DNA of 64,000 bases from Octopus sinensis (taxonomy: Eukaryota): the NCBI RefSeq assembly GCF_006345805.1, contig NC_043017.1:12152001-12216000 (forward strand). Reading direction: 5' to 3'. Each line of letters begins with the position of its first letter. Position 1 is the first letter of the stretch. The notes under the pieces are model-generated. The model made no database searches. It saw only the letters and a list, made by a program, of their open reading frames with translations, and was not told the DNA's origin. A program made the position numbers and the translations under genes. Shown piece by piece: positions 1-64,000 of this stretch.

Positions 1-8
1 CACCGGCA

Positions 9-53
<45 letters not shown>

Positions 54-1299
54 TAGGAAGGGCATCCAGGTGTAGAAACTCTGCCAGATCAGATTGGAGT
101 CTGGTGCAGCCATCTGGTTCGCCAGACCTCAGTCAAATCGTCCAACCCATGCTAGCATAGAAAACGAACGTTAAACGATGATGATGATGATGATATATAT
201 ATATATATGCAGTTATTTATATGACTGATTTCTTACAGTGTTCGTCTACCCTATCCACTGATATTGGTCGACCGAGGCTAGCATGGGTTGGACGATTTGA
301 CTGAGGTCTGGCGAACCAGATGGCTGCACCAGACTCCAATCTGATCTGGCAGAGTTTCTACACCTGGATGCCCTTCCTAATGCCATATATGGAGCACTTC
401 CTCATTGAGAATTGGAAAAGATTTTCCTAACCTTTGCTAGCGCAGCCACCACCACCACCACCACCACTACCACCACTACCGCTTCTGTTGCTTAATGTCT
501 CTGCTGCACCCTCCTCTATAGACAAATAGTTTGTCAGCAATTCATATTCTGTTCTTGAGTTAATGATAAAGGATTAGCACTTGGACAAGATTAACTATGA
601 AATGATCAGTAGGGATTAAAACAAAGGAATGTGTTTTTGTAAATACTTTCAAGAGATTAACTCTTAATCCAACATATCGGCAAGCAGCAAAAACCTGATC
701 AGCCCTCCCCATCCCCAAGCACCACTGGCTTCATTCCCATTACCCACTTCCCCACTACCTGTCAATCTCATCTACTACCTTTAATAATTACGAAACAGTG
801 AAAATTTTATATATATATATATATATATATACTCTTTTTTTTTACTCTTTTACTTGTTTTAGTCATTTGACTGCGGCCATGCTGGAGCACCGCCTTTAGT
901 CGAGCAAATCGACCCCAGGACTTATTCTTTGTAAGCCCAGTACTTATTCTATCGGTCTCTTTTGCCGAACCGCTAGGTGACAGAGACGTAAACACACCAG
1001 CATCGGTTGTCAAGCAATGCTAGGGGGACAAACATAGTCACACAAACATATACACACACACTTATATATATATATACATATATACGACAGGCTTCTTTCA
1101 GTTTACGTCTACCAAATCCACTCACAAGGCATTGGTCGGCCCGGGGCTATAGCAGAAGACACTTGCCCAAGATGCCACGCAGTGGGACTGAACCTGGAAC
1201 CATGTGGTTGGTTAGCAAGCTACTTACCACACAGCCACTCTTGCATATATATATATACTGACTCTTTTGCTCATTTCTGCTATATGGCTGTGATCATGC

Positions 1300-1620
1300 G
1301 AAAGCACCACCGTGGTCTTTCTGATTTCTTCAGTCCAGAGTGTTTCACACCACCACTCCTGTATGTGCCTTTGTTCCAGCTGTTGGCCCATTGGGTGCAT
1401 AAGGGAGTTTGGTCCCGCTGCCCACATCTGCACTTCATGTCGGGCTGTTGGTTCATCCGATATTGTAGAGAGGAGGTTGTCTAGTTCCTTTTGAAGACAT
1501 CTACTTCCACCTTATGCAGATATTAAAATTTTTGTGGCAAGGCATTGAAGAGCTGTGGGCCTTTGATCCCTACACTACTGCAGTACCTGGTCCTGAATTT
1601 AGATAGAATGGACAGAACCT
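1300..1620 (-). mobile_element. Degenerate LINE (CR1/Jockey-like) ORF2 C-terminal fragment
   Basis: Minus strand gives VDVFKR.LDNLLSTISDEP...AAGPNSL across a frameshift, a common LINE ORF2 ending. Confidence 0.5.
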
Positions 1621-2571
1621 TTGGTAAAATACAATGGCAGGCAGTTCTTATATTCAAGTTAAAAATCTAGTTCGTTCATCCCAGCCAGGTATGAATAACC
1701 AAAATAATTCAGATGTGAATAAATTTGATTTAAGTAAATTCATATTTATCAATTGTAATCAAAGATAAAATATATATAGGATTTAATCAAGTAGCTAGAT
1801 TATAAACTTGTATATGCACTGTGGATACTTTGTGTTCATATGGTGTGTATAAGTGCTTATAATTATGTACTTTTAGTCATCATACTGCAGATGGTAAAGT
1901 GGTATTACATCACTAAATCAGAAATTGATCTATAGCTAAACTACAGATGATCGTATCGTGGTCGGAAAGGATGTGGTTACTAAACATTAAGTCCAATGTG
2001 TTTTGTTGAATCTCGTCGGCATAAGCACAAGTTGAAACAGGAAAAATTCATTCATGAATTCTGAAAATGATTCCACTGCTGCTCTCTGTGGGGCTGAAAT
2101 GTATATACTGGTCTTCAAGGTATCATCATCATCATTGTTCGACCGTGGTCGAGACAATGGAATTTACTATGCTATGCCAGACTTCACAGTCCATCATAGC
2201 ATTACGGAGGTCCTGGTGCTGGATGCCCATATCCCTGGAGATTACATCAGGGTAGGAGAGTGTGCGCCCTCTGGTATCACGAGTAGATGGCTTCCAGAGG
2301 AGAAGAGTAGAAATTGCCTCGTTTTCAGCTCTACAACAATGTCCAGCAAACTGGACCTTCCTACCTTTCACAAGAGATGATACAGATATAGTTACCAGTC
2401 AACACAGGGGAGATGAAAGCCATCCATTATTAGAACATTACCAGATTGACACTGTTCAATGAAAGCCTTAATAAATACGAGGCATTCTTTGAAACACAGA
2501 AGTGGCACTTGGGGTGGCCAGTGGAATTCAATTATTGCTAAATCATTAATTTTGTTTCTTTATTGTTCCAG

Positions 2572-2700
2572 ATTGTATTTCCAGCCTAAAATGCTACGAA
2601 TGTGACAATGAGTTGACTAACAACTTTTGCATGAGCGATTTAAACCTGCACGAATGTGGACCAGCGTTGGACACATGCCAAACCATCGTAGCTTATTCAG
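2572..2700 (+). CDS. Ly6/uPAR three-finger (LYPD6-like) protein, internal coding exon
   Basis: Polypyrimidine tract plus CAG acceptor at 2571 and CAG|GTACGT donor at 2700/2701; phase 1-1; translates xCISSLKCYECDNELTNNFCMSDLNLHECGPALDTCQTIVAYS with the LKCYxC start typical of LU domains. Signal-peptide exon not identified, probably upstream of the window. Confidence 0.9.
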
Positions 2701-2929
2701 GTACGTCCCATGTCCCATCAGAACTGATGGCAATTACTTCTTATCTGTTTTTTGGGTACTGTTTTATTTTTCAAAATTATCGTATTTACCAATGTATAAG
2801 ACGTGGATTTTTTGAACAAGTTGTATTTCTGAAGTTTGCAGATTTTTCAGGAGAGACATTTATAAATTTCAAGAAGTATAAAACTCTAATCTCCTTTAAA
2901 GTAAAATCTGCTGTCAGTGCACTTGTAGC

Positions 2930-3780
2930 ACTCACTCCAGCCACTTCGTCGAGGCCCCATAGAAGTCTTCCGAAGTGACAGTGTCCAGAACTCTTGTTAT
3001 AGCCCCCTTCCTCTCCTGCCCTTGAGGTTCTCCTTCAGCTTAGAAAACAGCCAAAATTCACAGAGAGGAAAATCTGAACTGTTAGGAAGATGAGGGACAG
3101 TTTTGCCTCACCTCTCCGTCAAGTTGTTGGTTACTAGGATCCTCATCAATGAACACCCTAGGAACAAACTTTGCATAAATTTTGTGCATACAGATCTTTA
3201 TGAATTATTTTACATCACAGAAACTCCAAACTGTATGCTTATTGTCTATATAGACACACGATAGTCTTCATCCAGATAACTGCTAATTTTCTCAACCAGT
3301 CCGTATAGTATGTATAAGTGCTTATAATTATGTACTTTTAGTCATCATACTGCAGATGGTAAAGTGGTATTACATCACTAAATCAGAAATTGATCTATGG
3401 CTAAACTACAGATGATCGTATCGTGGTCAGAAAGGATGTGGTTACTAAACATTAAGTCCAATGTGTTTTGTTGAATCTCGTCGGCATAAGCACAAGTTGA
3501 AACAGGAAAAATTAATTCATGAATTCTGAAAATGATTTCACTGCTGCTCTCTGTGGGGCTGAAATGTATATACTGGTCTTCAAGGTATCATCATCATCAT
3601 TGTTCGACCGTGGTCGAGACAATGGAATTTACTATGCTATGCCAGACTTCACAGTCCATCATAGCATTACTAATTTTCTCAACCAGTCCGATGTTCTGGC
3701 GTCCTTCTCCTTCCCACACCTCTCATCATATCTCACTTCCTTTCTACTGTCCTTGAATCGCTTGTGCCAACGAAAAAGTC
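2930..3780 (-). mobile_element. Mariner transposase remnant, interrupted by a 360-bp local copy
   Basis: Minus strand gives RWHKRFKDSRKEVRYDERCG (HTH), MHKICAKFVPR-like linker and PHLPNSSDFPLCEFWLFSKLKENLKGRR (YSPDLAPxD region). Confidence 0.75.
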
Positions 3781-4732
3781 AGGAGTATTTGATAAGCTTC
3801 TGTACAGTTTTCACCTAATTTATTACATGACAAGCTTCCAAATACTGGTACTTACCCTATACGTGTCTTTTTTGCCAAATCACTAAGTTATGAGGACATA
3901 AACAAAACGTCGGTTGTCAAGCAGTGGGGTGGGGGGCAGACAAAGACTCACACTTTCTCTCTCTTACACACATATACAATGGGCTTCTTTCGGTTTCCTC
4001 CTACCAAATTTGCTCAGTCTTTGGTCGACATAGGGCTTAAGTAAAAGTAGTGTCCAAGCTGCCATGCCACACAATGTAACTGAACCTGAAACCCTATGGT
4101 TGGGAAGTAAACTCTTTACCACACAGCTATGCCTTTGTTTTCTTTTTCTTTTTACTTGTTTCAGTCATTTGACTGCGGCCATGCTGGAGCACCGCCTTTA
4201 GTCGAGCAAATCGACCCCGGGACTTATTCTTTGTAAGCCCAGTACTTATTCTATCGGTCTCTTTTTGCTGAACCGCTAAGTGACGGGGACGTAAACACAC
4301 CAGCATCGGTTGTCAAGCAATGCTAGAGGGACAAACACAGACACACACATTAACATATATATACATATATACGACAGGCTTCTTTCAGTTTCCGTCTACC
4401 AAATCCACTCACAAGGCATTGGTCGGCCCGGGGGGCTATAGCAGAAGACACTTGCCCAAGATGCCACGCAGTGGGACTAAACCTGGAACCATGTGGCTGG
4501 TTAGCAAGCTACTTACCACACAGCCACTCCTGCCTGTATAAATTTAGTATTTGTTTTGCTTCGAGCATGGTGGTCGAGGCGATCAACCGTAGTTTGGAGA
4601 AATAAGTAATCCGGAAAGTCACTGGAGCCCAAGGGTCTTGAAAAGTGGATGTTGTATCTGTATTAAATTTTTCTTGTACTTTCATTGTATTTCTTTGTCT
4701 TTTTACTCTTTTTTTTTTATTTATTTTTGCAG

Positions 4733-4968
4733 ACGTCAGTGAGAAGCTGTCCATCATAAAAACATGTTCTGTGAATGCTTCTTGTCACATCCAAAAACAG
4801 GAGAATAAGGACATTCCCTGTGATAAAAACCAAAACAAATGGATTTGCACCAGTTGCTGTCATGAAGATGGCTGTAATATCAGCGGGCAGCAGTTTGTAC
4901 AGTCATCGTTTTCTGTCCTACAGCTTCTTATTGTGTCTTTATTCGCTACCGTTGTCGTTGTTGGATGA
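4733..4968 (+). CDS. Ly6/uPAR (LYPD6-like) protein, last coding exon with CCxxxxCN and GPI-type hydrophobic tail
   Basis: T-rich tract plus GCAG acceptor; joins the previous exon in phase (G|AC = Asp): DVSEKLSIIKTCSVNASCHIQKQENKDIPCDKNQNKWICTSCCHEDGCNISGQQFVQSSFSVLQLLIVSLFATVVVVG*. Confidence 0.9.
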
Positions 4969-6381
4969 AGTGAAGTGAATGTAGCCGTAGAGTATTGCGT
5001 TACTTGTTGCCGGTTGAGATGGTATGAAACACACACACACACACACACACATACACATACACACACACACACATACACACATGTATATATGTATTCGGAT
5101 GTAAAGAAAATGAAAAACATAGCAAAAATATCAAATAAATGTTCTGTAACCCTCAAGCTTACTTGTTTTTATATTCTTTTATCTTCTGCCTTTTATTTGT
5201 TTTAGGTATTGGACAGCAACCATGCTGGGGCACCACTTTGAGGGATTTTAGTCGAAAAATTGATCTTATTTTTTATTTTTATTTTTTTCTAATTTTGGTA
5301 CTTTTTCTATAGGTCTTTTTGCCAAACGGCAAAGTTAAATGGATGTAAACAAACCAACACCGGGTTTCCAATCGGTAGTGTGGGATAAACATAAGGCAAA
5401 CACACACACACACTCTCCCTCTCTCTCTCTCTCTCTTTCTCTCCCCTCTCTCACACACACATACACATGTGTGTGGAGGCACACGGCCTAGTGATTAGAG
5501 CAGCGGACTCGTGGTCGAGGGATCGCGGGTTCGAATCTCAGACCGGACGACGTGTGTGTTTATGAGCGAAAACACCTAAGCTCCACGCGGCTCCGGCAGA
5601 AGGTAATGGCAAACTTCTGCTGACTCTTTCACCACAACTTTCTCTCACTCTTTCCTTCTGCATCTTGCAGCTCACCTGTGACGGACCGGTGTCCCGTCCA
5701 GGTGGGAAACCTATACGCCAAGCAAACCGGGAAACCGGCCCTTATGAGCCAGGCATGGCTCGAGAAGGAACAAACATACACATGTGGCGAACTATTTTGA
5801 CCTTCTGAAAATGAAACTCACTCAGAAGACTTTAATCAACTCGAGGTAGATGGCACTTTTCAATGGTACCACACAGTTAGACTGAACTCTAGACCACATG
5901 GTTGTTGAGCATACAACCAAGCTTAATCTTGATCCAAGAGGTCTCAGATTGAAGGCATTTTTAACTTTGGTCTTCTTGTTTTTCTGGAGGCTATGTGTTT
6001 CTTAACAGAGTTTATACACGGAATCACGTGTAACTCAACAAATGGAAAAGATCTGAAATGGAAAACAGATTTCAGTTTGAAATGAAAATATGAGAAACAA
6101 TTCAAATTGAAACCATATCATTTGATTGAAAGATAAAAGGTGGTACCACTACTTTGAATTCAATACATAACATGTAGATAAGAGCTTGAAATATTCGGCA
6201 TCATAACAAATGAATGAACCAGTTCTTGATAAAACCAATGACAATCTAATTCAAAAAGGCTGTAAATAAAACACAAAAATGTAGAATACGTTTTTACATG
6301 CATATTTTACAGTCAAGTGTTTGGTTACATCATTGAACAACAGCCAAGATATACATTAATTACAATATATTGTCTTCTCAG

Positions 6382-6720
6382 TGAAGGTGCATGGCTCAGT
6401 GGTTAGAGCGTCGAGCTTACGATCGTGAGGTTGTGAGCTCGAATCCCGGACCGGGCTACGTGTTGTGTTCTTGAGCAAGGCACTTTATTTCATGTTGCTC
6501 CAGTTCACTCAGCTGTAGAAATGAGTTGCGACGTCACTGGTGCCAAGCTGTATCGACCTTTGTCTTTCCCTTCAATAACATCGGTGACGTGGAGAGGGGA
6601 GGCTGGTATGCATGGGCGACTGCTGGTCTTCCATAAACAACCTCGCCCGGACTTGTGTCTAGGAGGTTAACTTTCTAGGTGCAATCCCATGGTCTGTGTC
6701 ATGACCGAAGGGGGTCTCCG
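6382..6720 (+). mobile_element. tRNA-derived CORE-type SINE family C (representative copy)
   Basis: TGGCTCAGTGGTTAGAGCG head, then GTTGTGTTCTTGAGCAAGGCACTTTATTTCA...CACTCAGCTG core; copies 33820-34140(+) and 37650-37995(+). Confidence 0.8.
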
Positions 6721-6729
6721 ATTGTCTTC

Positions 6730-6955
6730 TCAAGCATGACATGTCACCAAAGGTGTCGGTCATTAGTCATTGCCTCTATGAGTTTCAACAGTCAAAGATC
6801 ATGATTTACCACCTTGTCCCATGCCTTCTCAAGTCTACTTCTTCCACAGCTTCCCTCAACTGTTAGAGATCAGCACTTCTTCAGACAACTGTCCTTATCT
6901 ACATGCATCACATGACCATACCAGCTCAGTCGTCTCTCTTGCAGACTATACCTGA
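6730..6955 (-). mobile_element. RTE-type LINE ORF C-terminal fragment
   Basis: LQERRLSWYGHVMHVDKDSCLKKC (RLxWYGHV motif). Confidence 0.7.
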
Positions 6956-6961
6956 TGTATA

Positions 6962-7015
<54 letters not shown>

Positions 7016-7155
7016 GTATTGATGGTACAAAGTATAAAATCGACCCAGGCGGAATTTGAACTAGGTACATACACTTTGACAAAGTAGTGCTAAGAATTTT
7101 TTGCTAGGCGTTCCAACAATTCTGCCAACTCATATATATTTATTTAAACACACGT

Positions 7156-7191
<36 letters not shown>

Positions 7192-7379
7192 TTATACATC
7201 ATGTCAAGTTTTGTTCCTTTCGTGAAGTAGTAGACGTTTTGTTACATTTCACGTCCCTTGGTAATAAATATCGAATCAGGGCTCCATTCCCTACTAAAAT
7301 GGGAGAAATGTAACCAAGGAAGGCAACGTATTTCTACTGTTAACCACGGGACACAGAAGGCCACACATCAGCAATATTC

Positions 7380-7900
7380 AACAGCCTATGGCTTCTGGTC
7401 GACCTCCCTAACGAATCCTCTACCCAACTAATAATTCTTGACTACCATGAATATAATGAACCCTGCGATTCCTGGATAAAATGCTCTTCTAACACCCATC
7501 CCTTCGTCACTGCCTTCATTCATGCCGACGCCGGCATCGGGTTTCGCCACTTCCCTTTCGCGACCGACCCAAGCTATCCTTTACAACGCTATGGCAGACA
7601 CTGGATGCCAGTCGTACCTCTCTGGGAAAAGTCTCCTAGCGAAACAGGGCCTGGACCAGCGTGAACGTAAAGAGGTCAATATGAAAATGAGTTCCGCTCA
7701 AGCAGCTCCACAGATATCATGGGTGCCCTGAACCTACATGCATATCTGGTACTGAGTCCATCATCTGCAAAGTGCACGACTCGTCAATTTGCGTGCATCA
7801 CTCCTTCAACTGACAAACTTTTCCTCTCCAATCAAGCGTGTGCCACCCTCGTTTTATTCATCGCCAATTCTCCAGAATTGGAGAAAAGTGTGGGAATGTA
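7380..7900 (+). mobile_element. Ty3/Gypsy LTR retrotransposon aspartic protease fragment
   Basis: AMADTGCQSYLSG (DTG catalytic motif) in a frameshifted reading. Confidence 0.6.
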
Positions 7901-7939
7901 GGCATCACGATGGAAACATCTCGAAACGATGTTATCTGA

Positions 7940-8245
7940 TTCATATTTACAAAGTAAGAAAACAGCACAGCTCCCATGACTTCAGGAAACATTTTTTCAC
8001 GCTGAGAGTTGCTGAAGCATGGAACAAACTGCCGGCATCGGTTGTTAGTAGTCGGAGCACTGCATCCTTCAAAACTTCCATGCTTCCTGAGATTCGCCAA
8101 CACTACACTTGATTTTCTCCCCTCCATACACACACAAGCATGTTCACTTTCCAGACATTTCTACATTACTGCATGTACTTTATATGCACTTTCTGACAAG
8201 TTGTGGTGCACCTGAGCACTGTATACAATAATTTCATTATATTAT
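7940..8245 (+). mobile_element. CR1-group LINE 3' end
   Basis: YKVRKQHSSHDFRKHFFTLRVAEAWNKLPASVV...SFK C-terminal motif, 3' UTR GTGCACCTGAGCACTGTATACAAT and (ATT)n tail; related pieces near 18900-19100 and at 19505-19600 (-). Confidence 0.8.
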
Positions 8246-9458
8246 ATATATATTGATATCGATTGGAAAAAGGGAAAACAGCCCATACTATTGCGTTGTA
8301 TTGTCTAGAAGGGAAACGATTCAATGTATCCATGAGAAAAGGGCAGATTCTTAACCCATTTAATTGGGTATAAAGATGTTTATAATTATGTCCATCGTTT
8401 TCAAAGGAAGGATTATATTTAAACACTTGCCATGGCAAGAGTTGTGTTTCTTGTTTGCAAGGGAGGTAATTTGAAAAGAAGTCTTGGTATTTTCACAAAT
8501 CTTCGTTGTTACAGTTACTTCCCTTACAAAGGTATTTATATTTTTTGAATTTTTAAGTGAGATTTTTGCCTTTAAATATCTTAAATGTGGCAGGCACAAT
8601 GTATGGACCCAAGTGTATAGAGGCGAAGTCGAATCAGACGGAATTTGAACTCGGAACATAAAGTCTGACAAGATATAAAATTGTCTCATGTATTTTTCTT
8701 TAATACACGCACAGACATGTGTATGTGGATATATCTATATATCTGCATGTGTGTGTGTATGTAGTGTAGTGTTTCCGTGAAGGTGTGTGTATGCGTGTAC
8801 GTGTGCGTGTTGGGCGTTTGTACGTGTGTGCGTGTGTATCTATGTATGTATGCCTGTGCCTTAGCGTGAGGTTTAGGGTTAGGGCTATAGGGTTAGTTGT
8901 TTCTTTCTCGTACACGATGACTTCGACATAGGGTTACCTTGCTCGTTTTATATCTGCTACTTCTTTCAGTTTCCGTCTACCAAATCCACTCACAAGGCTT
9001 TGGTCGGTCCGAGGCTATAGTAGAAGACACTTGCCCAAGGTTCCACGCAGTGGGACTTAACCTGGAAGCATGTGGTTGATAAGCAAGCTACTTATCACAT
9101 ACCTGCTTACCAATCACATGGTTCCGGGTTCAGTCCCACTGCGTGGCACTTTGGTCGAGTTTCTTCTACTATAGCCTCGGGCCTACCAAAGCCTTGTGAG
9201 TGGATTTGGTAGACGGAAACTGAAAGAAGCCTGTCGTATATGTGTGTATGTTTGTGTGTCTATGTTTGTCCCCACAACATCACTTGACAACCGATGCTGG
9301 TGTGTTTACGTCCCCGTAACTTAGCAGTTCGGTAAAAGGTACCGATAGAATAAGTACTAGGCTTACAAAGAATAAGTACTGGGGTCGATTTGCTCGACTA
9401 AAGGTGGTGCTCCAGCATGGCCACAGTCAAATGACTGAACCAAGTAAAAGAGTACAAG

Positions 9459-9710
9459 ATCTATTTATGACAACCTCCACCTCACGCAATACATTATTGA
9501 GAGGGTTGGTAAAGAACCTGGCGAAGGTGGGACCCTGATCAATTTGGATCAGTCGAAAGCCTTTGATAGAGTCAACCACCAGTACTTGGAGGTTGTCCTA
9601 TGGCAGCTGGCTTGGTCCCGTTTTCAGAGGCTGGATCACTGCAATGTACAGCAACATCTGTTCAGTAGTCAAAGTAAATGGCCACCTGTTGGAATTGTTT
9701 AGCATCACCC
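9459..9710 (+). mobile_element. L1/Tx1 reverse transcriptase fragment
   Basis: IYDNLHLTQYII...LINLDQSKAFDRVNHQYL...GPVFRGWITAMYSNICSVVKVNG, with a frameshift; RT domain 3 motif LDxxKAFDRV. Confidence 0.8.
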
Positions 9711-9741
<31 letters not shown>

Positions 9742-10422
9742 TGTATGTATGTATGTATGTATGTGTGTATGTGTGTATGTACTCTTTTACTTGTTTCAGT
9801 CATTTGACTGCGGCCATGCTGGAGCACCGCCTTTAGTCGTGCAAATCAACCCCGGGACTTATTCTTTGTAAGCCCAGTACTTATTCTATCAGTCTCTTTT
9901 GCCGAACCGCTAAGTGACGGGGACATAAACACACCAGCATCGGTTGTCAAGCAATGCTAGGGGGACAAACACAGACACACAAACACACACACACATATAT
10001 ATATATACATATATACGACAGGCTTCTTTCAGTCATTTGACTGCGGCCATGCTGGAGCACCGCCTTTAGTCGTGCAAATCAACCCCGGGACTTATTCTTT
10101 GTAAGCCCAGTACTTATTCTATCAGTCTCTTTTGCCGAACCGCTAAGTGACGGGGACATAAACACACCAGCATCGGTTGTCAAGCAATGCTAGGGGGACA
10201 AACACAGACACACAAACATACATGCACATACATATATATACGTATATACGACGGGCTTCTTTCAGTTTCCGTCTACCAAATCCACTCACAAGGCTTTGGT
10301 CGGCCCGAGGCTATAGTAGAAGATACTTGCCCAAGGTGCCACGCATTGGGACTGAACCCGGAACCATGTGGTTGGTAAGCAAGCTACTTACCACACAGCC
10401 ACTCCTGTGCCTATGTATGTAT

Positions 10423-10453
<31 letters not shown>

Positions 10454-10736
10454 TGTGCATACATATAAACAAAGATGGATAATGTGTGTACGTATATGAA
10501 TTATAGATATAATGCATGTATGGTTGTTCAAATATGTGTGTGTATTATGTATGTAATATATGTATTAATGTATGAATGGACAGATGCATGCATATATTTA
10601 CAGTATGTACATAAATGTATATGTATGTGTTTGAATATATATATCTATATAATAAAAATGAACGTCTGTGTATGCATGTATATAACATGTATGAATGTAT
10701 ATTGAACATCATATATATGTATGTATGATCGTACAT

Positions 10737-11152
10737 AGGCGCAGGAGTGGCTGTGTGGTAAGTAGCTTGCTAACCAACCACATGGTTCCGGGTTCAGTCC
10801 CACTGCGTGGCATCTTGGGCAAGTGTCTTCTGCTATAGCCCCAGGCCGACCAATGCCTTGTGAGTGGATTTGGTAGACGGAAACTGAGAGAAGCCTGTCG
10901 TATATATGTATATATGTGTGTGTGTGTGTGTGTGTGTATGTGTTTGTGTGTCTGTGTTTGTCTCCCTAGCATTGCTTGACAACTGATGCTGGTGTGTTTA
11001 TGTCCCCGTTACTTAGCGGTTCAGCAAAAGAGACCAATAGAATAAGTACTAGGCTTACAAAGAATAAGTCCCGGGGTCGATTTGCTCGACTAAAGGCGGT
11101 GCTCCAGCATGGCCGCAGTCAAACGACTGAAACAAGTAAATGAGTAAAAGAG
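10737..11152 (+). mobile_element. tRNA-derived SINE family A, about 410 bp (representative copy)
   Basis: Head GGCGCAGGAGTGGCTGTGTGG (A box) and GGTTCAGTCC (B box), CORE-like CTTGGGCAAGTG, central (TA)/(TG) tract, tail GGCGGTGCTCCAGCATGGCC...CTGAAACAAGTAAA. More than 20 copies, e.g. 842-1243(-), 4150-4535(-), 9104-9452(+), 9781-10412(-), 12980-13390(-), 16764-17300(+), 17598-17995(+), 25830-26310(+), 30885-31295(-), 34760-35170(-), 44277-44663(+), 50575-50960(-), 51345-51735(-), 53029-53450(+), 59050-59435(-), 62312-62703(-). Confidence 0.9.
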
Positions 11153-11221
11153 TACATATTCTTTTATTCTCTTACTTGTTTCAGTCATTTGACTGCAGCC
11201 AGGCTGGAAGCAAGGAATATA

Positions 11222-11450
11222 TGTTTTATATTTTACAGACAAGAAAGTAAATTTCAGACACAGTATTGCTGCAAAAACAGTAGAAGGTTGGGATATTTTA
11301 CCTTTATAAGACAGGAAAAAAGTTGCCAGCAGGTAGCTATGGTAACTTTTTGCCTGCTGGCAACTTATAATGGTAAAACACCCAACTTTTTTGCTGTTTT
11401 CACAGCTATACTGCAATCGAAATTTACTTTTTGTTTGTAAAATTTAACAC
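11222..11450. mobile_element. Degenerate foldback MITE
   Basis: About 90-bp imperfect inverted arms (ATTTTACAGACAAGAAAGTAAATTTC / GAAATTTACTTTTTGTTTGTAAAAT) around an inner GTTGCCAGCAGG/CCTGCTGGCAAC stem. Confidence 0.6.
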
Positions 11451-12776
11451 AGTTTTTTTCCTAATTACACAATAAACCCACTCAGATAGGAAATTATTAA
11501 TGAGAGGAGAATTATTTGGAGCAATAAATCTGAAGTACATTGTCTGAAAATAAAACACAGATAGTTGTGCTGTGGATCTGGGACTAAACACTTAATAATA
11601 AAAATCACTGCTTAAAATAGATTTATATACATTTATATTAAGATAATTCTTATTTATATAAAATACCTTGTGTTAGGTTTTAGACAAAAGCAAAATATTA
11701 TATATTTGCATCTAAGTCTAAGGTTGTTTGTTCCTTCTCGAGCCACGCCTGGTTTATTAGGGCCGGTTTCCTTGGCGTATAGGTTCCCCACTTGGATGGA
11801 ACGCCAGTCTGTCGCAGGTGAGCTGCAAGATGCAGGAGGAAAGAGTAAGAGAAAGTTGTGGCAAAAGAGTCAGCAGAAGTTCACCGTTATCTTCTGCCGG
11901 ATCCGCATGGAACTTAGGTGTTTTCACTCATAAACACACACATCGCCCAGTCTGAGATTCGAACCTGTGATTCCTTGTCCGTGAGTCCACTGCTCTAACC
12001 ACTAGGCCATGTGCCTCCACTAAGTCTGAAGTAATATCCAAAAAGTAAAAATGCTAAGATTAATATGAGCTGTAATTCATAAAACCATTTCACTAAATAA
12101 TTACATGTAATGTTTTTCTAAATCTATGTAATCCTTGAGCATTTATTTTACACAAGTCTATAAGTCTGCCATCTCTACACAGAGCACCATGCAAGGTAGG
12201 AATTCATTTATGTAAGAGATCTAAAATGTAAGTTCTAAGAATTTCCCATCATCCAATTCCATTGCATATTCCCATGGGGACATTAAACAATTCACTTTAT
12301 TGTTTGGTTGTAGACAAATTTTGTTGGGTAAAAGGGCCCACAATAAATTATATATATATATAAATCTTTTATCCTTTACTAGTTTCAGTCATTGGACTGC
12401 AGCCATGCTGGGGCACTGCCGTGAATGGTTTAGTAGCACAAATTGATCCCAGTATTCTTTTCTTTTTTAAGCCTATTACTTACTCTGCTGGTCTCTTTTG
12501 CCAAACTACTATGTTACAGGAATCTAGACAAACCAGTACCAGTTATCATGCTGTGGGAGGGAATAACATGCAAACATACACACACATATACAGGCTTCCA
12601 CACACTTTCCATCTACCAACTTCACTTACAAGTCTTTGCTCAGCTTGGGGTTCAAGTAGAAGACACTTGCCTGAGCTGTCATGCAGTGGAACAGAACTCA
12701 AAACCATGTGGTTGCAAAGCCAACTGGGCATATATATATCTGTGTGTGTGTATACATAGACACACATACATACACA

Positions 12777-12970
12777 AGGACAGGATTGAAAAGTTCCTGG
12801 CTTTGAGTAAAAGAAAATACAGGAGGATCAGTTAATTAGGATTTTATTCAATATACTCCTTTCTCAGATTCACACATTTATTGCACAAGTCCTTCAGTTT
12901 TTCTAAGCCCTGTAAAAGAACTTGGAAGGTTGAACCTTCAACCAGGCCTTTTGTGATACCCTTAAACCAC
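12777..12970. mobile_element. Mariner-type terminal fragment
   Basis: GATTGAAAAGTTCCTGGCT...TTTTATTCAATATACTCC resembles mariner TIR and subterminal sequence. Confidence 0.4.
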
Positions 12971-14134
12971 TCTGACATACTCTTTACTCTTTTACTCTTT
13001 TACTTGTTTCAGTCATTTGACTGCGGCCATGCTGGAGCTCCGCCTTTTAGTCGTGCAAATCGACCCCGGGACTTATTCTTTGTAAGCCCCAGTACTTATT
13101 CTATCAGTCCCTTTGGCCGAACTGCTAAGTGACGGGGACGTAAACACACCAGCATCGTTTGTCAAGCAATGCTAGGGGGACAAACACAGACACACAAACA
13201 CATACACACACATACATACATATATACGACAGGCTTCTTTCAGTTTCCGTCTACCAAATCCACTCACAAGGCATTGGTCGGCCCGAGGCTATAGCAGAAG
13301 ACACTTGCCCAAGATGCCACGCAGTGGGACTGAACCCGGAACCATGTGGTTGGTTAGCAAGCTACTTATCACACACCCACTCCTGCGCCTATGTCTGTAA
13401 AGAAAAAAAAATTAATAACTGGAGTACAAGAAATCATAGATGCACAATGGAAGAAACTGAAAATTATAAAAATGAAAACATTGCCAAAAAAAAAATGGGA
13501 GCAAAAATAATGTATAGTTAGTTACCTTAGTATCAAATTCACTTATTATTACAAAATTATAAGGAATTGCTGCAAATTACTGCAATTACAGATTGTTTTG
13601 TGATTTAATTAGTGAGCTCATTAGTGTTGGTGCCACATGAAAAGCTTCCAGTACACTCGGTAAATTAGCTGGTGTTCAGAAGACATTCACTTGTAGGAAC
13701 CATGCCAAGGCAGGCGCTGGAGCTCAGCACATGCTGACACGTAAAATTCACTCACTACACTTTCGGAGTGGTTGGCATTAGGAAGGGCATCCAGCTGTAG
13801 AAACTCTGCCAGACCAGATTCAGCCTGGTGCAGCCATCTGGCTCACCAGTCCTCAGTCAAACCATCCAACCCATGCCAGCATGGAAAGCGAACATTAAAC
13901 AATGATGATGATATATACACACACACACATATATATATATATTTCTTTACTGCCCACAAGGGGCTAAACATAGAGGGGACAAACAAGGACAAAGGAATTA
14001 CAATGACCCCAGTTGCAAAACTGGTACTTTATTTATCGACCCCGAAAGGATGAAAGGCAAAGTCGACCTCGGCGGAATTTGAACACACACATATATATAT
14101 ATATATAGGTCAGTTAATATAGGTCGTCTGATAA

Positions 14135-14495
14135 CACCATCCGAGCGTGGCCGTCTGCCAGCCTCGTCTGGCACCTGTGGCGGTGGCACATAAAAAACAC
14201 CATTCGAGCGTGACCGTCTGCCAGCCTCGTCTGGCACCTGTGTTGGTGGCACATAAAAAACACCATTCGAGCGTGACCGTCTGCCAGCCTCGTCTGGCAC
14301 CTGTGTCGGTGGCACATAAAATCACCCACTACACTCTCGGAGTGGTTGGCGTTAGGAAGGGCATCCAGCTGTAGAAACACTGCCAGATCTGACTGGAGCC
14401 TGGTGCAGCCTTCGGGCTTGCCAGACCCCAGTTGAACCGTCCAACCCATGCTAGCATGGAAAGCGGACGTTAAACGATGATGATGATGATGATGA
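14135..14495 (+). mobile_element. RTE-3'UTR-type short element with (GAT)n tail and internal 59-bp tandem repeats (representative copy)
   Basis: GGTTGGCGTTAGGAAGGGCATCCAGCTGTAGAAA...CGTTAAACGATGATGAT; copies at 48-193, 13745-13910, 16941-17070(-), 40030-40262(-), 41219-41460, 43570-43858, 45354-45718(-), 46331-46630(-), 48960-49332, 57540-57788. Confidence 0.8.
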
Positions 14496-14744
14496 CGAGG
14501 TCAGTTAATATTCTGTCTCATGACATAATGTAATAGGTACATACCATAAGTGCTATTCTTGAAACAGCTGTAAGTGACCACACACACACCTTCTTACTTC
14601 CTCATTTTTTCATGATCTACTCTATTGTAACAACTCATGAATTATGTTTAAATATAGAAATGCCATGATCTAAATGAACACCAATTGTTTGCCTGTTCAT
14701 ACATTTGTTCTACTGCACACAGACACACACATATGCATACAAAC

Positions 14745-14775
<31 letters not shown>

Positions 14776-15143
14776 ACATATGTACACACACATAAATATA
14801 CATACATACATACTACATACATACATACATACATACATACATACATACGTACATACGTACGTACGTACATACGTACATACATACGTACATACGTACGTAC
14901 GTACATACATAGTAAGTTATTGCAAGGTAATTAATGTTGCGTTTTATTACATCAGTTGTAAAGTTGTTTAGTTTATTGGACATACATACATAAATACACC
15001 CACACACACACATATTCATACATTCATACACTCAGAAAAACATACATACATACACACACACACAAATATACATACAAATACACATATACATACATATATG
15101 CATACATACATACATACACATACATACATACACATATACACAT

Positions 15144-15180
<37 letters not shown>

Positions 15181-15191
15181 TACATACATAC

Positions 15192-15223
<32 letters not shown>

Positions 15224-15724
15224 ACATACATACATACATACATACGTAACACACTGCCTAAATATCAATCTTGGGAAGTTAGGCTTCTCAAAACCAGAAA
15301 GGAGACTACAGATCCAATCCATCACTGGAACTGTAAAAATCTGTAAAACTTTCCAGAAGTTTATCATTTAAATATATATGAGCATGTCTAGATATGCAAA
15401 TATATACATGAAAATACATACATAAAGCAAAACATACAAATCTGAACATATACATACATAAATACAAAAATGCCCTGGTAATGTTGTTGAAATTCCAATG
15501 AAGGAGCCTTGGATCTAGGTTAGAAACTGGCTCTTTCTCTATTGGCAGGAAATCTTGAAATAAACTGAATAATGGTGAGCATACATACATACATATGTAC
15601 AGTTCTTGACTAAATAACTTAGCAGTTTGTAACTCAAGACACAAGATAATATTCATTTCGCATGTGTGTTTTTTCTTTTTCGGGAGGTGGTGCGCATGTG
15701 TGTATGTATATAGATAGAGAGCTC

Positions 15725-16270
<546 letters not shown>

Positions 16271-17462
16271 GTTTCTTTATTAGCCACACAGGGCTGCACA
16301 AAGACGGGTCAAATTACAAGGTAGAGCTTTTCTTTTGTGGATAAAAAAAGGGGGTTTGGTTTTCGATCAGATAGATAGATAGATAGATAGACAGGCAGAC
16401 AGATAGACTCCTTGTGTAAATGTATAGTTTATTTAAACAATACACAATCGTATAAACTATATTATTTTTATCCTTATAGATTTGCACAAGCACACATAAA
16501 TGCACAAACACACACGTGCATGTACATGCATACATATATGCACACATACATGCATGTATATACATTCCTATTACACTATAGGTAAAGCTGAAGATTACAG
16601 TTTCACTACTCTATAGGACAATGACACCATTGCTGCTGTTGTTGTTAATGATGATGATGGTGGTGGTGTGATACATTAGCTGTGCATAGACGAGTGTTGA
16701 TGCTGCATAAATTGTGGCATATTTGGTTATATATACCTGTTTTTCTATCTATCTATCTATCTAGGTGCAGGAGTGGCTGTGTGGTAAGTAGCTTGTCTGC
16801 CAACCACATGGTTCCGGGTTCAGTCCCACTGCGTGGCACCTTGGGCAAGTGTCTTTTACTATAGCCTCGGGCCGACCAAAGCCTTGTGAGTGGATTTGGG
16901 AGACAGAAACTGAAAGAAGCCTGTCATATATATATATATATCATCATCATCGTTTAACGTCCGCTTTCCATGCTAGCATGGGTTGGACGGTTCAACTGGG
17001 GTCTGGGAAGCCCGAAGGCTGCACCAGGTGCTTTTTATGTGCCACCAACACAGGTGCCAGGCGAGGCTATGAGAATGTGTGTGTGTTTGTTTGTCTGTGT
17101 TTGTCCCCCTAGCATTGCTTGACAACCGATGCTGGTGTGTTTATGTCCCCCGTCACTTAGAGGTTCGGCAAAAGAGACCAATAGGATAAGTACTGGGCTT
17201 ACAAAGAATAAGTCCCGGGGTCGATTTGCTCGATTAAAGGCGGTGCTCCAGCATGGCCGCAGTCAAATGACTGAAACTAGTAAAAGAGAGTAGAGTAAGA
17301 GTATATGTATATATATATATATATATATTTATAAATGAGGGTTATCCACATAGTGGTTAACTCTCTAATAATTTATATATATATATATATATATATATTA
17401 CTCTTTTACTTTTTTCAGTGTTAGTTTTTACAAATATATTATACATATTATATAACAAACAC

Positions 17463-17529
<67 letters not shown>

Positions 17530-17550
17530 AATATATATATATATTATACT

Positions 17551-17591
<41 letters not shown>

Positions 17592-18321
17592 TTATATAGG
17601 CATAGAAGTTGCTATGTGATAAGAAGCTTACTTTCCAACCGCATGGTCCCGGGTTCAGTCCCACTGCGTGGCACCTTAAGCAAATGTCTTCTACTATAGC
17701 CTCGTCCCGACCAATCTTTGTGAGTGGATTTGGTAGACGGAAACTGAAAGAAGTTCGTCAAGTATATATATATATATTGTGTCTGTGTTTGTCCCCCACT
17801 CTATCGCTTGACAACCGATGCTGGTGTGTTTACGTCCCCGTAACTTTAGCGGTTCGGCGGCAAAAGAATCCGACGGAATAAGTTCTAGGCTTACAAAGAA
17901 AGAAGTCCCGGAGTCGATTTGTTCGATTAAAGGCTTTGCTCCAGCACGGCCGCGGTCAAATAACTGAAACAAGTAAAAGAAGAAAAGAATAAAAGAATAT
18001 GTAGTACCCTCACCCCTATTCGTCTTTCGTTTTCTGTGAATTTGAAGTATGTATTTATATTTTCCTTGTGTGCGTGTGTGTGTGTGTAGTAATGCAAAGC
18101 AAGAGACATCTGTCATAGGATATTTAGTCAATACACATGGAGTTCTAAGAAGAACTGTTGTTTATATTCTTTTAGAATGTAAACACCTCTTGGAGGGGTT
18201 TTCTAATCACATGAATAACCCCAACTAATCGAAGTTTTTAAACTTGATATATTATTATATATGGGCAACCCTACCGCACATATAAGTGTCTCTGGTATTT
18301 CCTCAGTAAATACTTTCATAA

Positions 18322-18534
18322 CCAACTACTACTACTACTACTACTACTGCGACGACGACTACTACTACAACTACTACTACTAATACAACTACTACAACTA
18401 CGACGACGACTACAACTACTACTACTACAACTACTACTACTAATACAACTACGACGACGACTACAACTACTACTACAACTACTACTACTACGACGACGAC
18501 TACAACTACTACTACAACTACGACGACGACTACA

Positions 18535-18565
<31 letters not shown>

Positions 18566-18771
18566 ATACAACTAATACAACTACTACAACTACGACAACG
18601 ACTACAACTCCTACTACTACTACAACTACTAATACTACTACTACAACTACTACTACTACTAATACAACTACAACTACTACTACAACAACAACAACTACTA
18701 CTAATACAACTAATACAACTACTACAACTACGACTACAACTACAACAACTACTACTACAACTACTACTACT
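18322..18771. repeat. (ACT/ACA/ACG)n trinucleotide microsatellite
   Basis: Direct reading. Confidence 0.95.
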
Positions 18772-20019
18772 TTAATGTTATTTCTACGATCGATAGTTTT
18801 TGGGGTTTTTTTACGATCTTCTAAACTTTTATTTCTATTTATTATTACATGGTGAATTATTATGTAACTATGTTCTCCTACAAATGTTTTACTCCTGTTT
18901 CCACGTTCAGAATTGTCGAAGCATGGAATAAATTACTCGCATGGGTTATTAACAGTCAGAACACTTTATTCTTCAAAAAAAATTCCATGCTTCCCCGAGA
19001 TCCACCTGCACAGTTCTTGACATACCACATGCAAGGCATTCCCACACCCTATTTTACCCTTTTCCGACAAGTTTCAAAGCACCTGGGAACCCTACGCGAT
19101 AAGCTCATTTTTTTTTCATTTTTAAATAAATTTTGGATCTTCTGGTTGAAATTGCCGAAATTCGAGAAATTAAACTACGTTAAACGTACAAACTACAATT
19201 TTCTCAAGAAAGCCAATACGAAAAAGATGTTTTATTTTGACACATTCTACCAGTATACGAAGTTTTTAAAGTTTTTAGTTACCTAGAAATTATGTTGAAA
19301 ACTGCCGTTCAAACCGAAAAGATCCTAAATTTTTAACGATGTTCTACGGCTCTTTCACTCCTCTTTTTATTCCCAGAATTACTGAAGCACAATTGTTAGC
19401 TGCCAGGACACAGTATTTTTTTTTAAATTCCATTCTTCCAGCTATCATTATTCTCATTCTGTCTCCACTTCTTTTTAATTGTTTTAACCCTTTTCCGATT
19501 AAGTTATAATAATATAATAATGAAATTATTGTATACAGTGCTCAGGTGCACCACAACTTGTCAGAAAGTGCATATAAAGTACATGCAGTAATGTAGAAAT
19601 AAGTATCCCATACAATAAGTTTATCATTTATGAAAATAGTTTTTCTAACGGTGTTCTTTACTGCTGTTAATTCCACTTCTAGCCTCAGCCTTCTCCTATT
19701 TCTGCCCGTCAGTTAATTTAGTTAAGTAAGTTAGGTGAACTAAGTTAGTTGTCTAGTATATATATATATATATAATCAACTACGGCTTTCTTTCTTTTGT
19801 AACGGCTGCCTCTATCTCTTTCGTCATTCTACTCTGTCACTGCTGTTTCTTTGTCTCTCTCTCTATCTCTCTGTCATTCTACTCTTCACTGCTGTTTCTT
19901 TCTCTCTCTCGCTCTCTCTCTCTCTCTCTATCTCTCTATATATAATATATATATATATATATATTATATATAATTATATATATTCTCTGGCAAGCTAAAG
20001 CTTACACCAACCTCCAACA

Positions 20020-20400
20020 GTCGTCATACTAAGCTACTTTCATTCTCGTTTCAGCTACCGCCAGCAAACCCCTCCCTCGTTTCTCACTCTCTCTCAGCCG
20101 ACTGTTGCGCCAGCAGTCAGCAATTAACACCAACACCAACAACAACAATAATAATAATCGTAACAATAACAACAACATCGTTATATTAAAAAGCAGGAGC
20201 AGCCACGACCCAGTTGACTGAAAAGAAGGGGAAAAAAAATCCACTGGCAATTTAAAAGTGCTTGGGTGAGAGAGAGAAGAATGGCGACTCTACTATACTC
20301 AAAGTTGAGAAGGGTTTCCTTCTCCCCAAGCTGATTCTGGTGCCGTTTTTTAATACCAAAGTCCTCACCAGACCGAAATATCTACCCCTCATAGATATAA
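20020..20400 (+). promoter_or_regulatory. Candidate promoter / 5' exon region
   Basis: Unique, relatively CpG-rich sequence after a (CT)n tract, with an Inr-like TCATT at 20040 and UTR-like composition; no transcript evidence. Confidence 0.25.
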
Positions 20401-21262
20401 CCGTATATAGAAACACAGATTTATACATATATATATCTGTATTAAAGAGAAAAACAGCCGTGATTTACGTCTAAAGTGCAGTTCTTTTTTTATTTTTAAT
20501 ATTATTTCATCGTTCGTACACACAACTACCTTTTTGGATATGTCTACCACGCAGGGTGATTGTAAGTGCAAACTTTTTCTTTCTTTATTTTTCCTTTTAA
20601 TTTCTGGAATCATCCTTCGACCATTCGCGTTCTATTTTCGTTTAATTAATTAATTAGTTAATTGTCTTTGCTGATTAATGGGGTGGAGTTTCCCTCGTGT
20701 TTGTCCGGCATGTGTGTGTGTGCGAGAGAGATAGATAGATAGACAGATAGATAGATAGACAGAGAGAGATAGACAGATAGATAGATAGATAGATAGATAG
20801 ACAGAGAGATAGATAGACAGATAGATAGATAGAGAGAGAGATAGACAGAGAGAGAGAGAGAGGCTATTATGTGTTTTACTATCTTTCACTCTTTCTATCT
20901 CGCTCTTTATTTTTTCTCTCCATCACTCCTGTCTCCACACACACACCACACACACACCACACACAGACATATATATATATATATAAACACACATAAATAT
21001 GAAACAAAGTGGGGAAAAAAACAGGTACTCAAGGATCGAAGGTAGAGTAATTTACCTTATTAATAAAGCTGCAAAGACAGTTTTTGTGATGTCTGCAGCT
21101 TTATTAATAAAGTGTATATATATATATATATATATACCAATTAAGGACTGAACACGAAAAGTGGACAGTCAACATGCTAGATATAGACGTCAAATCGCCA
21201 TTCTCCACACAGATTATCCTGGTTTTAATTGACTAATATCAATTTCTACCCTTAATTAATTT

Positions 21263-21305
<43 letters not shown>

Positions 21306-21849
21306 TGTTTTTCTACCTGTCCGGTCTTCGACGAAGATTTAATTATTGTTGTTTATAAGAATCACAGCCAACAATTGACCAGCACCGGCTATGATCCTCC
21401 CCCGTCTTTTACAACAATCTGTATATATTTAAACGTCAGATCGCATAATACTTAAAACCATCGTGCCCCATTTTTCGTTTCTTTCTGTACTTTCTCTTTA
21501 AACGTAGACGGACGAAGTTATTTGAGGAAGAATTTGTTACTAATTCTAGCAGGCCAAAACGACTACGTCGAAGCTTGATGTGGTGGTGGAACTTCATGCT
21601 TGCTTTTTTCTTTTTGTTTTTCTTCAATAAAGTATTGTTTTGTGTTCTTTGTCAGTGTAACTCTGTGGAAGGTTAAATATGGATCAAACAAGGCTATATT
21701 TTGTGTCTTGTTGAATATATATATATATATACACTCACACACAGACACACACAGATACATACGTCTACATACTTCTAGAATTCATTTCCTCGTATATGCG
21801 TATTATGTAAGGAACCCATCTATGTACAGATGTACGTGTGTGTGTGTGT

Positions 21850-21924
<75 letters not shown>

Positions 21925-22387
21925 CTAGAGGTCTCGCAGAACTTCCCCACGTTCCTCAACTTATGACATTCCAAATTCACATATATACAAACATTATACA
22001 GGTGACAGTTACAATCTATGCGTGTGTATACACATCTGTGTGTATGTATGTATATATATATGTGTGTGTGTGTATAACTATGTGTGTATGTATGTATATA
22101 TATATGTGTGTGTGTGTGTATAACTATGTGTGTGTATAAATCTATGTGTGTATATATATATCTGTGTGTGTGTGTATATCTATATCTCTGTGTGGTGTGT
22201 ATGTATATATATAGTATATATTATATATATATATTATATATATATATATATGGCAATCTTTCGTCTCTAGTAGATCGCCTATATGGGAGACCCCTTTTTA
22301 AAGTAGAAGAAATAGCTAAGATTTTTGGCTGCTATTTCTAAACTTCGGTGTGTGGTGAAGCAAATCTTTGCTGAACCCTTTTATTAG

Positions 22388-22427
<40 letters not shown>

Positions 22428-22645
22428 TCATGTTCTGGGTACTTCTATCTGTATTACCAAATCCATACACGTATACAACACAGTTAAGCCATCTGCTTTG
22501 CTGACCGACAACTTCCAAAGTCACTGTCAACAACTTTCTTGTATAAGAACAAAAAATTTGTACTCGACAAAAGTATAGAGTTACCCATCAGCTTAATAAT
22601 GTTAAACTGTTTTTATTATAACTGAATATAATAACAAACATTAAT

Positions 22646-22915
22646 GTGTGTATTGGACACACATACATGTGTGCGCTGTGTATTGGACACATATACATGT
22701 GTGCGCTGTGTATTGGACACATATACATGTGTGCGCTGTGTATTGGACACATACATGTGTGCGCTGTGTATTGGACACACATACATGTGTGCGCTGTGTA
22801 TTGGACACACATACATGTGTGCGCTGTGTATTGGACACACATACATGTGTGCGCTGTGTATTGGACACATATACATGTGTGCGCTGTGTATTGGACACAC
22901 ATACATGTGTGCGCT
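22646..22915. repeat. 30-bp minisatellite, about 9 copies
   Basis: Unit GTGCGCTGTGTATTGGACACA(C/T)ATACATGT, near-identical, no spacers. Confidence 0.95.
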
Positions 22916-23062
22916 TGTATTATACATGCTTGACTCAGTTTCACATGACTTATTTTTGTGGCCGCGTATATCGTTAGTCGGTCATTTGGCTGCGGTCATG
23001 CTGGGGCACCGCCTGAAGGTGTTTAATTTTCAGTCGATCAAATAAACTCTAATACTTGTTTG

Positions 23063-23317
23063 GGTACGACTAGCAAACAGTGGTCCCGGTGCGCGCTAGC
23101 TAGTCGTGACTAGTCGATCCTTACTTTGTGTTTTTGTGTTATTTACTTTGTTTAAAAAATTAATTAATTTGTGTTTTTTGTGTTTTATTTAACAAAAATT
23201 ATTTACTTTGTGCAAAAAAAAAATTATTATTTATTTTGTGTTTTATTTACTTTGCTAGGTAGACGTGACTAGCTTGCGCGAGTGCGCGCACCGAGACCAC
23301 TGTTCGCTAGTAGTACC
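23063..23317. mobile_element. MITE with about 34-bp TIRs and 8-bp TSD (Merlin-like)
   Basis: GGTACGACTAGCAAACAGTGGTCCCGGTGCGCGC ... GCGCGCACCGAGACCACTGTTCGCTAGTAGTACC; CTTGTTTG duplicated at 23055-23062 and 23318-23325. Confidence 0.75.
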
Positions 23318-23559
23318 CTTGTTTGTTTGTTTTTTTTTAAACATCTGGCACTTTTTTAGGTATTTTCTTTTATCCGAACTGCTAAGTCACCGGAGTGTAA
23401 ACAAACGTATGCCGGTTGATAAACCGTAAGATAAACCCATAATTGTATGCGCAGCAGCGCATCTAATGATAGACAAAGCAACACTGTAGTATGTGATTTT
23501 AATATCAATATAAACAAATATTTTTTTCTTCCTCCTTCCCTTTCTCAGATTGACGAGGA

Positions 23560-23608
23560 ATGTGACTGATCGGTTTCGATTCTAATCGAACTCATCATCA
23601 TCAGACAC
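23560..23608 (-). ncRNA. Type I hammerhead-like fold, near-canonical
   Basis: Reverse complement reads GTGT-CTGATGA-T-GAT..TTC-gatta-GAA/ATC-GAAA-CCGATCAG-TC-ACAT; GUC triplet; stem III is one change away from palindromic ACTGATCAGT. Confidence 0.5.
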
Positions 23609-24904
23609 CAAGCACCACCACGTACACGCGAATGTAGTTCCTGGGATCCGGGACGGATTCCGATTAAATCCTTATCGAGTGGACACGTGTTCAGATGCGT
23701 TTCTAGCCATGACCATCCCGTCTGTTGTATGCACAGGGCTACGTTATCCCGCGTGTGCGATTCTTTTGTAAAGAGTTGGGTGTAGTTTGAGAGAGATTTG
23801 GTAACTGTTTCTAGCAGGTGGGGTGTCTGTTGGTTACACACACACACGGTCTCCCTCTCTCTCTCTATATATATATATTTATGTGTGTATATATATGTAT
23901 ATATATAGTGGTATAAATATCAACACAATTATTTCTCCTTCCTTTTCTTTTTTTTCCTTTCTTCCTTTCTCCAAACTCATAGACACCCACACGCACGCAC
24001 ACACACACACCTCCACAAAACAATAATAAAAAGAATTCTTCTCTAAACCCAAAACCATGACCACCCCTCATTAAACACACACACACTCTCTCTCACAATG
24101 ATAAAAAGGAAATATAATTTATGGTCTACTACCCCGCCACCACACACTCAATAACCTACGAAATGGTCAAAACTGAAATTCTTTTTCCCCAAGATCTTAG
24201 ACCCCCCCCCCTTGGAGTAAGCATCCTGTCCAGAAGACCAAAACAATTAAAAACATTTTTCTTCTTCCCTCTCCCTTCTCCTCTTTATCTTTAGCACGCA
24301 TTCCAAATACAAAAACACACACATGCTCTCTCTCCCTTTCTCCTCATCCATCACCCTCTTGTACTGTCTTACATTCCTCCCCACCACTACAAACTCAAAA
24401 ACACTATAAAATGGTCAAAACTTTTCCCACAGGAACTTAGTTCGATTTGAAAACCCCACAAGAATGGGAGAAAGCGCTAATACATGATCTAAGTTATATG
24501 ATGTATAAAAACATGTAATATACAAATAAATATCTGTAAATATAAAACCATCCGAATTTCTGAGTACCTCATTTCTTCTAATATAAAATACCTGTACATT
24601 ATCTCCAAACCTTCCATAATATATATATATATATATATATATTATTCAAAGAAATTCCAACTCTGTTTTTTTTTGTTTTATTTATATTCTTTATAATATT
24701 AATGTAGAATATAGGATATATAGTATAAAAAGTATATATAATAGTATAAGGAAATGAAGTATTGATTGTCTTATTGAATAGATATTTAATATCAAATATT
24801 AAGGGACTAGTATACTTCCTTGCATTAAAGCAGTCTTCAAGGTCCCAGGTTGTGACAGGAGCGTTTCAACTCAACTGTCTATATATAATTATATTTATAA
24901 CGGA

Positions 24905-24969
24905 CCATGCTGATGATGGCTGCAGTTTTCCTTGCGGAAAATAACAGCTGAAACTAATTTAGTACATGG
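24905..24969 (+). ncRNA. Type I hammerhead ribozyme, canonical core
   Basis: Stem I CCATG/CATGG; CTGATGA at 24910; stem II GGCTG/CAGCT enclosing a GTTTTCC-TTGC-GGAAAAT hairpin; GAAA at 24950; stem III ACTA-att-TAGT; GUA cleavage triplet ending at 24964. Confidence 0.8.
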
Positions 24970-26005
24970 GTAATTATTTTATTTCGTATATTTTTCACTT
25001 GTTTATTGCTATGGTTTTGTGTTGAGTTTGATCTGAGAACATAATCTTTTGTGGTGAATGGCGATTTGACGTCTATATCTAGCATGTTGACTGTCCACTT
25101 TTCGTGTTCAGTCCTTAATTGGTATATATATATATATAATTATAAAATTAATTAAGGGTAGAAATTGATATTTATCAATTAAGACCAGTGTCTAGCATAT
25201 TAAAAAGAATCCGAAGATTAAATATTATATATACCAATTAAGGACTGAACACGAAAAGTGGACAGTCAACATGCTAGATATAGACGTCAAATCGCCATTC
25301 TCCACAAAGAATAAGTTTGATCTGAGAACATAATCTTTTGTGGAGAATGGCGATTTGACGTCTATATCTAGCATGTTGACTGTCCACTTTTCGTGTTCAG
25401 TCCTTAATTGGTATATATATATATGTGTGTGTGTGTGTATATGTATGCATATATAAAAATATTTCGACATATAAGTGTATATGTGTCTGTGTGTTCATAT
25501 AAATGTGTATATTTTCACATCCGCACACAAACTGACGTATGACACACACGTACGTACCATTCATTATGTACTTTCTTTGCCTTACAAACTGACGTATGTG
25601 ATAAAACCTTCAACACCCCACCACAACAAAACCCAATGACTCAGAATGAATCGATTTGCTATATCATACTGTATTATTGTTGTTATTGTTACTGTAGTAG
25701 TTTCGGTGATAATCGATCAATTCATAAGACATTTTGTATTAATAAAGCCAGCTGATAAGGGGAAAATACGATAGCGTGGCGTTTAGATTGCTATGCAATT
25801 CTCAAAGATAATTTCAACTTTAGTAAAATTAGGGGTGACTGTGTGGTAAGAAGCTTGCTTCCCAACCACATGATTCCGGGTTCAGCCCCATTGCATGTCA
25901 CCTTGGGCAAGTGTCTTCTGCTATAGCCTCGGGCCGACCAAAGCCTTGTGAGTGTATTTGGTAGACGGAAACTGAGAGAAGCCCGTCGTGAATGTGTGTG
26001 TGTGT

Positions 26006-26047
<42 letters not shown>

Positions 26048-26937
26048 TTAGTTTCAGCTCATGAGCTGTGGCCATGCTGGGGCACCGCCATTTAATGTAT
26101 GTATTTGTGTGTCTTTCTTTGTCTCCCCACCAGCGCTTGACAACCGATGTTGGCGTGTTTACGTCCCCGTAACTTAGCGGTTCGGCAAAAGTGACCGATA
26201 GAATAAATACTAGGCTTACAAAGAATAAGTCCTGGGGGGCGATTTGCTCGACTAAAGGCGGTGCTCCAGCATGACCATAGTCAAATGAGTGAAACAAGTA
26301 AAAGAAAGAGAAAGAAAATCTCTGATATGTGTGTGCATGTGTATGTGTGGTAAGAAGCTTACTTTCAACCTAGATAGTTTCAGGTTCAGTCCCGCTGCAT
26401 GACACCTTGGCAAGTACCTTCTATTCTAGCCTCTGGGACATCAAAACCCTTGTGAGTGGATTTGGTAGACGGAAACTGAAAGAGGCCCGTCATGTATCTG
26501 TGTGTGTGTATTAATGTTTGTCCCCTCTACCACCGCTTGACAATCGATGCTGGTTTGTTTACGTCTCCGTAATCTAGCAGTTCGGCAAAACAGTCCGATA
26601 GAATAAGTACTAGACTTTTTTAAAAAAATAGTACTTGGATCCATTTGTTTGGCTAAAACCCTTCAAGGTGATGCCACAGCATGGCCACATTTCAATGACT
26701 GAAATCAGTTTTATATAAAATCTTCTACAGCAGCAGCCAAGAATCGAAACTTGGTCGCAGATTTTACATGCCATAAACTTACGTCTTGCGACTTGAATTA
26801 CTTACGGCAAGTTGCGGTATTTCGTATGGCTTAAAATAGACACAAATAACACTAAGTCATATTAATAGAATCATAAACAGGATGGTCACAGCTGGAACAT
26901 CTTCGATCAAAGGTCTGCATAATCAAAGCTAACCATC

Positions 26938-27133
26938 ATATATATATATAATATATATTATATATACTATATATTATATATATGTATATGTATGTATGTA
27001 TATGTATGTATGTATATGTATGTATGTTATATATGTATATATGTATGTATATATATGTATATGATGTATATATATTGTATGTATATAGTATGTATATATA
27101 TGTATGTATAATATGTATGTATGTATATATATG

Positions 27134-27206
<73 letters not shown>

Positions 27207-27207
27207 G

Positions 27208-27240
<33 letters not shown>

Positions 27241-27241
27241 G

Positions 27242-27288
<47 letters not shown>

Positions 27289-27407
27289 GTTATATATGTA
27301 TATATATGTATTGTTATATATATGTATATATATGTATGGTATATATATGTATGTATGTATATATATGTATGTATATATAGTAGTGTATATTATGTATGTA
27401 ATATCGT

Positions 27408-27483
<76 letters not shown>

Positions 27484-27596
27484 GTATATATATGTATGTA
27501 TATATAGTATGTATATATAGTAGTATAATATATGGATTATGTATATATATGTGTTGTATATATATGTATGTATGTAATATATGTATGTATATTATG

Positions 27597-27649
<53 letters not shown>

Positions 27650-27658
27650 GTATATATG

Positions 27659-27689
<31 letters not shown>

Positions 27690-28019
27690 GTATATGTATG
27701 TATGTATATGTATGTATATATATGTATGTATGTATGTATGTATATATATGTATATATATATATATGTATGTATATATATATATGTATGTATATATGTATG
27801 TATGTATGTATGTATATATGTATGCATATATATGTATGTATGTATGTATGTATATATATATATGTGTATGTATGTATATATATATGTATGTATGTATGTA
27901 TATATGCATATATATGTATGTATGTATGTATGTATATATATATGTATGTATATATATATGTATGTAGTATGTATGTGATATGTATATATATTGTATGTAT
28001 GTATATATGTATGTATGTA

Positions 28020-28052
<33 letters not shown>

Positions 28053-28223
28053 ATATATATGTATGTATTAATATGATTTGATATATATATGTATGTAATA
28101 TATATGTATGTTATATAGATATGTATGTATGATATATGTATGTATGTGTATTATGTATGTATGTAATATATGTATGTATGTATGTATATGTATGTATGTA
28201 ATATGTATGTATGTATGTATATG

Positions 28224-28254
<31 letters not shown>

Positions 28255-28268
28255 ATAGTATGTATGTG
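26938..28268. repeat. (TA)/(TATG)n compound microsatellite
   Basis: Direct reading; a similar tract lies at 29505-29925. Confidence 0.95.
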
Positions 28269-29869
28269 TTGATGTTGATGTTTGTATTTGAACTTTATAA
28301 AGGATAAAAATAATTTGAAGGTTTACTTGATACTCATTTCTTTTATTTTTAATATTCTTTTTTAAAGTAGAGTACGTATTTAGTGTACTTTAACAAAGGT
28401 GGTCGTGATTTCAAAGTCTGAAAGTGAGCAAGCCAAAATTTCGAAGTCACAGTGAGTCTTTTGTTTGTGAAAGTTTATATATTTATATATAAACTTCTAA
28501 AACAAGGGTAAAAATTATTACCAGTGGCTAGCATGCGTAATAAAAGTCAGATGACAAATATTTTAAAATATAATAGTAATGTTTTTTCGTGGTTTTGGGC
28601 TTCGACTGCCATTTTTAGCATGTAAGAAAATCCACATGGTTTTCTCTCCGTCTGTGTTTCACACACACACACATATGTATATATAAGAGGGAGAGTTATA
28701 TAAAAAGAATGTTGCACAAATCTATAGATAGATATAGAGCTAGATAGATAGATATAGAGATAGATAGATAGATATAGAGACAGACAGATAGATAGAGATA
28801 GACAGATAGAGATAGACAGACAGAGAGACAGATAGATAGATAGATAGATAGAGAGACAGATAGGTAGATAGACAGACAGATAGATAGATATAGATAGACA
28901 GACAGATAGATAGATAGAGATAGACAGACAGAGAGACAGATAGATAGATAGATAGACGGATAGGTAGGTAGATGGATAGGTAAGTAGATAGATAGGTAGG
29001 TAGATGGATAGGTAGATAGATAGATATGGATATATATAAGCAAATAAACTAGTAAAATCTCTCCAAAAGATGAACCCAGTAGTTCTACCAGCGAGTAATG
29101 TTCATAGCCTCTTCAACATGGCTGTTCTGTTTGAAAAGGTTTACTGTGATTTTTTTAACCCCAAGAGGACATCTCTAGCTGGTTAATGATGCATAGCTCC
29201 ATCTGATATATTGCAAACAGGGGAATGAACCCCTACCAATTTCCAGTGATGGGATCAGCAGACCAGCTTAATTTTGGGCTATATCTGCCTCCCTTCAGTA
29301 CTGGATACCTCATTTGCTAGAAATGGCAGCAGCTTGCTTCTGCTGGTGATATATATATATATATATATTAATTCAAGTGACACACTCACTGATCTTGCAA
29401 CAAGCAAAAGAAGCTAGTTCTAAAATATGAGATGAATGCAGCGGCTGTACTAGCAAGTAATGATCATATGTGCATATGTGCATACTTACACTGGGCTCCC
29501 TACTCATATATATATGTATGTATGTATGTGTATGTATGTATGTGTATGTATGTGTATGTATGTGTGTATGTATGTATGTGTATGTATAAGTGTATGTATA
29601 TGTGTATATATGTATGTGTATGTATATGTGTATATATGTATGTTGGTGTATGTATATGTGTATATATGTATGTATATGCATGTATATGTATGTGTATATA
29701 TGTATGTATGTATGTGTATGTATATATGTATGTATGTGTATGTATATATGTATGTATGTGTATGTATATATGTATATATATGTATATATATGTATGTATA
29801 TGTATATATATGTATATATATGTATGTATATGTATATATATGTATATATATGTATGTATATATATATGT

Positions 29870-29924
<55 letters not shown>

Positions 29925-29992
29925 ACCTCGTGAGCACCGCCAGCAATTTTTTTTCCTCTGTCTTCCCTTCTCGGGATCTTTCCTTCTCCTTT

Positions 29993-30027
29993 GTTTCCGA
30001 CGAAGAGCTCCGCTCGAAACGTTAAAC
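29993..30027 (+). ncRNA. Minimal hammerhead ribozyme, CCGACGA core variant
   Basis: GTTT-CCGACGA-A-GAGC-tcc-GCTC-GAAA-CG-TT-AAAC; flanks homologous to the 38480-38615 copy. Confidence 0.6.
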
Positions 30028-30120
30028 CCTCCTTCTTTCCTGAGCGTCCAATAATACTTTATTTGTTCCACGTCCTCGCGTTGCTGTGTTTTTTTGTGTT
30101 TTCTTGTTTGGATTAACTAT

Positions 30121-30152
<32 letters not shown>

Positions 30153-30208
30153 GTATATATATATGTATACATATATATGTGTGTGTGTATATATATATGT
30201 ATATATAT

Positions 30209-30438
30209 GTTCGTCCTTCGGGTTCGAAGATGACCATTGATATCATCTGGTGGAATTGCTGCTATGAGACCAGAGGTGGCTGGTGAGGCCAATCCGGGCA
30301 AGGAAGCCCCTCCCACAGGTGGGGCAGAAGTGGGTAGGGGCTGTGCTATTGGTGCAGGTGGCTCTGGCTTTCCGCATCTGGCATTTCTGTTCTGCTGACT
30401 GAATCCGTCTCTCCTCGGCTGTCTTTGCTCCTGTGGTG

Positions 30439-30440
<2 letters not shown>
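30209..30440 (-). mobile_element. RTE LINE 3' end with C-terminal C2H2 motif
   Basis: Minus strand reads HFCPTCGRGFLARIGLTSHLWSH, followed by an RTE-type 3' end TGGTCATCTTCGAACCCGAAGGACGAAC. Confidence 0.75.
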
Positions 30441-30479
<39 letters not shown>

Positions 30480-31417
30480 TCATCATCATCATCATTAATG
30501 TCCGCTTTCCATGCTGGCATGGGTTGGACGGTTTGACTGAGGGCTGGTGAGCCAGAAGGCTGCACCAGTCTCCAATCTGATCTCTCCTTACACAGCTCAA
30601 CTGAACCTTTTACTCATTCGTGTTCTTCACATCATTCCTAAAACCTTAATTATGTTTGATCTGGAACCTACATTTGATCGTGAAATTGCATGCCGGTGTG
30701 CAAGGGTGTATAATTTCATGTATAGGCGTAGGAGTGGCTGTGTGGTAAGTAGCTTGCTTACCTTACTACAGGAGAATTCTTGCTACTTGGAAGTCATGTC
30801 TTTCGATGTGAAATGGTGAACGTTTGAAGCTTGACTACAGATAGGCGTTTGTTTTATTTCGGGGGATTAGTGGAGTTTTGTTACTCTTTTTACTCTTTAC
30901 TCTTTTACTTGTTTCAGTCATTTGACTGCAGCCATGCTGGAGCACCGCCTTTAGTCGAGCAAATCGACCCCGGGACTTATTCTTTGTAAGCCCAGTACTT
31001 ATTCTATCGGTCTCTTTTGCCGAACCGCTAAGTGACAGGGATGTAAACACACCAGCATCGGTTGTCAAGCAATGCTAGAGGGGCAAACACAGACACACAA
31101 ACATATACATACACATACATACATATATATACATATATACGACAGGCTTCTTTCAGTTTCCGTCTACCAAATCCACTCATAAGGCTTTGGTCGGCCCGAG
31201 GCTATAGTAGAAGGACTTACCCAAGATGCCACGCAGTGGGACTGAACCCAGAACCATGTGGTTGGTAGGCAAGCTACTTACCACACAGCCACTCCGTGCA
31301 ACAGTCTCCACCCTGCTCCAGACATTTGCCTGCCTGTGATCATGTGAAAAGACTCACTTTGCAGTGAGAATTGTGTTTTTGAGGAGGCGTATCCCCTCCT
31401 CAAAAATTTTTTTGTTT

Positions 31418-31610
31418 GTGAAAATTGTGTTTGTGTGAATGGTCAGTGGCAAGAGAGGAAGAGGCCGACCAAGAACCCGCTGGCTTGACACCATCAAGGG
31501 GGATACCGGAATGGACATAACCAATCTGAAAGAAGCGGCCCAGGATAGAACTGATCCAACGAGTGACCGAGAGTCGACTTCAACTGAGCGGATAGATTGA
31601 TAGATAGACT
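31418..31610 (+). mobile_element. RTE/BovB-like LINE 3' end
   Basis: MVSGKRGRGRPRTRWLDTIKGDTGMDITNLKEAAQDR followed by GAGAGTCGACTTCAACTGAGCG and a (GATA)-type tail. Confidence 0.8.
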
Positions 31611-31877
31611 GTGTTCGTGCCCTGGAAGTTCCATTGGATTTACCACAGGCAAGGAGTACGAGGACACCAAGAATTAATTTTTGTGCTGCCACTGGAGTAC
31701 CTGTATTCGTGTGGATTACCGGAGTAGCGGAATTGTGTTGCCGTGAATTGAACTGTCTTCCTTTGTTCTTTTTCTCTGCTCTGTCTTTCTGTTCTTTTTT
31801 GTGTTTTTTTCTTTAACTTTTATTTGAAATATTTGAACTTTCTGTTGAACTCTTTTTCTTTCTTTGTTTTTGCAATC

Positions 31878-32603
31878 ATGGCAACAAGGAAAAACACTGT
31901 GCTGGAGTGGGAAATTTTACCCCCTAAGCAGTGGATAAAGGACCGTAATGAGAGAATGGTGGTGTTGAGAACATATTCCATGTCCCTCGATACCATCGCT
32001 GTGTTCCCTCAAGTAGAAATAGAAAAAGAGTTGGCAGAATACCTGCCAACTATCAAGTTTATTGCAAGGGGTGTCAAATTTGCAACAGTGTGGTTGCTAT
32101 TTGACACCCCTAAGGAGGCTAGCATCTTCACTAGCCAGTCCCTGGAAGGGGAAAAAATTTTGCTTCTCCCCACATATCGTGGGAGGGTATTGACGAGAGC
32201 CTGGGTGAGTGGGCTGCCACCCGGAATAGAGCCTGAGTGGATAGAGGACACTATCCACTGGGGTCTGGCTGGCAGTGGAGCCAGGCTCTTGAATGTTAAA
32301 ATGCTTCCTGTGGCTGATTGGGTGGGGTCGAAAGCAATTTTGATCCTATGGACCCAATCAACCAAAGATCTGGTTTTTCCAGATTTTCTAAAGATGGCTG
32401 GTTCTAGGTATCCGGTGATTCTTGAGGGACGCCCCCACAAGTGTCACCTGTGCCTGGAATCGGGCCACATAAAGAAGAACTGCCCCAAGAGCCAAGCAAG
32501 GGCACTGGAGCAGTTAATAGAGAAGGATGTTTTTCCTCCAACGGAGCCTCCTGATTACGTAACGGAGGGAGAGGTAGAAAAAGTTGAGGAGGTTACCTCC
32601 TAA
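31878..32603 (+). mobile_element. L1/Tx1-type ORF1 (Gag-like) with CCHC zinc knuckle; degenerate continuation to about 33070; no ORF2
   Basis: ATG at 31878 (MATRKNT...); CHLCLESGHIKKNC = CX2CX4HX4C; acidic/basic low-complexity C-terminal part broken by stop or frameshifts. Confidence 0.75.
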
Positions 32604-34304
32604 AACAAAAGGGAAAAAAGAAAGAAGGTGTGCAACAATGGTTGCCCACCAATGGATCCTGCGGTGGTGGGAGAGAAGGAGGGACTTCTGAACATGATGG
32701 TGGAACTCCACCCTCTCGTTGTAAACAAAAAGAAAGAAGAAAAACAGGGCATCGCCAGCGGTTGCTGGTGCACCGGCGACATGTTCCAAAACCCCTTCAG
32801 TGGAACGTGAGCCACCGGAGGTGGGGAAGAAGAAGGCCCCTCCCAGTGGAAATGTTGAAGAACATGTGATCTTCTATCTTAGGGGAGGGACTATAGAGAA
32901 TTATATAGAAAGTTCCTTTAATAGTCGGGACCTGATAGACTCGACTTGTATTCCAGAGTGGCCTCTGCAGGTAGCTGCTTGGGTACTGGAAGAAAGGAAC
33001 CTCTATCACATAATGGACTCCTTCTCAAAGGAAGAGTACAGATCTTGTGTAAAGGCCCCCAAGGCAAAAAAAAAGAGACCGATAAAATAAGTACTAGGCT
33101 TACAAAGAATAAGTCCTGGGGTCGATTTGATCGACTAAAGGCGGTGCTCCAGCATGGCCACAGTCACATGACTGAAACGAGTAAAAGAGAGAGAGTAAAA
33201 GTTAAAAGCAGTAAAAAAAAAAAATACTTTCCTCATTATCCGTAAATCCAAATATATAAATGCAGTTATGTAACGCATATCATAATTGCTTGTATGTTAA
33301 ATGTTATATTTAAATGTTAAATGCAAACAAACGTAGGGACAAGAATTAACACAGAGGTTTTTTTCTGATTGCTTTTAGCAATGTACTTGTGCAAGCACAT
33401 CTGTGTGGTTAAGCTGGCTTCCTTACTATGTGGTCTTGAGTTCAATCTTGCTGTGTGGTACGTTGGGCAAGTGTCACTCTTACTGCAGCTCCAGGCCAAC
33501 TTTTGGTTTTTTAAAAAGTCTGTTACTTGTTCTATTGGGCCTGTTTTTCTGAACTGCTACGTAATGAGGATGTAAGCAAACCAACATAGGTTGTCAAGCA
33601 ATGGCGAGGGTCAAATACAAAAACACACACACATACATACACATGGCATAATCATCATTTAACGTCCATTGTCTCTGCTGGCATGGGTTCGCTGGTTTGA
33701 CCAGGTATGGTAAGTTGAGGGGCTGCACCAGCCTCCAGTCTGATGTGGCATGCTTTCTACAGCTTTCTACAGCCTTGTGAATGGATTCGGTAGATGGAAA
33801 CTATGTGTATATGTATGAATGAAGGTGTGTGGCTTAGTGGTTAGGGTGTCCGGCTTACAATTGCAAGTTCATGAGTTCAATTCCTGGCGACATATTGTGT
33901 CCTTGAGCAAGACATTTTCTCATGTTGCTCCAGTCCACTCAGCTGGCAAAAATGTGTAGTAACTGTATTTCCAAGGGCCAGCCTTGTTACACTCTGTCAT
34001 GCTGAATCTCCCTGAGAACTGTGTTAAGGATGCATTTGTCTGTGGAGTGCTCAGCCACATACCCGTTCATTTCATGAGCAGGCTGTTCTGTTGATCAGAT
34101 CGACTGGAACCATCATTGTCATCACTGACAGAGTGCCAGTATGTGTGTGTGTATATATCACTGTGATCACCGTGACCAACCAGGCTATCAGATGTTGCTA
34201 CACACTGCGTGGCATCTTGGGCAAGTGTCTTCTGCTTTGGCCTCTGGCCGACCAAAGCCTCGTGAGTGGATTTGGTAGACGGAAACTGAAAGAAGCCTGT
34301 CGTA

Positions 34305-34357
<53 letters not shown>

Positions 34358-34958
34358 CTGTGTTTGTCCTCCTGGTGTGTTTACGTCCACGTCACTTAGC
34401 AGTTCGGCAACAAAGACCGATAGAATAAGTACTGGGCTTACAAAGAATAAGTCCCGGGGTCGATTTGCTCGACTAAAGGCGGTGCTCCAGCATGGCCACA
34501 GTCAAATGACTGAAACAAGTAAAAGAGAGTATAGTTACATAATAATAATAATAATAAATTATATTCAACTGATTGTGTCACAGGAAAAAACTTTTATTTC
34601 ACATGACACACCCAAAATGTATAGAAACATTTATAGGTGGATGTCTATAGTGTAATTAATTAAGCCATGACCTTTAAGAACCCCATGTGCAGCGGTGGTA
34701 GGGTACACGTGTACTTACATAATTCTTGCTTGTATGTAACATATTTACCTATATTCTCTTTACTCTTTTACTTGTTTCAGTCATTTGACTGTGGCCATGC
34801 TGGAGCACCACCTTTAATCGAGCAACTCGACCCCGGAACTTATTCTTTTGTAAGCTCAGTACTTATTCTATCGGTCTTTTTTGCCGAACTGCTAAGTAAC
34901 GGGACATAAACACACCAGCATCGGTTGTCAAGCAATGCTAGGGGGACAAACACACACA

Positions 34959-35006
<48 letters not shown>

Positions 35007-35957
35007 TACAATGGGCTTCTTTCAGTTTCCGTCTACCAAATCCACTCACAAGGCTTTGGTCGGCCCGAGGCTATAGTAGAAGACACTTGCCCAAGGTGCT
35101 ATGCAGTGGGACTGAACCCTGAACCATGTGGTTGGTAAGCAAGCTACTTACCACACAGCAACTCTGCGCCTATTATGTAATCATCTTTATATGTATGTAT
35201 TTGTGTATATATATGTATACATTATCTGTGTTTGTATCTATATACATATGCACAGGAGTGGCTGTGTAGTAAGTAGCTTGCTTACCAACCACATGATTCC
35301 GGGTGTCTTCTACTTTAGCCTCGGGTCGACCAAAGCCTTGTGAGTGGATTTGGTAGACGGAAACTGAAAGAAGCCTGTCGTATATATGTATATGTGTTTG
35401 TCTATGTTTGTTCCCCCAACATCGCTTGACAACCGATGCTGGTGTGTTTACGTCACCGTAACTGAGCAGTTCGGCATAAGAAACCGATAGAATAAGTACT
35501 AGGCTTACAAAGAATTAGTCCTGGGGTCGATGTGCTTGACTAAAGGCAGTGGGAAGCTGCTGACCTCCCCTGATCGAAGGTTATAATGGATACAGATTTG
35601 TATGTCACATAGCTAGCTAGAGGTGATGGCCTTTTGGAGCTAATCAACGGCAGCATTCGTCCTATTTTCCTGGACTGTCATTTTAACTTGGTGATAACTA
35701 TTAATATATATATTATATATATAAGAAATATTGAATTTCTAAATCTCTCGTAGAGACATGTACGGTGGTGGGGGCAATAGAATGGTTGTATACTGTCAAT
35801 CTAACAAGAACGTGACACCCCTTCGTATATGTATATAAGGACACAGGGAAAAATGTGTCAAAGCCATCAGGAGGCGTTCGATGCTTCCTAGGGCTATACA
35901 GCGGTGGTGTACCCCCTACTGTCACGTTCTTGTTAGATTGACAGTATACAACCATTC

Positions 35958-35992
<35 letters not shown>

Positions 35993-36093
35993 ATTTCACA
36001 ATTGAGGGCAAATTAATTAATTATTAATCAATTTCACCAAGTGTTCGTATGCAAAGGGACCATTCAAGGCGAATTCAAATTATTACATTATAT

Positions 36094-36375
36094 AAAAGGG
36101 CTTAGTAAAATAAATTACTTTGCCGCATACTGAACTCATTAGAAATAGCAGCTAAAAAACTTTTTTAAAGCTATTTCTAATACTTAAAGAAAATCTCTCT
36201 CATATATAGTGTTTGCTTAATTCAACTCACAAACTTTTGTGAGTTGAATTAAGCAAACACTATATATGAGAGAGATTTTCTTTAAGTATTAGAAATAGCT
36301 TTAAAAAAGTTTTTTAGCTGCTATTTCTAATGAGTTCAGTATGCGGCAAAGTAATTTATTTTACTAAGCCCTTTT
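36094..36375. repeat. Perfect 140-bp-arm palindrome with 2-nt loop
   Basis: 36094-36233 is the reverse complement of 36236-36375. Confidence 0.9.
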
Positions 36376-36419
<44 letters not shown>

Positions 36420-36901
36420 AGCGTGTCTTTGTTTGACCCCCCCCCCTATCACCGCTTAATAATTTGATAACCCTTCAAGGTATTTATGTCCCTGTAACTT
36501 AGCAGTTTGGTAAAAGAGACAGGTAGAACAAGTAACTAGGCTTAAAAAATAAGTCTTGGAGTTGATTGCTTAACTTCAAGGCAATGCTGCAGCATGGCCG
36601 CAGTTGGGTGTCTGAATCAAGTAAAAGAATAAAAGAATATATATATATATATATATATATTTCTTTACTACCCACAAGGGGCTAAACACAGAGGGGACAA
36701 ACAAGGACGGGCAAACGGATTAAGTCGATTCCATCGACCCCAGTGCGTAACTGGTACTTAATTTATCGACCCCCAAAAGGATGAAAGGCAAAGTCGACCT
36801 CGGCGGAATTTGAACTCGGAACGTAAAGACAGACGAAATACGGCTACGCACTTCGCCCGGCGTGCTAATGTTTCTGCCAACTCGCCGCCTTTATATATAT
36901 A

Positions 36902-37269
36902 CTAGCAGTATCACCCGGCGTTGCTCGGGTTTGTAAGGGAAATAACTATAAAGCATTTTTAGAGAGTTATAGCCAAAAAATAGCAAAAAAATGGAAAAAA
37001 ATTATGGTAAATTTTTTTGAGTTAAAAAGGTCGAGTTGCGCCCCCTAGACAGTCTGTGGTTTGTGTTTCTGATTCTCGACCCCATGTCGAATTTATCGAT
37101 TTTTTTCAGAACTGGGCGAACTTTTCAAAATTTTCGCTGCGTTAGTTTTGAATTATGACATTGGGCTATGTGTGTATCAAGTTTCATCAGAATCGGTTGA
37201 AAGCCGTGGTCAGGGTGAGGGTACAACCTAACAGACACACAGACAAACTGCCGTTTATATAGAGAGAGA
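36902..37269 (-). mobile_element. Non-autonomous Helitron
   Basis: Minus strand starts 5'-TC, carries (GTCT)-type repeats near the 5' end, has subterminal hairpin CCCGAGCAACGCCGGG and a 3' CTAG; inserted between A and T with no TSD. Confidence 0.7.
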
Positions 37270-38550
37270 TATATATTCACACACATACATACATGTTTGT
37301 GTGAATGTATCTGTATATGTTTGTTTATCTACTTACATGTGTTGTACATATGTATCTATACAAAATATGGGCGTCTAAGATTAACAATAAATTGTAAGAG
37401 TTTCCTTTTATTTCCTGCATACCACCAGCAATGAAGATCTCTCCCATTCTCATGGTACCGCATTTCATAGTTGCCCAACGACAGTGTTCTCTCAAAGGTT
37501 GATGGACAGGTTTAAAAATAGATGGTAATTCATGCACAGAAAAATAACTAGTTTCATTTAGGATATTTAATAAAACAAGTTTTAAATAAAATATGCTGCT
37601 GGAAACATGCTTATGGTTGTGTGATGTACTAGGCTTACAAAGAATAAGCGTGAAAGCGTGGCTTAGTGGTTAGGGCATTCGGCTCATGATCGTAAGGTTC
37701 CGGATTCAGTCCCACTGCGTGGCATCATGAGTTTGATTCCCGGCGACGCGTTGTGTCCTTGAGCAAGACACTTTATTTCACGTTGCTCCAGTCCACTCAG
37801 CTGGCAAAAATGAGTTGTACTTGTATTTCAAAGGGTCAGCCTTGTCACTCTCTGTGTCACGCTGATTATCCCAGAGAACTACGTTAAAGGTACACGTGTC
37901 TGTGGAATGCTCAGCCATTTGCACGTTAATTTCACGAGCAAGCTGTTCCGTTGATCGTATCAGCTGGGACCCTCGTCGTCGTAACCGGCGGAGTCTTTTA
38001 AGTCTTTTTAACAAAGAATAAGCCCTGGGGGGTTGATTTGCTCGATTAAAGGTGGTGCTCCAGCATGGCTGCAGTCAAATGTCTGAAACAAATAAAGAAT
38101 TTCTTTTTCTGTTGCTAATGTATGTTTCTTTAACAAGTTTACTGGCTAATTGCGACACCAGTGCCTGTTGTGGCTTTTGATCTATTGGCAAAAAAAAATG
38201 ACCACCCCCAAATATATATATTCCTTTTTTTTTTTTTTACTTGTTTCAGTCACATGACTGCACACCCATACTGGAGCACCGCTTGCAGGGTTTTAGTCGA
38301 ACAGATTGATCCTTGGGCTTATTTTTCATAGCCTAGTCCTTATTCTATTGATCTCTTTTATCAAACCACTAAGATACAGGGATGTAAACACACCAACACC
38401 AGTTGTCAAGCAGGGGGTGGGGTGGGGGCAAACACAGACACAGACACACACACACAGATATAGATACATACATACATACGTGACCGCGTGTGTACCGTTG
38501 GTGATTTTCTTTCCTCTGTCTTCCCTTCTCTGGATATTTCCTTTTCCTAT

Positions 38551-38585
38551 GTTTCTGACGAAGAGCTCCGCTCGAAACGTAAAAC
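38551..38585 (+). ncRNA. Minimal Penelope-type type I hammerhead ribozyme
   Basis: GTTT-CTGACGA-A-GAGC-tcc-GCTC-GAAA-CG-TA-AAAC: intact core, 4-bp stems I and II, palindromic ACGT stem III. Confidence 0.75.
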
Positions 38586-39299
38586 CCTCCTTCTTCCCTT
38601 CCTTCCTGAGCGTCCTAGTGAGTAACTAGTACTTAATTTATCGACCCCGAAAGGATGAAAGGCAAAGTCGACCTCGGCGGAATTTGAACTCAGAACATAA
38701 TGGTAGACGAAATACCACCAAGCATTTCGCGCGGCATGCTAACGTTTCTGCCAGCTCGCCCAGAAACTTCTTACCACACAACTGTACCTGTCCACTTTTC
38801 TATGCTAGCAGAGTTCAGACAGATTTCCTATGGCTGGATGCCCTTCTTGTTACCAGCCCTTATCTATTATCAAGCAAGTTAATATTCCCCCATGGCCAGG
38901 TATCTTTTCATAGAAAATCGGAAAGAAATAAAACTGTGTAACAGTGACACCTGTTTACAACTATCTCATGATGGCAAAACATGGACACACACAACAAGTT
39001 TTTTTCAGCCTCCACCTGCCAAATGTACTCACAAGGATACAGTCTACCTAGGGCTATAGTAGAAGATACTTGCCCAATGTGTCACACAGTAAATTGAACC
39101 TGAGACCATGTGGTTAGGAAGCATAGTTCTTTATAGTGTATGTGTGTGTGTTATGCTGGAATAGGTTAGATGGTTTGACTGGAGCTAGTAAGCTGGAGAA
39201 CTGCACCAGGTCCAGTTTGTTTTGGCTTGGTCTTTATGACTCGATGCCCTTCCTAACACCAACCATTCTATAGACTGTGCTGAGTGCTTTTTTGCAAAG

Positions 39300-39720
39300 C
39301 ACTGGCATGTGTGCCTTTTTTATGTGTCACTAGCACAGGTGCCTCCTTATGTGTCACTGGCATGGATGCCTTCTTTATGTGTCACTGGCACAGGTGCCTC
39401 TTTATGTGTCACCAACACAGGTGCTTCTTTTATGTCACCAACACAGGTGCCTTTTTTATGTGTCACCAACACAGGTGCCTTTCTATGTGTCTTTGCACAT
39501 GTCACTGGCACAGGTGCCTCTTTATGTGTCACCAACACAGGTGCCTCCTTTATGTCACCAACACAGGTGCCTCCTTTATGTCAATAACACAGGTGCCTTT
39601 CTATGTGTCTTTGCACACGTCACTGGCACAGGTGCCTCTTTACGTGTCACTGGCATAAGTGCCTTTGCACATCTCACCAGCACCTGTGCTTTTTACATGT
39701 CACTAGCACTGGCCACAACC
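39300..39720. repeat. ~24-bp minisatellite derived from the RTE-tail element
   Basis: Repeated TGTCAC(CAA/TGG)CACAGGTGCCTCTTTATG following an RTE-tail remnant. Confidence 0.8.
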
Positions 39721-39759
39721 ATGATTTTACTTTGCTTGAAGTATCTTCCCTTCTGAAGC

Positions 39760-40020
39760 ACAGAAGTCTTGGTCACATGTCATTGCCTTTGTAAAACTCA
39801 ACAACCAAAAATCATATTTTACCACCTTGTACACACATTTCTGGGTCTATCTCTTCCACAGGTCCTCTCCACAGATTGGCACTTCTTTACACAGCTGTCC
39901 TCATCCATACACATCACATGACCATACCAGCACAGTCTTCTCTCTTGCACACTACATCTGATGCCCAGTTTTTCTCTTAAGACACACTGCACACCGACAT
40001 TGCACATCCAGCAGAGCGTG
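39760..40020 (-). mobile_element. RTE-type LINE ORF C-terminal fragment
   Basis: LREKLGIRCSVQERRLCWYGHVMCMDEDSCVKKC...GRDRPR. Confidence 0.75.
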
Positions 40021-40842
40021 CTAGCTTCATATCATCATCACCATCGTTCAACATCCATTTTCCATGCTGACATGGGTTGGACAGTTTGACTGGGGTCAGG
40101 GAAGCCAGAAGACTGCACCAGGCTCCAGTCTGATCTGGCAGTGTTTCTACAGCTGGATGCCCTTCCTAACGCCAACCACTCCGAGAGTGTAGTGGGTGCT
40201 TTTTACATGCCACCGGCACAGGGGCTAGAGGAGGTTGGCAACAACCACAATCAGTTGGTGCTTTAGTTTGATATGAGAAACAGTAGGTCTAAAGCTAGAA
40301 GTTGAACCCTGCATCTATCACTAGGCAATCAAACCCCTGTACCTCTCCTTTGCTAGGCAACACAGATATAAATTAGTATAGATTACAATGCACTATGCTT
40401 TTATGCTTGTAATTTCGTATCAAGAAAGGTATTTTAAGTACCCTCTCTGCTACTTAACTGCACTACATATTTATCTGTATGTGTGTCTGTATTCATACAT
40501 GCATAAATAATTAAATAAATAAATAAATAAATCATTAGATAATTAACTATGTTTATATTACAGATCATTTATCAGTTATGAAGCACTATCAGCAAGATAG
40601 GTTATATCTACAAATGTCATATGTCCACTTGTTATTTAATCATAGGTCACTCCTGATAGGGTAGACCTCTGATCAAAGGCATTTCATCTTTTGCCTAACA
40701 ACGGTGCACATTATGTAGTAAGCAGGGTTCTTTCTTTTTTCTTTTAGTACTGGTCTCAGTATTGTCAATTAAACCCCACCTCATCTTGAAATTGTACATA
40801 AAGGAGAACCAGTTATTCTCATCATTATTAAAAACAAATAAT

Positions 40843-41134
40843 GGGAGTTGTGGCGTGCTCCTGTAATCTAGCTACTCAGAGGCTTGGTTGGTTGGCCGGT
40901 TTGAGGATGGGAGTCTTGGTAGTCGGTCTTCTATGGCGATCGGGTGTCCGCGCTAAGCTCGGCATCAATATGGTGCTGGAGAGGGAGCTCATCAGGACCA
41001 GGTTGTCTAAGGAGGGTCGCTTCGGCCCAGGGCTAAACGCAGCAGGCAAAAGGCCCCGTGTCGAGCAGTAGTGGGATCGCGCCTGTGAATAGTTGTCGGT
41101 TAGCAGCCTGTTCGATATAACTGAACACCAATCT
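40843..41134 (+). ncRNA. 7SL/SRP RNA copy, near full length, probably a retrocopy
   Basis: Blocks matching metazoan 7SL: GTGGCGTGCTCCTGTAATCTAGCTACTC, GATCGGGTGTCCGCGCTAAGCTCGGCATCAATATGGTG, ACCAGGTTGTCTAAGGAGGG, CAGTAGTGGGATCGCGCCTGTGAATAG. Helix-8 loop deviates from GNRA and no T4 terminator follows. Confidence 0.9.
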
Positions 41135-42429
41135 AATTTAAATGGCGGTGCCCCAGCATGGCCACAGCTCATGAGCTGAAACTAGAATCAATCAATCAAT
41201 CAATGAAAATGGTTATTAAAAGCACCATCCGATCGTGGCCGTTTGCCAGTATCGTCTGGCACCTGTGCTGGTGGCACGTAAAAAGCACCCACTACACTCA
41301 TGGAGTGGTTGGCGTTAGGAAGGGCATCCAGCCGTAGAAACATTGCCAGATCAGACTGGGCCTGGTGCAGCCTTCTGGCTTCACAGACCCCAGTTGAACC
41401 ATCCAACCCATGCCAGCATGGAAAGCGGACGTTAAACAATGATGATGATGATGATGATGAGTTATTACCTTCTTTCTGTTGAAATACACTGCTGGTGTTT
41501 CAGATAATTTTGAAAATAATGAAAAGTTTAATAAAATAACTTTGGTATTACTTAAACAAAGGGAACATAAATTAAAAGGAAATTCTGTTGAAATCTTCTG
41601 CCTTTGTTTCAGTTAATTTTTAGAATAATAAAGAATTTAGTTAATGTCATTATCAAACTGTTGTTCAACACAAATCAACTTGAAATTTTGATGGAAGGTT
41701 TCAGTTTAGATCACTTTAACTCTTTAGTTACCATATTTCTTATTTCTTTACTGCCCACAAGGGGCTACACACAGAGGGGACAAACAAGGACAGACTAACA
41801 GATTAAGTTGATTATATCGACTCCAGTGTGTAACTGGTACTTATTTAATCGACCCCGAAAGGATGAAAGGCAAAATTGATCTCGGCGGAATTTGAACTCA
41901 GAACGTAACGGCAGACGAAATACCTATTTCTTTGCTAACCCACAAGGGGCTACACACAGAGGGGACAAACAAGGACAGACAAACAGATTAAGTCAATTAC
42001 ATTGACTCCAGTGCGTAACTGGTACTTAATTTATCGACCTTGAAGGATGAAAGGCTAAGTCGACCTCGGGGGAATTTGAACTCAAAACATAGCAGCAGAC
42101 GAAATACAGCTAAGCATTTCGCCCGGCGTGCTAATGTTTCTGCCAGCTCACCGCCTTGTTACCATATCTCTCTTGAAATATACTGTTTTTTGTTTCAGTT
42201 AATTTTTATAGTAATGAAGAATTTAGTAAAATAACTGTCATTATTAACCCATTAGCATTAAAACTGGCTAGGTCCAACCCAGATATTCTGTATGTCTTAT
42301 GGTCAAACCAGCCAGATCCAGCCTACAATGTCCTTCTAAAAATAAGCAACCCCCCCCCCCATCCTTAGTAGTGTACTTCTCACCATCTCCCCCTTAGGTC
42401 TACCATCCAAATATTATGTCTGTTACTCA

Positions 42430-42790
42430 AGGATTACATCTCCCACCAACGCATGTTGCATCTTCCACCCAGAGACAGGTTGCATTTCTCATTCAGATAT
42501 GGAGTGCATCTTCCACCCAGATTCAGTACATGTCCTACCCTGGATTCATGTGTCCCCCCTCCCCCCAGATTACATTTCTCATTCAAGAATAGCATATCCT
42601 CTACCCAAAGTGCACATCCCTTCGCCCAGAGTTCACATCTTCTATTCCAGGATCACATGCTCCTCCCAGAGACCACATGCCTCTCCCGGGGATCACATGC
42701 CCCACCCAGGGGAGGAGGTCACATCTTGCACCCGGAGGCGGGGGTCACATCTTCCATATAGAGATATCACATTCCCCCACACCCTGCCTA
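42430..42790. repeat. Highly degenerate C-rich minisatellite (CACATCTTC/ATCCC motif)
   Basis: Recurrent (T)CACATC/TGCATC motif roughly every 20-25 bp. Confidence 0.55.
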
Positions 42791-44021
42791 ATTTCACATT
42801 GTTCAGTAGTCCAGTCACTAATAGAACTAAAGACACTAAAGTACAAAAATGGTATTAACACAGTTCCACTGACATTGTTCTATTCTTCCCTTTGTATGAC
42901 CAGAACAATACCAGAAATATTAACAGAAGAGAGATAATAAGTATAGGATGTTGCATTGTCTCTTTGACAATCTTTTGATTAATTCTTGGAGTTCAGTTCC
43001 TCAAAATAATAAAATAATGGTCAGAATAATTGCAAGAATACAAACTTCTTTAGCTAAAAGCCATTTTTACGTAAAAAAAAAAAAAAGACTAATTTTGATT
43101 AATTTAAAACGAGGTTTGAGAAGAGCAATGGTCATTATGCTGGAGCAAGTCTTTGGATTAATAAAAAGACAAATTAATAGGCAATGGAGCTTTATTGTGT
43201 TGGAGGAGCATTGTTCGTGACACAGATCTTCTAAGTTTGTAAAGATAATTGTATGCGATGGTTCTGTTGACCTTGTCACACAGATAGGAGCCAATGGCAA
43301 AAGTGGATGAGATTGGTTAGGATTAAGTGCATGACTCCACTTATGGAAAGTAGAGATGAGATGGGAAAATGCTATATTTTATTCTTATTCCTCTGCAACA
43401 GTGATTCCCTATGTGGGGACATATGTACCAAAGGTAGGGGCCGAGGAAAATTGTGATAGGACATAGGACCCGCTTTTTTTTTCCTTTTGGTAAAAATCTT
43501 TTTTCACAGCAAACATAGAACATGTATACTCAGCCTAACCAAACCTGAGCACTGTATACAATAATTTAAACACCATCCGATTGTGGCCGTTGCCAGCCTC
43601 GCCTGGCCTCCGTGCCAGTGGCACGTAAAAAGCACCATCCGAGCGTGGCCGTTCGCCAGCCTCGTCTAGCACCTGTGTCGGTGGCATGTAAAAAGCACCC
43701 ACTACACTCACGGAGTGGTTGACGTTAGGAAGGGCATCCAGCTGTAGAAACACTGTCAGATCAGACTGGAGCCTGGTGCAGCCTTCGGGCTTCCCAGGCC
43801 CCAGTTGAACCGTCCAACCCATGCTAGCATGGAAAGCGGACGTTAAACGATGATGATGAATCCCTCCAGCCAAGCATATTGTGGGAAGACTGTTTGCTTT
43901 TCTAATGTCCTAATATGGATAGCAGACGTAAAATTACAATATGTGGTCATTTACAGCTGAAGCTAACAAAACTCTCTCCTTGAATCAAGGTAATCATTGT
44001 TGCCAGGCACAAGTTTCTCAT

Positions 44022-44225
44022 TTAACCCTTTAGCATTTGAGCCAGCCAGCCCCAGCCCAAATATTCCACCTGTTTTATGCTCTCACATCTACTCAACAAT
44101 GTCATATTAAAAATATATAATCACATCATAAAAAATTTCAGAGTTATGAAATAAAGTATGATTAATTCAAAACTAATTAAACAGGCATTGCATTTGGCAG
44201 AATAATCAGAATGCTAAAAGATTAA
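44022..44225. mobile_element. piggyBac-like MITE (TTAA-CCC ends)
   Basis: TTAA|CCCTTTAGCATT ... AATGCTAAAAGA|TTAA; relatives at about 42244, 51951 and 52738. Confidence 0.55.
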
Positions 44226-45712
44226 ATCGTTTACTTTTTTTTTCTTAATCAGTAAATGTGTCTTTATTTTGTATTCAGGAGTGGCTGTGTGGTAAGTAGC
44301 TTGTTTACTAACCACATGGTTCCAGGTTCAGTCCCACTGCATGGCACCTTGGGCAAGTGTCTTCTACTATAGCCTCGGGCTGACCAAAGCCTTGTGAGTG
44401 GATGTGGTAGACGGAAACTGAAAGAAGCCCGTCGTATATATGTATATATATATATATATATATGCATGTTTGTGTTTGTCCCCCTAGCATTGCTTGACAA
44501 CCGATGCTGGTGTGTTTATGTCCCCGTTACTTAGCGGTTCGGCAAAAGAGACCGATAGAATAAGTACTGGGCTTACAAAAGAATAAGTCCTGGGGTCGAG
44601 TTGCTCGATTAAAGGCGGTGCTCCAGCATGGCCACAGTCAAATGACTGAAACAAGTAAAAGAGTTCTTAATGAAAGAGTTACCGGTAGACTTTTTTGTAT
44701 TAAGTAATTGTGATAAGATACTCTTTTACTTGTTTCAGTCATTTGACTGCAGCCATGCTGGAGCACCATCTTTAGCTGAGCAAAGCAGAATAATGTCTTT
44801 GCCACTCGACCCTTCTAACCTCTTCTAGGCCACCAGGGGCTGGAATGGAGATAACAGACCTCCAATAAAATCATTTGTTTTCAACAATATGTATATCCTT
44901 CTGGCTGCTTTTTGATAGTTATTAAAACAAGAATTCCGTAAGCTAAAGGCAGTTACTGAGAGTAACCATTCATATATTTATATGATAGATAAGGCACAGG
45001 AATGGCTGTGTGGTAAGAAGCTTGCTTCCCAACCACTTGGTTTCAGGTTCAGTCCCACTGTGTGACACTTTGGGTAAGTGTCTTGTACTATAGCCTTGGG
45101 CTCACCAAAGCCTTGTGAGTAGATTTGGTAGACAGAAACTGAAGGAATCCCATCGTATGTATGTATTTATTTATTTGTGTGTCTGTGTTTGTTCCCTCAC
45201 TGATGTTGGTATGTTTACATCCCTGAAACCTAGCGGTTTGGCAAAAGAGACCGATAGAATAAATACTAGGCTTACAAAGAATAAGTCCCGGGGGTAAATT
45301 TATTTGACTAAAGGCAGTGCCTCACTGTATGTATGAATATATATATATATATATCATCATCATCATCATCGTTTAGCATCCGCTTTCCATGCTAGCATGG
45401 GTTGGACAGTTCAATTGGGGTCTGGGAAGCCAGAAGGCTGCACCAGGCCCAGTCTGATCTGGCAATGTTTCTACGGCTGGATGCCCTTCCTAACGCCAAC
45501 CACTTCGTGAGTGTAGTGGGTGCTTTTTACATGCCACTGGCACAGGTGCCATATATATATATATATATTATATATATATATATATATACACACACACAGA
45601 AGGCTGCACCAGGCCCAGTCTGATCTGGCAATGTTTCTACGGCTGGATGCCCTTCCTAACGCCAACCACTTCGTGAGTGTAGTGGGTGCTTTTTACATGC
45701 CACTGGCACAGG

Positions 45713-45765
<53 letters not shown>

Positions 45766-47593
45766 AACAAACACACATGCTCTTACACATACATAAGTGT
45801 GTGTATGACTCAGATGGAGTTATTCTGTTCATTCAGTTGAAATACTTCCATGGAGAATGTATATAATGACTTGTTCAGTCGTTTTAGCTATGCATGTATT
45901 CTTTACACAACAGGAATAATGTGAATATAATTAAATAAACTGCACAAAGAAAGTATGAAACATTTACCACAAATAAATATTTACACCACATTTAGATGCT
46001 TTGATGACCAATTAACAAGTCGGTCGTTTTATTTATATAGTAAATCAGAATAGACACAGGTGTGGCTGTGTGGAAGGAAACTTACTTCCCATCCACATGG
46101 TCCAGAGTTCAATCCCACTGCATGGTTCCTTGGGCAAGTACCCTCCTCTGTAGCTCAGGGCCGACAAAAGCCTTGTGGGTGGATTTGGTAGATAGAAACT
46201 GAAAGAAGCTTGCTGTTGTTGTTGTTGTTGTGTGTGTGTAGTATTGACAGAAATGATTTGTGTGTGTGTGAATGTTTATACTTCATTAATGCCTTGAGAC
46301 ATGTTTCCATCCACAAATCACTTTTGTTATATCATCATCATCATCATCATCGTTTAACGTCCGCTTTCCATGCTAGCATGGGTTGGACGGTTCAACTGGG
46401 GTCTGGCGAGCCCGAAGGCTGCACCAGGCCAGTCAGATCTGGCAGTGTTTCTACAGCTGGATGCCCTTCCTAACGCCAACCACTCCGAGAGTGTAGTGGG
46501 TGATTTTATGTGCCACCGACACAGGTGCCAGACGAGGCTGGCAGACGGCCACGCTCGGATGGTGTTTTTTATGTGCCACCGACACAGGTGCCAGACGAGG
46601 CTGGCGAACGGCCACGATCGGATGGTGTTTAACTATATTTATATGGAGATATAACTGTTGGTAGCTGACAACAAGAAGCATATGAGCTTTTACGAATGCA
46701 TTCAGAGGCATTTGCCTAAATGAATTAAAGATATATATATCATCATTTAGCATCTGCTTTCCATGCAGGCATGGGTTAGATGGTTCGACTGGAACTGGTA
46801 AGCTGGAGAGCTGCACCAGGTTCCAATCTGATTTGACATGTCCTAACACCAACCACAAGTTGATAATTCTTTGACATCCTTCTGCTACTGCCTGCAGGGT
46901 TAAATTCTGTTCTAGGATTGTAAGGATCTGTGCTTGTATTTTGCATCTTTGCTTGCCATCAAACCTTGCACAAAGGCATGGCATTTAAACAAGTTATTTT
47001 CGCAATTTATATTTCTGTATGTTATATTTTAATAATTACTGGTATCTTTATATATTAATATATTTTATATGTAAAGCATAATATGTTATACATGTATGTA
47101 TATTCTTGTAATTGTCATTTAAGTAAATAAATGAATAAATGGAAAAGTTTTTGACATTTCGAGTCTACACTCTTCAACAGAAAAGTATGAAAGGGAAAAA
47201 GATGGAGAGAGAAAAAAATGTGTAGGGGGTAACGGTTTAACATAATGAGATATATATATATATATATATATCACCATGACCAACCAGGCTATCAGATGTT
47301 GCTACACATCGCTGGTCACAATGCACTTTGCATTGATTTAGCCTTCAAATGATGCCACCCCACTGGCTAAGCAAGCAGCCAACAGAAGAAAGAGTGAGAG
47401 AAAGTTGTGGCGAAAGAGTACAGCAGGGATCGCCACCACCCCCTGCCAGAGCCTTGTGGAGCTTTAGGTGCTTTCGCTCAATAAACACTCACAACGCCTG
47501 GTCTGGGGATCGAAACCGTGAAACCACTGGGCCATTGTGCCTACACACACACACAAACGCAATCAGTCATTGGTTTACATGCAGGCGAAAAAA

Positions 47594-47825
47594 GGCGGCG
47601 AGCTGGCAGAAACGTTAGCATGCCGGGCGAAATGCGTAGCCGTATTTCGTCTCCCGCTACGTTCTGAGTTCAAATTCCGCCGAGGTCGACTTTGCCTTTC
47701 ATCCTTTCGGGGTCGATAAATTAAGTACCAGTTGCGCACTGGGGTCGATGTAATCGACTTAATCTGTTTGTCTGTCCTTGTTTGTCCCCTCTGTGTTTAG
47801 CCCCTTGTGGGTAGTAAAGAAATAG
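47594..47825 (+). mobile_element. tRNA-derived SINE family D (representative copy)
   Basis: GGCGGCGAGCTGGCAGAAACGTTAGC...GAGTTCAAATTCC then GCCTTTCATCCTTTCGGGGTCGATAAATTAAGTACC; copies 13940-14082(-), 36660-36890(-), 38625-38760(-), 41737-42155(-, duplicated), 56393-56624(+), decayed cluster 60157-61180(+). Confidence 0.85.
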
Positions 47826-49654
47826 GTTTACATGCAGGCATTGTGTTGTTTATTTAGATCACATTTCCAAAGTATCACTTGTCTTATTTTTGATTGGTTT
47901 GTTTGTGTGATTATTTTTGTATATGTACATCAGGGATGTACAATCATACACATTTGTACATCCATGTGTATGTCTCTATGTGTGTTTGTGTGTGTGTGTT
48001 TGTTCACACAGACACATGGTTTCTTTATAAATATATCAAATTTTTTTTGTATGGTTGTCACTGTCAAAGCTGTAATCATCATTGTCGTTGTCAACCTCAT
48101 CACAAGCATTGTGGTCAGTGTTTCATCTCTATCACAAGCATTATCTCCTCCTCCACCTCATCATCATAATGGCCATCCTTACCAAGTGTTACCTTCACCA
48201 TGACCACCACTGATCAATTGGTGGCTATCCAGCAGCTGGACTGTCATTCATCATCTTCACTGTTACTGTCCCCTTACTCTAACATCATCCTCACACCACC
48301 ACTACCATCATCATCATTGGCACTACTACTTTCATCATCATCATCATCGCCGTCACTACCATCATGGTGCACCATCATCATAACCATCACCACTACTACC
48401 TTCATCGTCGTCATTGACATCATTATCATTCTCGTTGTAATCAAATGACAGTAAAAGCTGCCGTGTCCACATTACATAATTGACATGGGTGGATTTAACT
48501 TCACTGCAAACACTGTGTTGCTAAGGTGTGGATTACATTAGCAACAGCAGATGGTGGGGTAGGGGAGGGGTAGATAGAGCATGTGTTTGTTTGTGTGTGT
48601 GTGTGAAGATGTTGCATGGAGATGTGAATGGAAGACAGTGTTGGTGGGTGGGTGGGTGGGTGGGAGGGTGTGAGGGAGAAAGTGTGCATGTATGTGAGGT
48701 GTGTGTGTGTGTGTGTGTGAAGGATGTTATCTGAGTGTGTGGTGGAGAAAGTGATTGGGTGAGAAGAGGGGGAAAACTTAATCCAGACTCCCCCGTTTCA
48801 TCATCATTTAATGCCCAGCTTCCATGTTGGAATGTGTTGCACAGTTTTAAAAAAGTTCTAAGTTAGGGAACTGCATTAAGCTCCAATGCATTCTTTGGCA
48901 TAGTTTTTATGGCCAAATGTCCTTACTACTGCCAATCACTTTTCAGAATATATTGGCTCTGTGCCGGTGGCACGTAAAAAGCACCATCTGAACGTGGCCG
49001 ATGCCAGCGCCGCCTTGACTGGCTTCTGTGCCGGTGGAACATAAAAAGCACCATCTGAACGTGGCCGATGCCAGCGCCGCCTTGCCTGGCTTCCGTGCCG
49101 GTGGCATGTTAAAAGCACCAACCAATCGTGTCCGCTGCCAGACTACCCCCCTGGCACGTAAAAAGCACCCACTACACTCGCGGAGTGGTTGGCATTAGGA
49201 AGGGCATCCAGCTGTAGAAACACTGCCAGATCAGATTGGAGCCTGGTGCAGCCTTCTGGCTTCCCAGATCCCCGGTCGAGCCGTCCGACTCATGCTAGCA
49301 TGGGAAACGGACGTTAAACGATGATGATGATGACTGGGTCCTTTTTTTTTTTTTTTTTTTTTCATGTTACCAACACTAATGAGGACTGCCTTGTAACTCA
49401 CAAGGCTAAGGTCCTAAAGGGGCCCTTATAACTGAAAGAGAACTGAAGAGGGAGTAGGCAATAGTCTTAGGTGAAAATGTCTTCCAAATTTTATTGCTGT
49501 TAAGGTGACAAACTGGCAGAATTGTTAGCATGCCGGACAACATGCTTAGTAGCAATTTGTACATCTTCACATTCTTAGTTCGAATTCTGCCAAGACTGAC
49601 TTAGCCTTCCATCCTTTCAAAGTCAATAAAATAAGTACCAGTTGAGCACTAGGG

Positions 49655-50030
49655 ATTATAATAATAATAATAATAATTGTGTACAGTGCTCAGGTGCACT
49701 ACAACTCATCTAAAGTGTATATATAATCAGGGGTAGTTTCGGCGGATTTCGGAGAGCATGAGGGCCTTAAAGGATGCAGTGTCATGGCAGTCAACAACTG
49801 ACGCAGGCAGTTTATTCCATGCTTCAGCAACTCTGAGCGTGAAAAAATGTTTCCGAAAGTCATGGGAGCTGTGTTGTTTTCTGACTTTGTAGGCATGTCC
49901 ACGTGTGTTAGACACATGGAGATCAAAAAGGTGTTCAGTGTTGTTGTTGTTGGTGAGGTGGTTGATAACTTTGTGGGTGATTACCAAGTCCGTCACCAGA
50001 CGCCGGAGCTTCAGTGAATCCATTGATGTA
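49655..50030 (-). mobile_element. CR1-group LINE 3' end
   Basis: SLKLRRLVTDL...NTRGHAYKVRKQHSSHDFRKHFFTLRVAEAWNKLP, plus the same 3' UTR and (ATT)n tail. Confidence 0.85.
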
Positions 50031-50150
50031 ATCAATTTAACCCCTCCCTGGAAATTGCTGGCCTTGTGCCAAAATTCGAAACCATTAAAATTGCAATCAT
50101 TTTCGGTTTATTTCCTTGTATTTATATATTTATTTTCTTGTCTTTTCTAG

Positions 50151-50407
50151 TGTCGGCCCTTGGGCCTCCGCCATCCTATGATTCTGTTATGCAAGGTGAA
50201 GCCTACTCTGGTGTTCCAGCGCATGGCCCTTACCAGCCAGCTCCCCCATATTCTCAGATTCCTGGTTATAGCACACATCCTCAACAACCTTACAACCCAT
50301 CAAATATTGGCTTTACACCATATGGAGTACCACCACAGCAAACAGTACCACCCATGGTAGTGACAGGGCAACCATCACATGTTCAAACCTACCCAACAAC
50401 AGTTATT
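50151..50407 (+). CDS. Pro/Tyr/Gln-rich exon with PPSY and APPY motifs (tail-anchored PPxY protein)
   Basis: Strong acceptor (ttttcttgtcttttctag) and donor ATT|GTAAGA; phase 1 to 0; SALGPPPSYDSVMQGEAYSGVPAHGPYQPAPPYSQIPGYSTHPQQPYNPSNIGFTPYGVPPQQTVPPMVVTGQPSHVQTYPTTVI; non-repeat sequence. Confidence 0.85.
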
Positions 50408-53199
50408 GTAAGATATTTTTATTAATATTTAAAAAAACTTTTTTTTACTGATTTATTTCCTTTATTTCTGTATATGTCTCCTTGTGCTTCAGGTTTGATT
50501 TTCTTAAGTGGAAAGTGTGGCTGTGTGGTGAAATTTACTTTTGAGTAGCATGATTTTGAGTTCAATCCCTCTACTCTTTTACTCTTTTACTTGTTTCAGT
50601 CATTTGACTGCGGCCATGCTGGAGCACTGCCGTTAATCGAGCAACTCGACCCTGGGACTTTTTTTTTTGTAAGCCCAGTACTTATTCTATCGGTCTCTTT
50701 TGCCGAACCGCTAAGTTACGGGGACATAAACACACCAGCATCGGTTGTCAAGCAATGCTAGGGGGACAATCACAGACACACAAACATAGACACGCATACA
50801 TATATACGACGGGCTTCTTTCAGTTTCCGTCTACCAAATCCACTCACAAGGCTTTGGTCGGCCCGAGGCTATAGTAGAAGACACTTGCCCAAGGTGCCAA
50901 GCTGTGGGAGTGAACCCGGAACCATGTGGTTGGTAAACAAGCTACTTACCACGCAGCCACGGCAATTTTTTTTTTTTAATGGATGAATGCCCTTCCTATC
51001 TGTCTCACTTGTTTCCAAGCAAGGTAACCTTTCTCCATAGCTAGAGATCTTTTTCATGGAATACTGGAAATTAACAGCCCCACTAATCTGACAACAAGGC
51101 TCATATTTATAACCATCGTAGACAAGACTACGCACACACACACACACACAACTGGTTGTCAAGCAGTGATGAGGAACAATCACACACACATGATGTGCTT
51201 CTTTCAGTTTCCATCTACCAAATTCACCCACATGGCTTTGGCTCACCCAATGTTATAGTAGAAGACACTTGCCCAATGTGCCATACTGTAGAACGGAACC
51301 CAGAACCATGAATCTTTTTACCACACAGCCACGTCTATGCCTATACTCTTTTACTTGTTTCAGTCATTTGACTGTGGCCATGCTGGAGCACCGCCTTTAA
51401 TCGAGCAACTCGACCCCGGGACTTATTCTTTTGTAAGCCCAGTACTTATTCTATCGGTTTCTTTTGCCGAACCGCTAAGTAACGGGGACATAAACACACC
51501 AGCATCGGTTGTCAAGCAATGCTAGGGGTGCAAACACAGACACACAAACATACATATATATATATATATACATATATACGACAGGCTTCTTTCAGTTTCC
51601 GTCTACCAAATCCACTCACAAGGCATTGGTCGGCCCAGGGCTATAGCAGAAGACACTTGCCCAAGATGCCACGCAGTGGGACTGAACCCGGAACCATGTG
51701 GTTGGTTAGCAAGCTACTTACCACACAGCCACGTCTATGCCTGTGTATATTTTTTAAAAAAGAAAATGTGTAAATTAATTATCATTAAAACAATGTTTCT
51801 ATTATATCTAAAATAGATTGTTGCCTCCCAAATTTCAGTATTTTATTTGATTTTACTACATTTAATATACCTGTATTTTAATAAGTTAATAAAACTTGTT
51901 CATATTTTTATTTCTTCCTATTTCTCTCATTTCTGCTATATTCAGAATATTAACCCTTAAACTGGCCATATACAGCTCAAATATCCTATCTGTTTTATGT
52001 TCAAACTGGCCGGATCTGACCTCTCACATCTATCCTACAATGTCATTTTAGAAATAAACAATCTCAATATTGAAATCCCAGAGTTATGAGATGATGAATT
52101 CAAAACAATTCTTTTATTCTTTTACTTGTTTCAGTCATTTGACTGCAGCCATGCTGGAGCACCGCTTTAAAGGGTTTTAGTCGAAGAAATTGACCTCAGG
52201 ACTTACTCTTTATAAGCCTAGTACTTATCCTATCGGTCTCTTTTGCCGAACTGCTAAGTTACAGGGATGTAAACGCACCAACATTGGTTGTCAAGCGATG
52301 GTGAAGAGGGACACACAAAGACACACACATAAATAATATATATATATGACAGGCTTCTTTTAGTTTCTGTCTACCAAATCCACTCACAAGGCTTTGGTCA
52401 GCCCAAGGCTATAGTAGAAGACACTTGCCCAAGATGCCACACAGTGAGACTGAACCCAGAACCATGTGGTTGGAAAGCAAGCTTCTTCCCACAGAACCAT
52501 GCCTGTGCCTATCTGAATAAATAAGTATTACATTTGACTGAATGATATGAATATTGTAGGGTTAAAGGTAACACTGATGTGTGTATATAGTTTGAGTTTT
52601 GTATAGTGCTAGGGTAACTTAACCCTTTTGATACCAAGCCGCTAGAGACTTCCTCTGGCTCTTGTACAAATGTTTTGTTTTCAAAAGTTCTGAATTCCAC
52701 CAAACTTTTAGTTGTAATTTATGTTTCTAACATTAGCTTAACCCTTTAGCATTCAAACTGGCCATATCCGGCCGAAATATTCTACTTGTTTTATGCCCAA
52801 ATTTGCCAGATCCAACCTTTCATACCTATCCCACAATGTGATTCTGAAAAATAAACGATCACATTATTGAAATTTTTAAGCTATGAGATAATGCATGGTT
52901 GATTCAAAACAATGTGAATAAATAAGCATTAGATTTGACAAAATAATCTGAACACTACACTAGCTTAATGATAACTAAGTTATTTTACTGAATTTTTTGT
53001 TATATTTAAAATTAATTGAAAGATACACAGGCGCAGGAGTGGCTGTGTGGTAAGTAGCTTGTCTACCAACCACATGGTTCCGGGTTCAGTCCCACTGCGT
53101 GGCACCTTGGGCAAGTGTCTTCTACTATAGCCTCGGGCCGACCAAAGCCTTGTGAGTGGATTTGGTAGACGGAAACCGAAAGAAGCCCGTCGTATATAC

Positions 53200-53242
<43 letters not shown>

Positions 53243-53638
53243 TGTGTGTGTTTTGTGTCTGTTTGTCCTCTAGCATTGCTTGACAACCGATGCTGGTGTG
53301 TTTATGTCCCCGTTACTTAGCGGTTCGGCAAAAGACCGATAGAATAAGTACTGGGCTTACAAAAGAATAAGTCCCGGGGTCGAGTTGCTCGATTAAAGGC
53401 GGTGCTCCAGCATGGCCGCAGTCAAATGACTGAAACAAGTAAAAGAGTAGAGTATCTCAACAGAAATATGGCAACAAAAGTGTTTAAAAAGTCATCAGCC
53501 ATCCAAAAAATTCATTTAATAGGTAACTCACCATTCCCAATTATGCCAATTAGGAGAGAATTTACTGTATTTGTTAGAAATCAAAAGTTTCCACTCTGAA
53601 TATGTCTTTGACTGGATCTGGTTTGTCTTCTGTTTCAG

Positions 53639-53758
53639 GATTCCACCGGACAAGGAGCACAAGCAGTACCAAACCACAGCCGACGACGAATCATGGCCAT
53701 CCTCCTTGTTATCTTTCTGCCGCTCTGCCTTTTTATATTCATATACCTTCTTTTTTGA
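53639..53758 (+). CDS. Terminal exon encoding RRR plus C-terminal transmembrane helix of the PPxY protein
   Basis: Acceptor gtttgtcttctgtttcag; phase 0 matches the previous donor; DSTGQGAQAVPNHSRRRIMAILLVIFLPLCLFIFIYLLF*; basic cluster followed by about 22 hydrophobic residues. Confidence 0.75.
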   Translation, partial: DSTGQGAQAVPNHSRRRIMAILLVIFLPLCLFIFIYLLF

Positions 53759-54029
53759 TCCCCTCAACAACCTGGACCCATTTCCTTCGTCCCCCAAAGA
53801 CATTTTACGTTTTGTTATCGATGAACCTCATATAAAGGGCTTTGTGGCTGTTTTGTTATTTGCCCTCCTCCTCTCTCTCTTTACCCCCTTCTGTTGGTAC
53901 CCCTACATCACTACATTGCCTTGTCTGGTTATTTAAAACTGTGAATGCTATTCTGTGTGACATGGTGACTATAATGTGTAACATAAATAGAATGATCTGT
54001 GACAGAACACATCAGACATTGAACAATTA

Positions 54030-55025
54030 TGTTACAAGTCATTACAATCTGTTACACTATGTTACATCATATACAAGTCACAATGATCTATTACAAACTT
54101 TGTCATGTTACAAGTCACTATGATTTGCTACAAACAGTCTCCTGTTACAAGTCACTGTGGTCTGTTAAAAATGACTGATTTATAATACTGTTGGAAGTCA
54201 CTATGATGTTACACAATGGCATGTTACAGCTCTATGATCTGATACACACCACATTGTTTCAAGTCACTATGATTTGCTACAAACAGTCTCCTGTTACAAG
54301 TCACTGTGGTCTGTTAAAAATGACTGATTTATAATACTGTTGGAAGTCACTATGATGTTACACAATGGCATGTTACAGCTCTATGATCTGATACACACCA
54401 CATTGTTTCAAGTCACTATGATTTGCTACAAACAGTCTCCTGTTACAAGTCACTGTGGTCTGTTAAAAATAACTGATTTATAATACTGTTGGAAGTCACT
54501 ATGATGTTACACAATGGCATGTTACAGCTCTATGATCTGATACACACCACATTGTTTCAAGTCACTATGATTTGCTACAAACAGTCTCCTGTTACAAGTC
54601 ACTGTGGTCTGTTAAAAATGACTGATTTATAATACTGTTGGAAGTCACTATGATGTTACACAATGGCATGTTACAGCTCTATGATCTGATACACACCATA
54701 TAGTTTCAAGTTGCAATGGATCTGTTAAACTGTTACAAGTTGCTACAATGTGTTACATATGCTACAGCTCACCATAGTCTGCTACAAACTGTATTATGTT
54801 ACAAGTCACTAGTCACCATGATCAGTTACAGACCATGTTACATTGCAAGTCACTATGATTTTTTGCAATATATTCTGTTACAAGTCAGTGATCTGTGACA
54901 CAGTGGTATATTACAAGTCACTATGACCTGTTAACATACCATGTTACAAATCGTTGTGACCTAATACATACCATGTTATGTTACAAGCTATGGTGGTCTG
55001 GTACATACCATGTTACAAGTCACAG
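54030..55025. repeat. Degenerate ~30-bp TGTTACAAGTCAC satellite containing four 149-bp higher-order repeats
   Basis: HOR units start at 54111, 54260, 54409 and 54558. Confidence 0.9.
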
Positions 55026-55832
55026 CACTCTATCTCTACATCTTGACATTCAATATGATTAGAATATGGTTTATCTCTTCTGAATTACGGTTTTGTGACT
55101 GAAACATTGCGACCTGTATGTAATGAGTAACAACTTCACACACACACAGGATTAGTTGCCTCAGCAGATTCAGTGAGACCAAATCATATAATGGTAGATG
55201 GAAACTGTGTGGAAGCCTGTCATGTAACTACACATGCACACATACATATATATGTGTGTGTGTGTGTCTCTATCAATGTGTAGGTGTCTTTGTGCCTGCG
55301 ATTGCACCCCACCCACTAATTTACAATTGGTGTTGGTTCATTTGCATCCTAGTAGCTTAGCAGTTTTGCTGAAAAGACTATAGAATAAGTATCATCAATC
55401 AAAAAAAAAAAAAATTACTGGGGTCAATTTGTTTGACTGAAATCCTTTCAAGGTAGTGCCCCAGCAAGGCCACAGTCCCTAGACTGAAACAAGTAAAAGA
55501 GGGAAGATTTCGTTTCATTGATTTTTGTAAATAACTTCCTAAACTGAATCAAAACAAACCAAAAAAATGATTGCTTGACTTATTGGTATCATATTTCTCA
55601 GACACACTCCAACTGCTTGATCCTTAAATATACTGTGTCCACTCTCTGACTTTTCAATGGTCACTACTACCATGGCGGTAGTTATTCCTTACTGCTGAAA
55701 GCCTCCTATAATCTCATCTCGGGCTTTACTTACTTGCTTATCTCTCCTTCTCCTTGTCTCCCATATTGCCTACCTGAAATAACCATTGTCCCCACTCACC
55801 ATCTTGAGAATCACTGCTCTACATGGTTGCTC

Positions 55833-56290
55833 AACCTGCTAGAAATAGCAGTCACAACCATATCTCCCTCACGCCACACTCTGCTGCCTTATAAAAGGGA
55901 GAAATGCACATTAGACAATGAGGCACTAGACGGTGTAGGTCACTATTGGAATGTCTCTGATGATAGGAATCTACTCAATGAAGTGTTCACAAGGTAAGAG
56001 CTCGAAATGTTAATGAAACCTGCTAGAAATAGCAGCCACTGCTGTATCTCCCTCTTATCACACTCTGCTGCTTTATCAAAAGGAGAACATTAGACAATTT
56101 AGTCCTAGACACACCAAATATGGACAGTGTAGGTCACTGCTGGAATGTCTCTAATCATAGGAATCTACTCAATAAAGAGTTCACAAGGTGATGGAAGCCT
56201 GCTAGAAATAGCAGCCACAGCCATATGTCCCTCATGTCACACACTGCTGCCTTTTAAAAGGGAGAAATGACATACATTAGACATTAGACC
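55833..56290. repeat. Degenerate ~180-bp tandem triplication of a CCTGCTAGAAATAGCAGC repeat
   Basis: Units begin at about 55833, 56017 and 56196; a related sequence is on the minus strand at 23690-23820. Confidence 0.7.
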
Positions 56291-57913
56291 CAACTAGGCT
56301 CTGCCATCTAAATCCTCAACTCCTCTTTTCTCTTCAGAATATCAGCCTTCTCGATTTCCATGTGACATGCCACCATTTGTAACACATTTGTATGGCGGCG
56401 AGCTAGCAGAAAGGTTAGCACGCCGGGCGAAATGTGTAGCCGTATTTCGTCTGTCGTTACGTTCTGAGTTCAAATTCCGCCGAGGTCGACTTTGCCTTTC
56501 ATCCTTTCGGGGTCGATAAATAAAGTACCAGTTTCCCACTGGGGTTGATGTAATCGACTTAATTCCTTTGTCTGTCATTGTTTGTCCCCTCTATGTTTAG
56601 CCCCATGTGGGCAGTAAAGAAATACATTTGTAACACAACTGATGGTAGTTACATAAATGCATCCCTTTTTTAACATGTTGCAGTAAAAACCTGTAACATG
56701 CAGTTACTAGATGTCACTAAGTGAGGACCTGGTTATGCATGTTACATAGCACACATCACACACCAGATGCTGTTACTTCCATTCTGGTCATGTGAACAGG
56801 TCATACATTGATTTTTTTTTTTTTTTCAAATATTTTTATAATGAAATCACATGACCCAGTCACATGTAACCCTCTACATAGTTTTTATCCTGATTTCTCC
56901 TGTTTATTTATTTATTTATTTTTTTTCTGCTGCCACTAACTTGTAACTAATCAAGAATAATGTTAATTTAATCAATTTGACTGGTTTCAGAGATCCTCGA
57001 TAGGCCCATGAATGAACACAGTTCCTTTCCTCTGGACCAAACCAATAAATAGATCAGTCTCAGGCAAACCTATTAGCCCCCTGAGACATGCTGAATGACC
57101 ACACCTATAAAAAATGTCCTTGGCTCATCATCAGGCAGGCCTGACATGGGTGACATAAGCCATGCCTCATGTCACCCATTTCTTGAAAAAAAGGGGCCCA
57201 TGCCTGAAGCAAATGAACACACTGGATGGGTGGATGGAGGGAGATGAGTTAAAATGTGGGAGGCTGAAGAAATGGTGAAGGTAAAGTTTGTGCTGTTGAT
57301 TATTTTCTCTTGGGAATATTCCAAACAATAAGTGAAGTGGTTTCCTCTGATACGAGTATACATACTTCGGCACAATGAAAATTTACTGATGGCCTCTTAA
57401 TGCCTTGTTGAAAGCATTGTTTTCTGTAATACATACACACACTCACACACACACATAGACTAATGTTTGTTTTTATGTTCAGTTATAATAAACACAATTT
57501 TACATTAAATCTGGTGGGTTGCTCTATATTTTTGTAGAGTGTGGCACATAAAAAGCACCATCCGTTCGTGGCCGTTTGCCAGCTCTGTCTGGCACCTGTG
57601 CGGGTGGCACGTAAAAAGCACCCACTACGCTCACGGAGTGGTTGGCGTTAGGAAGGGCATCCAGCTGTAGAAACTCTGCCAGATCTGACTGGGCCTGATG
57701 AATAGCCTTCTGGCTTCACAGACCCCAGTTGAACTGTCCAACCCATGCTAGCATGGAAAACGGACGCTAAACGATGATGATGATGATGAAAGCGACTTTG
57801 AAGTTTCGGCCAGCTAAGCGATCATCGGACAATGGCTTAGCTGGCTGAAACTTTGAAATCACTGTCAACAACATTCTTCTTTAAGAATAACACATATACG
57901 TGTGTGTGTGTGT

Positions 57914-57950
<37 letters not shown>

Positions 57951-58054
57951 AAGAAGAGGTAGATAGTCCTTCATTGATGAGTTCTGTTCTTAAGCTTGTA
58001 TGTCAGAACAGCAAAATACATATATATCTGTGCAAATATACTGGTATGGCTTTT

Positions 58055-58102
<48 letters not shown>

Positions 58103-60582
58103 CAAAAATCACTCTAATATACTGCATAAGAGGCAAATAGAAGATGAAGAAAAGATGAAGTTAGACAAGCAAAATGTGGGTATAAAAAAAAAGCTTTGAA
58201 ATATAAAACAAAATAACAATGGAAGAATGTGTACAATGAAAATAAATACACTAATGAAAGAAGCGAAAGAATCTAATATTTTCAGCTTTGCACCTTTATC
58301 AAAGAGAAGGAAAAGCAATAAGAGAGGTAAAAGAAATGAAATGACACTAAATTTACAACAACTGTTTACATGGCAGCCTAGTATAAGATTTATATATATA
58401 TATACACACACACACATTCATGTATATATATAATCAGGCAAGTGGGGTAAGAGAATCCTTTGGTCCGTCAGAGGATGTAGCTGCTGTACGACTGGTGCCA
58501 CATAAATGCCTGATATATGGGAGGGCACCCAGATCATGTCAAAAGGGGAAGGTTTTTCCAGCCCATCAAGGAGGGTAGTGACTCTCAAAATAAGATCTGA
58601 CTCAGGTTGTGTCAACCTACACCTTCCCATATCGGAATGGAAATCAGATTTGAACATGATTACTTATTCAAGCACAAAGCCAATTATAAGGCAAGTGAGA
58701 GTGAAGTTCATTGCAATGGTACCAGTATATTACTGGTACTTATATTATTGCCACTAACTTCTCTCTTTCGCTTCCTCTAAAGAGATGAAAGGTTAACTTC
58801 TTGGGGCTGTTTGAACCCAGGACAGTATAGAAAGTTTAGAATAAACTTATTCAATTAACTATAAAGTATTCTATATGCTGCACTGTCTACTTACTGCTCT
58901 GCTAATTCCTAGCCTTACTAATAACATCTTTCTACTATAGATTCAAGGCTTGAAATCTGGGGAAGGTGTGGCGTTTGTTGGTTACATCAACATCAGTGCA
59001 TAACTGGTATCTATTTTATTGACCCTGAAAGGATAAAAGATATCTCTCATTTACTCTTTTACTTGTTTCAGTCATTTGCCTGTGGCCATGCCGGAGCACC
59101 GCCTTTTAGTCATGCAAACTGACCCCAGGACTTATTCTTTGTAAGCCTAGTACTTATTCTATCGGTTTCTGATGCCGAACCGCTCAATTACGGGGACGTA
59201 AACACACAAGCATCGGTTGTCAAGCGATGTTGGGGAGACAAACACAGATACACAAATGTATACACACACACACATATGTATACTACGGGCTTCTTTCAGT
59301 TTCTGTCTACTAAATCCACTCACAAGGCTTTGGTCAGCCTGAGGCTATAGTAGAAGACACTTGTCCAAGGTGCCACAGAACCTGGAAGCATGTGGTTCAT
59401 AAGCAAGCTACTTACCACACAGCCACTCCTACGCCTATATAGTCAACATCAGAAACTAAACTCAAAATCTAAGCCACAAGATATGCTACTGAGCATTTTG
59501 TCTGGCATGTTTATAATTCTGCTAACTCGCTGCCTTTCTAATAAAAATAATGGATTCTAATTCAAGCATAAGGTTAGCACCTTTGACAAGAGAGGGCTAA
59601 TTGGTACCACCAACCTAAATACTTGTACTTTATTTTATTGATTAAACCCCACATCCAAAAAAAAAAAAATTTGAAAGGCAAAGTTGACTGTGGCAGGATT
59701 TGATCTCAGAATGTAAAGAACCGGAGCAAATATACAAGGTATTTATTTCCCAATCCTTTAATGATTCTGCCAGCCCATCACCATGATACTTCTCTTGTTC
59801 CCTCCACCCAGACTCTCTGGTTCCTCTTTATTTCAGATGTATAATGTACAGGGTTCACTACACAAGCAACCAACCAGGACATTCTGTAATGTGGTTGGTA
59901 AACTTGAAGAGGCTGCATATGGTCAAAATGAGAAGTTATGTCCTGTTGTTGAGGATAAAATAACTTCTGCATTGGTGCTAAAATAAAATGTATGGTTTTC
60001 ATTCTTATCCTCACCTGTGGTTATGCATGTTGGGTAATGATCAAAACAGTGTGATCCTGAATACAAGCAGTTGAAATGGGGTTCCTCTGGGGGAATGTTA
60101 TTTGACAAATTTCAGGCCTTGTGCCTTTTGTAGGAAGGATTTTTAGTATTATTTGGGCAGCAAGCTGGCAGAATCGTTAGCAGACCAAGCAAAAAGCTTA
60201 ATGGCATTTCATGTCTTCGTGTTCTGAGTTCAAATTCCACCAAGGTTGACTTTACCATTCATCCTTTCTGGGTTGATAAAATAAGTACCAGTTGAACACT
60301 GGGGTCAATGTAGTTGACTTATACCCTCCTCTGAATTTGCTGACCTTGTGCCAAAATTTGAAATAATTATTATTAGGAGAGCAGCAGGCTGGCAGAATCA
60401 CTTAGAGCATCAGAAAAATGTCCATTACATTCTGATTTCAAATCCTGCTGATGTCGGCTTTGCTTTTCATCCTTTAGGGGTTGCTAAAATAAAGTACCAG
60501 GGTCGATGTAATCAACTTCTCCCTGCCACTAAAAAATTGCCAGCCTTCTACCAAAATTAGAAAGAATTATTGTTTTCAAGTT

Positions 60583-60700
60583 GCTTACAGGCATATCATG
60601 TTGAATGCACCAGTTCTCGTCTGATCACTATAGTTAAGCAACATTGAGCTTCGTTAGTACTTAGATGGGTGACCGCTTGGGAAACCTAGGTGCTTTAAAT
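60583..60700 (+). pseudogene. 5S rRNA pseudogene
   Basis: GCTTACAGGCATATCATGTTGAATGCACCAGTTCTCGTCTGATCAC...AGTTAAGCAA...GTTAGTACTTAGATGGGTGACCGCTTGGGAA matches metazoan 5S including A and C boxes; many CpG-to-TpG/CpA changes; isolated copy. Confidence 0.9.
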
Positions 60701-61890
60701 ATCTCACTTTAAGGTAGCAAGCCTGCAGAATCTTTAACACACTGGACAAAATGCTTAGCAACATTTCGTTCATCTTACATTTTGAGTTCAAATGCCATCG
60801 GGGTTGACTTTGCCTTTTATCATTTCGGGGTCGATAAAATAAGTATTAGTTGGATACCGGGATCAATGTGATTGACTAGCCAATGTGATTTCAGGCCTTG
60901 CTCCTATAGAAGAAAGAATTATTATTATTATTATGAAGGTGGCAAGCTGGTAGATTCATTTGCATATTGGACTAAATGTTCTACGGTATTTCTTCTGAGT
61001 TGTTACAGACTGAGTTCACATCCCACCAAAGTCAGCTTTGCCTTTCATCCTTTTGGGGTTCAGTAAAATAAAATACCGAGTACCAATGAAGTACTGGGTG
61101 GGGGGAATGTTGATGTAATTGACTACACCCCACTAAAAAAAATTTCAGGCCTTGTGTTTATAGTAGAAAGAATTATTATTAATGATATTATTATTATTAT
61201 TAAAATTATTATTATTATATTGATATTTATTTCAATCAAGAAGCACTCAGCGGTTCAATAAATAACAAAACAAAAGTACAAAAACAAAGCATAATAATTT
61301 GAAAACAAAAACTGTCTTACCAATATTCTTGTGAAATAATTTATATTTGAAATGTAAAAAAAAAAAAATTAAAAGAAAAAAAAATATATATATATGTATA
61401 TGAAGCCAAAAAAAATTTTAAAAAAAAATATCACCCAGGGCTTATTTAAAAAGTTATTTTTCTGTAAACCATATTGGTATTCTTCCTGGAATAAACCATG
61501 AAGACTGCTGCTGCTGCTGCTAATTAATAAAATGGTTTTGTTAAAGAATTTTGGAGTGGAACTTATTTCTTTGATACTAACCAGTTTTTGTAACTTTTAT
61601 TCTTTTATTTGTTTCAGTTGTTTGATTGCAGCCATGCTGGAGCACCACCTTTAGTCAAACAAATCGACCTTAGGACTTATCCTTTTGCTATTCTTTTGCT
61701 AAACCGCTAAGTTATGGGGACATAAACACACCAACATCGGTTGTCAAGTGATGGTGGGGAAGACAAAGACACATACATATACATATATATATAACGGGAA
61801 GGTTTACGAAAATAAACAAAAGACGAAGGCAGGTGGAGTACAAAGAAACAAATGTATTAGTATGGTGCTCAGGAATAGAAATAGAACAAG

Positions 61891-61928
61891 TCTTTTACGT
61901 TTCGAGCCTACGCTCTTCGACAGAAAGA
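61891..61928 (-). ncRNA. Minimal hammerhead ribozyme, CTGTCGA core variant
   Basis: Reverse complement reads TCTTT-CTGTCGA-A-GAGC-gtag-GCTC-GAAA-CG-TA-AAAGA; stem I changes on both strands relative to the other two copies while staying paired. Confidence 0.6.
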
Positions 61929-63519
61929 TACACAGAAACAAATGTGTGTAGGAGCTAACGATCTATCATATATATACACACGATGGGCTTCTTTCAGTTT
62001 CCGTGTACCATATCTACTCACAAGGCTTTGATTGGCTTGAGGCTACAGTACAAGACACTTGCCCAAGGTATCATGCAGTGGGACTGAACCCAAAACCATG
62101 TTCATTTTTAATGGAAAATATAGGTGTATTGATCAACCACCCATGAGATATTTCTTTGCAGCAATAAAGTTTTATTTTTTAAGTTACATGCCCATGCTGG
62201 TTCAGGCTTTCTACTCAGATCTTGATTGCATGGTTTCTGCTCTTTGCAATGTAATAGCTGAGACTTATATCAAAAGATTTCATAGGTTCTTTTCATATCT
62301 GGACTCTCTCTTTTTTACTCTTTTACTTGTTTCAGTTATTTGACTGCGGCCATGCTGGAGCACCGCCTTTAGTAGAGCAAATCGACCCAGGGACTTATTC
62401 TTTGTAAGCCCAGTACTTATTCTATCGGTCTCTTTTGCCGAACCGCTAAGTGAGGGGGACGTAAACACACCAGCATCGGTTGTCAAGTAATGCCAGGGAG
62501 ACAGACACACAAACACACACATATATATATACATATATACGACAGGCTTCTTTCAGTTTCCGTCTACCAAATCCACTCACAAGGCATTGGTCGGCCTGGG
62601 GCTATAGCAGAAGACACTTGCCCAAGATGCCACGCAGTGAGACTGAACCTGGAATCATGTGGTTGGTTAGCAAGCTACTTACCACACAGCCACTCCTGCG
62701 CCTGTATAAGTCCCCAGATAATTGTTCACTAATTTGCTTACTGCCCCTAATTCACTGTTTGTCTGTGTGTGTGTGTGACTTTGTATTTATTCGTTCCTCC
62801 CACTATCACACCACGAGACAACTGGTGTTGGTTTGTTTATCTCCCCCATAACTTAGCAGTTCAGCAAAAGCAGCCAACAGAATAGGTATCAGATTAAAAA
62901 AAAACAAAAAAAAGTACTAGTACTCCAGCATGGCCTTAGTCAAGTGACTGAAACCCCCAAAAAATGTATCAATTTGATTGACTAAAACCCTTCACTCCTC
63001 CATAACTTAGCAATTCAGCAAAAGAGGCCAACAGAATAGGTACCAGATTTATAAAAAAAAACAAACAAAAAGTACTAGTACTCCAGCATGGCCTCAGTCA
63101 AGTGACTGAAACAAAACAAAAAAAAGTATCAATTTGTTTGACTAAAACCCTTCAAAGTGGTGCCCCAGCATGGCCATGTAGTCCAATGACTGGAGTGGAA
63201 CAAGATAAATGATAAAGTCATAAGACACTGTCTTTCTCTCTCTCCCTCCCCTCTCTCTTCTCCTGTCTATAAAACATGACAGGAAAAAATCGACCAATCA
63301 ATCAACGTTTATATGGGCCATTATTAAGCAGAGATTAAACATTTACTGCTTTGAGTGTTTAGGCCATAAATGTTGTCTGTTTATGACTTAGTCATCAGCA
63401 CAACTACCTCTATTCCTGTATATGTCTTTATTATCATTTTTAGCTTCGTTTTTCTTTTCTGAAACACTTTTCAAAATCTTAATGACGGTCCTCTTTCTTT
63501 ATAGTAGTGGTCAATGACC

Positions 63520-63900
63520 GTGGAGGCGCAATGGCCCAGTGGTTAGGGCAGCGGACTCGCGGTCATAGGATCGCGGTTTCGATTCCCAGACCGGGCGTTG
63601 TGAGTGTTTATTGAGCGAAAACACCTAAAGCTCCACGAGGCTCCGACAGGGGATGGTGGTGATCCCTGCTGTACTCTTTCACCACAACTTTCTCTCACTC
63701 TTACTTCCTGTTTCTGTTGTACCTGTATTTCAAAGGGCCGGCCTTGTCACTCTCTGTGTCACGCTGAATATCCTCGAGAACTACATTAAGGGTGCACGTG
63801 TCTGTGGAGTGCTCAGCCACTTACACGTTAATTTCACGAGCAGGCTGTTCCGTTGATTCGGATCAACCGGAACCCTCATCGTCGTAACCGACGGAGTGCT
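63520..63900 (+). mobile_element. tRNA-derived SINE family B (representative copy)
   Basis: GGAGGCGCAATGGCCCAGTGGTTAGGGCAGCGGACTCG...GGTTTCGATTCC tRNA-like head and GAGCGAAAACACCTAAAGCTCCAC body; related copies 5473-5776(+), 11705-12020(-), about 47270-47545(-). Confidence 0.85.
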
Positions 63901-64000
63901 AAAGAAGAAAAAAGGAAGGTCAATGACCACAAGTGATCAATGATTTATGTAAGTCATTGACCATTTCGTTGATTGTAAACTAATTACTTTGGGCAGCTGC

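What the first reader, a model, noticed from the sequence alone, without database searches (positions are those of the whole stretch)
21134..61965. Hammerhead-bearing, foldback-forming non-coding modules that home to (TA)n/(CA)n microsatellites (Penelope/retrozyme-like system)
Seen: five hammerhead folds (23560-, 24905+, 29993+, 38551+, 61891-) and several perfect or near-perfect inverted-repeat modules (about 21056-21112, 25231-25414, 35777-35960, 36094-36375). Apart from the 23560 fold, they are short, non-coding and embedded in or beside TA/CA tracts, without obvious TSDs. Established: Penelope-like elements carry minimal type I hammerheads in their pLTRs, favour simple AT repeats and leave inverted terminal repeats. 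Inference: this genome has several non-autonomous ribozyme-containing families at high density that use microsatellites as landing sites and may be processed to small self-cleaved or circular RNAs.
Basis: partly seen in the sequence, partly recalled or inferred. Interest (0 to 1): 0.75.

Follow-up and report, generated by a model that had tools for sequence, protein, structure and literature searches.

The report
Penelope-type retrozymes inserted as paired arms
The ribozyme motifs and fold-backs in this window are short end-pieces of several jumping-gene families: two are the terminal repeats of protein-coding Penelope retrotransposons, and at least three are protein-free repeats carrying a hammerhead RNA motif that sit in TA microsatellites as two back-to-back arms ending at two fixed sites, which likely records how Penelope enzymes copy them.

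Summary
Four of the five hammerhead folds belong to multi-copy families; 23560 is a weak singleton. The 29993/38551 and 61891 modules are terminal repeats (pLTRs) of two autonomous Penelope-like elements (PLEs); the 61891 family has U, not A, at core position 6 (38 of 39). The 24905 fold belongs to a young 506-nt tandem retrozyme (family B, arrays to about 17 units), which also makes 21134-21262 and 25231-25414. The 35777 and 36094 fold-backs are ends of two more hammerhead tandem families; 21056 has the same anatomy, no ribozyme found. Fold-backs are head-to-head insertions: 3' ends stop at two fixed TA-motif sites (E1, E2) bracketing a 55-104-nt tail, one of each per two-armed insertion (8 of 8 in an end-unbiased set). 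Three copies outside microsatellites show 11-12-bp target duplications. This matches published PLE biology (inverted arm, tail, two internal RT starts), so the class is known; the added value is insertion-signature evidence that retrozymes use PLE machinery. Cleavage, circles and the partner of the retrozymes are untested or not found. This scan noted the same pattern earlier on other DNA of this genome.

The parts
20990..21112 (.). Family F two-armed head-to-head insertion: tail-bearing (E2) arm leftwards, E1 arm rightwards; no hammerhead found for F
21137..21262 (.). Family B two-armed insertion with non-overlapping arms: E1 arm on - (21137-21217), E2 arm on + (21219-21262)
22280..22341 (+). 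Diverged relative of the family E 3' end (75% over 68 nt) inside a TA-flanked module
23559..23609 (-). Singleton hammerhead-like fold (family C): textbook core, weak stems, no relatives found; old copy or chance
24887..25122 (+). Family B (506-nt retrozyme) single arm from -77 to E1, with intact type I hammerhead 24905-24969; predicted cut after 24964
25145..25411 (.). Family B two-armed insertion: E2 arm on - (25145-25308), E1 arm on + (25314-25411); the overlap makes the 83-nt inverted repeat
29922..30117 (+). Family A solo pLTR of PLE P4, minimal hammerhead with U4C and GUU site (likely decayed), 3' end in (TA)n
35724..35957 (.). Family D (363-nt hammerhead tandem unit) two-armed insertion, E2 left, E1 right; ribozyme lost by 5' truncation
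35993..36374 (.). Family E (544-nt hammerhead tandem unit) two-armed insertion; 104-nt tail at left plus 140-nt perfect palindrome; ribozyme lost by 5' truncation
38480..38615 (+). Family A solo pLTR of P4 with intact minimal hammerhead (core 38555, predicted cut after 38581); 3' part replaced by other sequence
47149..47184 (-).
61794..61968 (-). Family A2 solo pLTR of autonomous PLE P3; minimal hammerhead with family-wide A6U core; TA on both sides

Best explanation
The modules are 5'-truncated 3' ends of two autonomous Penelope-like retrotransposons and of at least three protein-free hammerhead tandem repeats (retrozymes), and all were likely inserted by the same kind of Penelope RT/GIY-YIG enzyme. 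Shown: family membership, tandem units of 363-544 nt with one type I hammerhead each, two fixed 3' ends (E1, E2) 55-104 nt apart, head-to-head arms with one E1 and one E2 end, TA targets, 11-12-bp target duplications in three copies, and the same hammerhead-E1-tail-E2 layout in autonomous PLEs of this genome. Inferred: the enzyme (probably a dimer) makes staggered nicks in both strands of a TA-rich site; one 3'-OH primes internally at E2 and the other at E1, helped by the UA motifs that follow both sites in the RNA; both cDNAs run upstream through the ribozyme site on a circular or uncleaved multimeric RNA, stop at random, and their ends are joined. Short cDNAs give ribozyme-less fold-backs; long ones give tandem arrays that can be transcribed again.
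For: B: 36 of 36 free 3' ends at E1 or E2 and 15 of 15 two-armed blocks E1+E2 (query fixed only the E1 arm; one pair is a duplicate); with an internal query that contains no end, 8 of 8 two-armed insertions among 11 loci are E1+E2. D 18 of 20, E 9 of 10, F 11 of 14 (queries biased). Non-overlapping arms at 21137-21262 need two primings. 0 of 52 B arm 5' ends lie within 3 nt of the predicted cut. TSD 11-12 bp in L110, L112, L115. A2 lies downstream of 29 of 30 P3 endonuclease ORFs and at both ends of 4 of 8 long P3 regions; A lies downstream of P4 in 6 of 17 and directly upstream in 3. P1, P2, P5 show hammerhead (U3-A8 variant in P2, P5), E1, 32-42-nt tail, E2. In vitro a PLE protein cuts and extends both strands and starts at two internal sites that bracket the tail (PMC11167929, parts 1-2 of 4).
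Against: No ORF-bearing partner sharing sequence with B, D, E or F was found (best: 79% over 39 nt between B and the P2 pLTR, E 0.002; no PLE ORF in 11 B regions). Tails are longer than the published 30-40 nt, and D has only 3 nt (TAT) of TA likeness after its ends. Arm-versus-arm identity within insertions is only slightly higher than between insertions, so one-RNA versus two-RNA is open. 11 of 17 P4 regions show no downstream A within the 2.1-2.6 kb fetched. Ribozyme activity was not tested; 8 of 9 predicted Xenopus retrozymes did not cleave in vitro (bioRxiv 10.64898/2026.07.22.740005, part 3).
Confidence: 0.85

Rival explanations
1. One priming plus fold-back: the enzyme primes once at E2, the nascent cDNA folds back on itself (or an antisense RNA self-primes), is copied to E1 and joins the other target end by TA microhomology.
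For: Perfect palindromes with tiny loops (36094-36375) and short palindromes at inversion points; self-priming was proposed for rotifer PLEs (PMC3846280, passages).
Against: The E1 arm often holds sequence absent from the E2 arm (21137-21262; L039; the C5 array has about 17 units on the E1 side and under 2 on the E2 side), which a copy of the first cDNA cannot supply.
Confidence: 0.1
2. The tandem units are satellite DNA grown locally from a stranded pLTR by unequal crossing-over, and the fold-backs are MITE-like or replication-made palindromes.
For: This route to retrozyme arrays is proposed in bioRxiv 10.64898/2026.07.22.740005 (part 3); alternating unit variants inside the C5 array fit some local homogenisation or a multimeric template.
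Against: Arrays are dispersed on many contigs at 98-100% identity, and each complete array is bounded by an E1 and an E2 end with an internal inversion at a variable point; MITEs have fixed equal termini.
Confidence: 0.04
3. B, D, E and F are not free retrozymes but pLTRs or internal deletions of autonomous PLEs not yet sampled, with ribozymes that play no part in mobility.
For: A and A2 turned out to be exactly that; hammerhead mutants do not affect PLE insertion in vitro (PMC11167929); the A2 family spread with A6U; searches score only the top 40 candidates.
Against: B, D and E form ORF-free head-to-tail multimers with stable circular folds (z -4.6, -7.1, -3.5 against 40 shuffles), and B keeps an intact core and stems in the great majority of units scanned. 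This rival shares the insertion mechanism and differs only on origin and ribozyme use.
Confidence: 0.25

Closest known systems
Metazoan non-LTR retrozymes (Cervera and de la Pena 2020, PMC7229834, parts 2 and 4 of 6 plus passages; Li, Clavereau, Pollet 2026, bioRxiv 10.64898/2026.07.22.740005, parts 1-3 of 5)
   Same: Low-GC tandem units with one type I hammerhead each, no ORF, monomers to multimers, stable predicted circular fold, PLEs in the same genome.
   Different: The parts read describe no head-to-head arms, two fixed ends or TA targeting; units here (363-544 nt) are at the long end; RNA circles and cleavage are not shown here; no sequence link to a PLE was found for B, D, E.
pLTRs with minimal hammerheads of Neptune/Nematis-type PLEs (Cervera and de la Pena 2014, PMC4209133, parts 1-2 of 4; Craig et al. 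2021, PMC8557442, passages)
   Same: Minimal type I fold with unpaired base 5' of stem II and palindromic stem III; solo copies far outnumber full elements; U3-A8 variant; RT then CX4CX2C linker then GIY-YIG; inverted 5'-truncated copy; tail at one end; (TA)n bias hiding TSDs.
   Different: Family-wide U at core position 6 in P3/A2 (natural A6C is in print, PMC3088659 and PMC7151607 passages; A6U was not found). A and A2 showed one 3' end and no tail in the copies seen.
PAc (Poseidon of Anolis) in vitro mechanism (Frangieh et al. 2024, PMC11167929, parts 1-2 of 4)
   Same: Two internal RT start sites bracket the tail; both target strands cut and extended; AT-rich target; uncleaved RNA is a template.
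   Different: PAc starts at a site not homologous to the target and shows no strand preference between the two starts; here both starts are followed by TA motifs like the target, pair strictly one-and-one, and are 55-104 nt apart in the non-coding families.

Membership tests
Non-LTR retrozyme (B, D, E) | Head-to-tail units of a few hundred nt, each with a type I hammerhead | tested here: met
   B 506 nt, E 544 nt, D 363 nt
Non-LTR retrozyme (B, D, E) | No ORF, no LTR/PBS/PPT, GC under 50% | tested here: met
   GC 0.33, 0.33, 0.45; no PLE ORF in 11 B regions; PBS/PPT not searched separately
Non-LTR retrozyme (B, D, E) | Expressed as linear and circular unit-length RNA | tested here: inconclusive
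   Only contigs of runs guessed to be RNA; an end-to-start joint is also given by tandem DNA
Non-LTR retrozyme (B, D, E) | Self-cleavage | not testable with these tools
   needs in vitro transcription
Non-LTR retrozyme (F) | Hammerhead in the unit | tested here: inconclusive
   None in the F pieces of 20 loci, all short and 5'-truncated; the hammerhead in L131 belongs to an adjacent B-like element
EN+ Penelope-like element pLTR (A, A2) | Repeat flanks an ORF with RT and C-terminal GIY-YIG | tested here: met
   A2; P3 RVT_1 E 2e-8, GIY-YIG by alignment to P2 and not by Pfam. A:
EN+ Penelope-like element pLTR (A, A2) | Minimal hammerhead with stems kept by covariation | tested here: met
   7 sequences, 98.6% of cells paired, 2 pairs changed on both sides; small related set
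EN+ Penelope-like element pLTR (A2) | Canonical CUGANGA core | tested here: not met
   U6 in 38 of 39 cores, A6 in 0
Neptune/Nematis clades (P1-P4) | CX2-5CxxC linker before GIY-YIG | tested here: met
   CX4CX2C read in P1, P2, P3 translations
Neptune/Nematis clades (P1-P4) | Placement in an RT phylogeny | not tested
   no reference proteins fetched
PLE insertion signature (B, D, E, F) | Inverted 5'-truncated arm, tail at one end, TA bias, TSD | tested here: met
PLE insertion signature (B, D, E, F) | Tail of 30-40 bp | tested here: not met
   92, 55, 104, 71 nt; autonomous P1, P2, P5 have 36, 32, 42
MITE | Fixed terminal inverted repeats with equal ends | tested here: not met
   unequal ends and variable inversion points
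Hammerhead family (23560 fold) | Recurs in related copies | tested here: not met
   the 33 other matches cover only the upstream repeat, not the fold; exact pattern once in the genome

The most novel reading that the evidence does not exclude
A Penelope enzyme dimer grips one folded retrozyme RNA so that one subunit always starts at E1 and the other at E2, each annealing a UA motif to a nicked (TA)n strand, and rolls around an RNA circle to write arrays of up to about 17 units in a single event; in parallel, a very abundant autonomous family (P3) runs on a natural U6 hammerhead that is either metal- or protein-switched or shows that cleavage is dispensable.
Probability: 0.4. Interest if true: 0.65.

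Novelty: new variant of a known kind. Interest (0 to 1): 0.42.

Why it matters
Which enzyme moves animal retrozymes, and how Penelope elements make their inverted arms and tails, are open questions in the papers read. A young, 98-100% identical, protein-free family that carries the whole PLE insertion signature supplies a short RNA template and clear predictions (start sites, pairing rule, rolling copies) for an in vitro assay, with young PLE ORFs of up to 784 aa in the same genome as candidate enzymes. The U6 family is a natural test of whether the pLTR ribozyme must cut. The class itself is known, and this window holds only truncated copies.

Tried and rejected
Descriptor without the extra base 5' of stem II: 0 hits. 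Rfam: no hammerhead among the 150 of 176 matches shown. RNA: no RNA holder listed; all runs are contigs with kind guessed, so ends, strand and level cannot be read; in run X1 a neighbouring high-copy repeat (about 24310-24600) has no cover while the B unit has, but missing cover proves nothing. Family C: DNA search and exact pattern found no relative. The L131 hammerhead was first taken for F and rejected. The A2 module beside P1 ORFs in L018 and L180 was considered as the P1 pLTR and rejected: P1 has its own 3' end and A2 follows P3. Within- versus between-insertion arm identity: inconclusive (means 5.0/5.9, 5.6/7.9, 0.4/1.3, 0.6/0.8). No PLE ORF in the window itself (tblastn empty). No partner ORF for B, D, E, F. 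A family search by a recalled Pfam accession failed because the library lacks it. Look-ups of earlier findings by sequence returned nothing. 3350+ (one-mismatch hit) was left as likely chance and not followed. MITE and plain satellite readings rejected (see rivals). Supplements of the papers were not read; Repbase-type supplements of PMC8557442 and the preprint may already list these families.
Full report
Setting. The window is G000:C21:12152001-12216000 of a 2.72-Gb animal genome. Its repeats look like octopus SINEs (recalled, not tested). It holds no PLE ORF.

Observation. A type I hammerhead descriptor that allows one unpaired base before stem II recovers all five folds (cores at 23604-, 24910+, 29997+, 38555+, 61923-) plus 47180- and 3350+; without that base it finds none. 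That base is typical of PLE minimal hammerheads (PMC4209133, parts 1-2 of 4). Strict cores: 3 observed, mean 0.06 in 150 shuffles; one mismatch: 7 against 1.13; no shuffle reached either count. 24910 forms stems I and II in its MFE fold (z -2.1); 23604 does not fold as a hammerhead (z 0.19). The inverted repeats are present as described.

Families A and A2 are pLTRs of autonomous PLEs. 38551 has 2437 first-look candidates, 40 scored at 95-100%; of the 30 loci kept, 27 were printed, most as ~220-nt solo modules ending in (TA)n. An RT fragment joined to one copy (L024) led to PLE P4: A lies 1.1-2.0 kb downstream of the ORF in 6 of 17 regions and directly upstream in 3; 11 show none downstream in the span fetched. 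The 61891 module (A2) follows the GIY-YIG ORF of PLE P3 in 29 of 30 loci and flanks both sides of 4 of 8 long regions. P3 has RVT_1 (E 2e-8); Pfam GIY-YIG was not hit, but the region aligns with P2, which has it. The CX4CX2C linker marks P1-P3 as Neptune/Nematis type by the motif in PMC8557442 (passages); no tree was made. The A2 core has U at position 6 in 38 of 39 distinct copies and A in none, so this is a family trait and not decay of the window copy. Natural A6C cores are known and are slow in Mg (PMC3088659, PMC7151607, passages); one search for A6U found no report. Seven A-type motifs keep 98.6% of stem cells paired with 2 pairs changed on both sides (small and related set).

Families B, D, E are retrozymes by anatomy. 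24880-25125 has 1177 candidates; the 40 scored give 46 matches at 98-100%. The unit is 506 nt with one hammerhead; arrays reach about 17 units. The same family makes 21137-21262 and 25145-25411. The 36094 module belongs to a 544-nt unit and the 35777 module to a 363-nt unit, each with its own type I hammerhead upstream of the part present in the window. Circular folds are more stable than 40 shuffles (z -4.6, -3.5, -7.1). Family F (21056; 668 candidates) has the same ends but no hammerhead was seen in its short pieces. The 23560 fold has no relative; with 0.06 chance hits per window it may be chance or an old copy.

Insertion anatomy. Counting from the predicted cut, free 3' ends fall at two sites: B +158/+250, E +187/+291, D +176/+231; F has a 71-nt tail. 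In the unit both sites are followed by TAT or TATATA-like sequence, and in insertions by (TA)n. In B, 36 of 36 free ends are E1 or E2 and 15 of 15 two-armed blocks pair E1 with E2 (22 blocks, overlapping loci removed, one duplicate pair, E1 arm fixed by the query). A query from the unit interior gave 11 new loci: 8 two-armed, all E1+E2 (chance 1 in 256 if ends were chosen independently and equally), and 3 one-armed by BLAST, one of which shows a tiny inverted E1 arm. D 18 of 20, E 9 of 10 (the miss is a block-splitting artefact in L106), F 11 of 14, all with queries that favour this structure. Inversion points vary; 0 of 52 B arm 5' ends lie within 3 nt of the ribozyme cut, so cDNA runs through it and the template is likely circular or uncleaved. 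Three D insertions outside microsatellites show 11-12-bp duplications: L115 scored by script, L110 and L112 read by eye from the same output. Autonomous P1, P2 and P5 have the same order, hammerhead (U3-A8 variant in P2 and P5, degenerate in P1), E1, tail of 32-42 nt, E2.

Mechanism. Published: PLE insertions often carry an inverted 5'-truncated copy and a 30-40-bp tail at one end, prefer (TA)n and have 8-10-bp TSDs (PMC8557442, PMC3846280, passages); purified PAc cuts and extends both strands, starts at two internal sites that bracket the tail and does not need ribozyme cleavage (PMC11167929, parts 1-2 of 4). Inferred here: staggered nicks, one priming at E1 and one at E2, random stops, end joining. 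Non-overlapping arms (21137-21262) and E1 arms longer than E2 arms exclude fold-back copying as the only route. Whether one or two RNA molecules are used is open.

RNA. No listed run is on record as RNA. In X1 (guessed RNA) one contig covers most of the B unit and joins its end to its start; X6 and X10 show the same joint. Tandem DNA or tandem transcripts give the same joint, so this is no evidence for circles.

Against. No partner ORF was found for B, D, E, F; searches score only the top 40 or 150 candidates. Activity is untested, and 8 of 9 Xenopus candidates did not cleave (bioRxiv 10.64898/2026.07.22.740005, parts 1-3 of 5).

Novelty. Retrozymes, their likely PLE origin, minimal pLTR hammerheads, tails and TA bias are in print (PMC7229834, parts 2 and 4 of 6 and passages; other papers above). 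Searches (listings only, apart from the papers named) showed no report of cephalopod retrozymes or of retrozymes with the two-arm signature; the library lacks most subscription papers and no supplements were read. Earlier unreviewed notes of this scan describe the two-end rule and a fixed core change on other DNA of this genome; I had reached the two-end reading before that call and tested it here. Verdict: new variant of a known kind, interest 0.42.

Noticed in passing
window 40842-41136 +: Full-length metazoan SRP (7SL) RNA match, 217.9 bits, above the gathering score.
   Followed up: no
window 60583-60701 +: 5S rRNA match, 83 bits, with several broken pairs; likely a pseudogene.
   Followed up: no
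window 23062-23319: GC-richer element with long imperfect terminal inverted repeats around an AT-rich core; MITE-like and unlike the PLE fold-backs.
   Followed up: no
window 53957-54850: Young 149-bp tandem array, central copies 99% identical; no hammerhead hit.
   Followed up: no
window 24310-24600: Very high-copy repeat ending in a TA tract, next to the B arm (depth in run X15); family not identified.
   Followed up: no
window 36900-37270: Element inserted in TA that also follows an A copy in L013; resembles non-autonomous Helitron-type repeats (recalled).
   Followed up: no
window 2550-2975 +: Cys-rich open frame with a sub-threshold Pfam Toxin_TOLIP hit (E 0.0018), probably an exon of a Ly6/three-finger-type host gene.
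   Followed up: no
L186, L187 (G000:C3): Young PLE P2 with 784-aa RT+GIY-YIG frame, an overlapping 437-aa upstream frame, and a U3-A8 hammerhead in its pLTR; good candidate enzyme.
   Followed up: partly
L024:1310-1500, L251: P4 RT fragment fused directly to the A pLTR: internally deleted non-autonomous derivative.
   Followed up: partly
L109:500, L131:1294, L189:1380, L190:7654: Further type I hammerhead families with longer stem III, two of them B-like with covarying stem I.
   Followed up: no
L067:3-539, 1215-1637: A B insertion lies within a few kb of exons of a ligand-gated ion channel gene (PF02931).
   Followed up: no
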